IMG/VR virus record: IMGVR_UViG_3300028486_000080
Span: 16,199 to 80,198 of that record
Length of the DNA: 64,000 nucleotides
Reading direction: 5' to 3' (one strand)
Source of the DNA: a virus
Taxonomy: Duplodnaviria; Heunggongvirae; Uroviricota; Caudoviricetes
The position numbers and the translations under genes were made by a program. Below the pieces are notes generated by a model. That model ran no database searches, was not told the origin of the DNA, and worked only from the letters and a program-made list of their open reading frames with translations. Positions 1-64,000 of the stretch are shown here, one piece after another. How positions within the stretch are numbered: position 1 is the first letter of the stretch; every line of letters starts with the position of its first letter.

Positions 1-302
1 CGCTGACGCAGAAAAATAGCAACAGGTCCGTCCTCTTCAGTTTCCCACTTGCCACCAAGTAGCCAGCCTTCAGGCACCTCAGGAAACCAGCGCAACAAAA
101 TATCGGCTCCAGACACCCCGTCGTCGTACTCCGACTGTAGCCGTGGATCGTCGAGGTGGTAGACCATGGAGTCGAAGCCCCACATATCCGCCACCTCGCT
201 AAGCCGCGTTTCAGGAGGGGTAAAGTAAAACATCAGCGCAACTAGGGTGCCATCACCTAAGTCAAGTAGCTGCTCAGGCGGGGGCAAATGGTCAGGAACC
301 AT
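1..302 (-). CDS. hypothetical phage protein, truncated by the window edge
   Basis: Manual translation from ATG at 302 (MVPDHLPPPEQ...GWLLGGKWETEEDGPVAIFLRQ) is open to position 1; start overlaps the rIIB stop. Confidence 0.6.
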   Translation of the reverse strand, partial: MVPDHLPPPEQLLDLGDGTLVALMFYFTPPETRLSEVADMWGFDSMVYHLDDPRLQSEYDDGVSGADILLRWFPEVPEGWLLGGKWETEEDGPVAIFLRQ

Positions 303-1239
303 GGTAGCCATCATCGGGCCATCCTTCATCGTATCCGTCATCACCTTCATCCTCATCGTCATCGTAATTAGGACCGTCGTCGTCGTCGTCCTCATCGTAG
401 GCGCGTGAAGTAGTGAGAGGATCATTGTGCCAAACAACGCCTTCCAAGGCAGCCCCCGGAACTGCGAGAGGGCTAGACTCTAGATGGTGGATGCCCACAT
501 CCAGGTCTGCCAATTCTCCAATGACCTTGTATCGGAATACGCGCATCTTAGCGCAATTATAGTCACGCGGGACAGCGACGACATGTGCCGGGCTGACTTC
601 CACAACTACTACGCGATCTCCCGCTCCGTTGCCGAAATGCGGCAGGTACTCTTTCGAGCAAACGTGTAGACCGTTGGAACAGGCGTTATCCCTATCCGGG
701 TCCACCTCCCATGGATCGACCGAAGGCTCTTGCCCTGGGTGATTGTCGATTGTGCCTGAGTGACAGTCCAGGTAGTCGCTGCGAACTTTTTTGTAAGCGA
801 CAAAGTTACCTTCCTCGGTTATCGGCACATTGTTGCGCTCAAGGAAGTCGAATAGTGATAGCACAGCTTCACGACGGTGGTTCTGGTAGAGCTTAGCCAT
901 GAAGTTGACCAATGGTCCCGCATCCAGTTGCAGTTCGATGAAGTGCATGATGCGGTCAGTCAACGTGTTGTGGATCGGTTTGCCCTTGTAGAATACGCCG
1001 TCACGAGTGACAGTGATATCTGCATGCTCAGCGAATGCTGAAGCAACGAACTCGACCTTGTTCATCAGTGGATAGATGTCAGCAGCCGTCGCTACCGAAC
1101 GTATTAGGTCCAACACCTGTTCGTATCGCGGATCGCTCTTCTGCCAAGTGTAGCAGGCTCCCGGATGAGGACTGTCGGGGAGACAGTGTACCGAGATAGA
1201 GTCGGGGGATATGCGGTAAGCGTAGTCACGCTGCAACAT
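292..1239 (-). CDS. rIIB: rIIB-like lysis inhibition protein
   Basis: PITEEGNFVAYKKVRSDYLDCHSG, CSNGLHVCS and VVAVPRDYNCAKMRVFRYKV are rIIB motifs; directly follows rIIA; GAGGA RBS before ATG 1239; D/E-rich tail. Confidence 0.9.
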   Translation of the reverse strand: MLQRDYAYRISPDSISVHCLPDSPHPGACYTWQKSDPRYEQVLDLIRSVATAADIYPLMNKVEFVASAFAEHADITVTRDGVFYKGKPIHNTLTDRIMHFIELQLDAGPLVNFMAKLYQNHRREAVLSLFDFLERNNVPITEEGNFVAYKKVRSDYLDCHSGTIDNHPGQEPSVDPWEVDPDRDNACSNGLHVCSKEYLPHFGNGAGDRVVVVEVSPAHVVAVPRDYNCAKMRVFRYKVIGELADLDVGIHHLESSPLAVPGAALEGVVWHNDPLTTSRAYDEDDDDDGPNYDDDEDEGDDGYDEGWPDDGYHGS

Positions 1240-3646
1240 TATCTTCCTCACCGGTTAAGCTTAATCGTTTCTCGATCACGCTTATAACGTGGGCTGCCAT
1301 GGCTGTCAACTCAGGAAATCCTGATAGATCAAGTGGCGGCGCCTTATCCTTGTAGAACGAGAGCATGCCGTAGAAGTAAGCCTTCCCTGTGTCGGTCAAG
1401 AGTGCGTTGACGTGGGAGTCATCGGTGAGCATCCGTTCTAGCATAATGTAACGCTCATCGAACGCCTTAGCGATCCGATTATAGTCGAAGACCTTATCTT
1501 CGCTTTGCTTGAACCCATGACCGTACATGCGGCTGAGGATAACTCCCAACCGAGTCCGATTATTGTTGTCATCATCGCCCCGCCACGACATTGCCGTTGG
1601 TACACCAAATCCTAGAGCGAACAGTGGATCGCTGCGCATCATATCGATGATCATAGGTCCGATCTCGATCATATTGTTGCTCAGGAGCTTTGATAGTTTC
1701 AGGAAGTGGTGTCCTGTGTGTGACAACAAACTAGCGCGGACATTCAACTGAATTTCGTCCTTGCGAATTTGCTGTATCACTTTTTTATCGATAACCCCGA
1801 GGAGATTCTTCCACAAGGTGTTGCCCTTCATCACCTCAGCCTGCCCCGCGGTAAGGCGATAGATTGGTATCGTCTTATCGTAGAACCCAAGCGCCTCAGA
1901 ATTATCGAGCACCGATCTGAAAGTGCTGCGATTGATCCGTGACTTCACTCTCCCTCCCGCAGAGGGTGGGACCATCAAATCATGGGTGGACGTGTGTCTT
2001 ACGACGTAATAGGCTTCTGAGGTATAGCACGGCTCTATCTTTCCTCCCCAGTTGTCTAAAACCCATGGGTATACAGCCGTCTTAGAAAATTTCGCTTTAG
2101 CTTGAGGTTTTGCCCGTACTTTCGCGGATTCTGGCAAGTCGTCTTCAAAGTAAGCTCCGCGAAAGACGCCAGCTTCTTCGATCTTTGCCAGCATTTGTTT
2201 GACATAGCGGCGCGCGCAGCGAATCACCCACACCTGTAGGGCGCTATCTTTTCCTGGCGGGAGCTTCCACTTCTTGGACTCCTCCACCAAGTGCTCGTTA
2301 ATTGCCGGGTTCCACTTCAAATGCGACGGAACTATGTATAGGATGTCAGAAGGCACGATGTTGATAGTTGTCTTCTTAAAAGGCGACAAATCAACATAGG
2401 TCGTCCCTGCGTAGGCGTATAGGCTACCTGCATGAAAGTTAGCCTGAAAACCTAGTGTGCGCTTGCTAAGCTCAAAAGTCCGTGACGGTTTGCCTATGTA
2501 TCTCGGGAGAGCGTCTTGGTTGTCTTTGACGTATTGCTTCCAGTTTTGTTCAATACGATTCTGCCCAAGTTCAGCGACTAGTGTTGTCATCGCGCGAACA
2601 TATATTGGCTGATCCTGCTCATCCTCATCCAAGTAGGTCTTGGCTAGCGCCTCGGCAGCGGTAGGATAAGTGCGGGCATTACCTATTGTGGATTCGATAT
2701 CAGCCTGTAGTTTGTCGAATCCTTCGTTAATAGTATTGATGATTCGTTGCTTGCTCACCTCATCGTATTGGATAGCTTCACGAGACATCGTGACGGAGCA
2801 AGTCCCGATTGGTAGATCGATGAGGATAGTCTTCGCCTCCTCACTCATGCTCCTAATGACGCTACGCGTTTTGGTGTCAACATCGTACATCAGAGAAGCG
2901 TCGAGTGGATAGACTGCCGCTCCTTGGCGTACATAAACGTTCCAGATTCCCTTTTGCGAGGCGTCCCCTAAATAGACGCGATCCGTGAGTTTGATGATGC
3001 CACCAAAGCTCTGGATGTCGATGTCTTCGTACCCTACGCCTTCAAATACGATCCTCTTGTCAAACCAGGAGAAGTGTTGATTGGCTAGCCCTTCGATGAT
3101 CTCACGCCGATGACTGTCCCCAAGGGGAACAGTTACTTCGATGCCTCTAGGCTCTTCCGAGGGCATCGTGTAAGAGTGGTCAATTCTCGGCACACCATCT
3201 TGCGGAACGCAAATTTCATACGCGCGCACTTCCTTACCGTCGAAAGCGCTGAGTATGAAAGCATCGACCAGCGCAAGCGGTGACTTGGAGCCGATGCCAA
3301 ACATACCAGTCTCTTCATTCGAGTCCTGCTTGGTGCTTTCGAAGAGTGTGGAGTAGTGCTCCATAATGAAGTCATGCGACATCCCCACGCCGAAGTCGCG
3401 CACAGCGAAGTTAGGCTCCATGTGTGAAGGCAGCGATACCTTGATAGGCACATCTTCGCATCCAGCCTTAGCGTGGCTGTCAAGCGCGTTAGCGATCAAC
3501 TCACGGACGACTGTCTCAGCCTTTTTGGAGTAGATGCTATCGACAAGATTGCGGAAGGAGCGTCCTGTCGCCTTGATCTTCATCGTCGCGCTTTGACCGA
3601 ACCCCTCGCTCGTGACAACGCGATTTTCCTCGTATACGTCCTTCAT
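1226..3646 (-). CDS. rIIA: rIIA-like protein with N-terminal GHKL ATPase domain
   Basis: LVDSIYSKK..VVRELIANALDSH, VRDFGVGM, GMFGIGSKSP, SREAIQYD; paired with rIIB. Confidence 0.9.
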   Translation of the reverse strand: MKDVYEENRVVTSEGFGQSATMKIKATGRSFRNLVDSIYSKKAETVVRELIANALDSHAKAGCEDVPIKVSLPSHMEPNFAVRDFGVGMSHDFIMEHYSTLFESTKQDSNEETGMFGIGSKSPLALVDAFILSAFDGKEVRAYEICVPQDGVPRIDHSYTMPSEEPRGIEVTVPLGDSHRREIIEGLANQHFSWFDKRIVFEGVGYEDIDIQSFGGIIKLTDRVYLGDASQKGIWNVYVRQGAAVYPLDASLMYDVDTKTRSVIRSMSEEAKTILIDLPIGTCSVTMSREAIQYDEVSKQRIINTINEGFDKLQADIESTIGNARTYPTAAEALAKTYLDEDEQDQPIYVRAMTTLVAELGQNRIEQNWKQYVKDNQDALPRYIGKPSRTFELSKRTLGFQANFHAGSLYAYAGTTYVDLSPFKKTTINIVPSDILYIVPSHLKWNPAINEHLVEESKKWKLPPGKDSALQVWVIRCARRYVKQMLAKIEEAGVFRGAYFEDDLPESAKVRAKPQAKAKFSKTAVYPWVLDNWGGKIEPCYTSEAYYVVRHTSTHDLMVPPSAGGRVKSRINRSTFRSVLDNSEALGFYDKTIPIYRLTAGQAEVMKGNTLWKNLLGVIDKKVIQQIRKDEIQLNVRASLLSHTGHHFLKLSKLLSNNMIEIGPMIIDMMRSDPLFALGFGVPTAMSWRGDDDNNNRTRLGVILSRMYGHGFKQSEDKVFDYNRIAKAFDERYIMLERMLTDDSHVNALLTDTGKAYFYGMLSFYKDKAPPLDLSGFPELTAMAAHVISVIEKRLSLTGEEDNVAA

Positions 3647-3675
3647 AAGTAACCTTAATCTAAGGGCTCAAAAGG

Positions 3676-3698
3676 AAGCCCTACCTTAGGTAGGGCTT
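3676..3698 (-). terminator. intrinsic terminator-like hairpin downstream of the sciP-like gene
   Basis: Perfect 10-bp stem AAGCCCTACC-TTA-GGTAGGGCTT, followed by a short T tract on the minus strand. Confidence 0.55.
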
Positions 3699-3728
3699 AA
3701 GTTCACTTGGGAGAACGGAGTATCAGCC

Positions 3729-3995
3729 TCAGGACTGACGATGCTCATGTACCTTAGTCACCTTGAGTCCGTCAAGCCCGAACTTCGCGAGGGACATTTC
3801 CCAATATTTCAGTTCGGCTTCGGTCCAGCGGTAGGTCTTCAGAGCCCACTCACGCGTAATTAGCTTGCCGTGGATAGCAGCGATTACTTCTGCTTTTCTA
3901 CGGGCGGTCCACCGCGAGGTATTCGCTGGGGGTAGGCTATCGACCGTGATCTGACCGGTTGGTCCTAGAGCATACTTCGGGCGATGTGCTGCCAT
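3729..3995 (-). CDS. sciP: SciP / DUF1153 family CtrA-inhibitor homolog
   Basis: YALGPTGQITVDSLPPANTSRWTARRKAEVIAAIHGKLIT...W...GLDGLKVT matches the SciP pattern GP.G....DLPP..T.RW..RRKAEVVAAV.GGL; GGAGG RBS before ATG 3995. Confidence 0.88.
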   Translation of the reverse strand: MAAHRPKYALGPTGQITVDSLPPANTSRWTARRKAEVIAAIHGKLITREWALKTYRWTEAELKYWEMSLAKFGLDGLKVTKVHEHRQS

Positions 3996-4073
3996 GTGTT
4001 TTACCTCCATGGGGTTGCTGGAGGTCTTACTAGCATCGTTAATACTAATCAGCAAGGGAAATTTTCGGTAAGG

Positions 4074-4646
4074 TTAACTTGTCTGTGCAGCGCGTAGCAG
4101 CATAGCCTTAAGAACTTCCGCAGCAGCTAATGTATCCGCGAAGGCGTCATGGGCATCCTCGATCTTCTTACGAAGAAATGTGTAGTATGCACCACTCAAA
4201 CGCACAGGGCGGTTGAGCATAACTTCAGCCCGTTTCATGATGCACATAGTTTGCGTGTTGTCGGGGAAGATCGGGCGCTGACTATAGTCCTCAGGATCAA
4301 TACGCATAGAGGTTTGACGCATCACCTTCTCATCAAAGGCTAGGTTATACGCGGTAATAAGGTCAGCTTCCTCACATAACTCACGAAACTCCGCTAGAAC
4401 TTCCTTGATCGGGCGCCCCTCAGCTTGGCATAGGGCTGGAGTAATACCATGTACCTCTACAGCTTTCTCATGAAACGGGGCACCTCGGGGCACCTTAACC
4501 AGGGTATTCACGGTCTTAATTATCTCGAAGTTATCCCCGAGCATGACCACACCAAGCTGCACCGGCCACGGCTGCACAATCGATAGCGGGTCTTCACCCT
4601 GAACTGGTAGACCGGTGGTTTCAGTATCGAATACGAGAACCTTCAT
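4074..4646 (-). CDS. DEDDh 3'-5' exonuclease, DNA polymerase III epsilon-like
   Basis: VFDTETTG, AYNLAFD, HDAFADT motifs. Confidence 0.9.
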   Translation of the reverse strand: MKVLVFDTETTGLPVQGEDPLSIVQPWPVQLGVVMLGDNFEIIKTVNTLVKVPRGAPFHEKAVEVHGITPALCQAEGRPIKEVLAEFRELCEEADLITAYNLAFDEKVMRQTSMRIDPEDYSQRPIFPDNTQTMCIMKRAEVMLNRPVRLSGAYYTFLRKKIEDAHDAFADTLAAAEVLKAMLLRAAQTS

Positions 4647-4662
4647 AACGAGTAACCTTGAG

Positions 4663-4709
4663 TTAACCTACAATGTTAACCATACTACTACAAAAGCGCT
4701 TGCTGTCAA
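4663..4709 (-). promoter_or_regulatory. sigma70-like promoter TTGACA-N16-TAGTAT with a downstream TTAA-N9-TTAA
   Basis: Read directly: -35 at 4704-4709, -10 at 4682-4687, TTAA at 4663 and 4676. Confidence 0.55.
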
Positions 4710-4734
4710 GCACTAAATTAACTACTCTTAAGGG

Positions 4735-5049
4735 ATGGATGATAGAACCAAGAAGCTCATGGCCATTCTCGCAGAGAACGGCTACACGCACGTCCGTCAG
4801 CTGCCCACAGGAGAGTGGGCGGCGATCCTGAAGTTCATCTTCACGTATGGATTGTGTGTGGGCTTGGATGAATATGGGTTGCGTACGCGCTTTTGCTACG
4901 GAACCGAGATCGAAGCCGTAGCCGCGCTGCATGAGTGGGATGGTAAGGGCTTCCCACCGGGTTGGTGGCTGCGTCAGAAACCCGAGGATATCAATAATCC
5001 GCTAAGAGAAGAGCTAAACGCTTCACTCGAAGAGCCTCACGACCTTTAG
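4735..5049 (+). CDS. hypothetical phage protein
   Basis: 104 aa ORF with plausible composition, divergent from the exonuclease. Confidence 0.65.
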   Translation: MDDRTKKLMAILAENGYTHVRQLPTGEWAAILKFIFTYGLCVGLDEYGLRTRFCYGTEIEAVAALHEWDGKGFPPGWWLRQKPEDINNPLREELNASLEEPHDL

Positions 5050-5446
5050 CGGCGCAGGCGTTCTTGTCCTTGATGTTGCGCCCACAAAATGTAGGCGTTA
5101 ACATGTGGCAGTTAGGGCAGATGGCTTCTAGGTTATTGCGCTTGTTGTTCTCGCGGTCACCATCGATGTGATCCACAGTGAGAGGCATGGGCTGCCCCAT
5201 CCACTCGTTCAGGTTACAGTGTGCACAATACCCATCTTGCTCTTCGATAATGCGCCGACGCAGAGTTTTCCAAGTCATCTGCTCGGTATCAGCCGCATGA
5301 CGCTTTGCTCGCGCCTTTGCTCTAGAAGCTTCGATGGAGCGCATACGACGATCTAGGCGCTGGCATTTAGCCGAGCACACCACACTCGTCTTCTCTCTGT
5401 CTTTTCTAGGGGTGTATTCTGATCCACACTGACGGCATATAGTCAT
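4991..5446 (-). CDS. HNH endonuclease with N-terminal Zn-finger
   Basis: CRQC...CSAKC; CAHC..LTVDHIDGDRENNKRNNLEAICPNCH. Confidence 0.85.
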   Translation of the reverse strand: MTICRQCGSEYTPRKDREKTSVVCSAKCQRLDRRMRSIEASRAKARAKRHAADTEQMTWKTLRRRIIEEQDGYCAHCNLNEWMGQPMPLTVDHIDGDRENNKRNNLEAICPNCHMLTPTFCGRNIKDKNACAAKGREALRVKRLALLLADY

Positions 5447-5586
5447 GGTAGAGTCCAGCCCTTCGGAGCCTCACTCCAGCGAAGCAGTTTAGACCACCAC
5501 ACCTCATCAACATGCACGGTTGGTCCTTGGACGATCTTGAAGCTGTTCGGCGGCATGTCAGGATCGAGGACGACCTTCATGCCCAT
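5443..5586 (-). CDS. small hypothetical protein
   Basis: Fills the gap between the TusA-like and HNH genes; stop overlaps the HNH start. Confidence 0.4.
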   Translation of the reverse strand: MGMKVVLDPDMPPNSFKIVQGPTVHVDEVWWSKLLRWSEAPKGWTLP

Positions 5587-5596
5587 GTAGGTTAGC

Positions 5597-5929
5597 TCAG
5601 GCTTTGGTGAGTTTGTAGAGCCCATGTCCTAAGGTCTCCAAGAAGTGCTTGTTCTTCTCCGCGAAAGCGATAAGGTCTTTCACGGTACCAGGGTCATCAG
5701 TCTTGATGATGGCTACGTCACCCGACGCCATAGTGCGCACTGAGCGATTGAGCTTGATGATGCTCACCGGGCACTTGGCTCCAATCAGGTTGATTTCGAT
5801 CTCCATAGGCACACTGCCCTCCATTGTGTTTAAGTAGTCCTGGCATGCCGCACACTGACAAGGGTATCCGACCCTCCAGGTATCGGTGCCGCAGGGGTTG
5901 CCGGTAATATGACAGCGAGTGTTCAGCAT
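5597..5929 (-). CDS. TusA/SirA-like sulfur carrier domain with Cys-rich N-terminal extension
   Basis: INLIGAKCPVSII...MASGDVAIIKTDDPGTVKDL follows the TusA pattern LD..G..CP.P......GE.L....DDP....D; ATG overlaps the polymerase stop (TGATG). Confidence 0.72.
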   Translation of the reverse strand: MLNTRCHITGNPCGTDTWRVGYPCQCAACQDYLNTMEGSVPMEIEINLIGAKCPVSIIKLNRSVRTMASGDVAIIKTDDPGTVKDLIAFAEKNKHFLETLGHGLYKLTKA

Positions 5930-8151
5930 CAATGAGTCTCCGCCCAATTATCGCCCGCCTTTGCATCAGCCTCAATAGGGAGCTTGATCCCGAGTTGCTT
6001 ACCGGCATCAAGGGCGCTTTGGAGACAGACGTTCCAGATGAGTTGTTCGTGCTCAGCGCGACACCCAAACTGAAGTTCGTCGTGCGAGTAAATCATCAGG
6101 GTAAAGTCGTTGTCATAACCGACCTTCAGCCCATGCTCGCGCTCCAGCACATCCATAATCCGTATGATCCAGAACTTGGACACGATTGCCCCAGCGGATT
6201 GCAGCAGCGTGTTGAGGGCGGCATGGGACTTACGCACAGTCAGACGGCGACCGTCGAGACCTTTGATCCACCCTCGCTTAGCGAGTGCTTGGACATTTTC
6301 AACCAACAAGTTCATGCCCGTGACGCCGCGCATGAACCGCTTCCTAGCTTCTTTTCCGACGACCTTCTGACGGCTCGGCGGCGAGAGTGGTTCAATAATG
6401 AAGCCGAGCTTTTCGTCTCCAGCGCCGTAGATGAGCGCAAACAGGAACGCCTTAGCATCGCGCCGGTTATCGAATCCTAGGATAGCTCGGTTAGCTTCGT
6501 GGATGTCCTTGTTGAGAACAACATCAGCAAGTGCCCCGTCATCGTAGGGCCAAAGATAGTGTGCCCAGCAACGAAGCTCGATACCCTTCAAGTCGGCGCC
6601 AACCATGCGCCATCCCTGCGGCACCCCGAAGAGTGCACGGCAGTCATAACCCCACTTTCCTTCTTCACCCTTAGCTACACGGACCTTGGGCTCCCCCTTC
6701 TCATCCAGGATCGGCTTCCCATCCGCATCAAGCAGCTTCACGAACTGCACAGATGGAACCTGAGAGATATTCGGGTTCATATGCGATGCACGACCAGTTA
6801 CCGTGTTGCACGGGATGATCGTTGGATGCAGAAAGCCATTGGTATCTACCATACCAAGCCAAGCTTTCTTGCCCGTCTTCAACTGACCTAGACGCTTCTG
6901 GAGCAACAGGTACTTAACGAGAGACTTCGCTACCTGCGGATAGTCCTCTTCAAGCTTCAGCAGCGTCTTCTCATCTGTCGCTGGAGCACCAGTGTCAGTG
7001 AACTCTTCTGGCACCCATCCCATTTCCATGAGGCGGTGCTGGATTTGTGGTCGCGAGTTAGGGTTGAACTTGACCTTGGCGATCTTGACGTAGGCTCCAT
7101 CGCCAGTAACTTCGTTGTACTTGGTAATCTGCGCATAGATGCCGTGCGGCGTGATTGCTTTGCGATCACGCTTCGGATGGAACTCCTCACCCCATTGCTC
7201 GCGCGTCTGCCAATCCAGCAGGTTAAACCGCCGCCGGTACACAGGGTGCTTCGGATATAGTCGCTGAAGTTCTGTTAGCTCGTTGTGGCTCGCCTCAGGC
7301 GTGAACACCCACTTCTCAGGCTCGTAACGATCAGGGAACTCGTGCTGAAGCAGGGCGCCAAAGTGCTCGACCAAACCATGGAGTTCGTCATATAACGCTT
7401 CGGCTCCCTCGACATCGAACCAGATTCCGTTGTCTTTAGTCTCCTCCATAAGCTCCATCATGTAGTGCTCAACACGCACTGCATTCAGGACGCCAGGGTT
7501 CATCTTCGGCTTGAGCTTCTTCAGCCATAGCGACTTCAGCAGACGACTATCGTCAATGCCGTAGTCGATCATGTCGGGATTGCACTCAGCCCAAGGGTCC
7601 AGCCCCTTGGCGAGCATCATTGCCTTATAGTCACCCTTCGACTCTTGCAGGCGAACACCCCAAGCTTCGAGCCCGTGTTTGCCGATCATCTGCCCAGTCA
7701 GCTTCTTAGGATGCCCGAACGGCAGGCTCTTGGTCTTCTCAAAGAGAACGAAGTCAGTGTCCTCTTTGATGTTGCCATGGAAGAGGCGGCACAGGACGAT
7801 GGAGTCCCATGTCTCTGTCGCAGTGCGATCAAAGGCTGTGTGATGCTCCAACACTTGATAGTCGAAGCCGATACCGTTGTGGAACACAACAGTCTTCGAG
7901 CGCATTAGCATCGCCACGCCCGCCGCAATCGCCCCTTCACCAAACATGAAGTGACGATTGGGGCGAGCCAGGGTTTCAGCGACGTATGCAAGATCAGCCC
8001 GAGCGACGAATACGAACTCGTTGTCCGTCTCGGCTTCGGCAATCGTCAGCATGTGGATGGTATCAGGCATCCAATTTGGTGGCGAACCAATAGCCGTCGT
8101 CTCGATATCCGCTAGGGATGTCTGAGGGCTGTATGTATTAAGATCAATCAT
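5929..8151 (-). CDS. polA: T7-like family A DNA polymerase with 3'-5' exonuclease domain
   Basis: ADIET, FHNGIGFD, TVTGRASHMNPNISQVP, motif A DLKGIELR, motif B RRDAKAFLFALIYGAG, LQSAGA, motif C SHDELQ. Confidence 0.95.
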   Translation of the reverse strand: MIDLNTYSPQTSLADIETTAIGSPPNWMPDTIHMLTIAEAETDNEFVFVARADLAYVAETLARPNRHFMFGEGAIAAGVAMLMRSKTVVFHNGIGFDYQVLEHHTAFDRTATETWDSIVLCRLFHGNIKEDTDFVLFEKTKSLPFGHPKKLTGQMIGKHGLEAWGVRLQESKGDYKAMMLAKGLDPWAECNPDMIDYGIDDSRLLKSLWLKKLKPKMNPGVLNAVRVEHYMMELMEETKDNGIWFDVEGAEALYDELHGLVEHFGALLQHEFPDRYEPEKWVFTPEASHNELTELQRLYPKHPVYRRRFNLLDWQTREQWGEEFHPKRDRKAITPHGIYAQITKYNEVTGDGAYVKIAKVKFNPNSRPQIQHRLMEMGWVPEEFTDTGAPATDEKTLLKLEEDYPQVAKSLVKYLLLQKRLGQLKTGKKAWLGMVDTNGFLHPTIIPCNTVTGRASHMNPNISQVPSVQFVKLLDADGKPILDEKGEPKVRVAKGEEGKWGYDCRALFGVPQGWRMVGADLKGIELRCWAHYLWPYDDGALADVVLNKDIHEANRAILGFDNRRDAKAFLFALIYGAGDEKLGFIIEPLSPPSRQKVVGKEARKRFMRGVTGMNLLVENVQALAKRGWIKGLDGRRLTVRKSHAALNTLLQSAGAIVSKFWIIRIMDVLEREHGLKVGYDNDFTLMIYSHDELQFGCRAEHEQLIWNVCLQSALDAGKQLGIKLPIEADAKAGDNWAETH

Positions 8152-8160
8152 TATCCTTAA

Positions 8161-9534
8161 TCATACCATACCTGCAATAGCTACGCTAGAGCGAGCGCGT
8201 GTGATAGCCGTATAATTCCACTGTGCCCATTCAGAGCGTGCCTTGCTCATGTCCGAGAATACAAATACGTGCTCATACTCTGATCCCTGAGACTTGTGCC
8301 CTGTTATGCAGTGAGCGAACTGTACACCACATACTGATCGTTTGGTGAGCATGCTCTGTGCACGCAACAGATTTCTCTCGTGGTCTGGGTCACGAACTGC
8401 CGGGCAGTCATCATATGAAGCCATGAGATCGATGAAGCACATAGGGATCACCTCAGGATCGCGATCTGGCTCATCTGGATAATCCACGCGAACCTTGCAT
8501 ATCAGGTCCGAGTATGGATCAACCGCCTTGCTCATCAGGTTGAGCACACGGACGCGTACACCATTCACCCAACCGCGTGTGTTGTGGTTGGTTGTCAGAA
8601 TAAGTTCTTCGTTTTCTGACGGGTAGAACGGATACTTCATCGGATCAGGACCAAGAGAGACAAGTTTCTTACGCTTGCGTATATAGCCGTTGATCCGATG
8701 GCGTAGTCGGTTCTCAAAACAAATCGCTTGGTGGGTATCAGTGAAGGGCGCCATCGCGATTGGGTGAACTTGGGGGAAGGTGCTCACATCATCCCACGCC
8801 TTGAACGAGGACATGGGCGGTGTTTGCCGCTTATTGTAGATGAAATGCGATAACGGAAGGATTCCGCTATGCGCCTCCTGGCGCAGAACTTTAGTGAGCT
8901 TGTAATCTGCATTTGGGAGATCGATAGCTTGCTTGTCATTGACCGGTGGAAGCTGCCCATAGTCCCCAAAGAAGATCATAGGTAGCGTGTGATGCTTCAC
9001 CATATCATCGAATAGGCGCGTCCCTATCATTGACGCTTCATCAAAAATCAAAACGTCGCCCGCAAGATCATCAGACTCTTTTGGGCTGAAGTGCATCAGG
9101 TTCTCGTTCTCGATTATCTCACGACGTTTACACTTGAGTTCGAAGATGCGCTGACGAATATCATTCGTCGGCATTTCCAATGTCAGGGATTCAAGCGCAT
9201 CATCCACCTGGGTAAGTGCCTGGGATACGCCGCCGCACAACGCAGAGTGCATAGTGTAAGCCCTGGTGCAGATGCGTGCCTTCTGGAGCTTCTTGGTCAG
9301 CACATCGGCAGCTTTGCCGGTGGGCGCCATGACTAGAGGATTGATGCCTTCAGCCTTCAGACGGCGAATGAGTTCAGCAGCGATGGTGGTCTTACCCGTA
9401 CCGGCTAGCCCAGTTACAGAGCGCCGTGTGCCTCGACCACCGTCCTTACCGTAGCTCACTAGGCTTTCAACGATCTCCGCCTGTTGCTGCGTCAAGGATA
9501 CGCTTGCGGTTGCCGTCGTATCGGTCTTGGACAT
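8161..9534 (-). CDS. RecD/Dda-like SF1B helicase
   Basis: LTQQQ, GLAGTGKTT, MAPTGKAA, DEASM, GDYGQLPPV, HKSQGSEY, YTAITRAR. Confidence 0.9.
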   Translation of the reverse strand: MSKTDTTATASVSLTQQQAEIVESLVSYGKDGGRGTRRSVTGLAGTGKTTIAAELIRRLKAEGINPLVMAPTGKAADVLTKKLQKARICTRAYTMHSALCGGVSQALTQVDDALESLTLEMPTNDIRQRIFELKCKRREIIENENLMHFSPKESDDLAGDVLIFDEASMIGTRLFDDMVKHHTLPMIFFGDYGQLPPVNDKQAIDLPNADYKLTKVLRQEAHSGILPLSHFIYNKRQTPPMSSFKAWDDVSTFPQVHPIAMAPFTDTHQAICFENRLRHRINGYIRKRKKLVSLGPDPMKYPFYPSENEELILTTNHNTRGWVNGVRVRVLNLMSKAVDPYSDLICKVRVDYPDEPDRDPEVIPMCFIDLMASYDDCPAVRDPDHERNLLRAQSMLTKRSVCGVQFAHCITGHKSQGSEYEHVFVFSDMSKARSEWAQWNYTAITRARSSVAIAGMV

Positions 9535-9817
9535 CTGATAACTCTTTCCGCAAAGTCTTGAGGGAAATGCCAAGATCGGCACATGCTTCGGACATACTCA
9601 GTCTCTTGTTTACCTTAATCTTCACATAGGCGTCAAGTGCTTCTTGGTCAGTTATCTTGCGTCTGCGACCCTGTGGACCCTGCTTGTCCAGTTCACGCAG
9701 CTTGCGCCGTACGGCTCCAACACCTTTGTCCACAGCCTCAGCGATCTCCTGAGCGAACGCGCCGCTCTCGGACATCGCGGTTAGTACTTCTATCTGACGC
9801 TGGGACCACTGAGACAT
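9467..9817 (-). CDS. tandem helix-turn-helix DNA-binding protein; N-terminus resembles GcrA/Myb-type HTH
   Basis: WSQRQIEVL...G..AQEIAEAV....AVRRKLREL plus a second HTH, SMSEACADLGISLKTLRKEL. Confidence 0.6.
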   Translation of the reverse strand: MSQWSQRQIEVLTAMSESGAFAQEIAEAVDKGVGAVRRKLRELDKQGPQGRRRKITDQEALDAYVKIKVNKRLSMSEACADLGISLKTLRKELSDVQDRYDGNRKRILDAATGGDR

Positions 9818-9821
9818 TTAT

Positions 9822-10049
9822 CTACCCGGTGTAGCAGCCGATGGTGCAGCCGTAACGGTCCCAATGTCGTTGCTCAGCGAATGCGTCACCGATCTGCTTG
9901 AGTTCATCACTCAGCGCGCGGGCGTCATCCAAGCTAAAAATGTTCGGGCGCTCAATGAGCGAGTGGAGCTTCCACAGCACTTCTTGCGCGCGCTCGTGGT
10001 CTGCCGCCTTCCAGTCTTTTAGAATTCGAGGGAAGAGGTGGTCACTCAT
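9822..10049 (-). CDS. hypothetical protein
   Basis: 75 aa ORF, in operon, GAGGAG RBS. Confidence 0.6.
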   Translation of the reverse strand: MSDHLFPRILKDWKAADHERAQEVLWKLHSLIERPNIFSLDDARALSDELKQIGDAFAEQRHWDRYGCTIGCYTG

Positions 10050-10061
10050 GTCTATAACTCC

Positions 10062-11666
10062 TCACATTTGATCCGCGAAGAATTTACCGCCGCTCATGTT
10101 GATCAGTGTGCGGTTACCGTTTGGGTATACGATGTCGTGCGTATGTGCCCATGAGCTTGGACCGTTGTTATATCCTAGGTCCATCTTCGATGACGTACCT
10201 ACAACATGCAGCCCGCTCTCGATAGCCGGGGAGTGCGTGTGACCAATCGTGGCTTTCTCGGTCACTCCTACGAACGCGATCTTCGATCCTCGCCGTCCGT
10301 TGGGACCAAAGTGCCCGTGCCACCCGCACTCTACGTTCATAATCTCATAGCTCTCATCACTGAGCAAGAATCTAATCTCATCTGTCTCCGTGACGTATTC
10401 CGTGTTGTCATACACTCCGCACATGTGCTCCATAGCTAGTTCTAGCAACGAAAACTTTGTACCGGCGCGCATCATATCGATCACCGCCAGTTTAAGGCGA
10501 TAGAAGGTTTCGATGTTATCGAAATCCTCCATTCGACATGGGTCAAACTTCAACAACCACTTCTCGATGAAAGCATCGTGGTTGCTATCGACCACAATAT
10601 TTTCTTCCGCGAGTGTGGCTACGAAGCGCGTAAATTTGATGACCTTATTGAAGTCACCCGCGACGCGGTTCTCACCTTTTGCCCAGCGACCCAAACGGTG
10701 GAAGAGGTTCTGAAGTTCATGATAGTTGCCCGCTGTGAAGTCCATTAGGTCATGAAAAACTTGAGTATACGGGCGTAGTTCTTCAACCAAAGTTCGCGTA
10801 GGAACTTTCATTCGTAGCGAAGGGTCAACCGTGTAGCCCCACGTCGCCATCGCCACTTCAGGATCAAGCTGTTCAGCGTGAATATCTCCGTAGATCAACC
10901 CCGCAACACCTTCGTGGGGACGTATCTCTGCATCAGAGATATGATATCCAAGATCGTAGAACTCACCATCGATCTCGTTAGTAGGGGTCAAGTGGCGAAA
11001 CCACACACCATCCTTGGATACCTCGACGATCAATGCGCCATGCATGTGATCAAAGTGTGCGCGGAATCCTGCCTTGGTAGGACTATAGTGCGGATGGGTC
11101 ACGGCGCCTGTGGTCATGATCCACTTAGCCGGGCGATCCTTGTGTGTAGGGACCGTCTCAGCCGCGATCTTGGTGTGCGGAAACACCGCCCACTGACGTT
11201 TGGTATAGGTGCGCAGACCATTGAGCGGCTTGCTCATGGTAGCGGTAAGGTTAAGCTCTGGGGAGTAACGAATCTTGTCGTCGATCTCGATGGGCTCATT
11301 GCTGAGGTACGGGATCACTTCATCCGCAAACTTCCCCTCTTCGAGCTTAGCGTAACGCTGACGGCTGGTGCTAGTCAGGGCACCGATGATTAGCTCGGCG
11401 CCAGTGAACGCCGCGTATGCCTTCAAATTCTCCAGGAAGTCGGCATGAACCGGAGCACCTTTGACGGCACAGGTGAAGATGTAACGCTTGATCTCCCTGC
11501 CACGGATAGGGGCTACGCGAGGCTCCTGCATATGGCGGATCGCCTCTAGGGCAGAACGCTCCTGAGCAAGGCGGTCGAAGAAGGTCGAGCGGGGGATATT
11601 AAGCGCGTCGGCTGCCTTGCGGACAGAGCCGTACTTAGCCAATGCCTTGGAACATTCATCTGACAT
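10062..11666 (-). CDS. N-terminal HTH fused to a calcineurin-like metallophosphoesterase domain
   Basis: SVRKAADALNIPRSTFFDRL HTH; GDIH, HDLMD, SNHD, HGH, GHTHS metal-binding motifs. Confidence 0.7.
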   Translation of the reverse strand: MSDECSKALAKYGSVRKAADALNIPRSTFFDRLAQERSALEAIRHMQEPRVAPIRGREIKRYIFTCAVKGAPVHADFLENLKAYAAFTGAELIIGALTSTSRQRYAKLEEGKFADEVIPYLSNEPIEIDDKIRYSPELNLTATMSKPLNGLRTYTKRQWAVFPHTKIAAETVPTHKDRPAKWIMTTGAVTHPHYSPTKAGFRAHFDHMHGALIVEVSKDGVWFRHLTPTNEIDGEFYDLGYHISDAEIRPHEGVAGLIYGDIHAEQLDPEVAMATWGYTVDPSLRMKVPTRTLVEELRPYTQVFHDLMDFTAGNYHELQNLFHRLGRWAKGENRVAGDFNKVIKFTRFVATLAEENIVVDSNHDAFIEKWLLKFDPCRMEDFDNIETFYRLKLAVIDMMRAGTKFSLLELAMEHMCGVYDNTEYVTETDEIRFLLSDESYEIMNVECGWHGHFGPNGRRGSKIAFVGVTEKATIGHTHSPAIESGLHVVGTSSKMDLGYNNGPSSWAHTHDIVYPNGNRTLINMSGGKFFADQM

Positions 11667-11757
11667 AGCAACCTACAAGTTAACCTTAATGGTCTTTGTT
11701 TATAGACCATAATCGGTTGCCGTGTCAAGCAGTAAGGTTAATTAGATTGGACTTATA

Positions 11758-12255
11758 TCAATCTCGGCGCGGACCCACCTCGAACTCCCATGGCTCCCCT
11801 AAGGGACCGATGGACATGCACCGTAAATGGTCGGCTACCTCACCGCCGCATAGTTCTCCTTCGGAGGGATGTATGATATAGGATCGGCGGAAGCCCCCCT
11901 TGAGGGGTAGATACCCGCTGGAGACCAACCAAGACTCACGGGTGTCAAGGTCAAAGCGCTCATCTAGCGCTTCCTGGTAAGCTGTGATGTAGTTAGCATC
12001 GATCAACTCTCCCAGATGTTTTTCGAGACGAGCATCGTCTACCGGGTCTCGCTCTTCTTCCGGTCGCTCCAAGAGTTTGCGTATGGGTGGCGCAACCGGA
12101 AACAGCATAGCGATAGCGTCACGATTGATGATGACGAGATCGGCAGGCGTGTTAAAGTATGGTGCGCCCGCGTAGTGTAGTGTGCCTATCTTACAGACGG
12201 TACCCTCTATTACCCGCAGTTTCGTCTCGCCAACGACGCGTATAATATTTCCCAT
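11758..12255 (-). CDS. hypothetical protein
   Basis: 165 aa ORF with GAGGG RBS. Confidence 0.6.
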   Translation of the reverse strand: MGNIIRVVGETKLRVIEGTVCKIGTLHYAGAPYFNTPADLVIINRDAIAMLFPVAPPIRKLLERPEEERDPVDDARLEKHLGELIDANYITAYQEALDERFDLDTRESWLVSSGYLPLKGGFRRSYIIHPSEGELCGGEVADHLRCMSIGPLGEPWEFEVGPRRD

Positions 12256-12267
12256 CCCTCAGTCCTT

Positions 12268-13053
12268 TTATTTGCGGATAGTGACGTAGGGACTAAACCC
12301 CATTCGCCGTAGCTCCTTTATTGCGAACTCATACTCTTCCTGACTGCGCACCACATCATGCACATAGACGGGTAGACCACTCGCCTTAGCGAGCGTGAGT
12401 AGCGCGCGAGTCTTTGAGTAGTTGGGAGCCGATATGCGCTCGCCCTGGGTCGAGTAGAGTAACTGGGTTTGAGCGACGCCTGCAAGCACATTCCGCGCCG
12501 GCTCGTCGTAGATCAACTCTCCTGCGTTTTCTGCAACGATCATAAATGATTCGTTACCTTGACTCTTAGCATACTCGCTGACACCGCGGATGAACTGTCC
12601 CATGTCCTGATGCGCGGTGGTGCGCACCTTCGTGTGGATCGTATACAGTCCTACGCCTGCTAGGTACACACCATCGAACTGCGCGCGGATAGCCTTCAGC
12701 ACCAAGTCATAGACTTTAGTCTGCCACTCTCGATTCCAGAACTGAACAGGGTGACCCAACTCGAAAGTGGAGTATCTTGACATCCATGGTGGAGGAGACT
12801 GTCGCCAGTTCGCTTTCCAATAGGGACGGTGGTCTTCCGCCAGCGCCACATTGATGTGTGCCAGCACCTTGTGCTTCCCATTGGCTTTCATGGTGCGCAC
12901 TTCAGGCACTTGCCAGAACGCCGAGTTGTCGTTCTCGATGTCGATAACGATCAAATGCTCCTCGCGCTCAGCGATCCCCCGCGGAGTTGCATGTTGAAGA
13001 CACATAAACCAAGAGTGTAGCGTCGTTTGGTCCCGCGCAGGCGTGAGCAACAT
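12268..13053 (-). CDS. GH114/TM1410 (PelA-N-like) TIM-barrel protein, catalytic acids apparently lost
   Basis: VLAHINVALAEDHRPYW, FDGVYLAGVGLY, IVAENAGEL, GVAQTQLLY, LPVYVHD align by eye to GH114 motifs. Confidence 0.55.
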   Translation of the reverse strand: MLLTPARDQTTLHSWFMCLQHATPRGIAEREEHLIVIDIENDNSAFWQVPEVRTMKANGKHKVLAHINVALAEDHRPYWKANWRQSPPPWMSRYSTFELGHPVQFWNREWQTKVYDLVLKAIRAQFDGVYLAGVGLYTIHTKVRTTAHQDMGQFIRGVSEYAKSQGNESFMIVAENAGELIYDEPARNVLAGVAQTQLLYSTQGERISAPNYSKTRALLTLAKASGLPVYVHDVVRSQEEYEFAIKELRRMGFSPYVTIRK

Positions 13054-13658
13054 CAGTTCAGCACCATTTTTACCGAGCTACCATCGCTCGCCTTTGTCTG
13101 ATCTTTCGGGACAAGGAACTCCCGCAGTTTTGAATCGCACTGAGTGCGGAACCACCACAGGGCAGCGGTGTTGAGTGCTGGATACTCGATGGGTGGAGCT
13201 TGTTTGACGCAAGTCAACAGCGCTATCGGTAAGACGCTCCCGTCTTCGTTCGGCATCGCCATGACGGCGACGTGGATATCTGGCGACATCCCTGCCCAAA
13301 TCTTCTTACGGATGAGTAGGAGCATCTGAGGTACCATGTCCTCAACCCGCCGCCACTCTTCGACGAACTCAACCATCAAAGATTTGTAGTCCGTCAGGAT
13401 GACAGGGTTGTCAGGATCACCCTCCAGCGCTTGCTTGTAGATGTCGCCTACCTGAGCGCAGAGACGTTCATCACACTCGAAGGCGATACCAACATGGAAC
13501 GAAGTAAGCGAAGGCATCAGTGTGATGGATCGCGGGATGTTGTCGCGGGATGTTAGTTTGGCTACTGCTACCCCGTTAAACGGTCGGTCTCCAAAAACCT
13601 TATCATAGCGGACCATTTGGGCTTCATCGTCGATGATCGTCCGTTCGTAAGACATCAA
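13053..13658 (-). CDS. hypothetical protein
   Basis: 201 aa ORF translationally coupled on both sides. Confidence 0.65.
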   Translation of the reverse strand: MMSYERTIIDDEAQMVRYDKVFGDRPFNGVAVAKLTSRDNIPRSITLMPSLTSFHVGIAFECDERLCAQVGDIYKQALEGDPDNPVILTDYKSLMVEFVEEWRRVEDMVPQMLLLIRKKIWAGMSPDIHVAVMAMPNEDGSVLPIALLTCVKQAPPIEYPALNTAALWWFRTQCDSKLREFLVPKDQTKASDGSSVKMVLN

Positions 13659-15340
13659 AGCTCCATGGTGTCAGCGATGTATTTCATCTTGCGAACCGCA
13701 GTGTCATAGATGATAGCATCAAACGACTTGTTCGCACAGAGGTAGTCTACAAAGCAAGGTTGGTTCTGCGTGATACGGTGAATGCGCTTGCGCGCCTGGA
13801 TCAGGGCTGTACCTTGCCAGTCCATTTCCGCAAAACACAAGTAGGAACTTCGAGTTAACGTTACACCCTCACCGGCTGCATGGATGTTACCGAAGAACCA
13901 GTTCACCTTACCCTCCTGGAACATCTTGCACATGTCTGTGCGCGCGGAGGCTTTCATGCCGCCCATTACGTAGGCATGGTCGGGGAACGCCTCACGCAGC
14001 TTGTCGAGCACGTCACGATGGTAGGCGAACACAACAGTAGGGATTTGTCCGTCGTCGGTCTTGTCCTTCAGGAAGTCAATCACGCTTGGCAGCTTAGCCA
14101 ACGCGGTCATCTTGCGAAGGATGGCGAACATCGAGAACATCGGCATGTACTCGGGTTTACCTATCAACTTCGAGTTCTCGATCAGCGTCTCACCCAACAA
14201 CAGCAGCCACTCAGTTCGCGTCGTAGCTGTCTTGCCGGTCTCTTTGCTGAGCATACGCAAGGCATCCATGTTCTCTTCGAGGAAGTTATCCTCCTCATCC
14301 AGGATCACTTGCACTTCCGGTAGCAAGAACACGTTCTCAGTGAGCGGCGGCAGATCAGGAAGAACCTCCGAAACTTTGTGGCGCACCATGAAGCGCGAGC
14401 GCATGAGTGCACCAAGCTCTTCAAGGTTTGAGGCGCCGTTGATGTCCTTACCATAAACGGTCTGGTAGGCTTCGCAGTAACGATCATGGAAGTAGTTCTG
14501 GTCGTGCCCCAACCCAAGCGGGTCACAAGCGTGGACTATGGACCACAAATCCTTAGGACGGTTCATCGGTGTGGCGGTGGCGAAGATGCGCTTGTCTGCC
14601 TTGATCTCTGGGACGTAGAAGACTTCCTTCTTGCCGGGCTCCAGCGTGGCGCCAAGTTCTGCGGCAGCCTCAGGCTTCATGCGCACGCGCCCACCGAGCA
14701 CAGCCTGAGTGCGCCCTGCTGATGAGTTTTTGATTTTGTGGGACTCGTCACAGATTAACACATCCCAACGTCGGTTGTGGATCGTGCGCAGATGACGGTC
14801 GATAATGTCATAGTTGATGATGACTAGATCAGTGTCAGGGAAGTCATCACCCTCAGCAACGCCTACCGTCATGTCTGGCTGGGAAGTCCACATAGGCCAC
14901 TCGATCAGCGCCCAATTGTACTTCACCGTCGCGGGGCAGATCACGAATACGCTACGGGCGTTAAGCTTATTAATTGTGTTTATGCAGATGGCAGTCTTTC
15001 CTAGACCAGCTTCCTCCGCAAGGAGTGTGGAGTGGCGCTCTAGGATGAACTCGACGGCTGCCTTTTGAAACGGCATGAGTTCCTTGCCGCTTGCGGTGGG
15101 CGGTAACGTAAACCCTTCACTCGGAAAGCGGGAGCATGACTTCGCTACATCGGCGCGCGTCTTCGCCACGATGGCGTGCAGTTTCGGTTCAAGGAAATCG
15201 ATGAAGTCTACAAGCTTGAGAGGTTCTTTAGTGTAATAGATGTCACCATCACGCGTCCACCCAGCTTTGAAGAGCATAGGCGCATAGGGCTCACTAGCTG
15301 AGGCTTGGAACCTCTTCCAATTCGCGTTGAAGGTGATCAT
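13655..15340 (-). CDS. SNF2-family (HARP-like) helicase
   Basis: LMPFQ, LLAEEAGLGKT, ICPATVKYNW, DESHKIKN, ATATP, AAGEGVTL, QARKRIHRITQ. Confidence 0.9.
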   Translation of the reverse strand: MITFNANWKRFQASASEPYAPMLFKAGWTRDGDIYYTKEPLKLVDFIDFLEPKLHAIVAKTRADVAKSCSRFPSEGFTLPPTASGKELMPFQKAAVEFILERHSTLLAEEAGLGKTAICINTINKLNARSVFVICPATVKYNWALIEWPMWTSQPDMTVGVAEGDDFPDTDLVIINYDIIDRHLRTIHNRRWDVLICDESHKIKNSSAGRTQAVLGGRVRMKPEAAAELGATLEPGKKEVFYVPEIKADKRIFATATPMNRPKDLWSIVHACDPLGLGHDQNYFHDRYCEAYQTVYGKDINGASNLEELGALMRSRFMVRHKVSEVLPDLPPLTENVFLLPEVQVILDEEDNFLEENMDALRMLSKETGKTATTRTEWLLLLGETLIENSKLIGKPEYMPMFSMFAILRKMTALAKLPSVIDFLKDKTDDGQIPTVVFAYHRDVLDKLREAFPDHAYVMGGMKASARTDMCKMFQEGKVNWFFGNIHAAGEGVTLTRSSYLCFAEMDWQGTALIQARKRIHRITQNQPCFVDYLCANKSFDAIIYDTAVRKMKYIADTMEL

Positions 15341-15343
15341 GGC

Positions 15344-15802
15344 TCACTTGAAGAGCCCTTCCGGCTCGCTCTCTATTACGCTAGCGATATCCATGAATGG
15401 CACTTTGAAGTCATTCAGTTCTGCTAGAGACAGCATTTTGCGGCGCTCTGGATGGCGCATTCCGTTGTTGCTCAGAACCATATCAATCTGCTTTGCAAGT
15501 AGAGGATTTTTGTCTCGCAGATCAGCGTATGAAAACGTACCGGTATCGGTTCTGAAACCCACCCAAGCTTGCGCGACTTCAGTAAGGGTTGTGCTATTTT
15601 TATCCCGCCCGTATTCGAGTACTTCCCCCTGTGGTATTTTTGCCCAGGAAGCGGCTGGAGACTTTGGGCAAATCTTTGATATCACTCCCAAGCAGCAATC
15701 ACACTCGCCCTGCTCTTTCGTCTTTAGAGTGAGAAAATCCGTGCATTGTGTGTATGCCCCAGACCGTAGAGCCTCAATCGCTTGCTTAGCTGCTCTCTTC
15801 AT
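15344..15802 (-). CDS. hypothetical phage protein
   Basis: Start at MKRAAK overlaps the upstream stop; CDCCLGV motif. Confidence 0.6.
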   Translation of the reverse strand: MKRAAKQAIEALRSGAYTQCTDFLTLKTKEQGECDCCLGVISKICPKSPAASWAKIPQGEVLEYGRDKNSTTLTEVAQAWVGFRTDTGTFSYADLRDKNPLLAKQIDMVLSNNGMRHPERRKMLSLAELNDFKVPFMDIASVIESEPEGLFK

Positions 15803-16184
15803 CTTTCTTTTCCCTGGTAATATCGAATTCGACTGAAGCGATATAAAGCTCCCCCGGAACATAATGAACGAAAAGTTTCGTATCCACAAGCATTTTGTTA
15901 TTTGATGCTAAACGCTTCACGCGAGAATAGAACGCTGAGAAGGTTTTTATCTCACCTAACTTGAGGCAAAGATCGAGCATCGCCTGTTCAGCCTTTTCAG
16001 GGATACTGTATATGTATAGTGCCCCCTCCTGATGAGTCTTCACAGACTTTAACGGAAATTGCCCAAGGAGCGATAAATGCGGTATCAACTCCTCTACTTC
16101 GTCCGTGTTCAGCATGTAGCTGAGTTCGATTGAGTCCAGTAGACTCTTCCGCCCCGAGAGTTGTGACATCTTATCAACTTCCAT
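15786..16184 (-). CDS. hypothetical protein
   Basis: 132 aa ORF in operon. Confidence 0.55.
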   Translation of the reverse strand: MEVDKMSQLSGRKSLLDSIELSYMLNTDEVEELIPHLSLLGQFPLKSVKTHQEGALYIYSIPEKAEQAMLDLCLKLGEIKTFSAFYSRVKRLASNNKMLVDTKLFVHYVPGELYIASVEFDITREKKDEESS

Positions 16185-16236
16185 GTGTGAACCTCAGACA
16201 TTAACCTTAACAACATGGGGGCAATTGAACATCGTG

Positions 16237-16818
16237 TCAATGGGGACCATACATAATAATTGGTGGCTTGCTCGGCACCTTGGACCAGTCCCAAATGTAC
16301 CAAGCGTGATTCTCGCTGGGAGAAGCCTTGCAATCGGGGTTATCGAACCAGACAACACGCTTGTTGAGGACGATCTTGCCAAACCAAGCCGGATGCTCAC
16401 CGAAGATGTCTGCTCGCGTTTTGGCGCTGTCGAAGTCCACACGCATGAGCATAGCCACCAGACCATTAGATTCCTTCGTATATGCGAGCGCTCGATCAAT
16501 AAAAGCCCGAATCAAATCCTTACGATATGGCGGATTAGTGATTATGGCATCCCAACCTGCATCGTAACCAACGCATGTTAGGAAGTCCGTCTGATAGTCA
16601 TCGCGGATGTCAGTGCCTAAAGTGTGAGCATGTGGGAACTGATCCTTGAGGACGTTCAGCATCGCGTGGTCGCCGCACGCTGGTTCCCAAATCTTAACAT
16701 CTTGCTTGTTTAGGTAACCTAAATTCTTAAGCTTAACGCATAGCAGTTCCGTGCACCAAACGGGTGTTGGGTAGAAATCACTCTCACGGCGCTCGAACTC
16801 TGATTTACGTTGAGCCAT
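16237..16818 (-). CDS. phage N6-adenine DNA methyltransferase, short NPPY type
   Basis: DFYPTP, IWEPACGD, IITNPPY. Confidence 0.85.
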   Translation of the reverse strand: MAQRKSEFERRESDFYPTPVWCTELLCVKLKNLGYLNKQDVKIWEPACGDHAMLNVLKDQFPHAHTLGTDIRDDYQTDFLTCVGYDAGWDAIITNPPYRKDLIRAFIDRALAYTKESNGLVAMLMRVDFDSAKTRADIFGEHPAWFGKIVLNKRVVWFDNPDCKASPSENHAWYIWDWSKVPSKPPIIMYGPH

Positions 16819-16820
16819 TG

Positions 16821-17009
16821 TTACTTACCTAGCTCGACGATCAGCAAGACAACGAATGTCACGCCCAGGAACAGAAGGAACAGGGCGAGCGGGAGCCAGA
16901 ATGGGGCAAGCACCCACACCCATGACCAAGCAATACTGCCGGTCAATTTGAGAGTGATGAAAATCAACCCGAGAATGCTCAGGAAAGGAAGCGGAAGCTT
17001 GATGGTCAT
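16821..17009 (-). CDS. small two-helix membrane protein
   Basis: ILGLIFITLKLTGSIAWSWVWVLAPFWLP, a recurrent phage membrane protein pattern. Confidence 0.7.
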   Translation of the reverse strand: MTIKLPLPFLSILGLIFITLKLTGSIAWSWVWVLAPFWLPLALFLLFLGVTFVVLLIVELGK

Positions 17010-17038
17010 TGGTAATCCTCCACGTTAAGGTAAACAAC

Positions 17039-17245
17039 TTACCTTAATTCGTTGAGCCGTGCAACAAGAAAAACTTCCGCATCCTCTAAAAGCGCGTGGG
17101 CGCGTACCTCATTGCGCACGCCCTTGATCGGAGTAAACTCACGACGCGCCATGCGGACGCTGTTCAGCACCGCTGCGAGGAGGACAGCGCGCTCAGCGCG
17201 ATCCTGCTCTTCTTCGTGCTCATAACATGAGTCATAGTGTCCCAT
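17039..17245 (-). CDS. hypothetical protein
   Basis: Start MGHYDSCYE overlaps the RtcB stop. Confidence 0.55.
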   Translation of the reverse strand: MGHYDSCYEHEEEQDRAERAVLLAAVLNSVRMARREFTPIKGVRNEVRAHALLEDAEVFLVARLNELR

Positions 17246-18626
17246 TGTCAACCTTCTTCTTGTTGCGCCATGGCTCATAGTAAGCTCCCGCCATGATGCA
17301 CCCATACGGCTGCACTATGTCGATCACCGCGCACAACCCATACTTGTCGATCTGCGCGCGCACCTTGTTGGCGTCCTTGTACGCCCCAGGAAGTTCTGAC
17401 GCATCGGGACGCCCAGAGTAGAAGCGCACGTCCAATCCCTGGGTCTGCTGCGCCATCATCTGTTCCAAAGTCAGATGCGCGTTCTCCCGCATGTAATGCG
17501 TGCGCGAGTAGTTGCGCCCTGCCCCATGAGGAGAGAAGCCTAGCCCGTTAGGGGCGTCCAGCCCGCGCGTGATTAGGATCGGCTGAGCCATGTTGAGTGG
17601 GATCAATGTCAGACCGATGTCGTCGGCAGAGAACCCACGGAATGCTGGCGTCGCTCCCTTAGCGTGGAAGAAATGACCATCACGCTCGAAGACAAAGTTG
17701 TGCTCGTTCCAGAAGCGCCCAACAACTGGCGCCTTCACGAACGTCGCTACCGCTTCATGGATGGCGTAGTGGTTCTCCTTGGTCCACAGGCGCACAGCCT
17801 GGAGCGCACGCCAATACTCTTCACCCTCTTCGGTGCTGATATCGAGCCACGCGTTGTGGGGGGCCACCTCGGACGTGAGAGTCTTCGTGTAGCGCTGTGC
17901 CGCGCGCAAGCCGTCCTTGTAGAGCGCTGCTCCAGGACCACGAGAGCCGTGATGCGTGACGATAGCTGTCTCGCCCGTGGACGCCAACGTGCCCACGTAG
18001 AAGAAGTGGTTGCCGTCCCCTTGGGTACCGAAGAAGTCCTGCGCGATACGCACCAGCGGCTTGAGGAAGTTGTTGGAGGCAAACTCATCCATGACAAAAT
18101 ACGGAGGCGTCCACTGGTCACCACGTGGACGCCCACCAGGACCGAAGTGCGTGATCTTCGAACCAGCATCCAGCACATCCTTAGGCTCCACGCCCCGGAT
18201 GATAGAGATCGCCATAGAGCAACACACGTCAGCGGAGTGCATGCCAGGGTGGATCGCCTTTGACTTGACAACGCCGCCAACAGGGATCGTCCCTAGCTGA
18301 GCACCAGCCGGGCAAGCGTCAGGCATCACGGCGCCTGCTTCGACAACCGGGATGCGCATGATCTCGCGCATGTGCTGAGATACAGCCACACGGTTAGCCA
18401 CTTCGGCGTCGTTATCCGCATCTAGATTGACATGGAAGTCACGCCCCTCGGTAAGGGGCAACGACTGGACCGGCTTGGGAGCAAGACGCTGCACCATACC
18501 ACGGATGTCCTCTTCTGAGGCGCCGTAATTAGCTGCGTGTTGTGCCGTCTTGATCGCTTCCTTGAACCACGATCCTGGAGGAAATCCCCAATTGATCAGC
18601 GTCTGTCCCGTTATCTCGTTCATCAT
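17232..18626 (-). CDS. rtcB: RtcB family RNA ligase
   Basis: MPDAC, SADVCCSM, GTQGDGNHF, HHGSRG, NEHN, HAKGATP, PHGAGR, ELPGAYKD. Confidence 0.92.
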   Translation of the reverse strand: MMNEITGQTLINWGFPPGSWFKEAIKTAQHAANYGASEEDIRGMVQRLAPKPVQSLPLTEGRDFHVNLDADNDAEVANRVAVSQHMREIMRIPVVEAGAVMPDACPAGAQLGTIPVGGVVKSKAIHPGMHSADVCCSMAISIIRGVEPKDVLDAGSKITHFGPGGRPRGDQWTPPYFVMDEFASNNFLKPLVRIAQDFFGTQGDGNHFFYVGTLASTGETAIVTHHGSRGPGAALYKDGLRAAQRYTKTLTSEVAPHNAWLDISTEEGEEYWRALQAVRLWTKENHYAIHEAVATFVKAPVVGRFWNEHNFVFERDGHFFHAKGATPAFRGFSADDIGLTLIPLNMAQPILITRGLDAPNGLGFSPHGAGRNYSRTHYMRENAHLTLEQMMAQQTQGLDVRFYSGRPDASELPGAYKDANKVRAQIDKYGLCAVIDIVQPYGCIMAGAYYEPWRNKKKVDNGTL

Positions 18627-18731
18627 TCTTTTCCATCAACTTGCGGATATCGATCAGCAGGTCTTCTACGTCCCGTAAGGTGTAGAAAATGAAGAGCAAC
18701 ATCACCATGATACCCAATAGGCCAGCAGACA

Positions 18732-18965
18732 TTACGCCTTATCCCACTGCAAATTGTATGCCGCATTTGTGTAGAAGTTGTTCATTGCGTCGAGACCATG
18801 CTTATGCATGTCCAGCAATGTCTTCACGACTTCAGCGTATGCCGTATCTTTGTGATGCAGGGCATCATACTGTGTCTGAAGTTTGTCAATCTTCTGTTGC
18901 TGTTTACGGAGCGCTGCCTGCGCCTGCGGGTTTAGCGCGTTGAACACTTCTTTCTTGTCGGCCAT
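18732..18965 (-). CDS. hypothetical coiled-coil protein
   Basis: 77 aa ORF with GGAGG RBS. Confidence 0.6.
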   Translation of the reverse strand: MADKKEVFNALNPQAQAALRKQQQKIDKLQTQYDALHHKDTAYAEVVKTLLDMHKHGLDAMNNFYTNAAYNLQWDKA

Positions 18966-19027
18966 CTAGTTCCTCCAATGACGGTTACGGATCATACCGT
19001 TAACGTTACTGGATGTCAAGTCGTCTA

Positions 19028-20116
19028 CTATCCTCGGCATGGTCCGGTCCAGATGTTGGACCACTCGGTTTGTCGGTTGGATAGGTATTTCTGGCTCGAC
19101 CAGTGCACAGAGGCTCTGCCCCCATCGTTTGCGCAATCAAGGGCTTGCTGCTCAAAGTGCTCGATGTAGTACTTCTGTGCCAACAACATGTCTCCCATCA
19201 CAAGAGGCATAGAGGACGTGAAGCACACGCGTGTATACATATTTGGCATCGCCTCAGACAGCGATATCTTTTTAGTTCCGGTGATCAGGATATTATAAGA
19301 GTGGTCATAGCCCACAAAGTACACGTCACCCGTAACGCCCCCGCAAACCGGGAACATGGCGTATTTCTCAAAGTCCGCGCGCTGGTCAGCAGTGAGGTGA
19401 TCGTGCAGCAACTTACGACCACGCTCACGTGCAGCAGTCCGTGGGTCGGAGTTTGTGCGCGGCTCTACGGCAAGTTCCGTGTCGTCGAACACCGCTGCGT
19501 ACCGAGGGCGCGCAGGGTGATTGGGAAATCGATATTGGATAACGTGCTCGCGTTGCCTCCGCTCGGTCGCGGTTACAGGCATTGGCTCGCTTATAGTGAG
19601 CGGCGCTTCCATGTAGTGCGCGACCACGCGCTCTTCTATGGAACTGAAGTCTGCACCTTCAGCCAAATCTAACCGAATAGTTGACGAAATCCGTAGGAAC
19701 AAAGTGTTGATGGTATGCACCCGCGGGAGATCGCGGACATAGCGTGCTTCATACGTGAACGCCATGAACTCATCAGCGTATCGCGCCCAGGCATTGCGCG
19801 CGATCAACCCATGGTCATGTCTACGAAGGGCATCTGATAGATACGACAACACTGCGAAGAGGTAACGTCTGCGAAATTCTAATTCCGCGTCTCGCCCCAT
19901 GAAGGAAAAGTACTGATCACTCGGCAAGATAAACCCTGCGCGTCTACCATCGTCAAACGTAAAGCGTAGGGTTGGCTCCTCTAGCGCATTAAGCCAACAA
20001 GACACGTCCGCAACGTCGGGAATTTGCCCAGGCTCAAAATCACTTACCAAACGATCAAGCCCGGCATCGAGTTGACGATACCGGACTTCTTCTTGTCTGT
20101 CGCGATAGCGATGCAC
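19028..20116 (-). CDS. hypothetical protein, partner of the upstream GG-terminated protein
   Basis: C-terminal RKLLHDHLTADQRADFE...RVCF...DMLLAQK pattern; starts 3 nt after the upstream stop; start codon uncertain. Confidence 0.65.
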   Translation of the reverse strand: MHRYRDRQEEVRYRQLDAGLDRLVSDFEPGQIPDVADVSCWLNALEEPTLRFTFDDGRRAGFILPSDQYFSFMGRDAELEFRRRYLFAVLSYLSDALRRHDHGLIARNAWARYADEFMAFTYEARYVRDLPRVHTINTLFLRISSTIRLDLAEGADFSSIEERVVAHYMEAPLTISEPMPVTATERRQREHVIQYRFPNHPARPRYAAVFDDTELAVEPRTNSDPRTAARERGRKLLHDHLTADQRADFEKYAMFPVCGGVTGDVYFVGYDHSYNILITGTKKISLSEAMPNMYTRVCFTSSMPLVMGDMLLAQKYYIEHFEQQALDCANDGGRASVHWSSQKYLSNRQTEWSNIWTGPCRG

Positions 20117-20118
20117 GC

Positions 20119-20349
20119 TTAGCCGCCAACTACCTGCGGCATGATCGTGGTAGATACGGCAGTAGGATCGAAGGTGCGCGCCGCCTTCTTGGTCCCGTCT
20201 GCGAACCGCTGAACGGCAAGATGCTTCTTGCCTCCGACGATCTCGTCAAACTTCTCCATCGCTTCTTTGACTTCGGCGCTGTCCTTAGGATCGAACTCCA
20301 CTTTGATATCGCCCGCGATTGGGTCCATGATTTCCATCACGTGCTTCAT
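20119..20349 (-). CDS. small protein ending in di-glycine (...TIMPQVVGG)
   Basis: 76 aa, GGAG RBS, own sigma70 promoter, GGC GGC TAA end. Confidence 0.75.
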   Translation of the reverse strand: MKHVMEIMDPIAGDIKVEFDPKDSAEVKEAMEKFDEIVGGKKHLAVQRFADGTKKAARTFDPTAVSTTIMPQVVGG

Positions 20350-20386
20350 GCGTCAAATCTCCATGTGTTAGGTTAACCTAAATCCA

Positions 20387-20415
20387 ATCCTAACTAGACC
20401 CTCCAGTCGTGTCAA
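20387..20415 (-). promoter_or_regulatory. sigma70-like promoter TTGACA-N17-TAGGAT
   Basis: Read directly upstream of 20349. Confidence 0.65.
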
Positions 20416-20725
20416 TGCTATTGACGATTAAACGACTAGTGAGTGAATCGATGCGGTTGTGCAGGCGATGTGGTGGCAGCGGAACACTATTCCGTCCTTC
20501 TAAAGACAAGTTCCTTACGTTTAAGCGCTGCACGGACTGTCAAGGATGGGGAGTACGTAATCGCGCCGGGCGCCCTAGTCGGTTACAATTACCTTCCTCA
20601 GGATGCGGAGATAGAGAGCTTCAAGTCGAGCGATCTCTTCAGCCACACCCTCACCCGCCTTAGAGCGGGCATATAGCAAAGTTAGCTCTCGCCCCGCGAG
20701 CTGTGACGCGGTTAAATAAACACGG

Positions 20726-20902
20726 TCAATCTTCATCAGAGCACGCCTCGCATCCAGTCCCGAGACAGAGGGGACAAAACGGTGGAGGCTCGATTCCCGT
20801 GCCGAAGCAGCGTAGACACTTGCGCCCGTTCATGTAACCGACGCCGCTGCACCACACGCAGGTATCATCCTCATCATCATGATTGACTTCAGTATCATCC
20901 AT
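20726..20902 (-). CDS. small DnaJ-type CxxCxGxG zinc-finger protein (58 aa)
   Basis: Manual translation MDDTEVNHDDEDDTCVWCSGVGYMNGRKCLRCFGTGIEPPPFCPLCLGTGCEACSDED; below the ORF track cutoff. Confidence 0.55.
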   Translation of the reverse strand: MDDTEVNHDDEDDTCVWCSGVGYMNGRKCLRCFGTGIEPPPFCPLCLGTGCEACSDED

Positions 20903-20951
20903 GTGTTAAGCCTAACATATTAAGGTTACTGTAGTCAAGAGGCAAACACCT

Positions 20952-21317
20952 ATGGAGACGCTTGTAATGGGATACTTCCTCATCATCCTGGGGCTAACGC
21001 TGCTCGTAGCCTTCGGGCTGAAGCTTTACAACATTATGAACGATCTGATCGTTAAGGCTGAGGAACGAACGCGCGCGATAGATAACGAGGCAGGGCGTAT
21101 CGAACTCAATCAGGCAAGCATCATCGGGCAACGAGTCATTGACTTGGACTCGGAGCCTACCTTCGCCGGAATGGTGGTAGAGTCTTCCTATGACCGCAAG
21201 TACGGCTGGGTAGCTCATGTCGTCAACGCCTATGGAGACCGCCGCGACTATGAGCTAACCCGTTTGGTCTGGGAAGAGAAGCTTATGGGTTACCGATACT
21301 ATCGCGCTCGGGCGTAG
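20952..21317 (+). CDS. hypothetical membrane-anchored protein
   Basis: N-terminal hydrophobic helix, GAGG RBS. Confidence 0.6.
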   Translation: METLVMGYFLIILGLTLLVAFGLKLYNIMNDLIVKAEERTRAIDNEAGRIELNQASIIGQRVIDLDSEPTFAGMVVESSYDRKYGWVAHVVNAYGDRRDYELTRLVWEEKLMGYRYYRARA

Positions 21318-21480
21318 CGAACCAGCTTGGACCGCGCTCCCACTCCACCTTTCCGTCGCGGATCGCATCTAGAGCGTCCTGATCTGACCAGATAAACGCT
21401 TGGCTAGACCCAGAGTCCAGAGCCATACCTACCCCGAAGAGGGAGAGAAATGTCAGCACGACAAGCATGTGATGGTTCAT
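21283..21480 (-). CDS. small secreted or membrane hypothetical protein
   Basis: Signal-like N-terminus, GGAG RBS. Confidence 0.5.
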   Translation of the reverse strand: MNHHMLVVLTFLSLFGVGMALDSGSSQAFIWSDQDALDAIRDGKVEWERGPSWFATPERDSIGNP

Positions 21481-21496
21481 AGTGATCTCCTATAAA

Positions 21497-21529
21497 ACAA
21501 GCCCCGCAGGGTAGTCTCGCGGGGCTTGT
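21497..21529 (-). terminator. intrinsic terminator
   Basis: ACAAGCCCCGC...GCGGGGCTTGT stem followed by TTTT on the minus strand. Confidence 0.6.
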
Positions 21530-21556
21530 CTGTCTAGCAGGAGATAGCAGTATGGT

Positions 21557-21757
21557 TTAGAGAGCGCCGCCCTGGTCGGAGCCTTCGCCGTCGTCGTCGT
21601 CGTTGTCGTCGTCCTCAGAGCCGCCGTCCTGCTCGATCTCCTGGACCAACTCCTGGAGAGCCGCGTCGCTACCAGCGGTCGGAGCCGCCTGATCGTCGCC
21701 AGCCTGGGTCTTGTCGAGAACGTTCGTATCGTCGTCGGTCTGCTTGATCTTGGTCAT
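21557..21757 (-). CDS. very acidic small protein
   Basis: 66 aa with about 21 D/E; GGAG RBS; followed by a terminator. Confidence 0.65.
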   Translation of the reverse strand: MTKIKQTDDDTNVLDKTQAGDDQAAPTAGSDAALQELVQEIEQDGGSEDDDNDDDDGEGSDQGGAL

Positions 21758-22506
21758 GTAGCTTGCTCCTTAACCATATGTAAAAATTCCAGACGAGACT
21801 TAGGGGTGTCTGGCGAAAGCACTGCTTCCTCACAAGTAAACACCTTGCCTACTTGCGTCTCCCCTCCCCGTGCTATGAGGCTGGTTTGGAACTGCCAGTC
21901 CATCCATATACAGGGAACCTTGACGCCACGCGCGGGTGTACCGATCCATTTGTCGGACCCGAGAGGGCGAATTCCAGTAATTAAGCACTTAGGGTTGCGC
22001 GGGCTGTCCGTAAGAGAGGCTTCGCGCACGATGGCTGAGGGACAGTGAGATATGCCAAGCTTATCTACCTTACCCTCGGTGCTGCATGTCATACCGATTG
22101 AAAGCCCGCGCACCCCGCTATCTATCAACCAACGCCCGAGCGGGGACACAACAACACCCTCTCCCCAGACGCCGATCTCGTCTCGATACAGGCGTAGCCA
22201 CTGCCCTACGTGTCCCGCGTCGTGCCCGTTGTTCAATGCCAACCCCGCCGTGGGCGGCGGGAACATGAGCGCCACATTAGGAGCCCATGTAACGTAGTCA
22301 GCCGAGAACCCTCGCCAACCATTTGTTGGTAGGATGTCGTCCCACCGCATGATGTAACCGCAGATTTCAAACCCGTTCGAGGTGCCGGGGGACAATAAGG
22401 TCGATGCCCATCCTTTCACTTTCTGGCGGAAGCTCGTAGGACCAGCGGGTACCAAACCCTGGTATATCTCCATAGCTGACTGGTGCGTCATTCCCCACGT
22501 CCTCAT
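21754..22506 (-). CDS. HK97-type prohead protease-like domain (start uncertain)
   Basis: ICGY, NGHD...VGQW, GVWGEG, VRGLSIG, REASLTDSPRNP correspond to the S78/U35 HD, GLSIG and EVSLV..PAN motifs. Confidence 0.6.
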   Translation of the reverse strand: MRTWGMTHQSAMEIYQGLVPAGPTSFRQKVKGWASTLLSPGTSNGFEICGYIMRWDDILPTNGWRGFSADYVTWAPNVALMFPPPTAGLALNNGHDAGHVGQWLRLYRDEIGVWGEGVVVSPLGRWLIDSGVRGLSIGMTCSTEGKVDKLGISHCPSAIVREASLTDSPRNPKCLITGIRPLGSDKWIGTPARGVKVPCIWMDWQFQTSLIARGGETQVGKVFTCEEAVLSPDTPKSRLEFLHMVKEQAT

Positions 22507-23074
22507 TGAATATCCACTTGGTCAACCCACGATATTTGGAGCCGCAGAAACGGTAGTTCGGCAACGTGATCATCGCATCCATCGCCTGGATACAAGTAGT
22601 GGGAGCCCGCTGGGGGCAGACATAAGCGACTCGCGTAATGGCGCTTGCCGGTATGTCACCAAGGTAGGTGCAGTTGCCGAGCAATTGCAGGCTAGCCTTC
22701 CACTGACCCGCGCCGGTAAAATCCTTGAGGTGATCGCGATACCAGCGTGTACGCTTCAACATGTCCCACGACCGTGGGAGATCGTCCCGTTCGCGTCCCT
22801 GCTGCTCCATAGTATCTTCATCTGGCGCGAACAGGTTCTCATCGAGAAGTGTAGTGTCGATCTCAAGGATCGCTGCGCGGTCGCTACTATTATCTTCAAC
22901 AGCATTGAGCGCGAAGTAGAGTGCGTAAGAATTGGTGAGGTATACGGCATCACGGCACGACACCGCTTTAGCCCACACACTCTTGACCTTTGATTTTCTC
23001 CGAGGGTGGAGCCCCTTCGCTAACGCGATCCCCGCGGAGCGCTCCGATGTGCCATGATACAGTTTCATGCCCAC
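22367..23074 (-). CDS. putative ADP-ribosyltransferase-fold protein
   Basis: MKLYHGTS...GLHP...AVYLT..YALYFA pattern. Confidence 0.5.
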   Translation of the reverse strand: MGMKLYHGTSERSAGIALAKGLHPRRKSKVKSVWAKAVSCRDAVYLTNSYALYFALNAVEDNSSDRAAILEIDTTLLDENLFAPDEDTMEQQGRERDDLPRSWDMLKRTRWYRDHLKDFTGAGQWKASLQLLGNCTYLGDIPASAITRVAYVCPQRAPTTCIQAMDAMITLPNYRFCGSKYRGLTKWIFNEDVGNDAPVSYGDIPGFGTRWSYELPPESERMGIDLIVPRHLERV

Positions 23075-23122
23075 CCCCTTGCAAGTTTTGGGCCACGCCC
23101 GAAGACGTGGCCCGCCGCCGTG

Positions 23123-23308
23123 TTAGTGAGCCTGCTCAACCGGCGCAGATGGAGCCGAGGGTGCGGCAGCCGGTGCGGTCTCGGTCACAGCCTTGTCGGG
23201 CGTGTAGGTGGACACAGAAGCGCTGTTGCTCTGGTTGTACAGGATGAAGCCGAACGCGCCAGCGGCGATGACGGCGATAGCAACAATAGCCTTAGAAGTA
23301 GCGGACAT
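23123..23308 (-). CDS. small membrane-anchored protein
   Basis: N-terminal TM, Ala/Pro-rich tail, AGGAG RBS. Confidence 0.6.
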   Translation of the reverse strand: MSATSKAIVAIAVIAAGAFGFILYNQSNSASVSTYTPDKAVTETAPAAAPSAPSAPVEQAH

Positions 23309-23445
23309 ATTTTCTCCTAACGTTGAGTTTCAAACCACACGCTGACGGAACCACGAAGTTGGTTTGATGTCCACAGGCAGCATATATTTAACGTTAATAG
23401 TTGCGCCCTATTGCTGGTCACATATCAGCATGAGAGGCTAACGGT

Positions 23446-23580
23446 ATGGAACAGATGACTTACACTGACATCGCGGTATTGTGTGGTGCGATCACCTTTA
23501 TGGGTGTTTGGGTGATCGTAGCTATATATGCCCTCGGGCGGTTCATCGATTGGATGGCGAGTCAGCCAGAGCAAGATTGA
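23446..23580 (+). CDS. small membrane protein (44 aa)
   Basis: Manual translation MEQMTYTDIAVLCGAITFMGVWVIVAIYALGRFIDWMASQPEQD; GAGG RBS. Confidence 0.4.
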   Translation: MEQMTYTDIAVLCGAITFMGVWVIVAIYALGRFIDWMASQPEQD

Positions 23581-23614
23581 TCCTATCGCGATTTACCTTA
23601 AACTGTACTCTGCC

Positions 23615-23650
23615 AAAAAGAAAGCGCGCCGGGCATTAGCTCGGCGCGCT
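23615..23650 (-). terminator. intrinsic terminator after the AIPR-like gene
   Basis: AGCGCGCCG...CGGCGCGCT stem plus T tract. Confidence 0.65.
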
Positions 23651-23676
23651 ATTTGGTAATCCGGCAGGGTGTGGGA

Positions 23677-25155
23677 CTATACGCCGGATTGCTTGATGAT
23701 CAGTTCGATGTCGAGAGACACGAGTTCGAAGAAGTCATTGGGGCGCGGAGAGTTGGAGATCGCACGCGCCGTGAAGCCGTCGTCCTGATTATAGAAGCGA
23801 TCCTTGATCATCTTCATATATTTCTTCGTGATGTAGTCGGACAACATAGTGTCGTAGAACTCGACCGGATTCTCGCGCCACACCAGCTTACCGCGGTCCA
23901 GCTTCATCAGGTGATGCACCGGATAAAGGAGCGGCAGAATATACGCAGGGAGCGCACCCTTGATGGTCTCGTGCATCGGCTCCTGGAAGTAGTAAGTGCG
24001 GAACGGATGATTGGGAAGAGCCTCAGTGTATCCTGTCGCTGAGCGCGCATATTTCCCGCTCTTGCGATACATCTGAGTGAACTCCTTCACGAGCCAATCG
24101 TGGAGGCGCATAATGTCGGGAACGAGCGCCAACGCCGACAAGAACCCCTTATCGGTGGAGGCAGAAAACACGTCGTCTCCCGACGACGGGGAGCATGCCA
24201 CCTTGACGGCGCGGAACGCCTTCTGCACTCCAGCCTTGGAGTTATAGAAGTTGATGCCGGGAGTAACCATTTCCCCGCGATCAAGGCGCGGGATTCCACG
24301 GTTCACGTAGAGTCCATAGAGTGCGACCATAGCGAGCGTGATAACCTCACGCACCTTGATCTCGTCCTTGATCTCCGCTTCATCCGGCTTCCAGTTGATG
24401 CGAGCGTTGATGCTCGGGGGGAGGGCGTTACGCAGATCGTCGTAGACGCCATCATAAGTGTTGATGGCGGTGACAGTCTGCTCCGAACCAGCGTTGCGTG
24501 CGACGATCACGTCAAGAATCTGCCGCTTCGGAGCTTCAGCCGAGTTCTTCGGATAGATGAACTCTACGTTGACTGATCCCTGAAGTTTGGGGAGAAACTT
24601 CTGAATGGCTGCCGCATACTTCTCTTCGAACGCACGCAGACGGCTGGGATGACGGATGCGCTCGACAGACTTGCGGTCGGGGTTCTCCTCGGGGATCACG
24701 CAGGAGAGAACCTGCTTGCGAATAGCAAATGATGTGTGCCCGCCATCGACGATACCATGCAGCGACGGATCGTCCGCCGTCACGGCAATCTTCGTGTTGC
24801 CTGCAAGAAGCGCGGCGCGGGAAACTGACGCAAGGAGCCCCTTGTTGCGGAACACCATCTTCTCAGGATTATTGGACAGCGTGTCGCGAATCTGCTTGAC
24901 GACGGCGTTTTCCTTGGCGCCGCGCGGATTGCCGCCAGTGCCGAGAGGGAAGAGGTAGGGGTAGATGTGCTTTATCGGAACGTCAGCGCAAATTGCTGAG
25001 CCGAGTTCTTTGTCGTCGGTCTTGATCGACGGGCGTGCCTTAAGGTCAAGAGTGAACGTCACCGGATTGTCCGCGTCATAATGGAACACCGTCTCGACGG
25101 TAGGTTCCTCGACGGTTTCGGCTTCTTCTACGCGGTCTTTAAGCTTTACAGCCAT
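23677..25155 (-). CDS. AIPR-family (ParB/DndB-like nuclease fold) protein
   Basis: FRNKGLL, IVDGGHT and ARNAG correspond to the AIPR NNG, IVNGGQT and N motifs; GGAG RBS. Confidence 0.65.
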   Translation of the reverse strand: MAVKLKDRVEEAETVEEPTVETVFHYDADNPVTFTLDLKARPSIKTDDKELGSAICADVPIKHIYPYLFPLGTGGNPRGAKENAVVKQIRDTLSNNPEKMVFRNKGLLASVSRAALLAGNTKIAVTADDPSLHGIVDGGHTSFAIRKQVLSCVIPEENPDRKSVERIRHPSRLRAFEEKYAAAIQKFLPKLQGSVNVEFIYPKNSAEAPKRQILDVIVARNAGSEQTVTAINTYDGVYDDLRNALPPSINARINWKPDEAEIKDEIKVREVITLAMVALYGLYVNRGIPRLDRGEMVTPGINFYNSKAGVQKAFRAVKVACSPSSGDDVFSASTDKGFLSALALVPDIMRLHDWLVKEFTQMYRKSGKYARSATGYTEALPNHPFRTYYFQEPMHETIKGALPAYILPLLYPVHHLMKLDRGKLVWRENPVEFYDTMLSDYITKKYMKMIKDRFYNQDDGFTARAISNSPRPNDFFELVSLDIELIIKQSGV

Positions 25156-25227
25156 GATTGTGCTCTCCTACTAACCGAGCTATAAATTGGTCGGCAGGAG
25201 AGCTACTTGCACTTTTCAGACCAAATG

Positions 25228-25749
25228 TCAATAGATTGGAATCGATTCCATCAAAGTGACTTGGCTCGGGCGGGGCTCCGAAATTTTGTTGAACAGTTTT
25301 CTGGAGAGCCGGGCACCTTTGCCAAGCACGCCCATCTTCTGAAGTGTGATCACCGTCTTCGCTGATATTTCATAGACATGCAAGACCGGAAAGGCGGACG
25401 TGTCAACGATTAGGAAGCTCGTCAGGTTGCGTGCCCACTTGCGGAAATCGCTCTGATCAAAATGCCGTCCCGATCCCGTCTGCACTGACGGGAGTAGGCT
25501 GACGCTACTGCCGTGCATGCAACGAATTTCATAGCGCTCCCCGGTCTCTGGATTATACACATCAAAGCGTTCATTGGACTTCAGCGCCATTTTTAGACGC
25601 AGGCGGCTGGCAACAGAGTTCTCAACGATTTTGGTTGCGCCGCTACCTGTCATGAATGAAGCCCGTAGAGCGGCAACGCTGATACCGAACCCGCGTGCTA
25701 GAGAAGCTTCAGGATACATAAAGCTGGTGATGTGTTCGATGGTATCCAT
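25228..25749 (-). CDS. putative restriction-like endonuclease
   Basis: FDVYNPETGERYEIRC resembles a PD-(D/E)xK core (D..ExR); directly downstream of an MTase. Confidence 0.45.
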   Translation of the reverse strand: MDTIEHITSFMYPEASLARGFGISVAALRASFMTGSGATKIVENSVASRLRLKMALKSNERFDVYNPETGERYEIRCMHGSSVSLLPSVQTGSGRHFDQSDFRKWARNLTSFLIVDTSAFPVLHVYEISAKTVITLQKMGVLGKGARLSRKLFNKISEPRPSQVTLMESIPIY

Positions 25750-25760
25750 AATAAGTAACC

Positions 25761-26807
25761 TTACTTTTCTGCGTTAACGATGTAGGACCGATTGGTCCCT
25801 GCGGATACGCCCCAGATCGAAGATGTCTTGGACGCGGCGTGTTCTTGATCAAGAATATTAACCTTACCAAATCCGTGTTCCATTAGCAAGCCCGCAATTA
25901 CCTGCTCCAGCATTCCTGCCTTCACGTTGCCAACTTCAATGCACACACGACCGCCAGGTACGAGCACGCGCCACTGATCTGCGATGACGCGGCTCATGAA
26001 CTGTGCCCACGTCTCCATACCGTGGTTCTCGTCAAGCTTCTCTGGTTGCTCACGTATGAACCAATTGCGAAGCCAGTTATCGTCGGTGTAAGCCACCTCA
26101 GACACGAACGGCGGAGAAGTAAGAACTAGGTTGACGCTGTTATCCGCCACATGCTTGTTGAAGCATGCATCGGTCACTGTCAGGATTCTCAAAGGAGAAA
26201 ACTCAGGAGGGAGCGGATCACGCAGCAGACGCTTGGTCTTGCTGATCACAACCTCCTTCACGGAACGGTACTCCGGTGTCTGCCCACGCTTCTCATTAAT
26301 CTTAAGCTGACGCTCGACGCTGACAGCTTGATTGGGAGGCAGCGTGTATACAGAGAGAAAGCCTTTGGAGTGCCCAGTAAGGCGTGTGAGTATGCACAGC
26401 CTGATCCATCTATCGACCGGGGTGTGGCGCAATAGGAGCATCGACGCCATGATCTCTTCCAACGTGTCTGGGTGGAAGAACGCCAACATACGTTCCGGCA
26501 GAACGCTGCGCTCAGGAAGTTTTAGTGTGAGATCAGCAAGACGTTTCTCTACTTCCGCCAAAGTTGGCGGAGCCAGCCTTGGCTCCAGCAGATGGATATG
26601 CAGTGGGTTGAGATCGTTTGCGATCACCTTCCGTCCGAGGAGGGCAGCTTCGAGAGGAACAGTCCCTCGACCAGAGAATGGATCGTATACCCACTCTCCC
26701 GGAGCCGAGAACTTCTCAACGAAATAGTTTACGAGAGACGGCTTGAAGCATGCTCGGTAAGGAACCTGATGCAGGCTGTGCCCGTCTCTTTGCTTGTTTG
26801 ACCACAT
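25761..26807 (-). CDS. N4-cytosine/N6-adenine DNA methyltransferase
   Basis: YRACFKP, VYDPFSGRGT, NDLNP, LVLTSPPF. Confidence 0.85.
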   Translation of the reverse strand: MWSNKQRDGHSLHQVPYRACFKPSLVNYFVEKFSAPGEWVYDPFSGRGTVPLEAALLGRKVIANDLNPLHIHLLEPRLAPPTLAEVEKRLADLTLKLPERSVLPERMLAFFHPDTLEEIMASMLLLRHTPVDRWIRLCILTRLTGHSKGFLSVYTLPPNQAVSVERQLKINEKRGQTPEYRSVKEVVISKTKRLLRDPLPPEFSPLRILTVTDACFNKHVADNSVNLVLTSPPFVSEVAYTDDNWLRNWFIREQPEKLDENHGMETWAQFMSRVIADQWRVLVPGGRVCIEVGNVKAGMLEQVIAGLLMEHGFGKVNILDQEHAASKTSSIWGVSAGTNRSYIVNAEK

Positions 26808-26846
26808 GGTGTTAACCTTAACACGCTGTGGGGATTATGGTCAAGG

Positions 26847-26877
26847 CAAAAAAAAAAAGAGACCGCAGTGCGGTCTC
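26847..26877 (-). terminator. intrinsic terminator
   Basis: GAGACCGC-AGT-GCGGTCTC stem plus a 12-nt T run on the minus strand. Confidence 0.75.
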
Positions 26878-26883
26878 CAGAGA

Positions 26884-27255
26884 CTAAAGCTCTATGTCTT
26901 TTCCAGGAGGGCTTGGTGGAGGCAACACATGCTCCTGTTCAGGGAGTTCGTTCATCCCATCAGGGAGCACCGGAGGGATGTTGGGTTCCCGTCCGAACGT
27001 CTTGCGGTAGTCGTCGATCATTTCCTGGTACATGCGATTGATCTCGACGCGCATGTCAGAGAGACGCTGATTGCGCTGCATCTGCCGCGCGTTGAAGCCC
27101 TCCACATCGTCGCTTTCGGCGCCATCCATTGCGGCAATCTTGTAAGCCAACGCATGCTCCGGTCCCATGTGAAGCGCGAGCATAGTGCCGCCGATGAGTG
27201 CGAAGAAGGCAAGATTAGCCACAACACCCTTCCAGTTGTTCTTCAACCACTCCAT
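26884..27255 (-). CDS. membrane-anchored hypothetical protein
   Basis: Start MEWLKNNWKG with GGAG RBS, TM helix; co-transcribed after the ctrA-like gene. Confidence 0.6.
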   Translation of the reverse strand: MEWLKNNWKGVVANLAFFALIGGTMLALHMGPEHALAYKIAAMDGAESDDVEGFNARQMQRNQRLSDMRVEINRMYQEMIDDYRKTFGREPNIPPVLPDGMNELPEQEHVLPPPSPPGKDIEL

Positions 27256-27260
27256 TGGCG

Positions 27261-27650
27261 TCACTCCGTGGCAGTTTTCTGAAGGTTGGGGTTGCGCATC
27301 GTGTAGCCCCGCCCCCAAACTGTTTCGATGTAGTGCTGCCCGCCCGTGGCGGTTGCGAGCTTCTTGCGGAGCTTGCAGATGAACACGTCGATGATCTTGA
27401 GTTCCGGTTCATCGATCCCACCGTAGAGGTGGTTGAGGAACATTTCCTTCGTGATCGTCTCGGCGGGCTTGAGTGCCAGAAGCGCGAGCATATCGAATTC
27501 TTTGCCCGTCAGGTGAACAGGTGCGTCATTGACCAGCACCGTCTTAAGGTCAAGATTGACCTTGATTTCACCAATGGTGATGGTGGTTTGCTCAGCATCC
27601 TCAGGGGGAGCCGTCTCCTCAGGAGCCACTTTTTCCTTAGCTTTTGTCAT
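27261..27650 (-). CDS. ctrA: CtrA-like winged-helix DNA-binding domain lacking the receiver domain
   Basis: VHLTGKE...[32 protein letters not shown]...[10 protein letters not shown] is the CtrA C-terminal signature; only about 30 aa low-complexity N-terminus; GGAG RBS. Confidence 0.93.
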
Positions 27651-27661
27651 CACTATCTCCA

Positions 27662-27712
27662 TTAATATGTGTTAACGCCTCCACGGTTAACCGATTAACC
27701 GGGAGGCGTCAA
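27662..27712 (-). promoter_or_regulatory. promoter of the ctrA-like gene (TTGACG -35) overlapped by a 35-bp inverted repeat carrying TTAA half-sites
   Basis: ACGCCTCC(A)CGGTTAA-CCGA-TTAACCGGGAGGCGT at 27675-27709; four TTAA in 27662-27698. Confidence 0.6.
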
Positions 27713-27745
27713 CTAAATTCTTAACGGAGTTATGTTAACGTTAAC

Positions 27746-28327
27746 TTACCAGAACTGCCACCAATGTTTGTGGACATCAAACTTTGGATTCTCTGCTGGA
27801 TGGTCCTCGTGCTTGGGTTCAGGTAGAGGCGGAGCTTCTTTCTTCGCGATCTCCTCCTCGAACCACCGTGCGTTTTGCAGACAACGTGTGCGTCCAGAAG
27901 GGTGGGCACCATCAGCAGGCGCGTCACCATAATCTTCGCAGATGGGTTTCAGGTGCTCACGCTTCAGCCAACCCTCAGCCACGCCTTTCTTCACCGCGAA
28001 GTGGTCTGCCTCTGACTCATCGTCGTCAATCTCTTTCTGAAGATGCCCGCACTCGTGAGCGAACATGAACAGACGAGCTTGCCAGGGCATTTCCTTGATG
28101 TACTTCGGGTTAAGGAAGATCAGGTCTCTTCCAGCCGCTCCACCAGGGCTAGGGATGTCATAATCGATGATAACCTTAGCGCCGGGGCACCGGATCGTAA
28201 TAAGGTTATCATTGTTCGGTCCTGTGGTGTAGTGGTCTGGATACTTCTTATTCTCATCCACCACAATTTCTGCATGAGCCGCACCTATGAAGCCAAACAG
28301 GCACAGTGCGATAATAAGGCTACGCAT
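27746..28327 (-). CDS. secreted protein with HExxH zincin-like motif
   Basis: Signal peptide; FAHECGHL, ESEADHFA, HPSGRTR. Confidence 0.6.
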   Translation of the reverse strand: MRSLIIALCLFGFIGAAHAEIVVDENKKYPDHYTTGPNNDNLITIRCPGAKVIIDYDIPSPGGAAGRDLIFLNPKYIKEMPWQARLFMFAHECGHLQKEIDDDESEADHFAVKKGVAEGWLKREHLKPICEDYGDAPADGAHPSGRTRCLQNARWFEEEIAKKEAPPLPEPKHEDHPAENPKFDVHKHWWQFW

Positions 28328-28338
28328 CTTCTTCCCCC

Positions 28339-28361
28339 TTAAGGTTAATCGTTAACCTTAA
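28339..28361. promoter_or_regulatory. palindrome TTAAGGTTAA-TCG-TTAACCTTAA
   Basis: Read directly; four TTAA on a 6/7/6 lattice. Confidence 0.6.
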
Positions 28362-28389
28362 TATAGGGGGAAGAAGAGGGAAATCAACC

Positions 28390-28749
28390 CTACTCCTCCT
28401 CTATCTCTGTTAGGAATTGCTCCTTCATGTACAGGTGCGTCGCAGATATCGCGAGAGAATCCATGATGCGCTGAGCCACCTTGTGTCCCAGATAATATTG
28501 CTCTGCGTGATTATCCGTAAACTTCTTGATCGGCTTCCACACGAAGTCGGCGCAGTTGACCAGATCAGCGCATCGGTCAATACGCGTCTCGAAGACTCCC
28601 CCGTACATGCCCGACATCAAGACATTAAGCGCGCCCGCAAACACCGTTAGGCGATCCGTCTCGCTGTCACATTCTGGCATCCGGTTGAGACTGGTAATAA
28701 TCTCGTCGATGAGGTGCTGGTGCGCGACTTCCTTCTCCACCCAATCCAT
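28390..28749 (-). CDS. hypothetical protein
   Basis: 119 aa ORF, GAGG RBS. Confidence 0.6.
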   Translation of the reverse strand: MDWVEKEVAHQHLIDEIITSLNRMPECDSETDRLTVFAGALNVLMSGMYGGVFETRIDRCADLVNCADFVWKPIKKFTDNHAEQYYLGHKVAQRIMDSLAISATHLYMKEQFLTEIEEE

Positions 28750-28769
28750 TTTTTTTCCTCACATTAAGG

Positions 28770-28798
28770 TTGACGTTCGCCATCTGCTGTGCTAGAAA
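28770..28798 (+). promoter_or_regulatory. sigma70-like promoter TTGACG-N17-TAGAAA (GTGC extended -10)
   Basis: Read directly; drives the plus-strand membrane gene island. Confidence 0.5.
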
Positions 28799-28989
28799 GA
28801 AGAACAGTGCAAGTGCCTTCCTCTCCACAGGTTGAAAGGTTCATGCGCTCAAGCTCCTGTCGGCATAGGTATCCCCCCCACCTCCCCCGACAGGAGCTTT
28901 TCTTTAGGTTAAGATCACTACCCTACTCCCACGTTAGCACCCACGTGTTATCATGCGTTTGGTCCAACAAACAACTCGGGCAGGGTATC

Positions 28990-29223
28990 ATGGCTAACCT
29001 CTACACAAAGGTTGAACACAGCGTCTATCAGGCGGCAGCGCTCGGAGCCCTGGCATTCATGTTGGGGACTTACATCCATCGATATGCTGCTACGTGGTCA
29101 AACACCCACGCGGTTATTGTCAGCGTCGGCTTTATGCTGACTCTGGTTACTGGTTCGTACCTTGCGCAGAACCTCCGTGAGCTACGCGTGCTCTTGGGTG
29201 ACACCCGTGTTGAAGCTGAGTGA
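28990..29223 (+). CDS. small membrane protein
   Basis: Two hydrophobic helices; start MANLY. Confidence 0.55.
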   Translation: MANLYTKVEHSVYQAAALGALAFMLGTYIHRYAATWSNTHAVIVSVGFMLTLVTGSYLAQNLRELRVLLGDTRVEAE

Positions 29224-29443
29224 CTTCGAAAAAGGATTCTTGCTTAGCAAAATCCTTTCAGCCTTCTCCCTCATCGGCATCTTCTACTTCCAGATGGTCT
29301 GGTGGTTGGCGGTGGTGTCGATGATCGTCTACGGCTTCGTGATGGTATTCATCACGCGCGAAATTCATAGGGTATGCCATATATGGATACTAGAACGCTG
29401 GAAATACGGGATAGCGCTACGTTCATTCCGGTTGTGGCGCTAA
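29207..29443 (+). CDS. small membrane protein
   Basis: Hydrophobic helices; GTG start inferred. Confidence 0.45.
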   Translation: MLKLSDFEKGFLLSKILSAFSLIGIFYFQMVWWLAVVSMIVYGFVMVFITREIHRVCHIWILERWKYGIALRSFRLWR

Positions 29444-29718
29444 GAATGGTCTCCATAAATCCCGCAGAGCAATATCTGCTGGAACGAGCGGGATTCGTTA
29501 GCTATATCCCGCTCGTTGTGCTCATGCCCCTGGAGCATCTTTCGCGCACCAGCTATGAGTTCTTTGACCGAACGTTTGCTGTCGCGCAAGACTACATCCA
29601 GAAGAACTTCTACAACCTCAAAAACGGAGACGTGGTTGATGTCCGATACATCCTCGGAGAACAATCCGAGCCCGCCGTCAGCGAACGACTCACCGCGCCC
29701 CCGTTTGACGGAAGCTGA
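29374..29718 (+). CDS. conserved-looking phage hypothetical protein
   Basis: LEIRDSATFIP...GDVVDVRYILGE...SER pattern. Confidence 0.65.
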   Translation: MPYMDTRTLEIRDSATFIPVVALRMVSINPAEQYLLERAGFVSYIPLVVLMPLEHLSRTSYEFFDRTFAVAQDYIQKNFYNLKNGDVVDVRYILGEQSEPAVSERLTAPPFDGS

Positions 29719-29950
29719 ATCCATCTGGCGTGACTCGATCCTGACCCTGGTGTCCTGGGGCGCGCTATTCGGCTTTATTGCCGCCACGACGTTGTTCTGT
29801 CTCGTCAGTGTTCTAGTCCTGAACGACTCCAACTGGTTCATGTACACCGGAATTGTGGGTGGCGGCTTCCTGATGGCAGAGTGTGTCGGATTAATCGGTA
29901 GACGCATGCACCAAATGGGCGTGCCTATTGCAGGGAAGTATGAACCATGA
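29639..29950 (+). CDS. membrane protein
   Basis: Two TM helices; GGAG RBS before MSDTSS. Confidence 0.55.
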   Translation: MSDTSSENNPSPPSANDSPRPRLTEAESIWRDSILTLVSWGALFGFIAATTLFCLVSVLVLNDSNWFMYTGIVGGGFLMAECVGLIGRRMHQMGVPIAGKYEP

Positions 29951-30249
29951 TGAAGTATCTGACGCTTGGTTACTTTGAGAAGGTCTACCTACTGATGTCC
30001 GTGTTTAGCTCATGCGTAGCCTATCTGGCTGTCGCAAACGGACGCTCGGCTGGTGACGCGATGTTGCTTGTACTAGGAACTGGGGCGGCGTCGATCATCG
30101 GGGCGCGTATCGCCATCGACTTGATCAAATATTACCTCATTGATCGCACGCTGACGAGCCTGGAAAAGGCTCTGGATAACTGCGCCGCTATTGAGCTAGC
30201 TGCTCAGCCTTTGGAGGATAACGCGACCAATCCGACTTCGGCGCCTTAG
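29947..30249 (+). CDS. membrane protein
   Basis: Two TM helices; ATGA coupling. Confidence 0.55.
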   Translation: MMKYLTLGYFEKVYLLMSVFSSCVAYLAVANGRSAGDAMLLVLGTGAASIIGARIAIDLIKYYLIDRTLTSLEKALDNCAAIELAAQPLEDNATNPTSAP

Positions 30250-30475
30250 CCAAGGTATCCAGTAAGTCTGCCTCAAATGCGATGTTGCCTGCATCGTCAT
30301 AGACGCGAATCGTGCCTTCCTCTAAGTCGATGCTGATGTCGTTCATCGGTAGCTCGACACCAGGGGAGGGCACGAAGTCGTATAGGACTAGCGCGAACGT
30401 GTCCGCCTGATCCCAGCCTGAAGCCTTACCTATAAGGCGTCCGCAGATCGTCCAGTCGTGGCGCTCGATGTTCAT
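30188..30475 (-). CDS. hypothetical protein
   Basis: Coupled ORF. Confidence 0.55.
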   Translation of the reverse strand: MNIERHDWTICGRLIGKASGWDQADTFALVLYDFVPSPGVELPMNDISIDLEEGTIRVYDDAGNIAFEADLLDTLAKAPKSDWSRYPPKAEQLAQ

Positions 30476-30738
30476 TTCACCAACCTCTTGCTGAATTCAC
30501 TGTTCAGGATGCCGACGATACGCTGCGCCTCATCGTCATCCACGATTAGGCTGCGCCCATCGCTGAAAGCAATCTCGATCTCGCCCGGTTTGTTGTAGAA
30601 GTTAATAATTAAGGACACCGGCTCAACTAACCGGAGCCTGATACGAAGCGTCCACTCGCGCCAGCGATCCAGGTAATCTGGATCGTCAGGCGCGGGTGGA
30701 GGTAACTCCTGGAAGAGCGTATTAAGGTCTTCTACCAT
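30472..30738 (-). CDS. hypothetical protein
   Basis: Coupled ORF. Confidence 0.55.
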   Translation of the reverse strand: MVEDLNTLFQELPPPAPDDPDYLDRWREWTLRIRLRLVEPVSLIINFYNKPGEIEIAFSDGRSLIVDDDEAQRIVGILNSEFSKRLVK

Positions 30739-30760
30739 TTGGGTAGATTAACCTTAAACC

Positions 30761-30952
30761 TTAGCTCAGGTCAAGGATTTTCTTTCGGGCGATAGCCGTA
30801 AGATCGTCCCAGCACCACAGGAAAGCGGATACCGCGCCTGCGGCACACAAAGAGAGGGATACACCAAACGGTATACCATATAGGTAGGCTAGGAGGGGAC
30901 CAAGGAACATGGCAGTGTACGATGCGATTTTGGCGGGGGTGAAGAAGTCCAT
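30761..30952 (-). CDS. small membrane protein
   Basis: Start MDFFTPAK, two TM helices. Confidence 0.5.
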   Translation of the reverse strand: MDFFTPAKIASYTAMFLGPLLAYLYGIPFGVSLSLCAAGAVSAFLWCWDDLTAIARKKILDLS

Positions 30953-30962
30953 AACGGTTGCC

Positions 30963-31517
30963 TCAATGTTGCATTGACTTCGGGGGGGCGTCTGCCATAT
31001 CCCGAGATACTTGCGCCGCCTTATCAAGCTGCTCCTGGCGCATCTTTTGTTCGATGGCGTCGGCGGCATTACGCAGAGCATCCACTGTCTCTTGCGATCC
31101 ATGGATACCCTCACCAAGAAGGCAATTACGCCCTAACTTGTCGCCCATCACAGCGACAACCCAATTAATACTATCGGGCGGGATTTTTTCAAGCTCAGCC
31201 TTGAAGGCGCGCATTTCATCACCAGGACCGCGCCCTTTGCGCTCTACCGCGATGATCCCCTCTTTGAGTTCTTCAAACGGATCATTCGGTACAGTGCGTT
31301 CCTCCGCTTCGACGTTGCCGGGCATCAACTTGTCGAGCATAGCACGTTGCTTGATGCGTGCAGACGCGGTGTTGATTGCGCCAGCGATATCCTTAAGCAC
31401 AGAAAAAACGGCAACAGGATAGTCGCTAGGATTGTTGTACTTTGCGGTTACTAGACTGATGGCGGACGCCACCTCGATAAGGGCAAAGCGCATGCCGCGT
31501 GTGAAGTCAGTTGACAA
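30963..31517 (-). CDS. hypothetical protein
   Basis: 184 aa ORF, GGAG RBS. Confidence 0.6.
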   Translation of the reverse strand: MSTDFTRGMRFALIEVASAISLVTAKYNNPSDYPVAVFSVLKDIAGAINTASARIKQRAMLDKLMPGNVEAEERTVPNDPFEELKEGIIAVERKGRGPGDEMRAFKAELEKIPPDSINWVVAVMGDKLGRNCLLGEGIHGSQETVDALRNAADAIEQKMRQEQLDKAAQVSRDMADAPPKSMQH

Positions 31518-31872
31518 GGGTAGACTCCTTCGCCTTTTGGGCAGCCGCCCATTTCATGACAGATTCCAGCGCCTCTTTAACGTCGCGCTGGCACTTCTCG
31601 ACTACCACATCTTGGAGGCTGTCGCGCACAGTGCTCGGGAACACCGTCATGAAGGTTGAGCCTAGCATGGTGCAGCAGATCGCCTGCACCGCCATCATAA
31701 CCTCCACAGGGCTAGACCGCCCGCGCTCGTTCTCTAACCAAGTCTTGAACGGCTCAGCAATCGCTTTGCCCAGACGACCCTGCGCCGCCAACATCGGGTC
31801 ATTAGACATCGACAGATCATGAAAACGCATGATCAAAGATTCGATGTTGAAGGTAGCCTCACACTCCATCAC
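31507..31872 (-). CDS. hypothetical protein
   Basis: Coupled ORF. Confidence 0.6.
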   Translation of the reverse strand: MMECEATFNIESLIMRFHDLSMSNDPMLAAQGRLGKAIAEPFKTWLENERGRSSPVEVMMAVQAICCTMLGSTFMTVFPSTVRDSLQDVVVEKCQRDVKEALESVMKWAAAQKAKESTLVN

Positions 31873-32486
31873 AGTGCTCCCTCAAATTGTTGCGCCGCGG
31901 TGCCTCCTGTAGGGATGGGTACCTTGCCGCCGTGCGCCACGTATGAGCGGATGCGCTTGGCTACGGCGCCTGGATCATTACGCTCATTCTCATAATATCC
32001 AAGAGGACCGAACAGATATATGGCGTCGTTGAAGCCGATGTTGAAGAACCGTGCCAGGGCGGTGTAGCCGGTGTAGTTCTCGAACGTTGGGTGAGCATAC
32101 GAGGTGCCGAATTTCTTTGGTAGGAATCGCCCAAGCCATTCACGTCCTGGGTCTCGATCTTCCTCACGCTTGTCGCGATCCGTAAGGACCAACCCTGAAG
32201 CGTTGAACTCAGGTAACGTGGCAGCAACAGCGCCAGCGCTCATCACGCAGAACTGAGTGGGCTCAACCACGAGGTAACCGAATCCATATGTCTGGTCTGA
32301 AGCACGCTTGAACGCAGGATGAAACCGATGCTTCTTATCCAAGGCGTCGAATGCTACTACCCGCTCGGTTTGCGAAGTTGCCACGCTTGCCCCTTGATAT
32401 GTGGACGCCCACACATCACACTCGTATCGCGCGCGTGGCGTCTGTTCCAGGGCAACGCATAACTTAAGAAGGTCAGCTTTGTTCAT
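31869..32486 (-). CDS. hypothetical phage protein
   Basis: 205 aa; CVMSAG and ALARFFNI...AIYLF pattern. Confidence 0.6.
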   Translation of the reverse strand: MNKADLLKLCVALEQTPRARYECDVWASTYQGASVATSQTERVVAFDALDKKHRFHPAFKRASDQTYGFGYLVVEPTQFCVMSAGAVAATLPEFNASGLVLTDRDKREEDRDPGREWLGRFLPKKFGTSYAHPTFENYTGYTALARFFNIGFNDAIYLFGPLGYYENERNDPGAVAKRIRSYVAHGGKVPIPTGGTAAQQFEGAL

Positions 32487-32733
32487 CTAGATCACCCTTA
32501 CGGTAGTTCTCCAAGAATCTACGAGCTTGTGGAGAATCCACTTGCTTGGCGAACTCTGTGACGCGTTTGGCAACGCGTCGCCTTATCTCCCATAGCTCGT
32601 CACTTGTAATCTTTTCTTCAGCGAATGCGCGCGCGGCGGAAGCCAATTCATCCATTGCCTCCAAACATACCCTAGATTCTAGTTCTGCCGTGCTGCCCGC
32701 ATTGCGCTCTTGCAGAAACTTGAGGCAGATCAC
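32473..32733 (-). CDS. hypothetical protein
   Basis: Coupled ORF. Confidence 0.55.
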   Translation of the reverse strand: MICLKFLQERNAGSTAELESRVCLEAMDELASAARAFAEEKITSDELWEIRRRVAKRVTEFAKQVDSPQARRFLENYRKGDLDEQS

Positions 32734-33038
32734 TCTTCTGCCTCCTCATCGTCTTCCTCAGGTAAGTCGATCTCACCCATGATACGTGTCATGGTGCGGA
32801 TATTGAGCTTACCCGTGTCGGGTTCTTCCATCTTGTATATCGCGCGACCATTAGTGACGCTGAAGTACATCTTACCATCATACTCCACCGCTATCGGATT
32901 GCCTTGAAGGCAGCGCAGCAGATCAAGGTTGATCACAGCGACGGCAGGCCAGTCGTCTACCACCTCAACAACCCCACGGTCGAGTGTGGAGTCGAAGACC
33001 GAGTGGAAGATGATCGGCTTAGGAGAAAAGAAGCTCAT
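32730..33038 (-). CDS. hypothetical protein
   Basis: GAGGAG RBS before MSFFSPK. Confidence 0.55.
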   Translation of the reverse strand: MSFFSPKPIIFHSVFDSTLDRGVVEVVDDWPAVAVINLDLLRCLQGNPIAVEYDGKMYFSVTNGRAIYKMEEPDTGKLNIRTMTRIMGEIDLPEEDDEEAEE

Positions 33039-33189
33039 AGTTGCACTCCTCGCTGCCGCCACCCAAGAGGAGTGAACTACCTGGGTGGCGGAGCCTCAAC
33101 GAAAGGACCACGGTGCCAAAGCAGCGCAGCCCCCGGAGGATATCCGAGGGCTGCGGCGGTGCACACAGTTTAATACTCTTGAGGTTAAT

Positions 33190-33411
33190 CTACTCACACG
33201 GAAGGTGTGTAGGCACTGTAGCTGGGTTGTTGTCGCGCGCTGACTGCGCTGAAGCTATTGCTCCAGCTACGATCTCTTCCCAACGCGCACGAATCTCGAC
33301 ATGTGTCTCGATGTCCAACTCATCCCACAAATCTCCGAGACCCTTTCGCCCCCGGATGTCGTCGATTATATCATCGACTGCGTTACCTACGATCTGTGCG
33401 TTGACGCTCAT
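33190..33411 (-). CDS. hypothetical protein
   Basis: IIDDIRGRKGLGDLWDELD pattern. Confidence 0.6.
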   Translation of the reverse strand: MSVNAQIVGNAVDDIIDDIRGRKGLGDLWDELDIETHVEIRARWEEIVAGAIASAQSARDNNPATVPTHLPCE

Positions 33412-33635
33412 GCGTAATAAGCTCCTACGGTTTGACCATTCTGCATCACGTAGACGCGTGAGCCAGGGGCCATGATGATCGTGCTGACGATACCTGGGTG
33501 GTCAGCTACGCCCAGGGAAATTGTGGGCTCTCCCTCACCTTTTGGGTGGTGTCTGCCCGGCGAATACAGCGCAGTGTAGCATGGGATAAGCTGCTCTATA
33601 CCGTTATCGGTAATGTATTTGACGCATAGTTCCAT
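33408..33635 (-). CDS. hypothetical protein
   Basis: AGGAG RBS; VYVMQNGQTVGAY end. Confidence 0.55.
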   Translation of the reverse strand: MELCVKYITDNGIEQLIPCYTALYSPGRHHPKGEGEPTISLGVADHPGIVSTIIMAPGSRVYVMQNGQTVGAYYA

Positions 33636-33699
33636 CGTCTTTCTCCTATTAAGGTTTACTTACTGGTGTGTTAACCTTAACTCAGGAGGGAATATACTG

Positions 33700-34017
33700 T
33701 CAACGGAAAAAGTGACGCCGTAACTCATGACCCTGTTGGTTGCACTTCGAGCATGGATGCCCATCTTCGGCGTCGCCGTCGTGGCGCACGAAGTCACGAA
33801 GCTCCGCCTTAAGGCTGGTCAACTCCTTCACCGCAGTCTTGCCGATGACCTTCTCTTCCAAAGCGTCAAGCCGCTCCAGCATCAGCCAATAGGCATCGAA
33901 GAATCTCTTAGGGTCTTTGCTCATGATCTCTTGCTGCATGGCAAGCCCACGCAGGCGATCACGCTCGTAAGCCTCTTCGGCTTCTTTCTCCGCCCACCAC
34001 TTCTGTCCGCAACTCAT
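33700..34017 (-). CDS. hypothetical protein
   Basis: Coupled ORF. Confidence 0.55.
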   Translation of the reverse strand: MSCGQKWWAEKEAEEAYERDRLRGLAMQQEIMSKDPKRFFDAYWLMLERLDALEEKVIGKTAVKELTSLKAELRDFVRHDGDAEDGHPCSKCNQQGHELRRHFFR

Positions 34018-34289
34018 ACTGCATGACGCAGAGTCTTGCGTCCCTTCCGTGGATCAAAGGAGTAACCGGTACGACGAAGTTTGTGGTCCTGCACCTCGCC
34101 ATCAGCGCTGGTCCAGTAGACATCCTTCTGTTGCCACCAGACTTTATCTAGTGCCTGGATGCGGATGCCGTCTTCGCGCGGCATATAGATCGCAGCTTCA
34201 TCGCCGTTGCGGTCGCACACCCAGACGCGCCACATCTTCTCGCCCTTGACGGTGACTTCCGCACTCTCGATCACTATGCCGCCGATCAT
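34014..34289 (-). CDS. hypothetical protein
   Basis: Coupled ORF, GGAG RBS. Confidence 0.6.
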   Translation of the reverse strand: MIGGIVIESAEVTVKGEKMWRVWVCDRNGDEAAIYMPREDGIRIQALDKVWWQQKDVYWTSADGEVQDHKLRRTGYSFDPRKGRKTLRHAV

Positions 34290-34474
34290 TTCTTCGCTCC
34301 CTTGGTCTTCTTAGCCATGATCCACCAAGTGTTGGGTCTAAGGTTGAGCGAGAATACGCACCATGTATTAGGATCGAGCATGTTAGTTGCCCAGCCGATA
34401 GCTTCACTCTCAGTCGAGAAAGAGCCATAACTGGTGAAGCCGTTCATATAATCGTTGGATTGGATGTCGCTCAT
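34286..34474 (-). CDS. hypothetical protein
   Basis: First gene after the promoter at 34479-34509. Confidence 0.5.
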   Translation of the reverse strand: MSDIQSNDYMNGFTSYGSFSTESEAIGWATNMLDPNTWCVFSLNLRPNTWWIMAKKTKGAKK

Positions 34475-34478
34475 CTAG

Positions 34479-34509
34479 TAACCTTACCGCGGTAAGGTTA
34501 TCGCGTCAA
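34479..34509 (-). promoter_or_regulatory. sigma70 promoter TTGACG-N17-TAAGGT containing the perfect 22-bp palindrome TAACCTTACCGCGGTAAGGTTA
   Basis: Read directly. Confidence 0.7.
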
Positions 34510-34518
34510 GCGGATCAT

Positions 34519-34552
34519 AAAAAAAAACCAGACAGGCGGTCCCGTCTGGTTT
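34519..34552 (-). terminator. intrinsic terminator
   Basis: AAACCAGAC...GTCTGGTTT stem plus T run. Confidence 0.65.
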
Positions 34553-34614
34553 CTCTTAGGCTGGAGGGTTCTCCCACTCCTGTAGTAGCCGCGCTATCTT
34601 GCGCTTGATCCAGT

Positions 34615-35001
34615 TCACCATGACCGGAACCGAGAGCGCGAGTCATAGTATCCCCCGTTGTACATGACATGCGGCTCGTCGTATTCACGCGCCATGCGCG
34701 CTGCCCGGTGTTCATAGCTGGAAGCAAACGGGTTGTAACCCCCTAGTTGTCCAACGTTGCGTCCTCGGGGATAGTGCTTCTTCGCATAGGCGTAGGGCGT
34801 GCCGGGGCGAACGCCATACTCATACGCCTGTGCGGGCACCGAGCGCAACAGCGCTACGGTTGAGAGAAGGATCAGCGCAAGCGCTGTCCAACGGACATCG
34901 ATCATGGCTAGTAGGGCTCCTATGAGGATCATCCACAAGAACGGTTGAGGGATCGCCGCAAAGGCTGCCAGGATCGGAGAGGATGCGATCAGTTCATCCA
35001 T
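34615..35001 (-). CDS. membrane-anchored hypothetical protein
   Basis: Two N-terminal TM helices, Tyr-rich tail. Confidence 0.6.
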   Translation of the reverse strand: MDELIASSPILAAFAAIPQPFLWMILIGALLAMIDVRWTALALILLSTVALLRSVPAQAYEYGVRPGTPYAYAKKHYPRGRNVGQLGGYNPFASSYEHRAARMAREYDEPHVMYNGGYYDSRSRFRSW

Positions 35002-35021
35002 TGAGGTTACTCCAAAGTAAA

Positions 35022-35055
35022 AAGCCGTCCCAGGTTGTTACACCTGGGACGGCTT
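35022..35055 (-). terminator. intrinsic terminator after the Dam-like gene
   Basis: 13-bp stem AAGCCGTCCCAGG...CCTGGGACGGCTT plus TTT. Confidence 0.7.
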
Positions 35056-35093
35056 ATGCCACAGTATGAGTTGTGGTGTGGCTGCAATTATGA

Positions 35094-35126
35094 GTTAACC
35101 TTAACACTGGTAAGGTTAACTGTCAA
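35094..35126 (-). promoter_or_regulatory. sigma70 promoter TTGACA-N17-TAAGGT with inverted repeat GTTAACCTTA-N7-TAAGGTTAAC
   Basis: Read directly. Confidence 0.7.
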
Positions 35127-35929
35127 GCCGTAATCAGATACTCCTTGGTCTTTTTGTTTTGTGTCTTCTTACCGCTGATCGTGTGAGTAGCCGCTAGATT
35201 ATGAAAGGTGAACCCGGCGTAAAGTTCCTCTACTTCGTCGCATACATCGTAGCTGAGTAGAAACGGGATTTTGTTTGCGGAAAGCTCCCGCAAAACATCC
35301 CGTAGGCGTGTATGGTCTTCTAGCGACATTAACTGGTGGGACTTTGTGTACAGGTCTCCTCCCTTCTTAATATACGGAGGATCGAGATAAACGAAATCAC
35401 CCTGTCCAGCGCAGGGTAACACCTCGGAGAAGTCCACGTTGCGTACGACTACCCGGTCTCGATATCGGCGTAAATCGTTGGCTTCCGCTATAAGGCGTGG
35501 AGCATTGTATCGGCAGTCCACGGTCCACTTACCTGTCTGAGCATTGCCGCCTATCTTGCCAGATGACATGATGCCAGAGAAAGTGGTGCGGTTAAAGAAT
35601 ATGGCATAGAATGCCCGATCCACTATACTGACAGGTTTAGTCTCTCGCATGGTGTCAAATTGTTTGGCAGTAGGACGACAGTCCATAAGATCAATAAGGT
35701 TTTCGTAATCCCTATCGCTAGCGCCGAACAATACTTTCCAAAAAGCCGATACAAACGGATCGATGTCATTTATCGATGCACGTTGGACAAGGTTGTTACG
35801 CAGCATATACGTGAATACGCTCCCTCCCCCGACAAAGGGCTCATACAATGTATGAGCCCCTGCCGGTACAAACGGCGTGAAGTGTTTGACTAATTTACTT
35901 TTGCCGCCAGGGTATCTGAAGAGTGACAT
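35123..35929 (-). CDS. dam: Dam-family (D12 class) N6-adenine DNA methyltransferase
   Basis: FRYPGGKSKL, YEPFVGGGSV, INDID, VYLDPPY; target sequence not determinable from sequence. Confidence 0.88.
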   Translation of the reverse strand: MSLFRYPGGKSKLVKHFTPFVPAGAHTLYEPFVGGGSVFTYMLRNNLVQRASINDIDPFVSAFWKVLFGASDRDYENLIDLMDCRPTAKQFDTMRETKPVSIVDRAFYAIFFNRTTFSGIMSSGKIGGNAQTGKWTVDCRYNAPRLIAEANDLRRYRDRVVVRNVDFSEVLPCAGQGDFVYLDPPYIKKGGDLYTKSHQLMSLEDHTRLRDVLRELSANKIPFLLSYDVCDEVEELYAGFTFHNLAATHTISGKKTQNKKTKEYLITA

Positions 35930-36528
35930 GCCACCAGTTCCGATAAATCGCTTATGAAATTTGCTGGGTTCATCTTGTCGAGGTAAATCGCCAGCTTAGT
36001 TTCTCGAAGGTGCTCTAATACCGGTGGACCCATGGCGTTCATCAACTCCGATGGGTGTGCGATCATCAGGATGGTTACAGTTTTGTTTTTGAGGCTCACG
36101 TGTGTTCCAACACATGGGTGCTTAAAGAACTCTACGTCTTTGCCCCCACCGTTGAAGGATTTGATGTTGACAATCCAAGAAACTTCATCAACGGTTCCGT
36201 GATAGTTTTTTGCAGACAGGGGTATTAGCCCATCACCGGTAAAGTCTGGGTTCCAGCTTTTCTGTCGCTTATTGTAGATCGCAGCATCATATTGATAGGG
36301 TAACCCAATTGTCTGGAACCACTCACACACTGCACGCTCGGCAATCTTTGACACCTTAGCCTGCGCTAGCTTAAGGTTACGATTACCTTGATTGCGCATA
36401 GTGTATTCGTCGCTGCAACCGGACTTCATCACGGCAAGTGAGAATTTATGAGCCCACAGATGAAGCTCATCCCAATCCGTGATCAGGGGTACATTGAAGG
36501 GGTAAGTGATCGTCTGCATTTGATTCAT
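35890..36528 (-). CDS. putative PD-(D/E)xK nuclease
   Basis: KIAERAV...KSWNPDF....LSAKNY; overlaps the Dam-like gene start. Confidence 0.45.
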   Translation of the reverse strand: MNQMQTITYPFNVPLITDWDELHLWAHKFSLAVMKSGCSDEYTMRNQGNRNLKLAQAKVSKIAERAVCEWFQTIGLPYQYDAAIYNKRQKSWNPDFTGDGLIPLSAKNYHGTVDEVSWIVNIKSFNGGGKDVEFFKHPCVGTHVSLKNKTVTILMIAHPSELMNAMGPPVLEHLRETKLAIYLDKMNPANFISDLSELVACHSSDTLAAKVN

Positions 36529-36567
36529 CCTTTTGTATGGTAACCTTAATTGGTTACAGGATTAACC

Positions 36568-36960
36568 TTAATGCCAACGATCCTCGTTGTAAAGAGAAAA
36601 CGATACGCCCACGGAGTAGTAGCCGTTCGAGGTGCCGAGCCAGCGCAGCGTCACGATGCCCTTGCGCGTGCGGAGTTTGTAGAAGGTCCACATACACGCC
36701 TCATCGTAATAATAGTCTCCTAGCTCAGCGTTCTTGGTACACTCCTCGGTCACCTCTTCAGCTTCGAGAATCTTCGAGCCGATGATGTCGTTGATGTCCC
36801 CGACGATCTCAGCGAGGTACACGTTCTCGCAGCAGTCCTGATGGTGCATGATCAGGTACTCGTTGCCTTCCTTGGTTTTGATCTCGACACGCGAATCGTG
36901 GTCAGTGATATCGATAGCGATAATGGTCTGACCCTTCAGGTCTTCAAATCGAGTAGTCAC
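36568..36960 (-). CDS. conserved phage hypothetical protein
   Basis: HHQDCCENVYLAEIVGD...WTFYKL.T.KG.V.LRWLGTSNGYYS pattern, common in phages. Confidence 0.75.
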   Translation of the reverse strand: MTTRFEDLKGQTIIAIDITDHDSRVEIKTKEGNEYLIMHHQDCCENVYLAEIVGDINDIIGSKILEAEEVTEECTKNAELGDYYYDEACMWTFYKLRTRKGIVTLRWLGTSNGYYSVGVSFSLYNEDRWH

Positions 36961-37396
36961 TACGCTCTCCTTCGAGAATAGACTTATGCCACCGCATGAG
37001 TGCCTGTGCGTCGCTCAATGCGTTATGAGGTATGTCGGGTTCGGTGTCGTGTCCCCATGTGTCAAGCGTGACCAAGTTAAATTCGAGGCGTGGACGATGA
37101 CCGTCAGGTCCGCACATCCACGCCATCAGGTGAGCCAAGTCTTCTGGCCAGTCGGCAAAGATCGTCTCACCTTCGTGTCGGCGCATATAGTTCCACAACA
37201 AGTGCTGGAACTCAGTGTCGGGGATGCCTTCCTTTCCGAGCACCGGAAGCACATTCTGAAACACCCAAAGGTTCATCCCGCGCGCACCGAACCGGCGCAC
37301 CTCGTAGAACTCATCATCACTTACGCTAGAGACGATTCCCATGGAGATAAGCGATCCCCGAAATCCGTTAAACTCGGTGTCCACGTACAGCGCCAT
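36944..37396 (-). CDS. DEDDh 3'-5' exoribonuclease-like (Rv2179c-like)
   Basis: LYVDTEF..LISMGIV..EFYEV..WVFQNVLPVL..HNALSDA. Confidence 0.75.
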   Translation of the reverse strand: MALYVDTEFNGFRGSLISMGIVSSVSDDEFYEVRRFGARGMNLWVFQNVLPVLGKEGIPDTEFQHLLWNYMRRHEGETIFADWPEDLAHLMAWMCGPDGHRPRLEFNLVTLDTWGHDTEPDIPHNALSDAQALMRWHKSILEGERSDYSI

Positions 37397-37397
37397 G

Positions 37398-37895
37398 TCA
37401 GCTTCCAATCTTCGAAGTCGAAATCCAGCCTTCAGTTTCTCCCCACCAGTCTGCCTTCTTGGTGCGCTTGGAGAGGTTCTGTGGGAACATACCGATTAGA
37501 GTGCCATAGTCGCACGCCACAACACGGTCCTCGAACAGCCCAAAGTTCTTAGTCTTCATGTCCGACATCCACACAGGGACGCGCTTTGGCATGCGTTCTA
37601 GCGGTACGGGCTGCTGCACCTTCTTCTGTATCAAGTAGATGCCGCAGTCAGAGATACGCACGCATGGGGCTAACCACTTCTTCATGTCGGGATCGACATC
37701 AGCGGCGTTCCAGATGTTCCACTCAGCGACGTTCTGGAACATGCCGCTGTCGTCGCGCTCTTCGACCTTGATCACTAGGTTGGGATCGAGCTTGCATTCA
37801 TAGACAGTGCGCGCGATACCAGCCCCAAGGCGCTTACCCAACAGTAGGGAGCTTAGGTCTCGGATATCGCCAGGGTAGTCAGGGACGCGGTTCAT
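37398..37895 (-). CDS. minimal protein kinase-like protein
   Basis: Gly loop LGAGIARTVY, VIK lysine, DMKTKN catalytic loop, DYG; start may be 37895 or 37916. Confidence 0.7.
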   Translation of the reverse strand: MNRVPDYPGDIRDLSSLLLGKRLGAGIARTVYECKLDPNLVIKVEERDDSGMFQNVAEWNIWNAADVDPDMKKWLAPCVRISDCGIYLIQKKVQQPVPLERMPKRVPVWMSDMKTKNFGLFEDRVVACDYGTLIGMFPQNLSKRTKKADWWGETEGWISTSKIGS

Positions 37896-37921
37896 CGGCA
37901 GGCTCTCATCTTCCAATCGAA

Positions 37922-37953
37922 TTAACCTTAACCAACAGTAGATCGACTGTCAA
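37922..37953 (-). promoter_or_regulatory. sigma70 promoter TTGACA-N17-TAAGGT(TAA) at the main strand switch
   Basis: Read directly. Confidence 0.7.
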
Positions 37954-38010
37954 CACTTTTTGTGCTAACGAGGGATGAACAGTCGGCACACCTCCGAAAA
38001 GGGATTTTTG

Positions 38011-38283
38011 ATGTCAGAAAAGTTAGGTGATGCGCCCATCGAGCCGCAGTACAAGTCCAAGATGGAGGCGGTGGCGCGCGCCATCGACGAACTCTTCAAC
38101 GGCGTCAACTGCAAGCCCAAGGATCGTCAGACAGGCTTCATCCTGCTAACGTTCCCGTTTGGTGAGGGTGAAGGGCGCTGCAACTACATCAGCAACGGTG
38201 CAAACCGTGATGATGTCGTGACGATGTTCAAGGAACAGATCAAGCGCTTCGAAGGTCAACCAGAAGTCACAGGGAACGCATAG
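38011..38283 (+). CDS. conserved phage hypothetical protein
   Basis: GFILLTFPFG..GRCNYISNGANRDDVV pattern. Confidence 0.7.
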   Translation: MSEKLGDAPIEPQYKSKMEAVARAIDELFNGVNCKPKDRQTGFILLTFPFGEGEGRCNYISNGANRDDVVTMFKEQIKRFEGQPEVTGNA

Positions 38284-38285
38284 TC

Positions 38286-38555
38286 ATGGCGTATGAAGAA
38301 CGCGAACTCGAAGACGACTACCCGATCTTCCCCAACTACCTCTACGTGGCTGACGGCGTGCCGATCAACGCTCCAGTGTCTTCGCGCACGACTGCGGCGC
38401 ATCTGAAGCGGCTCATCGGCTGCAAGGTCTTGACCAAGTGCAACATCGTTGAACGTGGTCTGATCAATCGCATGGCGAATTACGTTGGTCCTGAAGACGG
38501 CGGCATCCAAGTCCTGTCAGGAGAGGATGCGGTGAATTACTTTGACGCCAAATGA
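38286..38555 (+). CDS. hypothetical protein
   Basis: ORF in operon. Confidence 0.6.
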   Translation: MAYEERELEDDYPIFPNYLYVADGVPINAPVSSRTTAAHLKRLIGCKVLTKCNIVERGLINRMANYVGPEDGGIQVLSGEDAVNYFDAK

Positions 38556-38719
38556 AGAAGGTAGATATTGAGGGGCTATGGGTGTTTTGCCTCATCGGCA
38601 TTGTTATGATGTTCGATAGCTGTTCCTTCCACGCGGAAGTGATCAAAAAGCTAGAGGGGCATAACCAAGCCATCCATGGTATCTGGAAAGAACTGGAGAA
38701 GCAGAATGTCGGAAAATGA
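38552..38719 (+). CDS. small membrane protein (55 aa)
   Basis: Manual translation, ATGA coupling. Confidence 0.45.
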   Translation: MKKVDIEGLWVFCLIGIVMMFDSCSFHAEVIKKLEGHNQAIHGIWKELEKQNVGK

Positions 38720-39059
38720 CCTACGGGTTCCTCCCGGCTATCGCGTGACGACTGACGCGGATGGTTTTGCTGAGGATGGTATAGTCCCTGACGAGACGGC
38801 AACGAAAGACACTGACACCTACGCCAAGGAATATGCCGCTACAGTGTGGTGGCACATTCGCACGTACCTCAAGTCAGCACACTTCAATGAGACGGCGACC
38901 GACATCACGCTAGGCGCGGCGGTGCTCGTGGTGGCATCATTGCTGGCATCAGTCGTCTATTTCACCTTTACACATCTTCCCCTTGCCTTGTCGGTACCTG
39001 CTACCTTCGGGTTCGCGTGGATCGTCGGCAAGCTCACCAAGACGAAAGAGCCGCTATGA
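38706..39059 (+). CDS. membrane protein
   Basis: GGAG RBS before MSEND; C-terminal TM helices. Confidence 0.55.
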   Translation: MSENDLRVPPGYRVTTDADGFAEDGIVPDETATKDTDTYAKEYAATVWWHIRTYLKSAHFNETATDITLGAAVLVVASLLASVVYFTFTHLPLALSVPATFGFAWIVGKLTKTKEPL

Positions 39060-39277
39060 ACCGCCGTGATCTCATACTCAGCGCTCTCGCTGTCGCGGCT
39101 GTGCCCGTGGGTGGTCCCCTCTTGGGCTCCCTCCTGGCGAGCGAGGCTGAAGCCATGAAAAATCCATGCAAAGAACTTCCAGAGACAGAATTTCTCCCGC
39201 GTCCTCTTCCCGAGGGGTGGAGCTATGTGGACGTTTATCGCGTACAGCTTGTGCCGTCTGTCGAAGGTGCTGGTTGA
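39056..39277 (+). CDS. small protein with twin-arginine-like signal
   Basis: MNRRDLILSALAVAAVP...AEA. Confidence 0.55.
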   Translation: MNRRDLILSALAVAAVPVGGPLLGSLLASEAEAMKNPCKELPETEFLPRPLPEGWSYVDVYRVQLVPSVEGAG

Positions 39278-39343
39278 TCACGACCGGCAAGCGAGCGGGT
39301 GAATGTATCTATGGTGGACCCTACAGCGGTTATGAGCTTGTGA

Positions 39344-39826
39344 ATGTCGAAACCATATCTGCACTTCAGCGACCGCCCGCTGACGACGATCCATAGTCGC
39401 CCACAGTTTAATACCCCGGATGACAAGCCGAACGGCTTATGGTTCTCGGTGGGCAACGCTTGGCCAGAGTTTGCACATCGCTACTTGACACAGCACTCGC
39501 TCCAACACGCTACGCGTCTTTGGTTCAAACCAAAGTCGTTGCTTCGCATCCACACCGAAGCAGATATGAAGAAATTCACACGCAAGTATAGTGTCAAGCG
39601 CGAAGATGCTTCTATTGCAGCGATCTTGCGATTGATTCAGTGGGATCGGGTGGCTGAGGATTATAAAGGCATCCTGATTGCCAACTACATCTATCAGTGC
39701 CGCATGAGCCATCCATGGTATTACTCATGGGACGTTGCGTCAGGGTGCGTGTGGGACGCATCGGCGGTCAGCAAGTTCGCACCTTACGAGGGTGAAGAAT
39801 GTGTGGGGTATAGGTGGGTTGCATAA
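39344..39826 (+). CDS. conserved phage hypothetical protein
   Basis: DKPNGLWFS...WYYSWDVASGCVWD pattern. Confidence 0.7.
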   Translation: MSKPYLHFSDRPLTTIHSRPQFNTPDDKPNGLWFSVGNAWPEFAHRYLTQHSLQHATRLWFKPKSLLRIHTEADMKKFTRKYSVKREDASIAAILRLIQWDRVAEDYKGILIANYIYQCRMSHPWYYSWDVASGCVWDASAVSKFAPYEGEECVGYRWVA

Positions 39827-40022
39827 GTTCCTCTTTGTCCTGTTTACGGCGCCCATAATTGCTCTAGGTGTGATACTTATCATCCACCTATTGATGTGCG
39901 CTATTGAGCGATATGACTTCCGCGCAACCTACGGCACGCCCTACCCCAAAACACTAACCGCGCAGCGTAGGAAGATTCGCTTAATGGCGTTCTTACAGAA
40001 AGTGAAAGGACTGTTCCAATGA
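39819..40022 (+). CDS. small membrane protein (start uncertain)
   Basis: TM helix; fills a gap in the operon. Confidence 0.4.
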   Translation: MHKFLFVLFTAPIIALGVILIIHLLMCAIERYDFRATYGTPYPKTLTAQRRKIRLMAFLQKVKGLFQ

Positions 40023-40153
40023 CCTTTATTAACGAAGAAGAGAAGCAAGTGTGGATCGAAGTCGTCTTGGCGTGTTTGATGAGCGGCGATGTAATTCCAA
40101 CCGCAATTGATCGTGCGGATAGCATCACGCAAGCGTATAGAGCGAGATCATGA
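40019..40153 (+). CDS. small hypothetical protein (44 aa)
   Basis: ATGA-coupled at both ends. Confidence 0.45.
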   Translation: MTFINEEEKQVWIEVVLACLMSGDVIPTAIDRADSITQAYRARS

Positions 40154-40428
40154 GCGACCAGGGCTTCGGCTACGCAGTACAGGACCGGGAAGGCAACATC
40201 AACATGCGCACCGTATCGCCAACGATACGCGGCGCGATAGTCAACTGGCTCTACGCGGTCCCAAAATACAACGTCACGACCTATTGGACAGACGATATGA
40301 TCTTCGACCGGTTCAAGATGCACAATTCTCTTGGCGAATGTCACATCATTGCAGTCGAAGTCATCAAGACGGGAGTAGGGGACATCGATGAGCTTCGCTC
40401 CCATCACGATTGGACCGATGATGCCTAA
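40150..40428 (+). CDS. hypothetical protein
   Basis: Coupled ORF. Confidence 0.6.
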   Translation: MSDQGFGYAVQDREGNINMRTVSPTIRGAIVNWLYAVPKYNVTTYWTDDMIFDRFKMHNSLGECHIIAVEVIKTGVGDIDELRSHHDWTDDA

Positions 40429-40594
40429 GCGCCCCCCGCCGAGCCATAACTTCCGCGACCACCCTGATCGTGAGCTTGAGCGCCACAACGAAATTAAGGA
40501 TACGCTCTGGCATCTGGCGCTGGGTGCAGGGATCATAGTGCTGAGTGCTGTTCTATTCCTTATCTGTGTAGGAGCCTTCGGCTGTGGACGCTAA
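40418..40594 (+). CDS. small membrane protein
   Basis: C-terminal TM helix. Confidence 0.45.
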   Translation: MMPKRPPPSHNFRDHPDRELERHNEIKDTLWHLALGAGIIVLSAVLFLICVGAFGCGR

Positions 40595-40823
40595 TATACT
40601 ATGGTTGATGGTAGCTGGCGCGATACTTGCCTTCCCCCTCGGATGTTGGGTGGGTCACAAGTTTGCCATGTATTACATGGTTCGTATCAATGAGCAGTGG
40701 CGCTTCACCGTTGCGCGTGTGTCTGAGCAGCTTTCTGGATGCCAGCAAGATCGTGAAGATTTGGCTAAGCGGTTGAAGGAGGCTGAAGAGGCGCTTGATA
40801 TGTTAAGGATGGAGAGCCGATGA
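40584..40823 (+). CDS. membrane-anchored coiled-coil protein
   Basis: N-terminal TM; GGAG RBS, GTG start. Confidence 0.55.
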   Translation: MDANILWLMVAGAILAFPLGCWVGHKFAMYYMVRINEQWRFTVARVSEQLSGCQQDREDLAKRLKEAEEALDMLRMESR

Positions 40824-41047
40824 GCGCCGACATTCCAGCCCGCATCCGGGAGCTTGAAAAGCAACTTGCGGAAGAGAAGGCTAAGGTGCCGAAATGGGAC
40901 CATCCTTCTCACAAGACGCGCTACTCTGACTCATCGTTCTATGATGAAGTCTGTACCGTATGTGGCGCCACTGATGGACGCGGCGACTATGGTCTGAAGT
41001 ATCCCTGCCCTGGCGTGGCTAACGCCGAAACAAGAGGAGAAGAGTGA
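40820..41047 (+). CDS. hypothetical protein with SH..R.SD...DE.C..CG motif
   Basis: Coupled ORF, GGAG RBS. Confidence 0.6.
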   Translation: MSADIPARIRELEKQLAEEKAKVPKWDHPSHKTRYSDSSFYDEVCTVCGATDGRGDYGLKYPCPGVANAETRGEE

Positions 41048-41562
41048 TGGACACTAGGTATATCTTCGACGGCTTCGACACCAACAAGCGGCGCGTTTTG
41101 GTGGAGGAGCGCGACGGCAATATCGTCCTCAGCGTGAACAATAAGGAAGTGTTCACTGCCCGTGGCGCCAACAACCTGCAAGATGGTATCGAAGGCGCCA
41201 GCAACATCCCCCTCACCAAGACTTTCGTCGAAGCCGCTCTTGCCAACGCGCATCGTCGCCGTGCGCGGTTCATTCAGAACCTTGCCACCTACGGCAAGGT
41301 ACCGGCGGGCGCGATCCACTCGAACGAGAAAGACATCGCCTCGCTGAAACACCTTCTCGCCAACCCGTCGATCTGGAACGGTGTGACTGAGCAGATCGAG
41401 AAGACGGCAGGCGTCGAAGGGCGCGGTTTCACGTCGCCAGGATCAGCACACGCTTTCACGCCGCAGCCGCGCGAAGTTGGTCCCTCTCCCGAAGAGCTTT
41501 CTGCGTATACCGCAGCGGGTGTGCAGTATCCTACTGAGGACTCCAATGAAGACGGGCGATGA
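41047..41562 (+). CDS. hypothetical protein
   Basis: GAGGAG RBS. Confidence 0.65.
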   Translation: MDTRYIFDGFDTNKRRVLVEERDGNIVLSVNNKEVFTARGANNLQDGIEGASNIPLTKTFVEAALANAHRRRARFIQNLATYGKVPAGAIHSNEKDIASLKHLLANPSIWNGVTEQIEKTAGVEGRGFTSPGSAHAFTPQPREVGPSPEELSAYTAAGVQYPTEDSNEDGR

Positions 41563-41947
41563 TTCGAAAACGTCGGCAGAACTGATGGAGGTAGGCGTCG
41601 AGGGTGCGAAGCGCATCTTAAAGACGTTCCTCGCCGCTCCTCCATCGCAGATGGACGATCAGGTCAAGGATCGGCTGCGCGCCATGTCTGAGCTACCAGT
41701 CGCCCTCTGGCCTGAGCGTCTTGATGCGATCACGCGGTGGTCCTCTCACTGCGGGCTCGTATCAGACTTCACGGTGATCACGTTCGAGGCGTTCTCGAAG
41801 ATGCTCTCATCGATATTCGATGAGGGAAAAACGCCCGAAGAGAAGGTGGCAGGCGCCGCTACGGCTTGCGCGGATTATATGCAGTCCACGGATCAAGCGG
41901 AGTTGGTGTTGAACCAGATGCTTAAGGAGCGTGGTGCCAAGCCGTGA
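41546..41947 (+). CDS. hypothetical protein
   Basis: GAGG RBS before MKTGDD. Confidence 0.6.
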   Translation: MKTGDDSKTSAELMEVGVEGAKRILKTFLAAPPSQMDDQVKDRLRAMSELPVALWPERLDAITRWSSHCGLVSDFTVITFEAFSKMLSSIFDEGKTPEEKVAGAATACADYMQSTDQAELVLNQMLKERGAKP

Positions 41948-42090
41948 TCTTCGTTTGTCCAAAAGACTCCACCATCATTGTGGATGACGAATACGACCCA
42001 GGGGACGCCATCAAGTGCCCCTGCTGCAAAACAAGATGGGAACCTTTCTTCGGGGCAGCATATGAAACAGAGGCGGACACGCGACCGTAA
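41944..42090 (+). CDS. small Zn-ribbon-like protein (48 aa)
   Basis: Manual translation MIFVCPKD...IKCPCCKTRW. Confidence 0.4.
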   Translation: MIFVCPKDSTIIVDDEYDPGDAIKCPCCKTRWEPFFGAAYETEADTRP

Positions 42091-42385
42091 GGCTTACGTT
42101 CTGGTTCACCGAAAACCTTCACCTATTGCCGACCGGATTGAATGTCTGTGGATCGCGGGGCTCACTATTGAAGAGATATCCCAGGTCGCAGGGTGCAGCC
42201 GGAATTACGTGGTCTACGTCTCGCGTAGCCGAGGGCTTCCTACTCGTGTGTTGAGCGGGCGCCAAGGGCGCAAGGCTAACATGTGGCCCTACATTGTGCG
42301 CTGGGCAATGGCTGGATACGACGAGCGGCAGATCAAAGACGGGCTCGGCTACCATCGCGGTCGGGCGGAGTTTATGGGAACCTAA
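42062..42385 (+). CDS. HTH DNA-binding protein
   Basis: LWIAGLTIEEISQVAGCSRNYV plus a partial second HTH. Confidence 0.6.
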   Translation: MKQRRTRDRKAYVLVHRKPSPIADRIECLWIAGLTIEEISQVAGCSRNYVVYVSRSRGLPTRVLSGRQGRKANMWPYIVRWAMAGYDERQIKDGLGYHRGRAEFMGT

Positions 42386-42387
42386 AG

Positions 42388-42612
42388 ATGTTCGTGACGC
42401 AGTATCACAACGGCTCCGAGCGGCACATGACTCCCGAGCTTGTGCTGTACAACGCGGCGACCAAAACCGTGGTGGTGATCTTCCAGGAGCACGGCGATAC
42501 CTTCGAGCCGTCGCTGACTTTTAACGATGGTATCATTAAGGTGTTTGACCACGGCGTGCTCGTGCGTAAATACGATCTGAGACAGTCGTGGTGGAAACGT
42601 GTCTTTGGGTAG
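42388..42612 (+). CDS. hypothetical protein
   Basis: GGAG upstream, in operon. Confidence 0.5.
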   Translation: MFVTQYHNGSERHMTPELVLYNAATKTVVVIFQEHGDTFEPSLTFNDGIIKVFDHGVLVRKYDLRQSWWKRVFG

Positions 42613-42625
42613 GTTGGTGCGCAAC

Positions 42626-42880
42626 ATGCGTCGCATGTCTGAAATGGCTGAAGAGTTGAAACCCGAACTGCGCAAGTTCATGCGCGATCTCGGCTACGCG
42701 CGGTCCACCGCGATCAAGTTCTGCGATGGCTACATGGAGCACCTTGCGACGCTGCCCTCGCTGGAGAAGTTAGACGCGCTTGCGAACATGCATGACGGCT
42801 GCATGGCTGCCGGGTTGAAGAAGGCGGGCGTGCGTGAAGACGTGGCACTGAAGCGCTACTACAAATTGGAGAGACAATGA
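42626..42880 (+). CDS. hypothetical protein
   Basis: ORF in operon. Confidence 0.5.
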   Translation: MRRMSEMAEELKPELRKFMRDLGYARSTAIKFCDGYMEHLATLPSLEKLDALANMHDGCMAAGLKKAGVREDVALKRYYKLERQ

Positions 42881-43113
42881 GCCAAGCAACAGCGAACATC
42901 CTGACGCACAGCACGCTCGCCTACCTCAAGGAGCGCGTGAACGATATCCAACAAGGGTACGAGGAGACGGGCGAGCTTTCGCACGAAGACAAGTCCGCGA
43001 TGCGCAAGCTGCACCACAAAATCCACGCCGAGCTTACGCGGATGCAGAACGAGCTTCGCGATGGACCGGCGCCTGAACCTGAGCATGTAAAGGATCACAC
43101 ACATGCACGTTAA
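42877..43113 (+). CDS. hypothetical protein
   Basis: GGAG RBS, ATGA coupling. Confidence 0.6.
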   Translation: MSQATANILTHSTLAYLKERVNDIQQGYEETGELSHEDKSAMRKLHHKIHAELTRMQNELRDGPAPEPEHVKDHTHAR

Positions 43114-43336
43114 GGCTTTGCTGGCACCAATGATGCTCGCGGCGGCACTGATCGGTTCCGCCTGTAGCTCAAACCCTGAGACAGACGTGATAACTCACGC
43201 CACATGGTTGGCGGCGCGCTGCAATGACAAGGAAGGCAAACCGGGTATCCGCTACGAAGGTGCCAACATTATCGTGACGTGCATCTTTACACGTCCGCCG
43301 ATGCCGCCTCCGCCGATGCCTGTTGAGGTGCGCTGA
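43103..43336 (+). CDS. putative lipoprotein
   Basis: Signal peptide ending LIGSAC; Pro-rich tail. Confidence 0.55.
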   Translation: MHVKALLAPMMLAAALIGSACSSNPETDVITHATWLAARCNDKEGKPGIRYEGANIIVTCIFTRPPMPPPPMPVEVR

Positions 43337-43773
43337 TGCCCATCCCCGTAGATGCGCTCAAGATCGGTCAGTCACTCTGGTATGGAAACCGGTGTGAAGA
43401 AACTGAGTGGCCCGATGAACCTGAGATACGCGAACTCGATGGCAAGCGCTGGATGGAAATGGGTGCCGAGACTATCGCGCGCACGCTGGTCGAGTTCGAA
43501 GTGACCCATATCGCTGTGACCCAGGTGCAAGGTGATTGGACCGAGCGCTGCGACAAGCCTTCCAGCTTCGCGATCCTTCAGGTGAAGAAGGTTCATCTGA
43601 ACACGTCGCAGGCTTCGGAATACTCGGAGGGAATGGTGGTCTACTACTATCCCGATCTCGACGGTTCCGATACTGCCGACAGTTACTTCCTCACCGAGCG
43701 CACCGCGCGCGCGGCGGCAAACAGACCATTGGACAAACCCGATGATCAGCCCAGCGACTTGGAAGGCGTGTAG
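43336..43773 (+). CDS. hypothetical protein
   Basis: GAGGTG RBS, TGATG coupling. Confidence 0.6.
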   Translation: MPIPVDALKIGQSLWYGNRCEETEWPDEPEIRELDGKRWMEMGAETIARTLVEFEVTHIAVTQVQGDWTERCDKPSSFAILQVKKVHLNTSQASEYSEGMVVYYYPDLDGSDTADSYFLTERTARAAANRPLDKPDDQPSDLEGV

Positions 43774-43776
43774 GTG

Positions 43777-43853
43777 GTTAACCTTTAGATAGTTTGTTTC
43801 CCCTTAGATAGTTTGTTTCCCCTTAGATAGCTCCCTTAGATAGTTTGTTTCCC
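43777..43853. repeat. tandem repeat of a ~19-bp unit CTTAGATAGTTTGTTTCCC (three full copies plus one partial)
   Basis: Read directly; the 26-bp head recurs at 45759-45784 with one mismatch. Confidence 0.85.
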
Positions 43854-43904
43854 ATCGAGAGGCGTGCGACGTAAGACAGGCGACGGGAGACATGGGACGG
43901 AGAC

Positions 43905-44276
43905 GTGATGACTGAAGAATCGAAAACCCCCAGCGGACCATTTGGCGTTGGGTTCTCGCTCGGCTACTGCAATGGCGTGCTCGATACGTGTCTGGCACTG
44001 TGGGAGGCGGGAGACAACACACGCGTTGGCTTAGTAAGTGTAATGACCCGGTGGATGGAGCGGGGGCATGCGCAGGTTCAACGAGCGGCTTTCGAAGCGT
44101 GTTTGGCGACTCTCGACTCTCGCCTTACGGAGTTGGACGATGCGCGGGAGTATGCCGACGTTGCGTGGACGGCGGAGGCTGGGAAGATCAATCGGTTGCT
44201 GCGGCAGCAGTTGACCAAGACGAAAGCCGACGCGTTGACGCGACTGTTGGTGGACAATGGAGCAACAATTCGATGA
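43905..44276 (+). CDS. hypothetical protein
   Basis: GGAG RBS. Confidence 0.55.
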   Translation: MMTEESKTPSGPFGVGFSLGYCNGVLDTCLALWEAGDNTRVGLVSVMTRWMERGHAQVQRAAFEACLATLDSRLTELDDAREYADVAWTAEAGKINRLLRQQLTKTKADALTRLLVDNGATIR

Positions 44277-44545
44277 AAACATCTATCCACAAGGAACCAC
44301 ATCCGCTCGCTGGTCAGACGGTGAAGGTCAAGTCTGGAAAGTTCGCCGGGCGAGATTATCACCTCGAAGATTGGTGGGACCGCCTGGGGCAAGGTAGCTG
44401 GAAATTTTGCGACGGCAACCCGGCATGTCTCGACTACGCCTTACGCACGGGATTTTCACCCGATCCTGTACCGCTGGACGATGAGGTGGTCTACGGCAAG
44501 ATCGGCGGGTTCGGTAAGCTGATCCATGTTTCGGAGCTAGCATGA
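44273..44545 (+). CDS. conserved phage hypothetical protein
   Basis: HPLAGQTV...EDWWDR..G.SW...GNPACL.YA.R...DDEVVYGKIG pattern. Confidence 0.7.
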   Translation: MKTSIHKEPHPLAGQTVKVKSGKFAGRDYHLEDWWDRLGQGSWKFCDGNPACLDYALRTGFSPDPVPLDDEVVYGKIGGFGKLIHVSELA

Positions 44546-44546
44546 C

Positions 44547-44741
44547 GTGAAGCTGGACAAGTTCCACTACCATGAAGCGATGGATCGAGCACACGTCATC
44601 CAGACGATGATCGATCAGTTGCTCTTGGAGCATCCAGTTGCCTTACGTCACTCGACTTTCGCCTCCTTGGTGCAAGACTTAGATGACGCCGCTTACAAGG
44701 TATACCACGCGGCGGCTATGCTGGGTGAGAAGAAAAAATGA
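44547..44741 (+). CDS. hypothetical protein
   Basis: HYHEAMDRAHVI pattern. Confidence 0.6.
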   Translation: MKLDKFHYHEAMDRAHVIQTMIDQLLLEHPVALRHSTFASLVQDLDDAAYKVYHAAAMLGEKKK

Positions 44742-45034
44742 TGGATGACGACGATCACTGTTCCGCGTTCTCTCCGATGCGCGATCTGGAGACGATGCCG
44801 TATTCACCTGCTGAGCAGCGTGTTGCTGGTTACCTAACCTCGATCTGTCCTGACATCGGCGCTGGGGACGATCCGATTGGGTTTCTCATGGCGAGCCATG
44901 CACAGCAGCGTGCAGACATGGCTGAGGTAGCTCAGAAGCTCATCTTCGTTGAGCAACGGCTGAAGGATGCCATCGCTCAGTATGACGGTCTGCGGGCTGC
45001 CATTACGATGGAGCGAGATCAGCGTGATAGCTGA
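44738..45034 (+). CDS. hypothetical protein
   Basis: GDDPIGFL..SH pattern, coupled. Confidence 0.6.
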   Translation: MMDDDDHCSAFSPMRDLETMPYSPAEQRVAGYLTSICPDIGAGDDPIGFLMASHAQQRADMAEVAQKLIFVEQRLKDAIAQYDGLRAAITMERDQRDS

Positions 45035-45353
45035 TAGGGATAGGTGGGACGCAGACCTGTGCCGGGGCTCGATTGGCTCCTACCTGGGGATGAAGGTCTA
45101 CATCCGCCCCGCGGTGTTCGTTCATCGCCTGTCTTGGACTCAACGGTTATTCTCGTGGCCCTGGCGACCGTGGTGTGCCGAAGTGCGCACGCCCAACCCG
45201 ATCTTCGCAAACGGCGAGGTGTACCGCGTGGAGAACGCTTTCTTCATGACCCAAGAGTCCTGGGACAACCTTCAGCGGCAACTCGATATGCTCGACGCCA
45301 GTCAGGAGGACGAACGTATGATGCCTCCCATCCCTGATCAATGGGTGCCGTGA
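45024..45353 (+). CDS. hypothetical protein (start uncertain)
   Basis: ORF in operon. Confidence 0.5.
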   Translation: MIADRDRWDADLCRGSIGSYLGMKVYIRPAVFVHRLSWTQRLFSWPWRPWCAEVRTPNPIFANGEVYRVENAFFMTQESWDNLQRQLDMLDASQEDERMMPPIPDQWVP

Positions 45354-45652
45354 TGGAGTTTCCCTGGGCTCAGGTAGGGCGCAAGGTTGTTTGCCTGCAT
45401 GCGCTGTGGAACCGCGGCATCGGGGAGATTACCCCGGTGGAGGGTGGGGTGTACACGATCCGCGCCGTCGAGTTGTCGCCCCAAGGTAAGGTGGGACTAC
45501 GGTTCGTTGAGATCGTCAACGCGCCGCGACACTACTTGGACGATTACGGCGAGACGATCTTTTATGCCGGGCTGTTTCGCCCGCTCACCGATATCACCGT
45601 GTTCAAAGACATGCTGAAACGAGCGCCTAAGAAGGTGACCGAGGACGCGTGA
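45353..45652 (+). CDS. hypothetical phage protein
   Basis: VGRKVVC..GVYTIRAV..GLRFVEIVN..FRPL pattern. Confidence 0.65.
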   Translation: MEFPWAQVGRKVVCLHALWNRGIGEITPVEGGVYTIRAVELSPQGKVGLRFVEIVNAPRHYLDDYGETIFYAGLFRPLTDITVFKDMLKRAPKKVTEDA

Positions 45653-45684
45653 TACGTTGTTAACTTTTAACCAGTTTACGCCCT

Positions 45685-45746
45685 CCCTATCACCGGGGAG
45701 CCCGGCTAGCTTCGCCTTTACGGAGGCGATGTCCCCGGTGATAGGG
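45685..45746. other. 15-bp perfect inverted repeat enclosing a second hairpin
   Basis: CCCTATCACCGGGGA...TCCCCGGTGATAGGG with internal TCGCCT-TTACGG-AGGCGA. Confidence 0.7.
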
Positions 45747-45929
45747 CTCCAGCACCTTGTTAACCTTTAGCTAGTTTGTTTCCCTGATCATTTCCACACG
45801 TGGTGGGCGGCGCGCGGCACCCTACCCCCTAACGGTCCCTTTGGGTTCCCATTACCTCCTCGCCTCGCGCCAACGACTCGGAACCATTTGAACGCTTTTG
45901 ATTCAAAAGTCGCTCGAAAACAGTCATTT

Positions 45930-46260
45930 CGCATTTGAATTGATTTTTGAGAAAATAAACGAAAATAGAAAAATAAATGAAAAATGTGTTTAGCACACAA
46001 GCAACACATATGCGCGCCCCCACATACACAACATATTAGGGTTAACAATTAGTGTACACATACACACTCATACACACTCACACATTCACTACATGTTAAC
46101 GTTAATAGATATGGTAAACGATTAACCTTAACAGTGTGTGTATGTGTAACACTGTGTTAACCATATGTGTTAACCTTACTAGATACTAACACTGTGTACC
46201 ATAGTGGCACACATACACACATTAACCCCTCGTATACCATAGCCTACCTTTTTTCTATTC
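45930..46260. repeat. AT-rich non-coding region with A-tracts, ACAC/GTGT repeats and TTAAC motifs
   Basis: GAAAAATAAACGAAAATAGAAAAATAAATG; CACATACACAC copies and an inverted GTGTGTATGTG; no credible ORF. Confidence 0.7.
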
Positions 46261-46293
46261 TTCATTCTTTGTTTACACCTTGAGGCGCATAGT
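46261..46293 (+). promoter_or_regulatory. cassette promoter: degenerate CtrA box plus CACCTTGAGGCG-CATAGT
   Basis: TTCA-N7-TTTA; near-identical to 47163 and 48686. Confidence 0.6.
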
Positions 46294-46364
46294 CATGGGA
46301 TAGCAGGCAAGCACACAGACACAGAGCTTAGCCCTTCCCCCTGCTACCCATAGGAGTCGAACCA

Positions 46365-46511
46365 ATGGAAAAGTTTACTGGCGAGATCGATGGAAAAGCT
46401 CTTGCGCTTTTCATCCAGACAAAGCGACTTGAGCGTGCGCGCCTAGACGCCAAGGCTGACGAAAAGCGCGCCCTAATCCTTGCTTATCTCCGTCACGCAA
46501 CCAAACAGTAA
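46365..46511 (+). CDS. small hypothetical protein (48 aa)
   Basis: AGGAGTCGAA leader; manual translation MEKFTGEIDG... Confidence 0.55.
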   Translation: MEKFTGEIDGKALALFIQTKRLERARLDAKADEKRALILAYLRHATKQ

Positions 46512-46524
46512 GGATATTCACACT

Positions 46525-47019
46525 ATGGCAAACGATATTGTTATATATCGGTCACCTGTCAGGGTAGCTATGGGCATCCTAATTACTGAGGGTAAAGCCG
46601 CCCTCAGTAAGGGCGCCTCTGTGGCGATAGCCTTAGGGTGCGGGCTTACCATTGGCGCCCTTTCTACGGTCGCCTATGTGCGCACCCTAGAGGTGCCTCC
46701 CCAGATCATCGAAAAAACGATTACGAAAATTCGCTTCGAGAACATTTGCAAACCTGAGAATCTGGGGCTGCCGATTAAGGTGGTTATGCCGGAAACGAAT
46801 CCGAACGTTTCTTGGAACGGCAGTTATGTGGCGCCGCTTTCCAGCGATCCAAAGATTGCACGGGAACAAATCGCCGCGGAATCACGTCGCGCCGTCGCTA
46901 CTATCAGGGCAAGAGTCGATACGCTCAAAATCGAAGCTTCGAGCGCTGATAAGCGATTCGATACCATTATGAAAAATTCCGTTGCGCCGAAGGAGTCGCC
47001 AGACGGAAAAAAACAGTAG
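46525..47019 (+). CDS. membrane-anchored hypothetical protein
   Basis: AAGGA RBS, TM helix, followed by a hairpin at 47031-47056. Confidence 0.6.
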   Translation: MANDIVIYRSPVRVAMGILITEGKAALSKGASVAIALGCGLTIGALSTVAYVRTLEVPPQIIEKTITKIRFENICKPENLGLPIKVVMPETNPNVSWNGSYVAPLSSDPKIAREQIAAESRRAVATIRARVDTLKIEASSADKRFDTIMKNSVAPKESPDGKKQ

Positions 47020-47162
47020 GCGGCGCCAAGCGGCGGGACTCTGTATCCCGCCGCGACGCGTCGCAAGAATCCGGTGTCGATTACTCGATTGATCACCCTT
47101 CGGGGCATAGGACTCAAAAAACTGGCGGCAAGCCAAAAATAAATGTGCACGCCTTCTAGATC

Positions 47163-47195
47163 GTAACCTTTTGTTAAGACCTTGGGGCGCATATT
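47163..47195 (+). promoter_or_regulatory. cassette promoter GTAA-N7-TTAA-N12-CATATT
   Basis: Read directly. Confidence 0.6.
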
Positions 47196-47229
47196 GGACT
47201 GGTCAGAGACACAAACCACGGAGTCGAAA

Positions 47230-47418
47230 ATGTCTAGCCGCTACACACAAGCCGCACTTGAGCGCCGCGCCCTTCGCCGCAACGCTGATGCCCGCAAGCT
47301 TTCGCCGCGCGGTGTCAAGTTCGCCAACTACGACTCGAAGTCGATTAGTGAGGCGCGCGAAATCAGCGACAAGCTGATGAGCGATTGGCGTTGGCTCAAT
47401 TCGAGCGGGACGCACTAA
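47230..47418 (+). CDS. small basic hypothetical protein
   Basis: GGAGTCGAAA leader; followed by hairpin GGCGCCTC-GCAA-GAGGCGCC. Confidence 0.6.
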   Translation: MSSRYTQAALERRALRRNADARKLSPRGVKFANYDSKSISEAREISDKLMSDWRWLNSSGTH

Positions 47419-47468
47419 AACGGAGGCGCCTCGCAAGAGGCGCCCTTTCCCCCCTAGGAGTCGAGACA

Positions 47469-47732
47469 ATGAGCTTCATGCAGCCCGAAATCGTCAAAGG
47501 CGACTGGTACCTTGTAGACGGAACGCAAGGAATCGAGTCTTTTCCCGCAGATATGTTTGGACCGGAGGAAGCGGCGGCAGCATACAGCGGCGACGTTTGG
47601 AGCGTCGAATTCACCCATGGATATGGTGCGCGCTTTTCAGCGCCGGGTTACATGGATTGCACGGATTGGACCGTCTACGCTACGCTAGAAGAGGCGCAAG
47701 CGGCGCTCAATGAGGAGTCGGACGATGCTTAA
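47469..47732 (+). CDS. hypothetical phage protein
   Basis: AGGAGTCGAG leader; GYGARFSAPGYMDCTDW pattern. Confidence 0.7.
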   Translation: MSFMQPEIVKGDWYLVDGTQGIESFPADMFGPEEAAAAYSGDVWSVEFTHGYGARFSAPGYMDCTDWTVYATLEEAQAALNEESDDA

Positions 47733-47982
47733 GGCTGAGACTTTCGAGGCGCCAACGCATTGGGCGCCTGCGTTGATAAATGGCGATTGGTCGGGCTTGG
47801 ATAGCGCCGAAACGCATGAATTGCTGGCGTGGATCGATGCCAACAAAGATATTGGCTCGATTGTGAGCGTGGACTCCGAATCGGAGCGCTTCACCTGGAA
47901 TTATCGAATTTATAACCCTTTTGCACCGGAAGGCGTGCGCGGGGGTTCGGTTTGTGAGTATACTGCGCTTGTTGAGGCATAA
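47725..47982 (+). CDS. hypothetical phage protein
   Basis: PTHWAPALINGDWSGL pattern. Confidence 0.65.
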   Translation: MLKAETFEAPTHWAPALINGDWSGLDSAETHELLAWIDANKDIGSIVSVDSESERFTWNYRIYNPFAPEGVRGGSVCEYTALVEA

Positions 47983-48006
47983 GCCTCTAAATCAGGAGTC
48001 GAGAAC

Positions 48007-48468
48007 ATGGCACGAGTAAACGAGACGGCAGCAGGCAAGGCAATTGGCGCATGGGTGATTATGCGCGGCGCAAAGCACATCGCCACGGTGCGCGCCCACT
48101 ACGGCAACGCGGTGACTGTGGACGTGATCCAATACGGCAAGGCGCTGGAGCGCTCGCAAAAGACGGGCGACAAGCTCAAGCGCAAAGTTGAGGATCGGCA
48201 GACGGGACGCGCTGGCGGTTACGGCTATGACAAGTTTGCGGCGGCGCTTGCCGGGCTGATTATCGACGGTCACCAGATGAATGACCATTGCGGCAAGCAA
48301 CTCAAGCCGCCGCATGGCGCAAAGCGTTTTCCTCAGGACTACAAACCGCCGCGCGGCTATCACCTCAACAATTGGGACCGCGAGAACGGCGGTTATATGT
48401 CGTGCTATCGCTCCACCGGCTTGCGGTATCTCGAAGAAATCGGTTACAGCGTGATCCAGGCGATTTAA
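48007..48468 (+). CDS. hypothetical phage protein
   Basis: AGGAGTCGAG leader; GRAGGYGYDKFAAAL pattern. Confidence 0.7.
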   Translation: MARVNETAAGKAIGAWVIMRGAKHIATVRAHYGNAVTVDVIQYGKALERSQKTGDKLKRKVEDRQTGRAGGYGYDKFAAALAGLIIDGHQMNDHCGKQLKPPHGAKRFPQDYKPPRGYHLNNWDRENGGYMSCYRSTGLRYLEEIGYSVIQAI

Positions 48469-48505
48469 CGGATTAGTAACCAAGAGTCGAGAAATCGGCT
48501 CTTGG

Positions 48506-48630
48506 TTAATTTTCGATGGCGATTTGTTAACCTTAAAAATTAGGGTTAACGCCAGATTCACAGAAATTAACGACCGTTAACGTTAACGCGCGCTTAACGC
48601 GGCGCTGTCTCAAAATGGGACAGTTGTTAA
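48506..48630. promoter_or_regulatory. cluster of 9 TTAA half-sites including canonical TTAA-CGCGCGC-TTAAC (48583-48598)
   Basis: Counted in sequence. Confidence 0.65.
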
Positions 48631-48685
48631 CCCGAAATTTACCATGATCCAAGTTGGCGATTTTTTCGCTTGGCGGCGATTTTTG

Positions 48686-48718
48686 TTTACCTCTCGTTAA
48701 GACCTTGAGGCGCATAGT
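48686..48718 (+). promoter_or_regulatory. cassette promoter TTTA-N7-TTAA-GACCTTGAGGCG-CATAGT
   Basis: Read directly. Confidence 0.65.
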
Positions 48719-48756
48719 CAGCACATCGAAACGCCAACACCCAGGAGTCGAACCCA

Positions 48757-48947
48757 TGCAAAAGCGCCATTTTGAAGCCGTAGCAAAGGCAATCAAAGCC
48801 TGCAACATCAGCGAAAACGCTCGTTGCAGTGTTGTGCTCGCTCTGGCGAACGAGTTTGCCGAGCACAACGAAAAATTTCAGGAAATCAGATTCATGCTGG
48901 CATGTGGTTGCTCGCATGATGACGTTGCGCTGATGTTGCGCGCCTAA
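48757..48947 (+). CDS. small hypothetical protein
   Basis: AGGAGTCGAA leader; MQKRHFEAVA pattern. Confidence 0.65.
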
Positions 48948-48968
48948 TCGAGAACGAGGAGTCGAGCC

Positions 48969-50225
48969 ATGACAGCGGCAGGTTACATAATCGGCGGCAT
49001 GTTCCTAATCGGCGCTGTGATCCACGTCGATAAGCTGCAAACCAAGCTCGACTCCTCTATGTGCATGACGCGCGCATGCCTTGAGCTTGTCAGCGTCGAA
49101 AAGTCAGTAAGAGAACGCAACGCGGCAAAAGCCGCTCAAATAGAGGTGATGCATGCACTCGAACGCTAAAGAGATCGTGACCATTGTCGAGACAACGAAA
49201 ATCGAGTCCGCAGAAGACTTGGCGGCATACTTTGCCCGCGGCGGAGTCGTGCACAAATGCGCGATTGGCGAGCGCTCGATTGCCCCAGGTGAGGCGCCCG
49301 TGCTCGATGAGGAATTCGATACGGAATGAAAATCTGGCACGTGATAATTGCGGGGGTGCTTTTGTGCGCCCTCGCTGGATTCTCGACTCACAACTGGCGC
49401 CGCAACATCTGCGACGTTGATTGCAGAGTCCAATTCGAGGAGTCGCTTAGGTGATAGTCACCTCTAAGCACGTGCGCCCTAATCCGTACAGGGCGCGCGA
49501 ATTCGTCGGCTTTGATGCGTCGGGCAACGTCTGGCGCATCTATCACAATGAGCGGCGCCGCTCGCATGCCGAGACGTGGCGAGTCGAGAAAATAATGGGC
49601 GGCACGTCGTTTTGTTCACGCAATCTTAGCGAAATCAGCGATAGGCTAGCCAATACCGCATAACCGAGGAGTCGAACATGCTTGACCTAATCGCCAACTG
49701 GCAAGATTCGCCCATGCTGCTAGCCGGGGCAATGCTCTTTTCTTTTTGGGTGACCGCTTCTGTGGTCCGCTAAATAGGAGTCGAACAATGAAGCCTGGAA
49801 CAAGAATCGAAGTCGTCTCGCCGCGTCTGCATTGCGCCGGGCAATTCGGAATCATCGTCGCCGCGTGCTCTAGTCATGCCGACGTGCTGCTTGACGATGG
49901 CGGCACCCTCAACGGGATTCACGTCTCGCACCTCAGGGAAAGCGATTATTTCGCTTGGTAGTAGTTTGTTAAGACGTGCCGGGATATTCTCGGCACGTCA
50001 ACACATGAGGAGTCGAACATGTCTAAGCTAGTTCAAGTTTTTGGCGACTACGGATATGACAGCGAGCAACTATTGCTCGGTGAAACGTCCCTTGAAGATG
50101 CCGAGCGCTTTATCAAGCGCTACACCCGCGGGGGTGACTTCGGAGGCTATAGCGTCATTGAGGCAATATCGTTTGCCGATGATGGCGAGGCAATCGTGCG
50201 CTTCAAAGTCTCGATTGACGACTAA
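48969..50225 (+). CDS. run of seven tiny genes: 48969-49169, 49153-49329, 49326-49454, 49451-49663, 49678-49773, 49788-49961, 50019-50225
   Basis: Coupled ORFs, most preceded by GGAGTCG(A); three have hydrophobic helices. Confidence 0.55.
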
Positions 50226-50282
50226 CAGGTAAGGTGCCCGGTGTAACAGCCGGGCATCATTGTGGCTTGTTTTTTGGTATGG

Positions 50283-50534
50283 TTAATTTCGCTACGTGAT
50301 TCTGTTAACCTTAATGTGAACACCTATCAGCGTTAACCTTAATCGTTAACCTTAACGTGAACACCTATCAGCGTTAACCTTAATTCTTAACCTTAATAGT
50401 CAGCTTTGTTAACCTTAATTCTTAACGTTAATGCGCGATTCATGGTAAATCTGGCGTTAACGTTAATTGTTAACCTTAACGGCTGTTAACCTTAACGATT
50501 ATGGTTAACGTAGTATGGTTAACGAGCCGTTAAC
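50283..50534. repeat. dense TTAAC array: 24 TTAA, 8x TTAACCTTAA, one exact 28-bp direct repeat, one canonical CtrA box at 50519-50534
   Basis: Counted in sequence; non-coding. Confidence 0.9.
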
Positions 50535-50555
50535 CTAAATGAAAATTAGTGTTAG

Positions 50556-50675
50556 GAAAACCTCACGAGCCCAAAGCCAGATCGCGATTCGAAAAGCTCG
50601 CGAGCCCATGGGTGCTCCCGAGTGTGAAAAAGCTCACGAGCCCATGGACAGATTCGATTCTGGAAAAGCCTCAGG
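50556..50675. repeat. iteron-like repeats GAAAA(G/C)CTC(A/G)CGAGCCCA at 35-nt period
   Basis: Copies at 50556, 50591, 50626 and a degenerate copy at 50663. Confidence 0.75.
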
Positions 50676-51164
50676 TGGTCGATTATGCTTGCGTAGATTG
50701 TCGATGGCTGGAATCACTCTCAGGTTCCACGGTACGTGAAGCCCACACCGATCTTTACCTTGCAACGGCTCGATATGGTCAACATGGTGAGCGACACCCG
50801 TCTCTTGTTCCTTGACTCTCGCCTCCAGATACTTGGCGGCAATCTCGTCCACCATGGCGTCGTTCTCAGAGCACCATACAGGAAAAGCGTTAATAAATCG
50901 TGCACGCTTCTTAGCGTTGCGCGCTCGTGATCGCCCGATATTTTTTCGGTAGTAATCTCTGTTGTTGTCCCGGCGTCTCTCTCGATGCGTGAGGGCATAA
51001 AGGCGCCCGCGCGCTAGGTAGCGCTCTCGATTTTTCTTCTGCCACGCCTTGGTGCGTTCATTGCGGCATGGCTTGCATTCCCCGGCGAGTCCGTCACGGT
51101 ATCGCGGGTCTTTGCAGTAGTCTGTTAACTCTTTTTCCTCTGAGCACTTCGAACAGCGTTTCAT
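50634..51164 (-). CDS. HNH endonuclease with N-terminal Zn-finger
   Basis: KRCSKC...ECKPC; HHVDHIEPLQG..CGLHVPWNLRVI...NLRKHN; own promoter TTGACA-N17-TACACT at 51171-51199. Confidence 0.9.
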   Translation of the reverse strand: MKRCSKCSEEKELTDYCKDPRYRDGLAGECKPCRNERTKAWQKKNRERYLARGRLYALTHRERRRDNNRDYYRKNIGRSRARNAKKRARFINAFPVWCSENDAMVDEIAAKYLEARVKEQETGVAHHVDHIEPLQGKDRCGLHVPWNLRVIPAIDNLRKHNRPPEAFPESNLSMGS

Positions 51165-51298
51165 GAACGCAGTGTATCAATATTAACCTTAAATGTCAAC
51201 TGTGATATATTTGTTGTGATAATATTGTCACAGATGCTCGTTGACTTAAAAGTCAATTTAAGATTCGGACAACCTCCCCCTTAGTTAAAATTTCTGGC

Positions 51299-51384
51299 GG
51301 GTCCACATACCCCCCTAGGAAAAAATCCGGCAATGGGTCCACCCGCCCTATCTCTAATTTTGGGGAAGGGTCCACCCGCCCTAT
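51299..51384. repeat. three GGGTCCAC repeats, two extended to GGGTCCACCCGCCCTAT
   Basis: Copies at 51299, 51335, 51368. Confidence 0.7.
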
Positions 51385-51394
51385 TCTCAAATAG

Positions 51395-51628
51395 TTAACG
51401 GCTCCCCTCGATCTTTTCCATGAGTGCCCTCAGCATCGCTTCATAGGGGAAGTTGCCCACCTTTTCCACCCGGCGAAAAGTGCTAAGGCTCATACCCAGC
51501 GCCTCAGCGGCAGCCGGTTGACTCAAATTGAGGCGGGTCCGCCAATCCTTAACATCGATACCGAGGGTCGATGCGAATTGGGGCACCAGATCGCCATAGT
51601 CGCCCGTACGGGTCACATCGTTGGTCAT
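51395..51628 (-). CDS. XRE-family HTH regulator
   Basis: VKDWRTRLNLSQPAAAEALGMSLSTFRRVE. Confidence 0.75.
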   Translation of the reverse strand: MTNDVTRTGDYGDLVPQFASTLGIDVKDWRTRLNLSQPAAAEALGMSLSTFRRVEKVGNFPYEAMLRALMEKIEGSR

Positions 51629-51631
51629 GGA

Positions 51632-51784
51632 GTCAAAACTGTTCAAATTGGACAGGGGGGTAGTCAAATTGACTGTAGTCAATTTGAAGGGGTAGTCAAA
51701 TTGGATACCCCTCAAAACTGTTCAAATTGAACAGTTTTGCGCCTGTTAACGTTAATCTTTAAGCCTAATGTGTTCAAATTGACT
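51632..51784. promoter_or_regulatory. six TCAA(A/T)TTG pseudo-palindromes upstream of the XRE gene, putative operators
   Basis: Includes AAAACTGTTCAA-A-TTGAACAGTTTT at about 51715-51739. Confidence 0.6.
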
Positions 51785-52283
51785 ACCCCCCGACGCTCGA
51801 CGGGCGATTTGTGACCATTTTCGGGGCGTTTGTGTCCACTGAATGGTCACACGACTTCCGAGGGGTGTAGGGCGGCAAAAACCCAGCATTTCTCGGCTCT
51901 TGATGGCTTCTTTACCTTACTATTCTTACTTAATATAACTATATGATTAATGTAACCAGTTTTGGGAAGTCCTTAGCCCATTGCAAACGAATCTTAAGCA
52001 TAAAAGTTAACGTTAACGTTCGTGCTGTTTGCGCCCATCCGTGCTCCAGTGTGCTGCTGTAGCCCGTGATATGCCTTTTGAGGAGTCACAATAGACCTGT
52101 AGTTTCTTTCGACGTAAGCCTTTGATATCGCCCAATGTTTTTGTGCCCATTTTTCGGGGGCAATGGACACACTCCCGACACAAGAGTATTGCAATTAACG
52201 ATAATATCCTGTAGTATCTCAGAGTCGAAAGGCGTGAAACGCCCAACGATCAACGATCAACCCTCAACTCTCAGGACACCACC

Positions 52284-52766
52284 ATGGGTCTCTTAACTCT
52301 CGACGTGCACCTCGAATTGGATACCGAAAGCCCCGAGGCTATGATGCTTCTAGCCATAAAACACCGGCTAGGTCTCTCCGACGTTGACGCGATCAAGTAT
52401 GCCCTTCACCACCACCAATTGAAGCACAATCGCGCCAAGGGTACCCTACCCCGTAAGGCTGATCAGATGCGCAAAGTCCGCGCTATCCAGCAATGGCAAG
52501 CGGTCCATGCCGCCTATGGGAAGCTGGCAACATGCCCTCACATCTTTGCCGTTACGGTATGGGATTACGGTCCCGACAACAAAACCGTCGAAGTCACCGT
52601 GAAATTCCCATGGGTCAACCCTAATGATTGGACCACGTGGCGGGTCGATACTGACAAGGTGCACGATGCCAAAGGCGTGGCCATTTACTTCGCTGCCCAG
52701 TCCCTAGGATTGAACGTCGAAGACAAATATGCAACAGAGCCTATCCGTTGCGTTCAGGTTAATTAA
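52284..52766 (+). CDS. hypothetical protein
   Basis: 160 aa, AGGA RBS. Confidence 0.6.
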   Translation: MGLLTLDVHLELDTESPEAMMLLAIKHRLGLSDVDAIKYALHHHQLKHNRAKGTLPRKADQMRKVRAIQQWQAVHAAYGKLATCPHIFAVTVWDYGPDNKTVEVTVKFPWVNPNDWTTWRVDTDKVHDAKGVAIYFAAQSLGLNVEDKYATEPIRCVQVN

Positions 52767-54113
52767 GGATTTTCCCGCCGCCGCGCGTTGTATTCTTGAA
52801 TGCGTGCGAGCCCGAACAGTCGCCGCATTTCATCCACCGGCAGACCACGGCGCCGCGCCCCACCACGCACGGCTGAATCCTCGATAACAGTCTCTAGCCA
52901 ATCGGTCACCGGCTTGAGGCGTTCCGCTTTGTTGCTCATGCGCAGTAAGCTATGGGCATCCCGTAACAGCGAAATATTAGGCACCGGCAGCGCGGGCAAC
53001 GGCTCCAATTGCTTGACGCGTCCGCGTTTAGGTTTCACCGATTCGGACATTACCGCTTACCCTTGTTCCTCGACATTCATAATTCCAGGTCCAGGTTTGT
53101 GCGTGGCGTGCGTCACCATGGCGTAGTCAGCAGGCGAGAACATGACGACGACTTGCGCGCCCTTTATCGCGTTATCCATAACGTAATGCATCGCGGGCAT
53201 CATGTCCTCGAAAGGACCGACGATGCCCTGCATATTCGGCAGCACCACCACATACTGAGTAACCATTACGCCTCCACTTCACCCTCTTGGCGGCGCTTGA
53301 TCACCGCGGGCGCTAGCGGGTCCAGCGGACTATCGCTAGCCTCGATTGCGCGCTCCCGCAGCGTAGCCTCCAGCCCCTCAGGAGTCTTTGCCTTAGGAAA
53401 CGTGCTCGGCAGTCCAGGCACACACGTTATGCCCCATTTCTTTGCGAGGCTCCCACCGATCTTGCGCATGGCTTCAGCCTTGCCACGCAAGTCGGCAGCC
53501 ACGAGCTTGGTGCCCATGCTTGCCATGTCGTCGGCTTGCTCGTCGTAGAGTCCCGCCTTAGTAGCGATAAGCGATACCGTCATGTCCTGCGCCGCGCGCA
53601 TGACTTCACGTTTTGACATTGAGTGCTCCCTTAATCATTCGTTGGCGCAACAGCTTCACCGGCACGCCCGCGTTCCTTGCAGCATCCCTTATAAACTTCT
53701 CGGACGCCATAGCCTCCAGCCAATCAGCAACATAGTTAGCGTCCGCCACTACCATGTCGCCTTCTGGCGATCCGTCAGTTTCATAAGCCCGCAACCATTC
53801 GGCAGCAAAGCGCAGCGCATCAGGGGGCGGTTGCTTAGGTATGCTCATATTCTGCCTCCATACGGTCCAAGTATGCCTTGTCTGCCGCCTCTTCGGCGCG
53901 AAGCTCTTCATCGGTCGGATACCGAGGAACCCAACCGTCCAGCCACGCGCACGGGCGGTTAGCCGACAGAACACGATTCTGCGGCAGCGGCAGCCTCAAC
54001 AGAAGCTCCGTCGCCACAGTGTGATAGTAGTCACTCCAGGCGCCCATACCAGCCTTGCGCGCCTCTTTAGAGGCTTCAAGATAGGCATCTTCGGGGGTGT
54101 ATTCGGTGCACAT
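52763..54113 (-). CDS. operon of five hypothetical genes: 53835-54113, 53606-53848, 53266-53619, 53057-53266, 52763-53050
   Basis: Coupled ORFs behind the cassette promoter at 54160; 52763 and 53606 look paralogous. Confidence 0.6.
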
Positions 54114-54159
54114 AGGTTCGACTCCTATAATGGCGCGCATTGCGCCGAACTCTCAGGAA

Positions 54160-54190
54160 CCCTAGCACCAAAGTCTTAAGAAACCGTTAA
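54160..54190 (-). promoter_or_regulatory. CtrA-box promoter TTAA-CGGTTTC-TTAA-N7-GTGCTAGGG
   Basis: Read directly. Confidence 0.75.
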
Positions 54191-55398
54191 GGTACCAATA
54201 TAATCGGACCAACGATCTTCAGGCACACACAATTGTCGATCCACACCGGGCGCCCTTCGATCAGCAAATCCCACGCACTCTTGTGAAGCGTTAATGTTAA
54301 CTGTTTCTCTAGATCAGCGACGGTCGTATCCCAGGTCTCTTCAACGTCGAAATTGTGCCGTGAGTATCTGTTAACCCTAATAGGGATTGAACCCTCACCT
54401 ACGGTCATTTTTCCAGTTTCCTCAACAGTCGGGCGCGCGGCGGACCACTTCAGTTTCTTTCATCGATCCTCTCTCCACAGAAAGCGCACCGCCCGCGCAC
54501 AACGATGCACACGTGGTCCGTCAATACATATGACCGATAGAGGGTCATCGGTTGTCAAAATCCTTTTGATACACGAGCTTTTTACAGTGCTCACAATAGA
54601 TTGTCACCGTGCCGTAAGCACCGCCACCATGCCCACACGTCGGGCAACCTTCAGAGCTTGACGCCTCGACTTCTATCATCGTTTCGGTCCAGGGCTTTGC
54701 ACAGAAGACACACAGCGGCGGCTTCACCCACCCGTTTGGATTGTCGCTCAATAGTAGTGCCTCCGAGAATCATCCACACGCACGATCTCACCATCAGCGG
54801 TGTAGTCGATGCCACACTTGGCGCCGCTCAGGCTATTGGTCATGTCCTGCGGCGTCAAATAGCGAAATCCCTTGTAGGCTTCGCGGTCCATCAGCGCCGT
54901 CTCGATCAGCGACGCCACGCCCCGGCGCGCGTCCTCATCGCGATCAGCCGAGTGCAGGATGTAGCTATTCGCCCAATTGCGCAGCTTCTCAAGCTCCACA
55001 GTCTTGCGTGCCTTAGCCATGACGTGCCCTCCGTTGCTCAAGATAGCCGACGATCATCTTGTTGCGCTTAGCCAGAGCCTCGCACATGAAACGCTGATAG
55101 GTGCGCGCGTTCCCCAGCCACCACGGGTCCAGCGGTCCCGTTGCAGCCTCGTTCGCTTTGCGTGCCCAGAGCGCTGCCATGCGCTTGGCGTGAAGACTTG
55201 CTTTTGCTCGCGTCATTCGAGCACCATCCAGCCAATCACGGGGGACACGTTCAGGCGCGCAACAAGCGCCTCGTATTCATCCGCCGTGATATGGTTGCCA
55301 AGCTCACGAGACTTGTTCATGGCTCCCTCAAGCGCAACGCGAATCATGTTGGTCTCGACAAGGCTGAAATTCTGGTAAGGCGCGCGATAGATTTGCAT
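54187..55398 (-). CDS. operon of small hypothetical genes: 55213-55398, 55013-55216, 54748-55020, 54545-54751 (CxxC Zn-binding), 54187-54408
   Basis: Coupled ORFs; the first has the GGAGTCGAAC leader. Confidence 0.55.
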
Positions 55399-55432
55399 GT
55401 TCGACTCCTTTGTGTTCTCTCGACTTCAAGCA

Positions 55433-55463
55433 CCCTAGCACGAATGTACTAACGAACCGTTAA
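55433..55463 (-). promoter_or_regulatory. CtrA-box promoter TTAA-CGGTTCG-TTAG-N7-GTGCTAGGG
   Basis: Read directly. Confidence 0.75.
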
Positions 55464-55827
55464 GGGCGCCCTTGTGTCACTAGCCCGGCATCCTCCAATT
55501 CGCTCAGCATGTCAGAGACACGCACCAGCTTCGTGCGATCCGTGATCTCTCCGTTCGCGACGGCATCACGATACCACGTGATAACCTTAGCCTCGCTAAC
55601 CCAGCGGCGCTCAGGGTAGACGATGAAAAATTGACGATCTCCGCTCATGGCAGATACAGCGTCGGATAGCTGGTAGAGGCGTTGAAGCCCATAACCTGCG
55701 TGGTCTCGATATTCACATCGGCAACGTTCTCGACAGTCCGCACAACCGCACGGATGGCTTCCTTTGGCGTGCCCACGTTGAAGACGATCATCACCGCGAC
55801 TTGATTAGGCTTGAAATCAGCTTCCAT
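55460..55827 (-). CDS. two small hypothetical genes: 55645-55827 and 55460-55648
   Basis: GGAGTCGAG leader; ATGA coupling. Confidence 0.55.
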
Positions 55828-55874
55828 TGCTCGACTCCTATAATGGTGCGCATGCACCGAACTCAAAGATCACC

Positions 55875-55947
55875 AGACACCAATGGGATTCGAACCCATG
55901 TTTGCTCCGCGAAGGGTGCCGTCCTGTTCCCGTTAGACGATAGTGGC
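55875..55947 (-). tRNA. degenerate tRNA-Glu-like element (6-nt anticodon loop, no CCA)
   Basis: GCCACTA-TC-GTCTAACGGGAACAGGAC-G-GCACC-CTTCGC-GGAGC-AAAC-ATGGG-TTCGAAT-CCCAT-TGGTGTC-T; D and T arms follow bacterial tRNA-Glu; one mismatch in each of the acceptor and anticodon stems. Confidence 0.65.
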
Positions 55948-56006
55948 TGGCATCACCGCACGGTACCTTGCGGCGTCCCGAGCCGATCAAGCTCAGGCAC
56001 GAACAA

Positions 56007-56036
56007 CCTAGCACTGAGATATTAAAAAAGCGTTAC
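56007..56036 (-). promoter_or_regulatory. CtrA-box promoter GTAA-CGCTTTT-TTAA-N7-GTGCTAGG upstream of the tRNA-like element
   Basis: Read directly. Confidence 0.65.
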
Positions 56037-56154
56037 CACCCGACAAATATAAGGGATACTATGTTATCACTTGCGCGCGTTAAGGTTAAAGATTCGTATT
56101 CCGCGAATGTCCCATATTAAGGTAAACGAATCCTGTAGCCGAAAAACGAAATAG

Positions 56155-59139
56155 CTAGGCGGCTTGATCCTTATTGTCTTCATTCCGACGCACCAGATAC
56201 ACCTCAGGTATGTAATCGCCGCCGTCATGTTCCCAGCGCCGCCAAATGATCTCAGACACACGCCAGCGCCCGGTGCGGGGCACCTTGACTTTTCCGCGGT
56301 CGAAGTCCCGCGTGTTGAAATATTCAACATCGGTCGGAACAATCCACAAGATATCCTCACGGCGCGGCAGCGCGGGGAAGTCACGCACCAGCGAAAACCC
56401 ATCTACCATCAGTAGACAGCGCAACTTACTCATCACCCTTCCTCATGATGATATACCAGCCACCGCGCGACAGCGAATAATCTATGTCCCTATGACACCA
56501 CCACCCTTCATCCTTCATCTTGTTGCGCTCGATTGCAAGCGCACGGATGCAATGCTGCGACCAATCCCCATCGAACGGCACGCACGGAATGACGATCACC
56601 TCTTGGTGCGCATACGCTCGGATACCGTCCAGCCAGCGATTGATGCGTGCCCACATGATCAGGAGTCCCTATATCTGCTCGGCAGCGGCACATCGCGAAA
56701 GGCAAAGAAACCAAGCCAGAGTCCACCCAACACAATTGCACCAATCGAGGCGAAGAACCCGACGACACCCGTCAAGATCACCAGCGCCGTATTCGAATAC
56801 GTTTGGGGCAATTGGGTATTCCAGTATAGGGCAATACCCCCAACCACAAACAGGTACACCGTCAAGTAGCCGTGCACCCGGCGTCTTGCCGTGCGCTCAA
56901 GCTCCGCACTCTCGTATGGAGTCAGGTCCGATCTCATTCCAGGTAAAGCTCCGCTAGATCAGCCGTGCCCGACACAAAGACTATGCCCGACGCATTCTGC
57001 ACCTCGACAACGCGGCACAGTTGCGTCACTAGATGATCACCTCCGTTGTCAGGATGATGCGCGTTGACCACCATGACGATAGCGTCGGGCGGATACTTGG
57101 ATAGAGCCTCAATCAGTTGCTTGACGTTCATTCCGCATCCTTGTCAGGTATTGGGCATATGCGCCAAGCAATTGTTGCGTGGCTTCATCCTCGTTTGTCG
57201 CGATCTCACCGAGGCGATACGCCATAGCTGCCAGCGCCGTGTTGCTCAGCAGATAAGTCATTGCCACCGAGCGCATCATTTGATTGATGGCTTCGCTCAG
57301 CAGCGCTTCATCACTACCATTTGTAGCAGTGCGGATTTGGTCCATGTCCAGCATTATGCGTCATCCATTGGTATGAAGTTGACCTTAGGCTTCGAGCGTC
57401 CAGGTAGCTTGTTGATCAGCGGCACATTCCAAATCTCAGCGATGCGCGTAGCCTCACGTAACGCCCAATCATATTCGGTCGTACGATACACCCATCCTGC
57501 GACGCCTTGCTCATTGATCCGGCATGCGAAGTAGGCGAACCCATCTTGGGGTTGCCAGGACTCCGTAACGATCACACGGGGACCATGATCCGGCAGCGGC
57601 GCGGTCTCAGCAGTAAGGCGTTCGGCGCGAGTCATTGCTTGCCACCGAATATCCGTGGCACTCACAAAGCTCTTGTGCGTCTCATGCTCCAGCCACGCGA
57701 CGATAGCCTCATGCCAACGCTTGTTAGGCTCCGAATACATTGGGCGGCACACGTCAGAGCCGTGCACGCGCTCGCAGATGAAAGGCGTGCCGTCGATAGA
57801 CGCACAGAGCTTTTTGCCCGGCGCGATCTCCAGCAACCACATAGGGAACGCTTGATTGTATTCGTCACCGTAGTTGATGCGCATCAGTCGTATAGTCTCC
57901 ACAGTAACGCATCGCGCCTTAACGGCAGCATTTCAACATGCTCGGGGCACCGTGGTCCCAGCGCGCTACATTCGAGCATGGCTCCCATGACTGAAATAGT
58001 CACCAGCGCATACGCCAGGAGCGCTACCGTTAACCCTACTGCGAGCATGCGCTTCAGGATCATTCCGGCACACTCCGATACGCCTTGACGCACGTCGTGT
58101 AAATCGTAGGCTTTGACATTTCCGCTTGCTGGTCAATTGCTTTTGCCGCAGAAAGGCACTCTTCGCCACTCGGATAATCGATCACCAGAGGTGCCGTCCA
58201 CGCCTTGGCGAACATAATTAATGCCCAGACGATTTTTGTGCCAGCGATAATCATGCATCCTCCCTAACAGACGGCGACGGATTCTTGTAGAGTTGAATCT
58301 TGATACGGTTAATGGCTTGCCGGGCGTCCTCTCGCATGCCGCGCGCGATCATTTCCTGCACATCGCTCAGCATCGATGCCACAGTATTGGTTACCGTGCC
58401 GTTGAAATCCAACAGCCGGGAAAACTCTCGATCACACTCCGCTTCCGAGCATCCAAGGCACTCACGCGCCCGCGCTTCATCCTTAAAGAAATTTTTATCC
58501 AAGCTCCGTTGCCTCCATAATTGCGGCATCAGACAATTCCATCGCTTGATACTTGTCGATCACAGCGAGCCGCGCGGTGCGCTCATTATACATTTCAGCG
58601 CGCGGGCGCCCCACCAGACCTAACAGCACAAGGCACGCGAAGTAGGACAGCCGGTGAATAGCTGCATAGGTGCGCGGGTCATAGGTCATGGGTAGCCCTC
58701 GGCGCATCAGGATCATCGCCCCAGACAAGTGCAGGATCGATGCCAGTCTCAGCGAGCACGCGCTTGATATCGTCGCGCAATGCCTTGGCGAGGCGGACGT
58801 TGCCGCACTTGCGAGCGAGTTTGTAGTCGCAAACCCATGCACGTAGTCCGACAATATGTCCCTTGAGGGTTACACCGCTCATGGCTTGCGCTCGACAACC
58901 AAGTGCAGCTTAGCGCGCGACGGCGAAAGGCGACCGTGCGCGCCGTGAATTACGCGCAAAGAGTCGCGACCAGCCCACGACGCCCGGCGCTTGGCAGCAG
59001 CCTCCGCAATGATAGCTGCAACCTCAGCCAGAAAAGCCTCACGGCGCTCCGGTATCTGCGACCAGTGCGTTGGCGGCTCAGCGAGCTTGTTGCTGCACAC
59101 AATGCGCGCGGTAGCTACAGGGGGGAAAATGTCCAGCAT
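56155..59139 (-). CDS. operon of about 12 small hypothetical genes: 58879-59139, 58679-58882, 58495-58689, 58251-58529, 58060-58254, 57884-58093, 57354-57902, 57109-57354, 56934-57131, 56659-56937, 56426-56656, 56155-56436
   Basis: Tightly coupled ORFs, several with TM helices; no function recognised. Confidence 0.55.
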
Positions 59140-59172
59140 GTTTCGACTCCATGTTTCCTCGACTTTGGACAG

Positions 59173-59202
59173 CCTACCACAGAGGTACTAACAACCCGTT
59201 AA
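59173..59202 (-). promoter_or_regulatory. CtrA-box promoter TTAA-CGGGTTG-TTAG-N7-GTGGTAGG
   Basis: Read directly. Confidence 0.65.
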
Positions 59203-60363
59203 CGCGCCCTCAGCCTTGCGAGCATTAACCTTACTTATATACCGCAACCGGGAAATGGCGTCCCGAATGTCAGCGCGGATAAACGACTTCTCACGGTCGG
59301 ATAAATCCCACCGATTGCGATCAGCCATGCCGTCGCGAATAGTCATGCGCAGCAATAGCACTTGCCGATCAACCGTCACGGCGAGCCCCCGGCGTCTTGC
59401 CATTATGCAACACCTCGTCATGCGTCTTGATGTGGCGAAGCTTTTCCACTAGCCGCTCAGCAGCGCCAATAGTCAGTGCGTCGGCGTTGCCAGCTTCCAG
59501 GTCCGCCATGATAATGCGCACCTCACGCGTGGCGTATTCGTAAAGATTTGCTTCGCGTTTATCCGACAGAAGCGCAGCGTCGAATTTCATTCAACAACCT
59601 CCATCGTTATCCGCACCCGGCGCCCTATGTAAGGTCGCACATCCTGATGTAGATGAAAGTCCACATCCCACGACTGCACCCGAAAGAATAACTGACTATC
59701 GGGCACCTCAAGCTCACCAACCATAGCCATGCCACCGTCTTCAGTGTCCATAGCCAGAACGCCTTCAGCCACCACCTTAGGCATCGGGGAACTTCTCTTT
59801 GATCCACGCGACCACGTGCTTGGCGGTCTCAGCGTCAAGCGTCACCATCGTGCGCTTGGAGTGCACCGCTTTATCACCGCGCGATATCTCTTCAACATCA
59901 AACATCAGATACGGGTTGCCGGTATGCGTAGCGAGGCGCAAGATAGCCGAGCCCGTGCCGTAACGCTTCCATGACGGTTTGTGCTCGCGGGTCACATACT
60001 CGATCTCTGAGTAGTGCTCACCCTCCGTATTCCCGTCATCCCGGATGAAGTGGCAGCCGTGATCTTTGAAAATTTCCCTTTTCATGATCATACCAACTGT
60101 TGAAGAGCGTGCGCCGCGCAAGCGCCGCGGATGTAAGACTGCAACGCCGCGTCGCTATCGAACACGAGGGGCATTTCCAGGTCATGCCCCGTCACATGAT
60201 AGAAGGCGCCCGATGAATCGACTTTGACGTGCACGTGGCGATAAGCACCAGTGCCCATGTTCTCGTATGCCTCGACCAGGGAACCGGTAGGCATGCCGCC
60301 ATAGGTAAGGCGCGGAAATTCCGACTTTGCGTCGTCGAAAGGCTCTGAAGGCTCGCGGTACAT
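59188..60363 (-). CDS. operon of five small hypothetical genes: 60088-60363, 59777-60091, 59587-59784, 59369-59590, 59188-59421
   Basis: Coupled ORFs; GGAGTCGAAATG leader at 60363. Confidence 0.55.
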
Positions 60364-60576
60364 TTCGACTCCTTGATGTGGTGGAACGAGTGAGTCTTGA
60401 CCTCACACTGACGGCACGGTCGGGCGCGGTATGATCCTCCCCTTAGGTGCCGTTGCTCTGCCAATATTAAGCTACCGTCCCTTAACCATTGAAATCTATT
60501 GTGACGGGCGCTCTTATTCAGCGGTCGGGAAGCTCCGTCCCTTAGGCCGTTTGGGTCTCGCCCGTCACTTCACACA

Positions 60577-60607
60577 ACCTAGCACACAGAAGTTAACAAA
60601 CCGTTAA
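60577..60607 (-). promoter_or_regulatory. CtrA-box promoter TTAA-CGGTTTG-TTAA-N7-GTGCTAGG
   Basis: Read directly. Confidence 0.75.
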
Positions 60608-60612
60608 CGCGC

Positions 60613-60828
60613 TCAGATTTTGCACATTCTTTGAAGGCGCTCGATAACTGCGGGAGTCCTATACCGGCGCGACGTGCGACGGCGCGATCCCTCGAACCAC
60701 AATTGAAGCGTGCCGTCCCGCATACGGAACAAATTGAACTGAGAATTAGTGCTCGTGACAAAGACAGCCGCAGCGCGATAACCGTCTCCAGGCTTGCCCT
60801 TAGTCGTCAGCACATGCGTCAGTTGCAT
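60613..60828 (-). CDS. small hypothetical protein
   Basis: GGAG RBS before MQLTHVL. Confidence 0.5.
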   Translation of the reverse strand: MQLTHVLTTKGKPGDGYRAAAVFVTSTNSQFNLFRMRDGTLQLWFEGSRRRTSRRYRTPAVIERLQRMCKI

Positions 60829-60830
60829 CG

Positions 60831-61442
60831 CTACACAGTCTCCACTTTCTTGAGCCCGTTGGGTCCGAAGTCCGTGCGCAGCCCGGCGCGCACTTCCTTT
60901 GCCATGCGCACCCATCCGAGCGCACCGAGCAACGTCTGCGAGCGTCCGCCGTGCATGCCGTCATGCCACGACTGCCAACCGGCAACCGAATACTGGCGGT
61001 CAGGCTCGTGATAGATCACGTGAGTCAGCCCATCCGTGCCGATCAAATCCATCGGCATGTAGTCATCAGCACCAGGGGGGCGGAAGTATGACGTGACGCG
61101 CAATCCGAGCGAGTCCACCACCTCACTGATGTAGGCGGGAGTCGGGTCAACCTTGGTGCCAGCGGGGACACACATGTAGTAATCCAGCGAGTCCACAAAC
61201 TCACTGCCGAAAATGAATCGCAACGCCTCTCGCGTCGCGGGGATGCGCTCAGACTGGTGCGGACTGTAACCGCCAATCAGCGAGTCAACCACCGTGCTCG
61301 CTTCGATATACTTGATGCGTCCAGCGACGTTGATGCAGGCGCCGCGATTGTAGGTGCCGCGCACCTGAATGCGACCGATCTCCTGCCCCGCGCGATTGAC
61401 GATGATATGCGTCGGCTTTTTGATCAGATAAGGATTGGGCAT
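60831..61442 (-). CDS. hypothetical protein
   Basis: AGGAGTCGAACATG leader. Confidence 0.65.
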   Translation of the reverse strand: MPNPYLIKKPTHIIVNRAGQEIGRIQVRGTYNRGACINVAGRIKYIEASTVVDSLIGGYSPHQSERIPATREALRFIFGSEFVDSLDYYMCVPAGTKVDPTPAYISEVVDSLGLRVTSYFRPPGADDYMPMDLIGTDGLTHVIYHEPDRQYSVAGWQSWHDGMHGGRSQTLLGALGWVRMAKEVRAGLRTDFGPNGLKKVETV

Positions 61443-61472
61443 GTTCGACTCCTTTTGTTCTCGACTACGCAC

Positions 61473-61504
61473 ACCCTAGCACGCATGTCTTAACAAACAG
61501 TTAC
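61473..61504 (-). promoter_or_regulatory. CtrA-box promoter GTAA-CTGTTTG-TTAA-N7-GTGCTAGGG
   Basis: Read directly; back-to-back with the plus-strand TTGACA-N17-TAGTGT promoter at 61515-61543. Confidence 0.7.
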
Positions 61505-61579
61505 TACAGGGGACTTGACAACGGTAAGATTAACAAGTAGTGTCCGAGGCTCACCCCTATTAACGTTAAGGAAACCCTC

Positions 61580-61819
61580 ATGGCTACCAAAAAGAAAGCA
61601 CCAACTCGCAAAAGCCCGGCAAAGCGTGCCACGTTCAAGCCGCTCGCTATCCAGGTCAACACCACTACACAGATCGAAGCGGCAGAGGGCGCCGACTTCC
61701 GCGCGGCGGCAGGCGCCGTGCTTACCGATCTCCAGCGGCGCCTCAGCAAGGGCGAACTCACGGGTCTTGAGGTAAAGGCTTATGGGATGAACGGTAACCG
61801 CATCCTTGCGGAGCTTTAA
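61580..61819 (+). CDS. small protein with basic N-terminal tail (MATKKKAPTRKSPAKR)
   Basis: Own sigma70 promoter; AAGGA RBS; bidirectional hairpin at 61861-61892. Confidence 0.65.
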   Translation: MATKKKAPTRKSPAKRATFKPLAIQVNTTTQIEAAEGADFRAAAGAVLTDLQRRLSKGELTGLEVKAYGMNGNRILAEL

Positions 61820-61939
61820 CCCTAACGCGTAATTAACCCTAGAGTGGTTAACAAAAAGTAAAAGGGCGCCTCATATCGAGGCGCCCCTTTCTTGATGTCG
61901 AATCTTATATCAGATCGACGTTTTGATGCCGATTCTATA

Positions 61940-62923
61940 TCAAGCCGCCTGAAGCAGCTTGACCGCCTTAGCCTTCATCACGGCGCCCGATCCAAATTGA
62001 GCGGATGCGAGGCGGGCATCGTCCGCCGTCTCACCATCAGCGGTGCGGCGTGCCGTGCGGTCATGATCGACGTAGCGCGTCACGGCGTTAAGCGCCGTCC
62101 AAGCGTTGTAGGTCTCAGTGCCGCGCTCAGTGAGAGTCGTATCGAGTGAGCCGGTGATACGATCCACTACAGCCTTGCCACGTCCGGTGACTTCCTTACC
62201 CTCTTGCCCGATGTCAACAACCTTTTTCAGGAAGTTGATAGTTTCGTCGCGCGTCATCTTGATATTGCGCAGCGACTCCGCAAACTCGCGGTAGCCGTCG
62301 AAGTCCGCCGCGATCTTTGCCATAGCGGCAAGCGCCTTGTCCTGCGCCACCAGATCGAAAGCGGCGTTGTGCTTGATCGATACCACGCCCTGCTCAAAGG
62401 CGGCGCCCTGAAGCGTGTTGCGGCACTCGACGCGCGTTCCTACAGCACCGCCGCGCGTTGCCAGCGTGCCGTCGAATGACGTAGCGAGTAGGGCATAAAG
62501 CTTGTGCTTCGAACCGGCGATATCGGACTCTTCACCGCCGTTGAACGCGGCTAGCGCCCAGATCACGCGACCACCCTTGATGGCGCCCATCGTTTCCATG
62601 ACGAAACGCGGGTCCGACAGGATGAAGTTGTGGAAGAACTCGCGAATCTGCGCGGGCTGTACCGGGATATAGTCGTCAGTGAAGAGCCCTAGGCGAGCGT
62701 TGTTGTCGTCGCGCACGATGGCGACAGAGTTGTGAAGTTGGATCATGTTGTTGCCGCGCTGAATAAACAGCGGGCACTTGGAAACGGTGAAATCGGTCTT
62801 CGACGCCTTAGCCCACTCATCCAGCGAGGAGTCGGCGGTCACACTCGTATTTTCGCGGCGATGCCACGAGGGGGCGGCAGTGTCGCGGCGTGCCATCGAG
62901 TCAGCTACGTTATCCCAAGCCAT
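61940..62923 (-). CDS. DUF932 family phage/plasmid-like protein (TIGR03299-like)
   Basis: SWHRR..DFTV..LGLFTDDYIPVQ..ETMGAIKGGRVIWALA..LLATSFDGT..RVECRNTL..IKH..AWTALNAVTRYVDH. Confidence 0.8.
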   Translation of the reverse strand: MAWDNVADSMARRDTAAPSWHRRENTSVTADSSLDEWAKASKTDFTVSKCPLFIQRGNNMIQLHNSVAIVRDDNNARLGLFTDDYIPVQPAQIREFFHNFILSDPRFVMETMGAIKGGRVIWALAAFNGGEESDIAGSKHKLYALLATSFDGTLATRGGAVGTRVECRNTLQGAAFEQGVVSIKHNAAFDLVAQDKALAAMAKIAADFDGYREFAESLRNIKMTRDETINFLKKVVDIGQEGKEVTGRGKAVVDRITGSLDTTLTERGTETYNAWTALNAVTRYVDHDRTARRTADGETADDARLASAQFGSGAVMKAKAVKLLQAA

Positions 62924-62961
62924 TTGTCTGCATGCTCCTATGTTGCTCTTGAATGATTGAA

Positions 62962-62992
62962 CCTTACAGCGAATGTCTTAACAAACCGTTAA
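62962..62992 (-). promoter_or_regulatory. CtrA-box promoter TTAA-CGGTTTG-TTAA-N9-TGTAAGGT
   Basis: Read directly; a further canonical TTAA-N7-TTAAC at 63050-63065. Confidence 0.7.
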
Positions 62993-63166
62993 AAAGGAAG
63001 CTTGTCCATCCCCATTTGTTATCTTTGGGCATGGATTGTAGGCTCATGGTTAATTTTCGGTTAACGCGGGTTAGATACAATTAAGGTTAAGAAGCTCTAA
63101 CTGCTTCCCCGCATTTATCCCCGCAAAATGAAGGCATAATTAAGGTAAACGGTAGCCGCCGCAAGA

Positions 63167-63194
63167 AAAAGCAGGGGAGTCGAAGCCCTGCTTT
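63167..63194 (-). terminator. intrinsic terminator
   Basis: AAAGCAGGG-CTTCGACTC-CCCTGCTTT plus T tract. Confidence 0.6.
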
Positions 63195-63223
63195 CTCTGC
63201 GCGCTGCCTGATATACAGGCGCG

Positions 63224-63493
63224 CTAGTTGGCGAGCGTAACGGAAGCTGAAGTAAACCAATCGCTATCCGGCGCCTCAGGATCACCAGACGGTCCAGGCA
63301 CCCATAACTGGTCATCCTCTCCCCCGTCTCCCTGAAGCACCAGCGAGGTATGAAGCTCGTTGAGCCAGTTGGCGACCACCGTCAGCTTAGTGCCAACCGG
63401 CACGTCACCATGTGCGCCGTTGCTTATCGGTTGAGTGACGATCACCGTGTCACCCTCTTTAAGCGTCTCGGCAAGGTCCATCCAAGTTGACAT
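63224..63493 (-). CDS. hypothetical protein
   Basis: GGAGTCGAAC leader. Confidence 0.6.
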   Translation of the reverse strand: MSTWMDLAETLKEGDTVIVTQPISNGAHGDVPVGTKLTVVANWLNELHTSLVLQGDGGEDDQLWVPGPSGDPEAPDSDWFTSASVTLAN

Positions 63494-63523
63494 TCGTTCG
63501 ACTCCGTTGTTTCCAGTTTCAAC

Positions 63524-63555
63524 ACCCTAGCACAAAGGTACTAACAAACTGTTAA
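63524..63555 (-). promoter_or_regulatory. CtrA-box promoter TTAA-CAGTTTG-TTAG-N7-GTGCTAGGG
   Basis: Read directly. Confidence 0.7.
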
Positions 63556-63723
63556 TTTGGATCGTGTCGGCTGATAAACCATAGCCCGACCACCACAGCC
63601 AGAATAATGGGTCCGAATGCCACGAAAAACAGAGACACCACCCAATTCTCAATCGGGTTTTTCTGCCCAGCACACATGATCAGCCCTACTAGGCTATATA
63701 GGATAGTGAATTCCAACATCCCC

Positions 63724-63933
63724 CTAAGCCCTCATCATCCGGCGAATGTCGCACCTCAACCGCTCGATACTGCGGCAGTCACTAGGGGTGCCCCCGGTTA
63801 TGTAGCGTATGCGCCTCCCGTTGTGCTCGAATATGATGCGCACATGCCCGCCCTTGGTCATGTCCAGTGAAGCATCCTTGACGCCTATCGCCTCAAGTGC
63901 CGACTGTAACTGCCGTTTCCTTTTCTTCTGCAT
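63724..63933 (-). CDS. HicA-like small protein
   Basis: TKGGHVRI...GGTPSDCRSIERLRCDIRR pattern. Confidence 0.5.
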   Translation of the reverse strand: MQKKRKRQLQSALEAIGVKDASLDMTKGGHVRIIFEHNGRRIRYITGGTPSDCRSIERLRCDIRRMMRA

Positions 63934-64000
63934 ACTTACGCCGCTTCAACTTTGCGGTGCAAACCTTCATGGGGGTATGCAGCATCAAGCTCGCAATCTA

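Follow-up and report, generated by a model that had tools for sequence, protein, structure and literature searches.

A 64,000-nt stretch of phage DNA (the window) encodes a CtrA DNA-binding domain and a SciP homolog and carries many TTAA-containing promoter sites, which raises the question of whether transcription of the phage is wired to the CtrA/SciP circuit of its host and, if so, which protein reads the sites.

Phage genome and promoter organization

The window is part of a complete 165,361-bp genome with direct terminal repeats and an estimated completeness of 100%, encoding a large terminase and replication genes (DNA polymerase A and helicases), and these features settled that it is derived from a phage rather than from a host chromosome. 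The gene content also includes rIIB, seen in the syntenic locus of a 167.7-kb relative (hereafter the relative). The best explanation is a virulent-type 165-kb phage from a loosely knit family whose members (130-165 kb) infect stalked/budding alphaproteobacteria. The full-length CtrAs closest to the phage domain were those of Hyphomonadaceae and Maricaulales-type bacteria (70-75% identity).

The replication and middle genes (1-38 kb of the window) have TTGACA-type promoters, onto which the word TTAACCTTAA is superimposed at varying positions. The promoters of the small-gene block at 46-75 kb in window coordinates are about 15 copies of one cassette containing a CtrA box, and matches to E. coli-type sigma70 promoters in this block were at chance level (14 versus 12.6 expected). 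The features are listed in Table 1.

Table 1. Coordinates of CtrA/SciP-related genes and sites (window positions)
Feature	Position	Strand	Basis
TTAAGGTTAC unit, 2 nt ahead of the rIIA start codon	3650-3659	minus	conserved in relative
SciP1, divergent SciP/DUF1153 homolog, 88 aa	3729-3995	minus	family matches
sciP1 promoter: GTTAACCTTACC, 11 nt, TTGCTG-N17-GCTAGTAA	3996-4085	minus	sequence
TTGACC-N18-TAAGGTTAAC, ending 5 nt before DNA methylase ATG, near-leaderless layout	26813-26844	minus	
Receiver-less CtrA DNA-binding domain gene, 129 aa	27261-27650	minus	NCBIfam CtrA and Pfam Trans_reg_C matches
CtrA-domain gene promoter region: TTAACGTTAAC, TTGACG, GGTTAATCGGTTAACC block, TAATGGAG ribosome-binding site	27651-27790	minus	sequence
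TTGACG promoter, inverted TAACCTTA / TAAGGTTA pair	34479-34509	minus	
TTGACA promoter, inverted TTAACCTTA pair over spacer and -10	35096-35126	minus	
Operator inside sigma70-type promoter, TTGACA-N17-TAAGGTTAA (example)	37923-37953	minus	
Box-family promoter, degenerate box, GGCGCATAGT -10	46260-46291	plus	
Box promoter GTAAC-N6-TTAA, GGCGCATA -10	47162-47193	plus	
Box promoter TTTAC-N6-TTAA, GGCGCATA -10	48685-48716	plus	
Low-GC stretch (0.48), mostly non-coding, short low-scoring ORFs only	50226-52283		
Array, 11 copies of 13-nt unit [C/T]GTTAAC[C/G]TTAA[T/C], ending in one exact TTAA-N7-TTAACC box	50283-50534		
Box promoter TTAACGGTTTCTTAA, 9 nt, GCTAGGGT	54159-54190	minus	
Box promoter TTAAC-N6-TTAG, then GCTAGGGT	55432-55463	minus	
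Box promoter GTAAC-N6-TTAA, then GCTAGGTT	56005-56036	minus	
Box promoter TTAAC-N6-TTAG, then GGTAGGCT	59171-59202	minus	
Box promoter TTAACGGTTTGTTAA, then GCTAGGTT	60576-60607	minus	
Box promoter GTAAC-N6-TTAA, then GCTAGGGT	61473-61504	minus	
Box promoter TTAACGGTTTGTTAA, then TGTAAGGT	62961-62992	minus	
Box promoter TTAAC-N6-TTAG, then GCTAGGGT	63524-63555	minus	

A CtrA domain lacking the receiver

The open reading frame of the CtrA-domain gene spans 27261-27662 on the minus strand, and the ATG at 27650 is the most likely start because the ribosome-binding site there is conserved in the relative. The product matched the NCBIfam CtrA model with 163.8 bits, only at model positions 124-224 of 224 (67 bits for the next-best family), as well as Pfam Trans_reg_C, and the receiver domain is replaced by approximately 25 unrelated residues. 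The initial annotation of a stand-alone CtrA DNA-binding domain was confirmed. The gene is intact and under purifying selection (dN/dS of 0.14 against the relative). The segment from TKEMF to WGRGY is the same as in host CtrAs except for one M-to-I change; host CtrA is matched without any change in the recognition helix, in the alpha2-alpha3 loop before it and at the positions corresponding to T168/T170. Several positions of helix alpha-1 differ, and the C-terminus is TATE in contrast to the Ala-Ala typical of CtrA. In the promoter, the GTTAAC blocks, TTGACGCC and the ribosome-binding site were kept in the relative, while the flanks diverged.

The loss of the receiver domain, which drives dimerization, together with the altered helix alpha-1 could mean that the protein is mainly a dominant-negative competitor filling host and phage boxes without activating them, which would shut off the early cassettes and block host division, motility, pili and origin silencing. 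The conserved TTAAC half-sites that fill the promoter of the gene also suggest feedback. The alpha2-alpha3 loop contacts RNA polymerase in regulators of the OmpR/PhoB type, and isolated DNA-binding domains of the PhoB type are usually constitutive activators. As this loop and the recognition helix are unchanged from host CtrA, a mainly competitive role is regarded as quite unlikely.

Two SciP paralogues

SciP1 is an intact protein that matched DUF1153 with 89 bits (cut-off, 23.5) and the NCBIfam SciP model with 89.6 bits, slightly short of the cut-off of 100. The gene, flanked by an RNase T-type exonuclease gene and rIIA, one on each side in a synteny kept in the relative, is under purifying selection (dN/dS of 0.13 against the relative). 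The motif RW..RRK was invariant in the SciP alignment, with a spacing that fits R35 and R40, the SciP residues required for CtrA binding. GTTAACC, the -35 element and GCTAG of the sciP1 promoter were conserved in the relative, and TTAGATTAAGGTTA before rIIA was perfectly conserved although the rest of the spacer had diverged.

The SciP homolog identified initially held up, but not as the only one of the phage. A second, more canonical SciP (SciP2) is encoded immediately outside the window, with a Tad/TadE-VWA gene downstream. Its promoter consists of TTAA-N7-TTAA followed by GCTAGCCT at the spacing of the box family, and this location behind a canonical CtrA box, like that of host sciP, fits a phage that reads CtrA. 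No publication describing a SciP from a phage was found; DUF1153 gave no tblastn match in 50,697 phage records and has no PHROG family, and a pattern search covering IMG/VR to a limited extent detected 9 loci.

CtrA boxes in place of the -35 element

The window contains six exact copies of TTAA-N7-TTAA (0.39 expected) and the whole genome contains 12 (1.6-1.8 expected). All 12 copies are confined to intergenic DNA of a 26-kb segment (48.5-75 kb in window coordinates). Where about 12 box promoters had been proposed, 11 were counted in the window, eight on the minus strand (54.2-63.6 kb) and three on the plus strand (46.3-48.7 kb, one with a degenerate box), and at least four more were present immediately outside it, giving a total of about 15. 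The cassette has a CtrA box, TTAAC-N6-TTA[A/G], at -38 to -24, followed by a GCTAGGGT-type -10 element, without a -35 hexamer. The TAAC and TTA half-sites were the most conserved columns in the alignment of the 15 promoters, even across sub-families with different -10 elements. Because the promoters derive by duplication from a single cassette, the 5'UTR included, their number is not independent evidence. The size and position of the genes suggest that the cassettes may be early.

The 10-mer in sigma70-type promoters and in an array

A second class of site is TTAACCTTAA, composed of the CtrA/SciP half-site GTTAACC and a second TTAA, with 78 core copies, 64 of them intergenic; TAACCTTA occurs 40 times in the window (0.63 expected). 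The 10-mers are kept as footprints in the relative. Their placement in sigma70-type promoters varies, covering the -10 element, the spacer or the transcription start. The palindromes reported earlier were correctly located, although TTAACCTTAA itself is not palindromic and only the variant TTAACGTTAA is.

The array, for which the reported 24 TTAA were counted, far above chance, includes eight TTAACCTTAA and two TTAACGTTAA. The surrounding low-GC stretch also contains more TTAACGTTAA units, GGGGTAGTCAAATTG iterons and a CTGTTCAAATTGAACAG palindrome, making it a candidate control or origin region.

TAAGGT is located exactly 17-18 nt past TTGACA at nine sites, and TAACC-type -10 positions are recurrent, as would be expected if the TTAAC-rich words were promoter or -10 elements of a phage-specific transcription or sigma factor unrelated to CtrA and SciP. 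However, the units are found in either orientation, their placement with respect to the -35 varies, some stand in arrays that lack a promoter, and pairs of units adopt the exact N7 spacing of CtrA. Targeted scans found no RNA polymerase or sigma factor among ten window proteins and the terminase, and this explanation is extremely improbable.

The ChIP-seq consensus of SciP is (G/A)TTAACCAT(A/G), and the idea of an 'extended CtrA box' has also been put forward (PMC4083442). The GTTAACC start of the 10-mer matches seven of the nine positions of the SciP consensus. Direct binding of SciP to DNA is disputed in the literature.

Co-occurrence of sites and regulators in related phages

A database check of co-occurrence showed that a CtrA domain and SciP are also encoded together in the relative and in G064, a distant 163-kb phage in which their genes are direct neighbours in the same orientation. 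G048 and G068 had SciP only. The complete 79-kb genome G058 contained 23 ten-mers and 13 N7 boxes with neither a CtrA domain nor DUF1153, and the jumbo phages G047 and G049 contained 79 and 61 ten-mers, respectively, also without either gene. Most N7 boxes of G058, G048, G068, G065 and G040 were pairs of the form 10-mer-N7-10-mer. Among 49 viral records with tandem 10-mers, DUF1153 was present in six and a CtrA domain in one.

The higher count of DUF1153 among the tandem-10-mer records and the match to the SciP consensus speak for the possibility that the SciP-like proteins are direct sequence-specific readers of TTAACCTTAA, repressing sigma70-type promoter cores and the array, and that CtrA acts at N7 boxes only. 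Apart from these records, phage data contain very few DUF1153 proteins, and the SciP-bearing relatives G048, G064, G068 and G065 are all motif-rich. In contrast, G058, G047 and G049 are motif-rich without DUF1153, eight other viral or proviral DUF1153 records contain no 10-mer, and the N7 pairing in relatives corresponds to CtrA dimer spacing; given also the dispute over DNA binding, direct reading by SciP is possible but unlikely.

The 13-bp spacing of the units in the array misfits the canonical CtrA dimer. Together with the absence of the dimerizing receiver, this could suggest monomeric binding of the phage CtrA domain to TTAACC half-sites. The domain would then specifically read the TTAACCTTAA operators and the array, the latter serving as a sponge or as a gate for the origin. 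This reading is very unlikely, as 37 other viral records with a CtrA-like domain contained no TTAACCTTAA at all, and 48 of the 49 tandem-10-mer records had no CtrA domain.

Comparison with known systems

Caulobacter has a feed-forward loop in which sciP is switched on by CtrA and its product silences those S-phase promoters that CtrA activates. The phage resembles this loop in the CtrA box ahead of SciP2, in the CtrA-contact motif RW..RRK and in the GTTAACC half-site word common to the phage sites and the SciP consensus. It differs in having two diverged SciPs, no GcrA and a CtrA without a receiver domain or C-terminal degron, which therefore should have no phosphorelay or ClpXP input.

OmpR-type winged-helix proteins with CtrA affinity and no receiver are likewise encoded by Roseobacter phage RDJL Phi 1 (gp37, 'ctrA', 151 aa) and by Xiamenvirus/Rhodobacter phages, but they are only 44-52% identical to the present protein, which shares 70-75% identity with true host CtrA domains. 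RDJL Phi 1-type phages and 36 other CtrA-like viral records had neither DUF1153 nor TTAACCTTAA, unlike this phage.

A 2022 study described CtrA sites in phages and showed that CtrA binds and regulates phage promoters (PMC9437464). The phages of that study likewise have intergenic CtrA boxes concentrated in one genome segment ahead of small uncharacterized genes, together with an extensive non-coding region rich in sites. Here, however, the boxes belong to a promoter cassette duplicated in front of about 15 operons, and TTAACCTTAA overlies ordinary promoters as a second site class. A CtrA DNA-binding domain and two SciPs are also phage-encoded here, and that study describes no phage-encoded CtrA or SciP. 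The same source mentions a GcrA homolog in Caulobacter phage phiCbK, also a phage-borne copy of a host cell-cycle transcription factor, although a different regulator and with no matching cis regulon noted there. The combination of both trans factors and the cis architecture in one phage had been put forward as possibly undescribed. CtrA sites and receiver-less CtrA-like genes in phages were already known separately, and phage SciP is the component for which no paper was found.

Reader of the sites and proposed role of the phage proteins

Neither site class needs a phage-encoded factor, because relatives such as G058 keep both sites without either gene. This points to host CtrA, perhaps together with host SciP, as the likely primary reader, the phage proteins being accessory modulators. 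We lean, with moderate confidence, toward the explanation that transcription of the phage is tied into the CtrA/SciP circuit of the host, with host CtrA~P as the reader and the phage CtrA domain and SciPs in accessory roles. Host CtrA~P would activate the box cassettes, including those of SciP2 and a Tad-pilus tip-pilin gene, and CtrA~P or a CtrA/SciP complex would occupy the TTAACCTTAA operators on sigma70-type promoters. The phage CtrA domain may hold CtrA boxes occupied regardless of the host phosphorelay and ClpXP proteolysis, and the SciPs may damp CtrA-activated transcription of host motility and pilus genes as well as of the phage's own box promoters. The accessory proteins would jointly uncouple the phage programme from the cell-cycle state of the host. 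On this genomic evidence, a timed switch of reading and then overriding CtrA is plausible, and it is probable that the phage reads the host cell cycle and also interferes with it.

Phage origin and gene content

The record carries direct terminal repeats and has a length of 165,361 bp with an estimated completeness of 100%; the window corresponds to its bases 16199-80198. Tailed-phage genes were identified for DNA polymerase A, SF1 and SNF2 helicases, an RNase T-type exonuclease, RtcB and a DNA methylase, and the large terminase gene was located just outside the window. A GHKL-ATPase-fold protein occupies the rIIA position, beside which rIIB is annotated in the syntenic locus of a 167.7-kb relative. 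The putative capsid protein showed 55-60% identity to counterparts in other uncultured large phages. The possibility that the stretch was a piece of host chromosome was excluded because the tailed-phage gene set is present: the terminal repeats, the completeness, the terminase, the rIIB of the relative's locus and DNA polymerase A all identified a phage genome.

When 12 kb of the window was compared by megablast with 50,697 phage records, no near-identical DNA was detected. No tRNA gene was found within the window, and no gene for GcrA is encoded. The DNA methylase gene lies two genes downstream of the gene for the CtrA domain, and a CcrM-specific match was not found for it. The coordinates of the features are listed in the table.

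Positions of genes and sites in window coordinates
Feature	Position	Strand	Remark
SciP1	3729-3995	-	88 aa
RtcB RNA ligase	17232-18626		
AIPR (abortive-infection-type) domain protein	23677-25155		
N6/N4 DNA methylase	25761-26807		
CtrA domain	27261-27662	-	ORF; start at 27650
DUF932 / TIGR03299 'phage/plasmid-like protein'	61940-62923		327 aa
Tad/TadE + VWA pilin-like gene	69020-70369		L219:5020-6369, beyond window; domains confirmed
Plus-strand box promoters	46284, 47186, 48709	+	-10 one nt farther from box
Conserved 5'UTR of box promoters	54096-54165, 55369-55438, 61410-61479, 63461-63530 and others		
TTGACA-N17-TAAGGTTAA promoter	37923-37953		
TAAGGTTA[A/C] near start codons	3646-3659, 25749-25765, 26807-26822		
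ACACA and CATACAC repeats	45950-46250		in 712-bp intergenic region
TTAA-rich array	50283-50534		
AAAAGCTC[A/G]CGAGCCCATGG copies	50557-50653		three, direct, spacing 35-36 nt
GGGGTAGTCAAATTG iterons and CTGTTCAAATTGAACAG palindrome	51629-51800		in 655-bp intergenic region

A CtrA DNA-binding domain without a receiver

The CtrA-domain ORF matched Pfam Trans_reg_C with 71.7 bits and the NCBIfam CtrA model NF045991 with 163.8 bits, the next-best family reaching 67 bits. The match covered model positions 124-224 only, and the full-length cut-off of 350 bits was not reached because the receiver domain is missing. Indeed, no Response_reg match was obtained, and the receiver with its phospho-acceptor Asp51 is replaced by approximately 25 unrelated, acidic and proline-rich residues. 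The initial annotation had described a CtrA DNA-binding domain standing alone, with its start at 27650; both points were borne out, the start by a ribosome-binding site conserved in the 167.7-kb relative. The TTAAC half-sites preceding the gene are also kept in this relative, where the adjacent bases have diverged.

From TKEMF to WGRGY, a span comprising helix alpha-2, the loop preceding the recognition helix, the recognition helix itself and the C-terminal hairpin, the alignment showed a single M-to-I change and otherwise identity to the CtrAs of Hyphobacterium, Marinicauda and Robiginitomaculum. Caulobacter CtrA chooses its promoter class through T168 and T170, and the equivalent residues are retained in the phage domain. 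From the identical recognition helix we infer that the phage domain would bind TTAA-N7-TTAA. The alanine tail at the C-terminus of CtrA is a degron. Several of the aligned host CtrAs end in AA, AAA or VA, whereas the phage domain ends in TATE (AAAE in the 167.7-kb relative), and a ClpXP degradation signal of the Ala-Ala type is not present in it.

Many short CtrA-only proteins in the protein database were considered as a large receiver-less family and rejected, as the three aligned (P0052, P0057 and P0123) begin within receiver-linker sequence and are apparently gene calls that were truncated.

Two SciP homologs

SciP1, annotated at the outset as a SciP homolog, scored 89 bits on Pfam DUF1153 (PF06627), above the cut-off of 23.5, and 89.6 bits on the NCBIfam SciP equivalog NF051866, slightly under the cut-off of 100. 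A second and more canonical SciP (SciP2; 120.4 bits on DUF1153) is encoded approximately 6.6 kb past the window end. The motif RW..RRK (RWTARRK in SciP1, with R28 and R33) was invariant in an alignment of ten phage and bacterial sequences. R35 and R40 of Caulobacter SciP are reported to be critical for contact with CtrA, and SciP1 R28 and R33 would fit these positions when mapped through spacing alone. A predicted complex of the phage CtrA domain (residues 22-129) with SciP1 scored 0.00 against a mark of 0.32, a result that carries no weight either way.

The two paralogues are preceded by different promoters. That of SciP1 is of the sigma70 type with GTTAACC upstream of the -35. In that of SciP2, a canonical CtrA box, TTAACTTTCCTTTAA, takes the -35 position, and GCTAGCCT comes after it at the spacing typical of the family. 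Downstream of SciP2, and behind the same CtrA-box promoter as SciP2, lies the gene for a Tad/TadE + VWA pilin-like protein of 449 aa. The placement of SciP2 behind a CtrA box resembles the host circuit, in which CtrA activates sciP.

Relatives of SciP1 were found neither by tblastn against the 50,697 phage records nor by a single-protein scan of IMG/VR; they surfaced only through a protein cluster search, a motif-first route and a profile scan. No PHROG family was found for DUF1153.

When compared with the 167.7-kb relative, dN/dS was 0.14 for the CtrA domain and 0.13 for SciP1, with dS > 1, indicating that these are maintained genes. Decaying captured fragments were therefore ruled out, as both genes are intact and conserved at this distance.

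Promoters with a CtrA box in place of the -35

The window contains six exact TTAA-N7-TTAA boxes where 0.39 were expected, and the genome 12 where 1.6-1.8 were expected. All 12 fall between genes, in a 26.4-kb segment of the 165-kb genome at 48.5-75 kb. Judged by their confinement to one segment and to intergenic sequence, the boxes resemble those of the phages with low positional entropy of CtrA sites described by Mascolo et al. 2022.

Most of the exact boxes belong to a cassette with the consensus TTAACGGTTTGTTA[A/G], 9 nt, GCTAGGGT, GAAGTCGAG, a short spacer and AGGAGTCGAAC immediately before ATG. The cassette heads at least 12 minus-strand operons, and a variant with GGCGCATAGT as the -10 heads three plus-strand operons. 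In the 12 promoters of the GCTAGGGT type, the box is located at -38 to -24, the place of the -35 hexamer, with GCTAGGGT following 9 nt later. The earlier statement that the box replaces the -35 thus proved correct for these and the three plus-strand promoters, none of which has TTGACA. With a box over the -35 and a Caulobacter-type GCTANAWC -10, they match the CtrA-activated type of promoter; E. coli-type -35/-10 matches in the block were no more frequent than chance.

Alignment of the 15 promoters showed the TAAC and TTA half-sites as invariant or near-invariant columns across two sub-families with different -10 elements, the second half-site being TTAG rather than TTAA in 5/15. The copy number of the cassette is not independent evidence because the whole unit, promoter plus leader including the 5'UTR, has been duplicated many times. 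Unlike copy number, the conservation pattern inside the cassette is independent evidence.

The AGGAGTCGAAC leader is likewise found before plus-strand genes at 46-50 kb. Upstream of the first plus-strand promoter of the box family, the intergenic region rich in ACACA and CATACAC repeats contains TTAACGTTAA, TTAACCTTAA and TTAACCAT units. The largest gene within the box-promoter block encodes the DUF932 protein.

A second class of sites and the TTAA-rich array

The window has 40 copies of the 8-nt core of the 10-mer TTAACCTTAA, where 0.63 would be expected; genome-wide there are 78 copies, of which 64 are intergenic. In the replication block (1-38 kb), TTAACCTTAA overlaps promoters of the TTGACA type at variable places: nine copies can be read as the -10 (TTGACA-N17/18-TAAGGT), and others fall within the spacer or where transcription would start. 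Some of the sites form inverted pairs. Such variable placement is more in keeping with a putative operator than with an element of the promoter. In the 167.7-kb relative, the units ahead of rIIA and sciP1 have been kept amid diverged neighbouring bases.

Three genes (rIIA, one of 173 aa and that of the DNA methylase) have TAAGGTTA[A/C] only 2-6 nt ahead of the start codon. At so short a distance, the mRNAs may be leaderless or near-leaderless, or AAGG may double as a ribosome-binding site.

The array was confirmed to contain 24 TTAA, as initially counted, as well as 8 TTAACCTTAA and 2 TTAACGTTAA, all organised in 11 copies of a 13-nt unit. It is positioned past the terminator of the plus-strand block, where this block meets the 3' end of a minus-strand block. 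The 2-kb stretch bearing the array has few, short and low-scoring ORFs and a GC content of 0.48, the minimum of the window, and also contains the GGGGTAGTCAAATTG iterons and the CTGTTCAAATTGAACAG palindrome. It is a candidate control region, possibly an origin.

The three direct AAAAGCTC[A/G]CGAGCCCATGG copies lie directly past the array. Within the 655-bp intergenic region, the GGGGTAGTCAAATTG iterons are both direct and inverted, and they and the palindrome adjoin TTAACGTTAA units; the region might be an origin of replication or a site for partition.

Distribution of the sites and the genes among viral genomes

An IMG/VR scan for two 10-mers within 14 nt returned at least 118 stretches, and the 10-mer code was present in more than 100 uncultured viral contigs, so that findings on it would have relevance beyond this phage. 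Among 49 motif-bearing records examined, DUF1153 was found in six and a CtrA domain in one, G064 (163 kb, with terminal repeats). In G064, the genes for a 95-aa CtrA domain and a 103-aa SciP-like protein lie approximately 245 bp apart on the same strand. The pair recurs in G064; DUF1153 was absent from 37 other viral records with CtrA-like domains. No copy of TTAACCTTAA was found in these 37 records or in 8 proviral-type records with DUF1153. G064, G048 and G068 are distant relatives, having 28-37 proteins in common with the phage at 25-60% identity.

TTAA-N2-TTAA was the dominant spacing in 9/9 genomes compared, and N7 was also enriched. In G058, G048, G068, G065 and G040, most exact N7 boxes arise between adjacent 10-mers, as in TTAACCTTAA-N7-TTAAGGTTAA, indicating that the 10-mer belongs to the CtrA-box code. 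The complete 79-kb genome G058 has 23 ten-mers and 13 N7 boxes, and ten-mers number 79 in the jumbo phage G047 and 61 in the jumbo phage G049; all three lack both the CtrA domain and DUF1153. Since such motif-rich phages lack both genes, both classes of site can be read by a host factor alone. We conclude that host CtrA is the obvious candidate reader, with the phage-encoded proteins as probable accessories.

A live alternative is that the SciPs themselves read the 10-mer. The SciP ChIP-seq consensus in Caulobacter, (G/A)TTAACCAT(A/G), prompted the proposal that CtrA and SciP jointly occupy an 'extended CtrA box' (PMC4083442). The phage word GTTAACCTTAA has GTTAACC in common with this consensus, and DUF1153 is enriched among motif-rich phages, although phages without SciP are also rich in the motif and direct DNA binding by SciP is disputed. 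The present system could bear on this dispute in the Caulobacter field over whether SciP recognises DNA, CtrA or both.

Other arrangements of these words were seen in the relatives. At 143380-143500 of G064 (loci L186-L187), TTAACCTTAA and TTAAGGTTAA units form an array with a spacing of 7 nt (17-bp period), so that each junction is a canonical CtrA box, and G064 promoters have TTAACCAT approximately 19 nt upstream of a TTGACC -35. In G068 and G080 (loci L199-L205 and L212-L213), 10-mers recur every 500-900 bp over a 20-kb block, in a unit of terminator, TTAA-N7-TTAAGGTTAAC, 16-17 nt, GTTAACCA and a small gene. These units are a distinct promoter design made from the same words.

Discussion

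The sequence observations of the initial annotation (CtrA domain, SciP, box promoters, array and phage context) were confirmed. Its interpretation, a takeover of the host CtrA circuit by the phage, was supported in part, as to the trans factors and the site classes; the phage proteins are better seen as probable accessories, as G058, G047 and G049 keep the sites without them.

CtrA controls replication, division, motility and pilus synthesis in many alphaproteobacteria, and pili and flagella are receptors for many of their phages. From the genes and sites observed, we infer a mechanism in which host CtrA~P would activate the box cassettes, those of SciP2 and the pilin-like gene included, while the TTAACCTTAA operators on sigma70-type promoters would be occupied by CtrA or a CtrA/SciP complex. 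The phage CtrA domain, predicted to be beyond the reach of host dephosphorylation and the usual degradation signals, would hold the boxes at any stage of the cell cycle, and the SciPs would dampen CtrA-activated transcription of host and phage genes. As to the action of the CtrA domain, the identical loop before the recognition helix would favour activation, and the missing dimerising receiver domain would favour competition.

Clustered CtrA sites in phage genomes and the regulation of phage promoters by CtrA were published in 2022 (PMC9437464). Host CtrA has been shown to be required by phage Jorvik. Roseobacter phage RDJL Phi 1 and its relatives have annotated receiver-less CtrA-like genes, that of RDJL Phi 1 encoding 151 aa with 49% identity over the matched 89 residues. 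No relevant paper on a phage-encoded SciP, DUF1153 or CtrA was found in the literature covered, subscription journals lying outside it. New here are SciP paralogues in a phage, the repeated occurrence of SciP together with a receiver-less CtrA, and a two-class cis code common to a group of large phages.

Published phages listen to CtrA. The present genome also equips its phage to answer, with the CtrA inhibitor in two copies and a CtrA domain that, from its sequence, neither dephosphorylation nor proteolysis is predicted to switch off, and it has a clear promoter code on which they could act. These three small proteins and three types of site (the N7 box promoter, the TTAACCTTAA operator and the array) could reveal how a virus rewires a bacterial cell-cycle circuit. 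A bolder reading, which we hold only tentatively and consider rather doubtful, is suggested by the adjacency of the same pair in the distant phage G064: the CtrA domain and SciP may form a portable kinase-free switch that runs the early-to-middle transition of the phage on the CtrA-box code and simultaneously denies the host control of its cell cycle and the making of pili and flagella. Were this true, a whole family of large phages would, beyond sensing the host, use a copied host master-regulator circuit as an internal timer.

Follow-up and report, generated by a model that had tools for sequence, protein, structure and literature searches.

An 88-aa open reading frame (ORF) in the replication module of a large phage raises the question of whether a virus-encoded member of the SciP (DUF1153) family acts on CtrA-activated transcription and, if so, whether its targets are host genes or the phage's own promoters. 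We analyzed this ORF within the window, i.e. the whole 64,000-nucleotide stretch of DNA that corresponds to bases 16199-80198 of the 165,361-bp virus record IMGVR_UViG_3300028486_000080, and within the full record, which has direct terminal repeats and is rated complete. The record represents a large phage, uncultured to date, that comes from sewage sludge; two sludge metagenome runs contain the whole stretch and are probably its source. The host of the phage is probably an alphaproteobacterium, and its PolA is ~33-36% identical to the polymerases of large phages that infect Brevundimonas, Rhodobacter, Ruegeria, Sphingobium and Caulobacter. The genome encodes two proteins of the DUF1153 family; the one at the locus under study is referred to as copy 1, and the one outside the window as copy 2. 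The features at the locus are listed below, where L006 denotes a related metagenomic contig that is described in the following section.

292-1251: rIIB, beyond rIIA (PHROG/Pfam search)
1226-3646, minus strand: rIIA, the downstream neighbor of copy 1 (PHROG 612, E 9.6e-84; HATPase_c_3)
3650-3658, plus strand: TAACCTTAA motif just 5' of the rIIA start, past the hairpin (comparison with L006)
3667-3698, minus strand: hairpin with a 10-bp GC-rich stem at 3676-3698, then CCUUUUGAG (CCTTTTGAG); fold -27.4 kcal/mol, z -2.0
3729-3995, minus strand: SciP-like copy 1 (P0001, DUF1153 family), 88 aa (Pfam PF06627, NCBIfam NF051866, AF2 model, dN/dS)
4004-4008, minus strand: GGAGG ribosome-binding site (RBS) of copy 1, 8 nt before the ATG (sequence reading; kept in L006)
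4027-4055, minus strand: promoter-like element without a CtrA box (conservation in L006)
4069-4078, minus strand: GTTAACCTTA motif, 5' of the promoter-like element and overlapping the exonuclease stop codon (one of 53 TTAACCTTA sites)
4074-4646, minus strand: DEDDh (RNase_T family) exonuclease, the upstream neighbor of copy 1 (Pfam PF00929, E 7.7e-17; PHROG 192)

Gene model and conservation of the locus

The first-pass annotation had placed a SciP homolog with a GGAGG RBS at 3729-3995, flanked by genes for a DEDDh exonuclease and rIIA. The ORF was found there, on the minus strand of the replication module, and both flanking genes were recovered with the E values given above. Its ATG occupies positions 3995-3993, the interval 3729-3995 includes the stop codon, and the GGAGG is read at 4008-4004. 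An alternative TTG start at 4055, which would yield a protein of 108 aa, was rejected because the ATG is where translation of the orthologs starts and is also the codon that the position of the GGAGG fits. Farther upstream of copy 1 are genes for an HNH protein, a TusA-like protein, PolA (a family-A DNA polymerase) and an SF1 helicase. The TusA-like sulfurtransferase domain protein, located between PolA and the HNH gene (5597-5947, minus strand; Pfam E 2e-12), is also kept in L006.

We found two metagenomic proteins, P0003 and P0002, that are 75-77% identical to copy 1, the former occurring on contigs of up to 167.7 kb. The 16.6-kb contig L006, which carries P0003, displays the gene order helicase, PolA, TusA, RNase_T, DUF1153, rIIA and rIIB, i.e. 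the order observed in the window. Copy 1 and its L006 ortholog share 75% amino-acid identity and 70% DNA identity, and the comparison yielded a dN of 0.21 and a dS of 1.64. The resulting dN/dS ratio of 0.13 indicates purifying selection on copy 1 and, together with the presence of a 75%-identical ortholog in the same gene order, shows that the ORF did not arise by chance. In addition, the reading frame is intact in three lineages, and conservation extends to its position and to the RBS, promoter-like element and hairpin that accompany it. Copy 1 is a real gene under purifying selection.

A megablast search against GenBank phages, in which near copies may be masked, found no close DNA relatives of the locus. 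Among the listed sequencing runs that contain the locus, none is recorded as RNA. In a separate wastewater study, two runs labelled RNA-Seq contained short, near-identical contigs over positions 3771-3913 and 4072-4293, which probably represent DNA.

Family, fold and divergence from cellular SciP

Among Pfam profiles, copy 1 matched only DUF1153 (PF06627) at E values up to 1, with 89.9 bits (E 1.2e-25) over positions 4-87 of the 87-position profile; this score exceeds the gathering threshold of 23.5 bits, and the match covers the whole domain. Likewise, its only NCBIfam match was NF051866, 'CtrA inhibitor SciP', with 89.8 bits, which is below the curated cut-off of 100 bits, whereas copy 2 (116 bits) is above it. 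A best HMM match outside DUF1153, named in the first-pass annotation as the outcome that would speak against its reading, was not seen; DUF1153/SciP was both the best and the only HMM family.

The AF2 model of copy 1 (mean pLDDT 71.8) comprises an N-terminal hairpin followed by three helices. The top Foldseek matches of this model were 2JRT (TM 0.70) and 2OA4 (TM 0.60), all others having E values above 5, and the same two entries were the best PDB sequence matches (E 3e-12 and 7.5e-13, respectively). Both proteins, 2JRT from Rhodobacter sphaeroides and 2OA4 (SiR5), share the family and fold of copy 1 at ~38-39% identity; however, they are structural-genomics entries without an assigned function. 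Copy 1 is predicted to have the DUF1153 fold, a helix-turn-helix, with the invariant core of the family kept.

At the residue level, every invariant family column of a 150-sequence alignment is retained in copy 1 (L21, P22, R28, W29, R33, K34, A35, A40, L45, E61 and W65). The RW-x2-RRKAE core is intact (R28, W29, R32, R33, K34, A35 and E36), and the longer core pattern on which the first-pass annotation had relied is present as GPTG..LPPANT.RW.ARRKAEVIAA.HG. We take it that the substitutions R35A and R40A of SciP abolish CtrA binding; the aligned residues of copy 1, R28 and R33, are kept. In Caulobacter, sciP(T24I) and sciP(T65A) suppress SciP over-activity, and T65A behaves as a loss-of-function allele (PMC4083442; PMC4241560). 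T17 and T58 of copy 1, both Thr, would correspond to T24 and T65 of SciP according to a numbering that was mapped via the 94-aa Brevundimonas ortholog P0050.

We also compared copy 1 and its two metagenomic relatives with 118 mainly bacterial sequences at positions where conservation among the latter reaches 85% or more. All three members of the clade carry non-conservative changes at D20, V30, E60, Q83 and Y85, and conservative changes at V38, V41, F62, R78 and R81. Because these near-invariant positions are changed in 3/3 clade members, part of the SciP function may be lost or altered. The C-terminal tail reads KVTKVHEHR in copy 1, compared with the almost invariant RTTRIQxYR in bacterial SciP.

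In a maximum-likelihood tree, copy 1 and the two relatives grouped together (support 100/99), their stem being 1.44 substitutions per site long; the bacterial SciPs, which are nearly invariant, had very short branches in the same tree. A DUF1153 match was present in 124 of 301 sampled alphaproteobacterial genomes, none of the matches being more than 49% identical to copy 1. A search of 1.84 billion cluster representatives returned 2,003 matches with an E value of 1e-3 or lower; the best 150 of these 2,003 were all at 52% identity or less. Copy 1 thus appears to belong to a small, isolated lineage that is known so far only on phage-like contigs. Two further observations concern the wider family. 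The best distant match of copy 1, P0153 (163 aa), contains two DUF1153 stretches and looks like a tandem duplication, and the metagenomic proteins P0005-P0029 (~92 aa) form a DUF1153 subfamily (100/100 in the tree) that shares LPPANT.RWVARRKAEVIAAVHG with copy 1 and differs from it in the C-terminal tail.

Caulobacter crescentus SciP is of the same family and size as copy 1, with a full-length model alignment, and the core and the T24/T65 Thr residues are common to both. However, it is a cellular protein, whereas copy 1 is phage-encoded and at most ~50% identical to any cellular homologue found. Host sciP is activated by CtrA in G1 (10.1101/739516), in contrast to copy 1, whose promoter lacks a CtrA box. 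Given the score below the NF051866 cut-off, the long branch, the identity ceiling of ~50% and the absence of a CtrA box upstream, copy 1 is, as far as its sequence tells, a diverged paralogue and not a plain SciP orthologue. With respect to the cellular protein, Caulobacter SciP has a short half-life through the Lon protease (10.1101/739516), and its mode of action is disputed between CtrA contact and direct DNA binding (PMC4083442).

CtrA-related sequences in this and other phages

The region upstream of copy 1 contains a sigma70-type -35 in place of a CtrA box. Its promoter-like element consists of the -35 TTGCTGA (4055-4049), a 14-nt spacer with TTAAC and the -10 GCTAGTAA (4034-4027). The counterpart in L006 is TTGACAG-N14-GCTAGACC, so that TTG...TTAA...GCTAG is common to both phages. 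We take this element to fit the alphaproteobacterial housekeeping promoter consensus TTGACGS/GCTANAWC; an E. coli-type promoter scan made no call at 4027-4055. No TTAA-N7-TTAA was found near copy 1, all 12 boxes of the genome being ~45 kb or more distant. The L006 equivalent of the GTTAACCTTA motif at 4069-4078 is GTTAACCA, and in both phages a GTTAACC motif lies 10-20 nt 5' of the -35.

On the 3' side, the first-pass annotation had called a terminator. The hairpin itself stood up, with its 10-bp GC-rich stem, but it is followed by only four U and did not pass a strict terminator scan. It may be an intrinsic terminator, weak at best, or a 3' stabilizer. In L006, another GC-rich hairpin occupies the same position 3' of the ortholog, and a T-rich stretch follows the hairpin in both phages. 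Because the position is kept while the hairpin sequences differ between the two, a conserved structural role of the hairpin is suggested. The sequence TTAGATTAAGGTTA, directly after the hairpin and in front of rIIA, is identical in the window phage and L006. Copy 1 is its own unit, with a promoter-like element, an RBS and a hairpin, within the replication/rII module and without a CtrA box.

Elsewhere in the module, GTTAACC motifs occur twice at 4662-4682, with a distance of 13 nt, just 5' of the exonuclease gene; one of the pair is TTAACCAT, and a TTGACA-16-TAGTAT promoter-like site is located beside them at 4709-4682.

The wider genome contains a second SciP gene, a CtrA-type DNA-binding protein and many CtrA-related sites, as follows.

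27261-27662, minus strand: receiver-less CtrA-type DNA-binding protein (P0152), 133 aa (Trans_reg_C, 71.7 bits)
48583-63064, unstranded: CtrA boxes inside the window, at 48583, 50519, 54176, 60593, 62978 and 63050 (pattern count)
4069, 11246, 11680, 11733, 28340/28352 and 50305-50486: examples of TTAACCTTAA-type sites in the window
G000:C1:86766-87065 (equal to L001:1498-1797), minus strand, outside the window: SciP copy 2 (P0032), 100 aa (whole-record search)

Copy 2 scored 120 bits on Pfam DUF1153 and 116 bits on NF051866. It is 58-65% identical to the SciP proteins of Hyphomicrobiales and Caulobacteraceae, among which it nests in the tree. Across many members of the Hyphomicrobiales, Caulobacteraceae and Sphingomonadales, its identity to SciP is 58-63%, which is too even for a host to be named; sludge Hyphomicrobiales are candidates. 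A perfect TTAAC-N6-TTAAC box is located ~50 nt 5' of its ATG, followed by 7 nt and TGCTAG, and on the 3' side a 62-codon ORF is followed by a Tad/vWA pilin-like gene. Judged by sequence alone, copy 2 is a canonical SciP. In contrast, neither the box nor the TGCTAG, the Tad/vWA neighbor or a score above the cut-off is found at copy 1. The two copies, of the same family and in the same genome, are 39% identical. Copy 1 may have arisen by duplication within the phage lineage: the copies are not sisters in the tree, but their grouping in one clade is not rejected by an AU test (p 0.47). Two DUF1153 copies are rare in cells; of the 124 genomes that had a match, 4 carried two.

P0152 is a CtrA-type winged helix in which the IETVWGRGY segment is kept, and no Response_reg match was found anywhere in the 165-kb genome. 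We regard this protein as a candidate partner of copy 1. A single complex prediction of P0152 residues 24-133 with P0001 scored 0.01 against a mark of 0.32, and carries no weight for or against an interaction.

A genome-wide count of the CtrA box TTAA-N7-TTAA gave 12 occurrences compared with 1.3 expected, and all 12 lie within a 26-kb stretch (64.8-91.1 kb) of the 165-kb genome; six lie outside the window, past its end, and include the box that precedes copy 2. A second class of site is spread over the whole genome: TTAACCTTA occurs at 53 sites (0.5 expected) and TTAACCTTAA at 40 sites (0.1 expected), i.e. the latter is ~400-fold over-represented. Crude ORF calls leave ~11% of the genome non-coding, and 42 of the 53 TTAACCTTA sites fall in this intergenic fraction. 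The in vivo SciP ChIP-seq consensus from Caulobacter is (G/A)TTAACCAT(A/G), i.e. RTTAACCATR (PMC4083442). The phage motifs TTAACCTTAA and GTTAACCTTA are one base off this consensus, and exact RTTAACCATR occurs 10 times (0.5 expected). In the window phage as well as in L006, such motifs are found in front of three genes, namely those for the exonuclease, the SciP-like protein and rIIA. The motif consists of two CtrA half-sites, so that CtrA, the phage CtrA domain, a SciP-like protein or a complex of them could bind it.

We then compared these features with those of other phages. No PHROGs family matched copy 1 or copy 2, and a tblastn search of either copy against 50,697 GenBank phage records matched only the isolated Erythrobacter phage XM05 (PV416404.1, 152 kb). 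The match (79914-80250) runs from gp97, a short SciP-like gene annotated as hypothetical, into gp98. Seven full CtrA boxes occur in XM05 at 78.2-97.8 kb, around the SciP-like gene (79.9-80.1 kb), compared with 0 for the control pattern. Pattern-limited IMG/VR scans yielded ~10 further DUF1153 loci, several at contig ends, three of which are short forms without the N-terminal hairpin. The complete 88.5-kb L099/L004 virus (IMGVR_UViG_3300043640_000137) contains 4 CtrA boxes in two tight pairs (control pattern 0), and an 87%-complete 116-kb contig contains no CtrA box.

The proteins of XM05 (gp97), L099 and L005 are phage-borne and DUF1153-related, as is copy 1, to which they are 34-41% identical. 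However, they comprise only 61-79 aa and lack its N-terminal hairpin/LPP part, and unlike the window phage, their genomes have no CtrA-type DNA-binding domain. The L099/L004 and L005 ORFs begin near the RWTARRKAE motif. The possibility that SciP and a CtrA domain form a general phage module was rejected: five viral records with CtrA-like domains had no DUF1153 match, and five with DUF1153 had no Trans_reg_C match.

According to the available text of Mascolo et al. (2022), host CtrA acts on alphaproteobacterial phage promoters in what they term 'lytic deferment' (PMC9437464). The phages described in that text have clustered, mostly intergenic CtrA boxes, as does the window phage (PMC9437464). 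SciP sites were scanned there, and the same text reports no phage-encoded SciP, whereas the window phage has two SciP-family genes and a CtrA domain (PMC9437464). More generally, the literature searched, in the portions available, deals with host CtrA on phage promoters and with SciP-site scans, and makes no mention of a phage-encoded SciP.

Possible roles of copy 1

We propose that copy 1 modulates CtrA-dependent transcription in a form adapted to the phage; it would be made with the replication/rII genes from a CtrA-independent promoter and act on CtrA-type activators at TTAAC-containing sites. We give this reading an even chance of being correct. Host RNA polymerase would make copy 1 along with the replication genes, independently of CtrA, and the protein would act on CtrA-type activators bound at TTAAC-containing sites, namely host CtrA, the phage receiver-less CtrA domain, or both. 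By doing so, it would damp or retune CtrA-dependent promoters, including the 12 CtrA-box promoters and many TTAACCTTAA sites, and the host S-phase CtrA regulon (flagella, pili and chemotaxis) is a further possible target. Copy 2, behind its CtrA box, would represent the feedback arm known from the host, and copy 1 would represent a CtrA-independent input. In this proposal, we infer which partner copy 1 acts on, whether its effect is positive or negative, and when it occurs.

We favor this modulator reading because of several groups of results: the full-length DUF1153 match, with NF051866 as the only NCBIfam match and DUF1153 folds as the structural matches; the retention of the invariant columns and of Thr at the T24 and T65 equivalents; the clustered CtrA boxes of XM05 and the L099 virus; the conserved synteny, the dN/dS of 0.13 and the conserved promoter-like element and GTTAACC motif; and the genome context, i.e. 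the receiver-less CtrA domain, the 12 boxes, copy 2 behind a box and the enrichment of TTAACCTTAA and RTTAACCATR. We counted against it the score of 89.8 versus the cut-off of 100, the stem of 1.44, the replaced near-invariant positions, the dispute over how SciP itself acts and the absence of a CtrA box upstream, unlike host sciP. The first-pass annotation had gone further in proposing that copy 1 shuts off CtrA-activated host genes or the phage's own box-driven cassettes. Such a shut-off is plausible, since the RW-x2-RRKAE core and the T24/T65-equivalent residues are kept, since CtrA boxes and SciP-consensus-like sites abound in the phage genome, and since clusters of CtrA boxes are also present in two other phages that carry SciP-like genes.

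A somewhat unlikely alternative is that copy 1 represses TTAACCTTAA-type sites as a sequence-specific DNA-binding protein, by means of its own helix-turn-helix and without contacting CtrA. DUF1153 is a helix-turn-helix fold, and the TTAACCTTAA-type sites lie on or beside many promoters, copy 1's own included; the motif is one base off the SciP consensus, ~400-fold over-represented, mostly intergenic, and in two phages kept 5' of three genes (for the exonuclease, the SciP-like protein and rIIA). At positions 48-54, in the second helix of its helix-turn-helix, copy 1 differs from bacterial SciP, which could fit a shifted specificity. However, the motif is made of CtrA half-sites, so that host CtrA or the receiver-less CtrA domain could bind it just as plausibly. 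Although SciP occupies RTTAACCATR sites in vivo, its binding to DNA without CtrA is contested (PMC4083442).

We consider it unlikely that copy 1 is instead the dedicated partner of the phage receiver-less CtrA domain, the two forming a phosphorylation-independent activator/anti-activator pair that times the CtrA-box cassettes. The TTAACCTTAA sites would then be read as composite CtrA-half-site/SciP sites, and copy 2 would handle host CtrA. If true, this would represent a complete, orthogonal CtrA-SciP switch rebuilt on a virus.

It is quite unlikely that copy 1 acts as an antagonist or decoy of SciP, in other words, that it keeps the CtrA-binding core, has lost the RNA polymerase-blocking part or the Lon degron, and shields CtrA-dependent phage promoters from host SciP or copy 2. 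The retention of RW-x2-RRKAE, while other near-invariant positions and the tail (RTTRIQxYR to KVTKVHEHR) have changed, would fit such a protein, and so would the presence of a canonical copy 2 in the same genome, two copies being rare in cells (4/124). However, the basic pattern of the C-terminal tail is retained (K, K, R), the argument is purely inferential, and to our knowledge no SciP decoy has been described. We know of no degron for which the sequence of copy 1 could be checked.

We regard as improbable a role unrelated to CtrA for a small helix-turn-helix protein, for example as a transposase-type or replication accessory factor. Copy 1 does lie among replication genes, JGI names its ortholog P0003 'transposase-like protein', and precomputed HTH_28 matches exist for some family members. 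However, Pfam gave only DUF1153 at E up to 1, with no match of copy 1 to the IS3-type transposase OrfA helix-turn-helix (HTH_28 / HTH_Tnp_1), and NCBIfam gave only SciP. Moreover, no transposase gene adjoins copy 1, its neighbors being the exonuclease gene and rIIA, and the CtrA-related genome context argues for a CtrA-linked role. Finally, the reading that copy 1 is a host sciP gene carried along neutrally or in decay, which could account for the long branch and the score below the NF051866 cut-off, is extremely improbable in view of the dN/dS of 0.13 at a dS of 1.6, the frame kept intact in three lineages, and the conserved position, RBS, promoter-like element and hairpin.

Copy 1 is a genuine gene maintained by selection, a variant within a known regulator family that is specific to phages, and is located in an unusually complete phage CtrA toolkit. 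SciP and CtrA constitute the core switch for alphaproteobacterial cell-cycle genes, including those for flagella and pili, which are receptors for many phages. Work so far has addressed the action of host CtrA on phage promoters; a phage with SciP-family genes and a CtrA domain would steer the switch itself. As a natural variant in which the core is kept and invariant positions are changed, copy 1 is also a useful probe of whether SciP works via CtrA contact or DNA recognition.

Follow-up and report, generated by a model that had tools for sequence, protein, structure and literature searches.

A receiver-less CtrA homolog in a complete phage genome that also carries CtrA-type promoters and SciP genes

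Gene organization of the locus

The window analyzed here is a stretch of 64,000 nucleotides, corresponding to positions 16,199 to 80,198 of the IMG/VR record IMGVR_UViG_3300028486_000080. The record is a complete virus of 165,361 bp with direct terminal repeats, and its DNA is present in sludge metagenome runs. The gene under study, which codes for a homolog of CtrA without the receiver domain, is found on the minus strand together with the following features, given in window coordinates and in the direction of transcription.

27746..28327, minus strand: upstream neighbor, coding for a secreted-looking protein of 193 aa with an HExxH-like motif (HECGH); syntenic in the related phage
27720..27745, minus strand: conserved TTAAC-type words GTTAAG and TTAACGTTAAC, upstream of the candidate promoter
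27671..27713, minus strand: inverted repeat/hairpin of 43 nt that spans the candidate promoter
27685..27712, minus strand: candidate promoter, TTGACG (27707-27712), 16 nt, TTAACC (27685-27690)
27657..27660, minus strand: ribosome-binding site (RBS) GGAG, 6 nt 5' of the ATG; conserved in the related phage as TTAATGGAGA
27261..27650, minus strand: coding sequence of the receiver-less CtrA homolog, 129 residues plus stop
27588..27650, minus strand: N-terminal tail (residues 1-21), with a Lys-rich start followed by an acidic and Pro-rich part; predicted to be disordered
27288..27587, minus strand: winged-helix DNA-binding domain (residues 22-121), complete, with a four-strand sheet, helices a1 to a3 and a C-terminal hairpin wing
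27261..27287, minus strand: C-terminal tail ...NLQKTATE plus stop, with Glu as the final residue
26884..27255, minus strand: downstream gene of 123 aa, with its ATG 4 nt downstream of the CtrA stop; translationally coupled
26848..26878, minus strand: intrinsic terminator of the two-gene unit, with a 9-bp stem (6 GC pairs) followed by T10

The coding sequence is enclosed in a longer open reading frame (27261..27662, minus strand), the first ATG of which overlaps the sole Shine-Dalgarno-like word. The ATG at 27650 was taken as the likely start because of the spacing of the GGAG and because the gene call in the protein database (P0001) is also of 129 aa. The RBS of the downstream gene, another GGAG, sits within the 3' end of the CtrA gene, and the 123-aa product has one predicted N-terminal membrane helix, is 32% identical to the gene at the same position in the related contig L003 and gave no match in family searches. 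The 193-aa product of the upstream neighbor has a weak match to the metalloprotease family PHROG 87. The initial annotation, made from the sequence alone, had described the gene as having its own RBS, a cotranscribed gene downstream and a terminator, and all three are present. When the region was compared by megablast with isolate phages, no match was found.

Domain content and predicted structure

The Pfam family Trans_reg_C (PF00486) matched residues 47-121 with an E value of 5e-20 and a score of 71.7 bits (cut-off, 26.2), and this is the only Trans_reg_C gene in the phage genome. The NCBIfam CtrA equivalog model, NF045991, gave 163.8 bits (E value of 5e-48) over model positions 124-224 of 224 only. 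The runner-up NCBIfam family, RpaB, scored 67 bits, approximately 100 bits under the CtrA model, which identifies the domain as CtrA-type in particular, beyond a generic OmpR-family assignment. The score for NF045991 does not reach its curated cut-off of 350 bits, as expected for a protein that amounts to half of CtrA. Profile and alignment searches thus confirmed the identification of a CtrA homolog without a receiver, and the winged-helix strings that the initial annotation had quoted as near the CtrA consensus are present in the protein.

We ran the structure prediction that had been recommended as a check, using AlphaFold2 with an alignment of 36 sequences as input, and obtained a full winged helix preceded by a disordered tail. 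The winged helix is confident at residues 23-118 (pLDDT of 82-92) and comprises four strands at its N terminus, helices a1 (49-60) and a2 (68-76), a long a3 (81-102) and a hairpin (108-118), while residues 1-19 of the tail have a pLDDT of <50. In Foldseek searches, isolated effector domains matched the model at a TM score of ~0.85, with a probability of 1.00 for many of them. No solved structure of the CtrA domain was found in the PDB by sequence, the best matches being ArlR, OmpR and PrrA.

A short tail does replace the receiver, as initially proposed, although its length is 21 to 22 residues instead of the ~30 that had been claimed. Its first residues (M1-T2-K3) align with the M-T-K of the DDYMTKPF motif of cellular CtrAs, and its 22 residues come near the 27 of the cellular receiver helix alpha5 plus linker, whose place it occupies. 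It is plausible from this alignment that the phage gene begins at what was a conserved Met codon inside ctrA, with later degeneration of the part coding for alpha5. Short CtrAs of 134 aa that begin at the same DDYMTKPF Met (e.g., P0024) were considered as intermediates and discarded, since the gene is located there at a contig edge beside chpT.

Absence of the receiver domain

The two-domain architecture of CtrA, a receiver plus a winged helix, is not found in the phage protein, and when full-length CtrA (P0045) was aligned to the phage genome, the match was confined to its residues 123-229. The receiver family PF00072 gave no match at an E value of ≤10 in the six frames of the entire 165,361-bp genome, while all 14 control genomes were positive. 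On the 5' side of the gene, there is a spacer of 83 nt and then an unrelated gene. An upstream frameshifted receiver, the scenario that the initial annotation had set against its own claim, is therefore ruled out by the spacer, the different gene beyond it and the lack of any six-frame PF00072 signal. Since the whole receiver is gone, including the acceptor Asp, CckA-ChpT cannot phosphorylate the protein, which supports what had been predicted from the first reading.

Evidence for a selected, intact gene

An ortholog of 130 residues (P0002), 79 to 81% identical to the window protein, was found on ten contigs from several samples, the longest of 167.7 kb. Gene order is conserved in contigs L003 to L006, where the CtrA gene is preceded by genes of 119 and 204 aa, the latter for an HExxH-like protein, and followed by one for a small membrane protein of 97 aa. 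The ratio of nonsynonymous to synonymous substitutions (dN/dS), which had been proposed for phage homologs and was obtained here for one ortholog pair (the window gene and L003), was 0.14 overall and 0.11 in the domain, at a dS of ~1.0 to 1.2. In the same comparison, the tail varied more freely than the domain (pN of 0.32). The claim that the gene does not look like a decaying fragment is borne out by this ratio and by the conserved synteny.

In the source run, contigs are interrupted precisely within the gene's conserved core (27381-27396), as can be expected from a de Bruijn assembler where many cellular ctrA genes share words, and the synteny conserved in independent assemblies argues against a chimera. 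None of the RNA runs searched contains the phage gene. An apparent expression signal from a wastewater run labeled as RNA-Seq and from another run was rejected, as only the core (27340-27460) was matched and with third-position differences, indicating that these reads come from cellular ctrA genes of other organisms.

Comparison with cellular CtrA

For comparison, we used 80 ctrA loci of cellular origin, which represent many families of Alphaproteobacteria. Their DNA-binding domains are on average ~88% identical to each other, and the phage domain is 71 to 78% identical to them (about 74%). Identity to the CtrA of Hyphomicrobiales, Caulobacterales, Rhodobacterales and others is uniform (67 to 78%), so the gene gives no host identity; a Hyphomonadaceae host, suggested by the names of the protein matches, was dropped for the same reason.

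Residues 65-98, which span the T-x-T triad, helix a2, the activation loop and the recognition helix, reproduce the columns that are invariant in the 80 cellular CtrAs with the exception of L66I and M79I. The activation loop is the loop by which OmpR-family activators contact RNA polymerase. The wing (ETVWGRGY) is equally conserved, residues 108-116 being identical to invariant cellular columns. T168 and T170 of CtrA, which were linked to promoter choice by Delaby et al. (PMC6847485; bioRxiv 739516), are both retained in the phage protein. The phage protein therefore has the elements of a CtrA-type DNA-binding domain (the T168/T170 block, the recognition helix and the wing) and shares them with cellular CtrA, from which it differs in being phage encoded, in the absence of Asp51 and of phosphorylation-dependent dimerization and in its C-terminal Glu.

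Both phage copies are substituted at a series of sites that are 94 to 100% invariant in the cellular set, namely, Y52F, Q53D/E, S59A, R61K, K62P/Q, T64E and L66I. This set corresponds to helix a1 and the a1-a2 loop; other changes shared by the two copies are S22T, T26I/F and V117T. Judging from these substitutions, the a1/loop cluster appears to mark a surface that is needed in every cellular CtrA and dispensable in the phage protein, and it may be one that contacts the receiver, a second domain, SciP or a proteolysis adaptor.

The C terminus also departs from the cellular pattern. A C-terminal Ala is found in 75 of the 80 cellular CtrAs, 47 of which end in Ala-Ala, while both phage copies end in Glu (...KTATE in the window protein and ...LAAAE in the ortholog), so that the terminal Ala-Ala is missing, as had been noted initially. 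In Caulobacter CtrA, the terminal Ala-Ala is required for degradation by ClpXP and acidic substitutions stabilize the protein; the receiver portion also contributes to its regulated degradation. Given the Glu in place of Ala and the loss of the receiver, we infer that escape from regulated ClpXP proteolysis is plausible.

Phage relatives and analogous systems

The initial annotation had treated the gene as unusual, but receiver-less phage CtrA open reading frames have already been published. Hynes et al. (2016; PMC5026251) reported that an open reading frame of roseophage RDJLphi1 resembles a portion of CtrA, and Fogg (2019; PMC6363796) stated explicitly that the phage CtrA open reading frame is without a receiver. 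A literature search found no functional study of a phage receiver-less CtrA. The type is thus known, and the window gene is an additional case of it. By tblastn, relatives were detected at ~45 to 50% identity in 75 phage records, most of them from phages of Rhodobacter and Roseobacter, and the protein matched PHROG 31800 (E value of 6.5e-22), the family of the RDJL-type proteins and their relatives in Rhodobacter capsulatus phages. In IMG/VR, we found 37 loci, of which ~10 code for full-length CtrA and ~20 only for the domain, which is frequently preceded by a coiled coil. The window protein is the most CtrA-like phage version among those found.

The closest published counterpart, gp37 of RDJLphi1 (151 aa; annotated as "transcriptional regulator CtrA"), is likewise phage encoded, keeps the OmpR-type domain and is missing the receiver. 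However, in the RDJL protein, the domain is N terminal and followed by a C-terminal extension, and many of its relatives have an N-terminal coiled coil, in contrast to the short disordered tail found here. The RDJL gene sits between homologs of gafA and rcc01866 (PMC6363796), while the genes flanking the CtrA gene in the window have no Pfam or PHROG match to gafA- or rcc01866-type genes. The gene is set apart from the RDJL type by its closeness to CtrA (~74% versus ~45 to 50%), by the short disordered tail, by the uniform family of CtrA-box promoters and the SciP genes that accompany it and by a probable separate capture. In a quick tree built from few columns, and hence of low resolution, the pair formed by the window gene and L003 (support of 98) grouped within the cluster of cellular CtrAs, and rows of the RDJL type were placed outside it on very long branches, which suggests a capture separate from that of the RDJL type.

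Outside CtrA, a structural parallel is the effector domain of PhoB in complex with pho-box DNA (PDB 1gxp), which has the same fold (TM score of ~0.85 and root mean square deviation of 2.0 over ~100 residues). PhoB-type isolated effector domains are, however, only 25% identical to the phage domain, and they are laboratory truncations as opposed to a natural phage gene. In PhoB, removal of the receiver frees DNA binding and activation, which provides a precedent for a constitutively active domain.

Promoter region and CtrA-type sites in the phage genome

The initial annotation had attributed a promoter of its own to the gene. A candidate was indeed found upstream of the start codon and is conserved in the related phage (L003, L004 and L006), although a generic sigma-70 scan did not pick it up. 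Its layout is that of the TTGACA-N16/17-TTAAGGTTAA promoters of the same gene block. The 43-nt inverted repeat that spans it carries a pair of TTAACC half-sites on the inside (TTAA-N4-TTAA) and GTTGAC/GTTAAC on the outside; its predicted RNA fold has a free energy of -44.6 kcal/mol (z score of -8.2), and the stem is kept in L003 by compensatory changes. This repeat may serve as an operator, may terminate or attenuate transcription of the gene upstream, or may do both.

To place these words in the context of the whole genome, we relied on gene calls from a self-trained dicodon model (87% coding), on which the intergenic statistics depend. The total number of TTAA words, 499, is what composition predicts (500 expected), and 260 of them are intergenic. 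Pairs of TTAA were, in contrast, far above the ~1.5 expected per spacing, with 60 at N2, 27 at N9, 23 at N15 and 12 at N7. Intergenic DNA makes up 13% of the genome but contains 277 of the 415 TTAAC words (P ~1e-141), 51 of the 56 TTAA(C/G)(C/G)TTAA words (P ~1e-39) and 11 of the 12 exact TTAA-N7-TTAA boxes. The TTAAC-type candidate binding words include TTAACCTTAA and TTAACGTTAA, with TTAACCAT as the half-site. From this intergenic enrichment, which is indirect evidence, the phage domain is predicted to bind TTAA-N7-TTAA boxes and TTAACCAT half-sites. The sites and partner genes that bear on its role are listed next.

54113..64000 and on to ~70.9 kb (window numbering), minus strand: class A promoters, TTAACGGTTTGTTAA-N8-TGCTAGGGTG, at least 11
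3729..3995, minus strand: SciP (DUF1153) homolog, one of two (PF06627, 89 bits)
86763-87065 (genome coordinates): second SciP homolog, P0122 (DUF1153 at 120 bits)

Class A promoters have a canonical CtrA box at -35 and an extended -10, each ~40 nt before a start codon (for example, at 54167, 55440, 56013, 60584, 61481 and 63532). They head a leftward block of ~60 small, early-looking genes, and one of them precedes the SciP copy P0122. A second class (class B), consisting of TTGACA, 16 to 17 nt and TTAAGGTTAA, heads the operons of the leftward block that runs from 37.9 kb to 0 kb and contains genes for DNA polymerase, helicases, RtcB and methyltransferases as well as the receiver-less CtrA gene. 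Part of the conservation of TTAAGGTTAA may be due to promoter function, as its inner TAAGGT resembles the -10 of class A (TAGGGT). An array of half-sites was found at 50.3-50.5 kb.

SciP is a known inhibitor of CtrA-activated transcription, and it is a possible partner of the phage CtrA domain. A complex prediction of domain residues 20-126 with the SciP copy P0122 scored 0.00, which is uninformative as to binding. The phage genome yielded no GcrA homolog, and no sigma-70-family factor exceeded the cut-off, a search that a very divergent factor could escape.

Proposed role of the phage protein

As the best explanation, to which we assign an even probability, the gene would code for a phosphorylation-independent CtrA-type factor that acts mainly on the phage's own sites. 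A cellular ctrA would have been captured by the phage and kept as a stand-alone DNA-binding domain under purifying selection, produced from a host-type sigma-70 promoter within the replication-gene block. The domain would recognize the CtrA half-site TTAAC and switch on the class A promoters, in which the -35 is replaced by a TTAA-N7-TTAA box. By binding to TTAAC(C/G)TTAA words over the -10 of sigma-70-type promoters, its own included, it would damp them, resulting in autoregulation and a switch from early to middle expression. The phage program could then use CtrA-type promoters regardless of the phosphorylated CtrA of the host, and the domain, which ends in Glu instead of Ala and has lost the receiver, would probably be spared from cell-cycle degradation by ClpXP. 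The protein and the motifs are connected by co-occurrence only.

Such an arrangement has analogies in other phages. Bacteriophage T4 makes its own activator, MotA, whose box replaces the -35 while a sigma-70-type -10 is kept, AsiA being needed as well. The analogy with MotA would be functional only, since its fold is unrelated. The lytic-deferment phages (Mascolo et al., 2022; PMC9437464) are similarly phages of alphaproteobacteria in which CtrA-type sites cluster between genes and cell-cycle regulators have been borrowed, but they rely on the CtrA of the host, whereas the phage described here brings a receiver-less CtrA and two SciP genes. As cited in that work, phiCbK-like phages carry GcrA.

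Several observations weigh against this explanation. Host CtrA~P could serve all these sites, as it does in other alphaproteobacterial phages (PMC9437464), and the early look of the genes behind the class A promoters would be in keeping with initial activation by host CtrA~P. In addition, the protein has no obvious dimerization module. The affinity of CtrA for full boxes is raised by phosphorylation-driven dimerization. The a1/loop substitutions, moreover, show that some interaction of CtrA has been lost or changed.

The initial annotation had interpreted the protein as a constitutive competitor or repressor at CtrA sites. The parts of that interpretation concerning a selected gene outside the control of CckA-ChpT stand, while the role itself is only a candidate, activation of phage promoters being no less probable than pure competition, given the unchanged activation loop and recognition helix and the presence of at least 11 CtrA-box promoters in the phage. 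A dominant-negative competitor, which we consider rather unlikely, would sit on CtrA sites of the host (and of the phage) and fail to activate there, or form mixed unproductive complexes, so that the regulon of host CtrA (pili, flagella, division genes and origin control) would be shut down for takeover or superinfection exclusion, perhaps acting jointly with the two phage SciP copies. It is favored by the loss of phosphorylation control and probably of proteolytic control, by an AlphaFold2 model with nothing for dimerization beyond the domain and by the two SciP homologs, to which can be added another receiver-less CtrA (P0023) that, in unrelated contigs, immediately follows a SciP gene; the changed a1 and a1-a2 loop could also mean that an activating contact has been lost. 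However, the activation loop and the recognition helix are identical to those of cellular CtrA, and competition leaves unexplained at least 11 phage promoters with a CtrA box in the activator position. The same unchanged activation surface disfavors a pure antagonist of another kind, one that would work as a timer: host CtrA~P would activate the box promoters at infection, reading the state of the cell cycle, and the phage domain would later displace it, including at the 50.3-50.5 kb array, ending the early phase or releasing replication. This timer, which we hold to be unlikely, would account well for box promoters that drive blocks of small early-looking genes and for a CtrA gene placed in the replication block under the other promoter type, and host CtrA control of phage promoters has been documented (PMC9437464), with phage Jorvik requiring ctrA (PMC10589892). 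The competitor, the timer and the phosphorylation-independent factor on phage sites are not mutually exclusive.

There is a very small probability that the gene is a nonfunctional passenger, either a recently acquired 3' fragment of host ctrA or an assembly chimera at a conserved sequence. The break of the source-run contigs at the core and the existence of other "viral" contigs that end inside the 3' half of ctrA are what would be expected in such a case. Nevertheless, a dS of ~1 with a dN/dS of 0.14, the same neighbors in several independent samples, the RBS, the conserved promoter region and the terminator, along with phage genes on both sides in a complete record with terminal repeats, all point in the opposite direction.

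A more elaborate version, put forward as doubtful, is a self-contained phage CtrA circuit, in which a MotA-like activator would also read TTAAC(C/G)TTAA as a monomer and would be tuned by the SciP pair. The monomer would place its helix in the major groove and its wing in the adjacent AT-rich minor groove, shutting off early promoters and autoregulating its own gene. If true, an alphaproteobacterial cell-cycle switch would have been transplanted, free of phosphorylation, as a viral temporal program.

Relevance to CtrA and phage biology

Phosphorylation and timed proteolysis normally determine how active CtrA is. A naturally occurring CtrA that is under selection and free of both controls offers a test of what the DNA-binding domain can do by itself (bind, activate or compete) and also addresses how phages uncouple from, or exploit, the host cell cycle. 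The gene will be no surprise to the field, but it is a good handle on the output domain of CtrA alone. It provides a better experimental entry than RDJL-type genes because its candidate targets are found in the same genome, namely at least 11 box promoters, ~56 composite words, the array and the two SciP genes. On the cellular side, the altered a1 surface points to a contact of CtrA that would be relevant only in the cellular protein.

CtrA-box promoters and their gene block

The window and the genome beyond its end carry a family of 11 near-identical promoters with the form TTAACGGTTTGTTAA-N8-TGCTAGGGTG, at the following positions (window numbering throughout):

54167, 55440, 56013, 60584, 61481 and 63532, minus strand, promoters inside the window
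64573, 65573, 66243, 68113 and 70913, minus strand, promoters past the window end

Each of them lies ca. 40 nt upstream of a start codon, and together they head a leftward block of ca. 60 small genes. One precedes the gene for P0122, a homolog of SciP. At positions 50305 to 50500, where the rightward block (38 to 50.2 kb) and the leftward block (50.6 to 73.4 kb) converge, TTAACCTTAA and TTAACGTTAA words are densely arrayed together with 28-nt repeats; this array may serve as an origin, as a sink for protein or as a terminator zone.

Elements around the receiver-less CtrA gene

Translation of the CtrA gene may depend on which promoter is used, since in the predicted fold of the region (27645 to 27750, minus strand) the read-through transcript from the upstream gene contains an arm, ACUCCGUUAA (27720 to 27730), that pairs with UUAAUGGAG, within which the ribosome binding site of the CtrA gene is located. 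This upstream arm would be absent from a transcript started at the gene's own promoter. The DNA that separates the 119-aa gene from the HExxH-like gene holds, at 28339 to 28361, an element of the same design as the one preceding the CtrA gene. Here TTAAGGTTAA and TTAACCTTAA are opposed, with a gap of 3 nt, and an inverted repeat (CTTCTTCCCCC...GGGGGAAGAAG) encloses them in its loop.

Three other phage genes in the window were annotated as follows:

23677-25155, minus strand, the phage's own gene for a 492-aa product containing a domain of the AIPR type (abortive-infection phage resistance)
25761-26812, N6/N4 DNA methyltransferase
35123-35929, second methyltransferase, of the Dam (D12) class

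The ATG of the N6/N4 methyltransferase gene is 4 nt past a promoter-like site (TTGACC-N17-TTAAGGTTAA), which suggests that its mRNA is leaderless or nearly so.

Comparison with other contigs and assembly

TTAA was counted in 6-kb stretches around other phage receiver-less CtrA-like genes at eight loci (L024, which is RDJL Phi 2, L025, L026, L028, L030, L031, L034 and L036). Each stretch contained 0 to 2 copies, compared to the 5 to 12 predicted from composition. This strong avoidance, RDJL Phi 2 included, is the opposite of the situation in our phage, where TTAA is enriched in intergenic DNA. The deficit may reflect restriction avoidance, a general avoidance in GC-rich genomes or avoidance of CtrA sites.

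Soil metagenome contigs (L128:2290-3107) encode another receiver-less CtrA (P0023; 150 aa, 67% identical, with a low-complexity N terminus), which is preceded, at a distance of 66 nt, by a DUF1153 (SciP) gene and has a RecD2-like helicase as a neighbour. The pairing of SciP with a receiver-less CtrA therefore recurs beyond the window phage.

Six viral contigs of IMG/VR, ca. 10 to 40 kb long (L016, L017, L018, L019, L020 and L023) carry just the last 50 to 60 codons of a near-canonical ctrA, with 94 to 96% identity to cellular CtrA, near the contig end in four of them (L016, L017, L019 and L023). These pieces may belong to prophages that integrate into the 3' end of ctrA and rebuild it, or provirus borders may have been drawn inside the gene.

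In the probable source run, Logan contigs stop and resume at 27381 to 27396, in the ultra-conserved core of the CtrA gene, and words of this core are common to many cellular ctrA genes of the same sample. Assemblies of phages of this kind may often break at the receiver-less CtrA gene.
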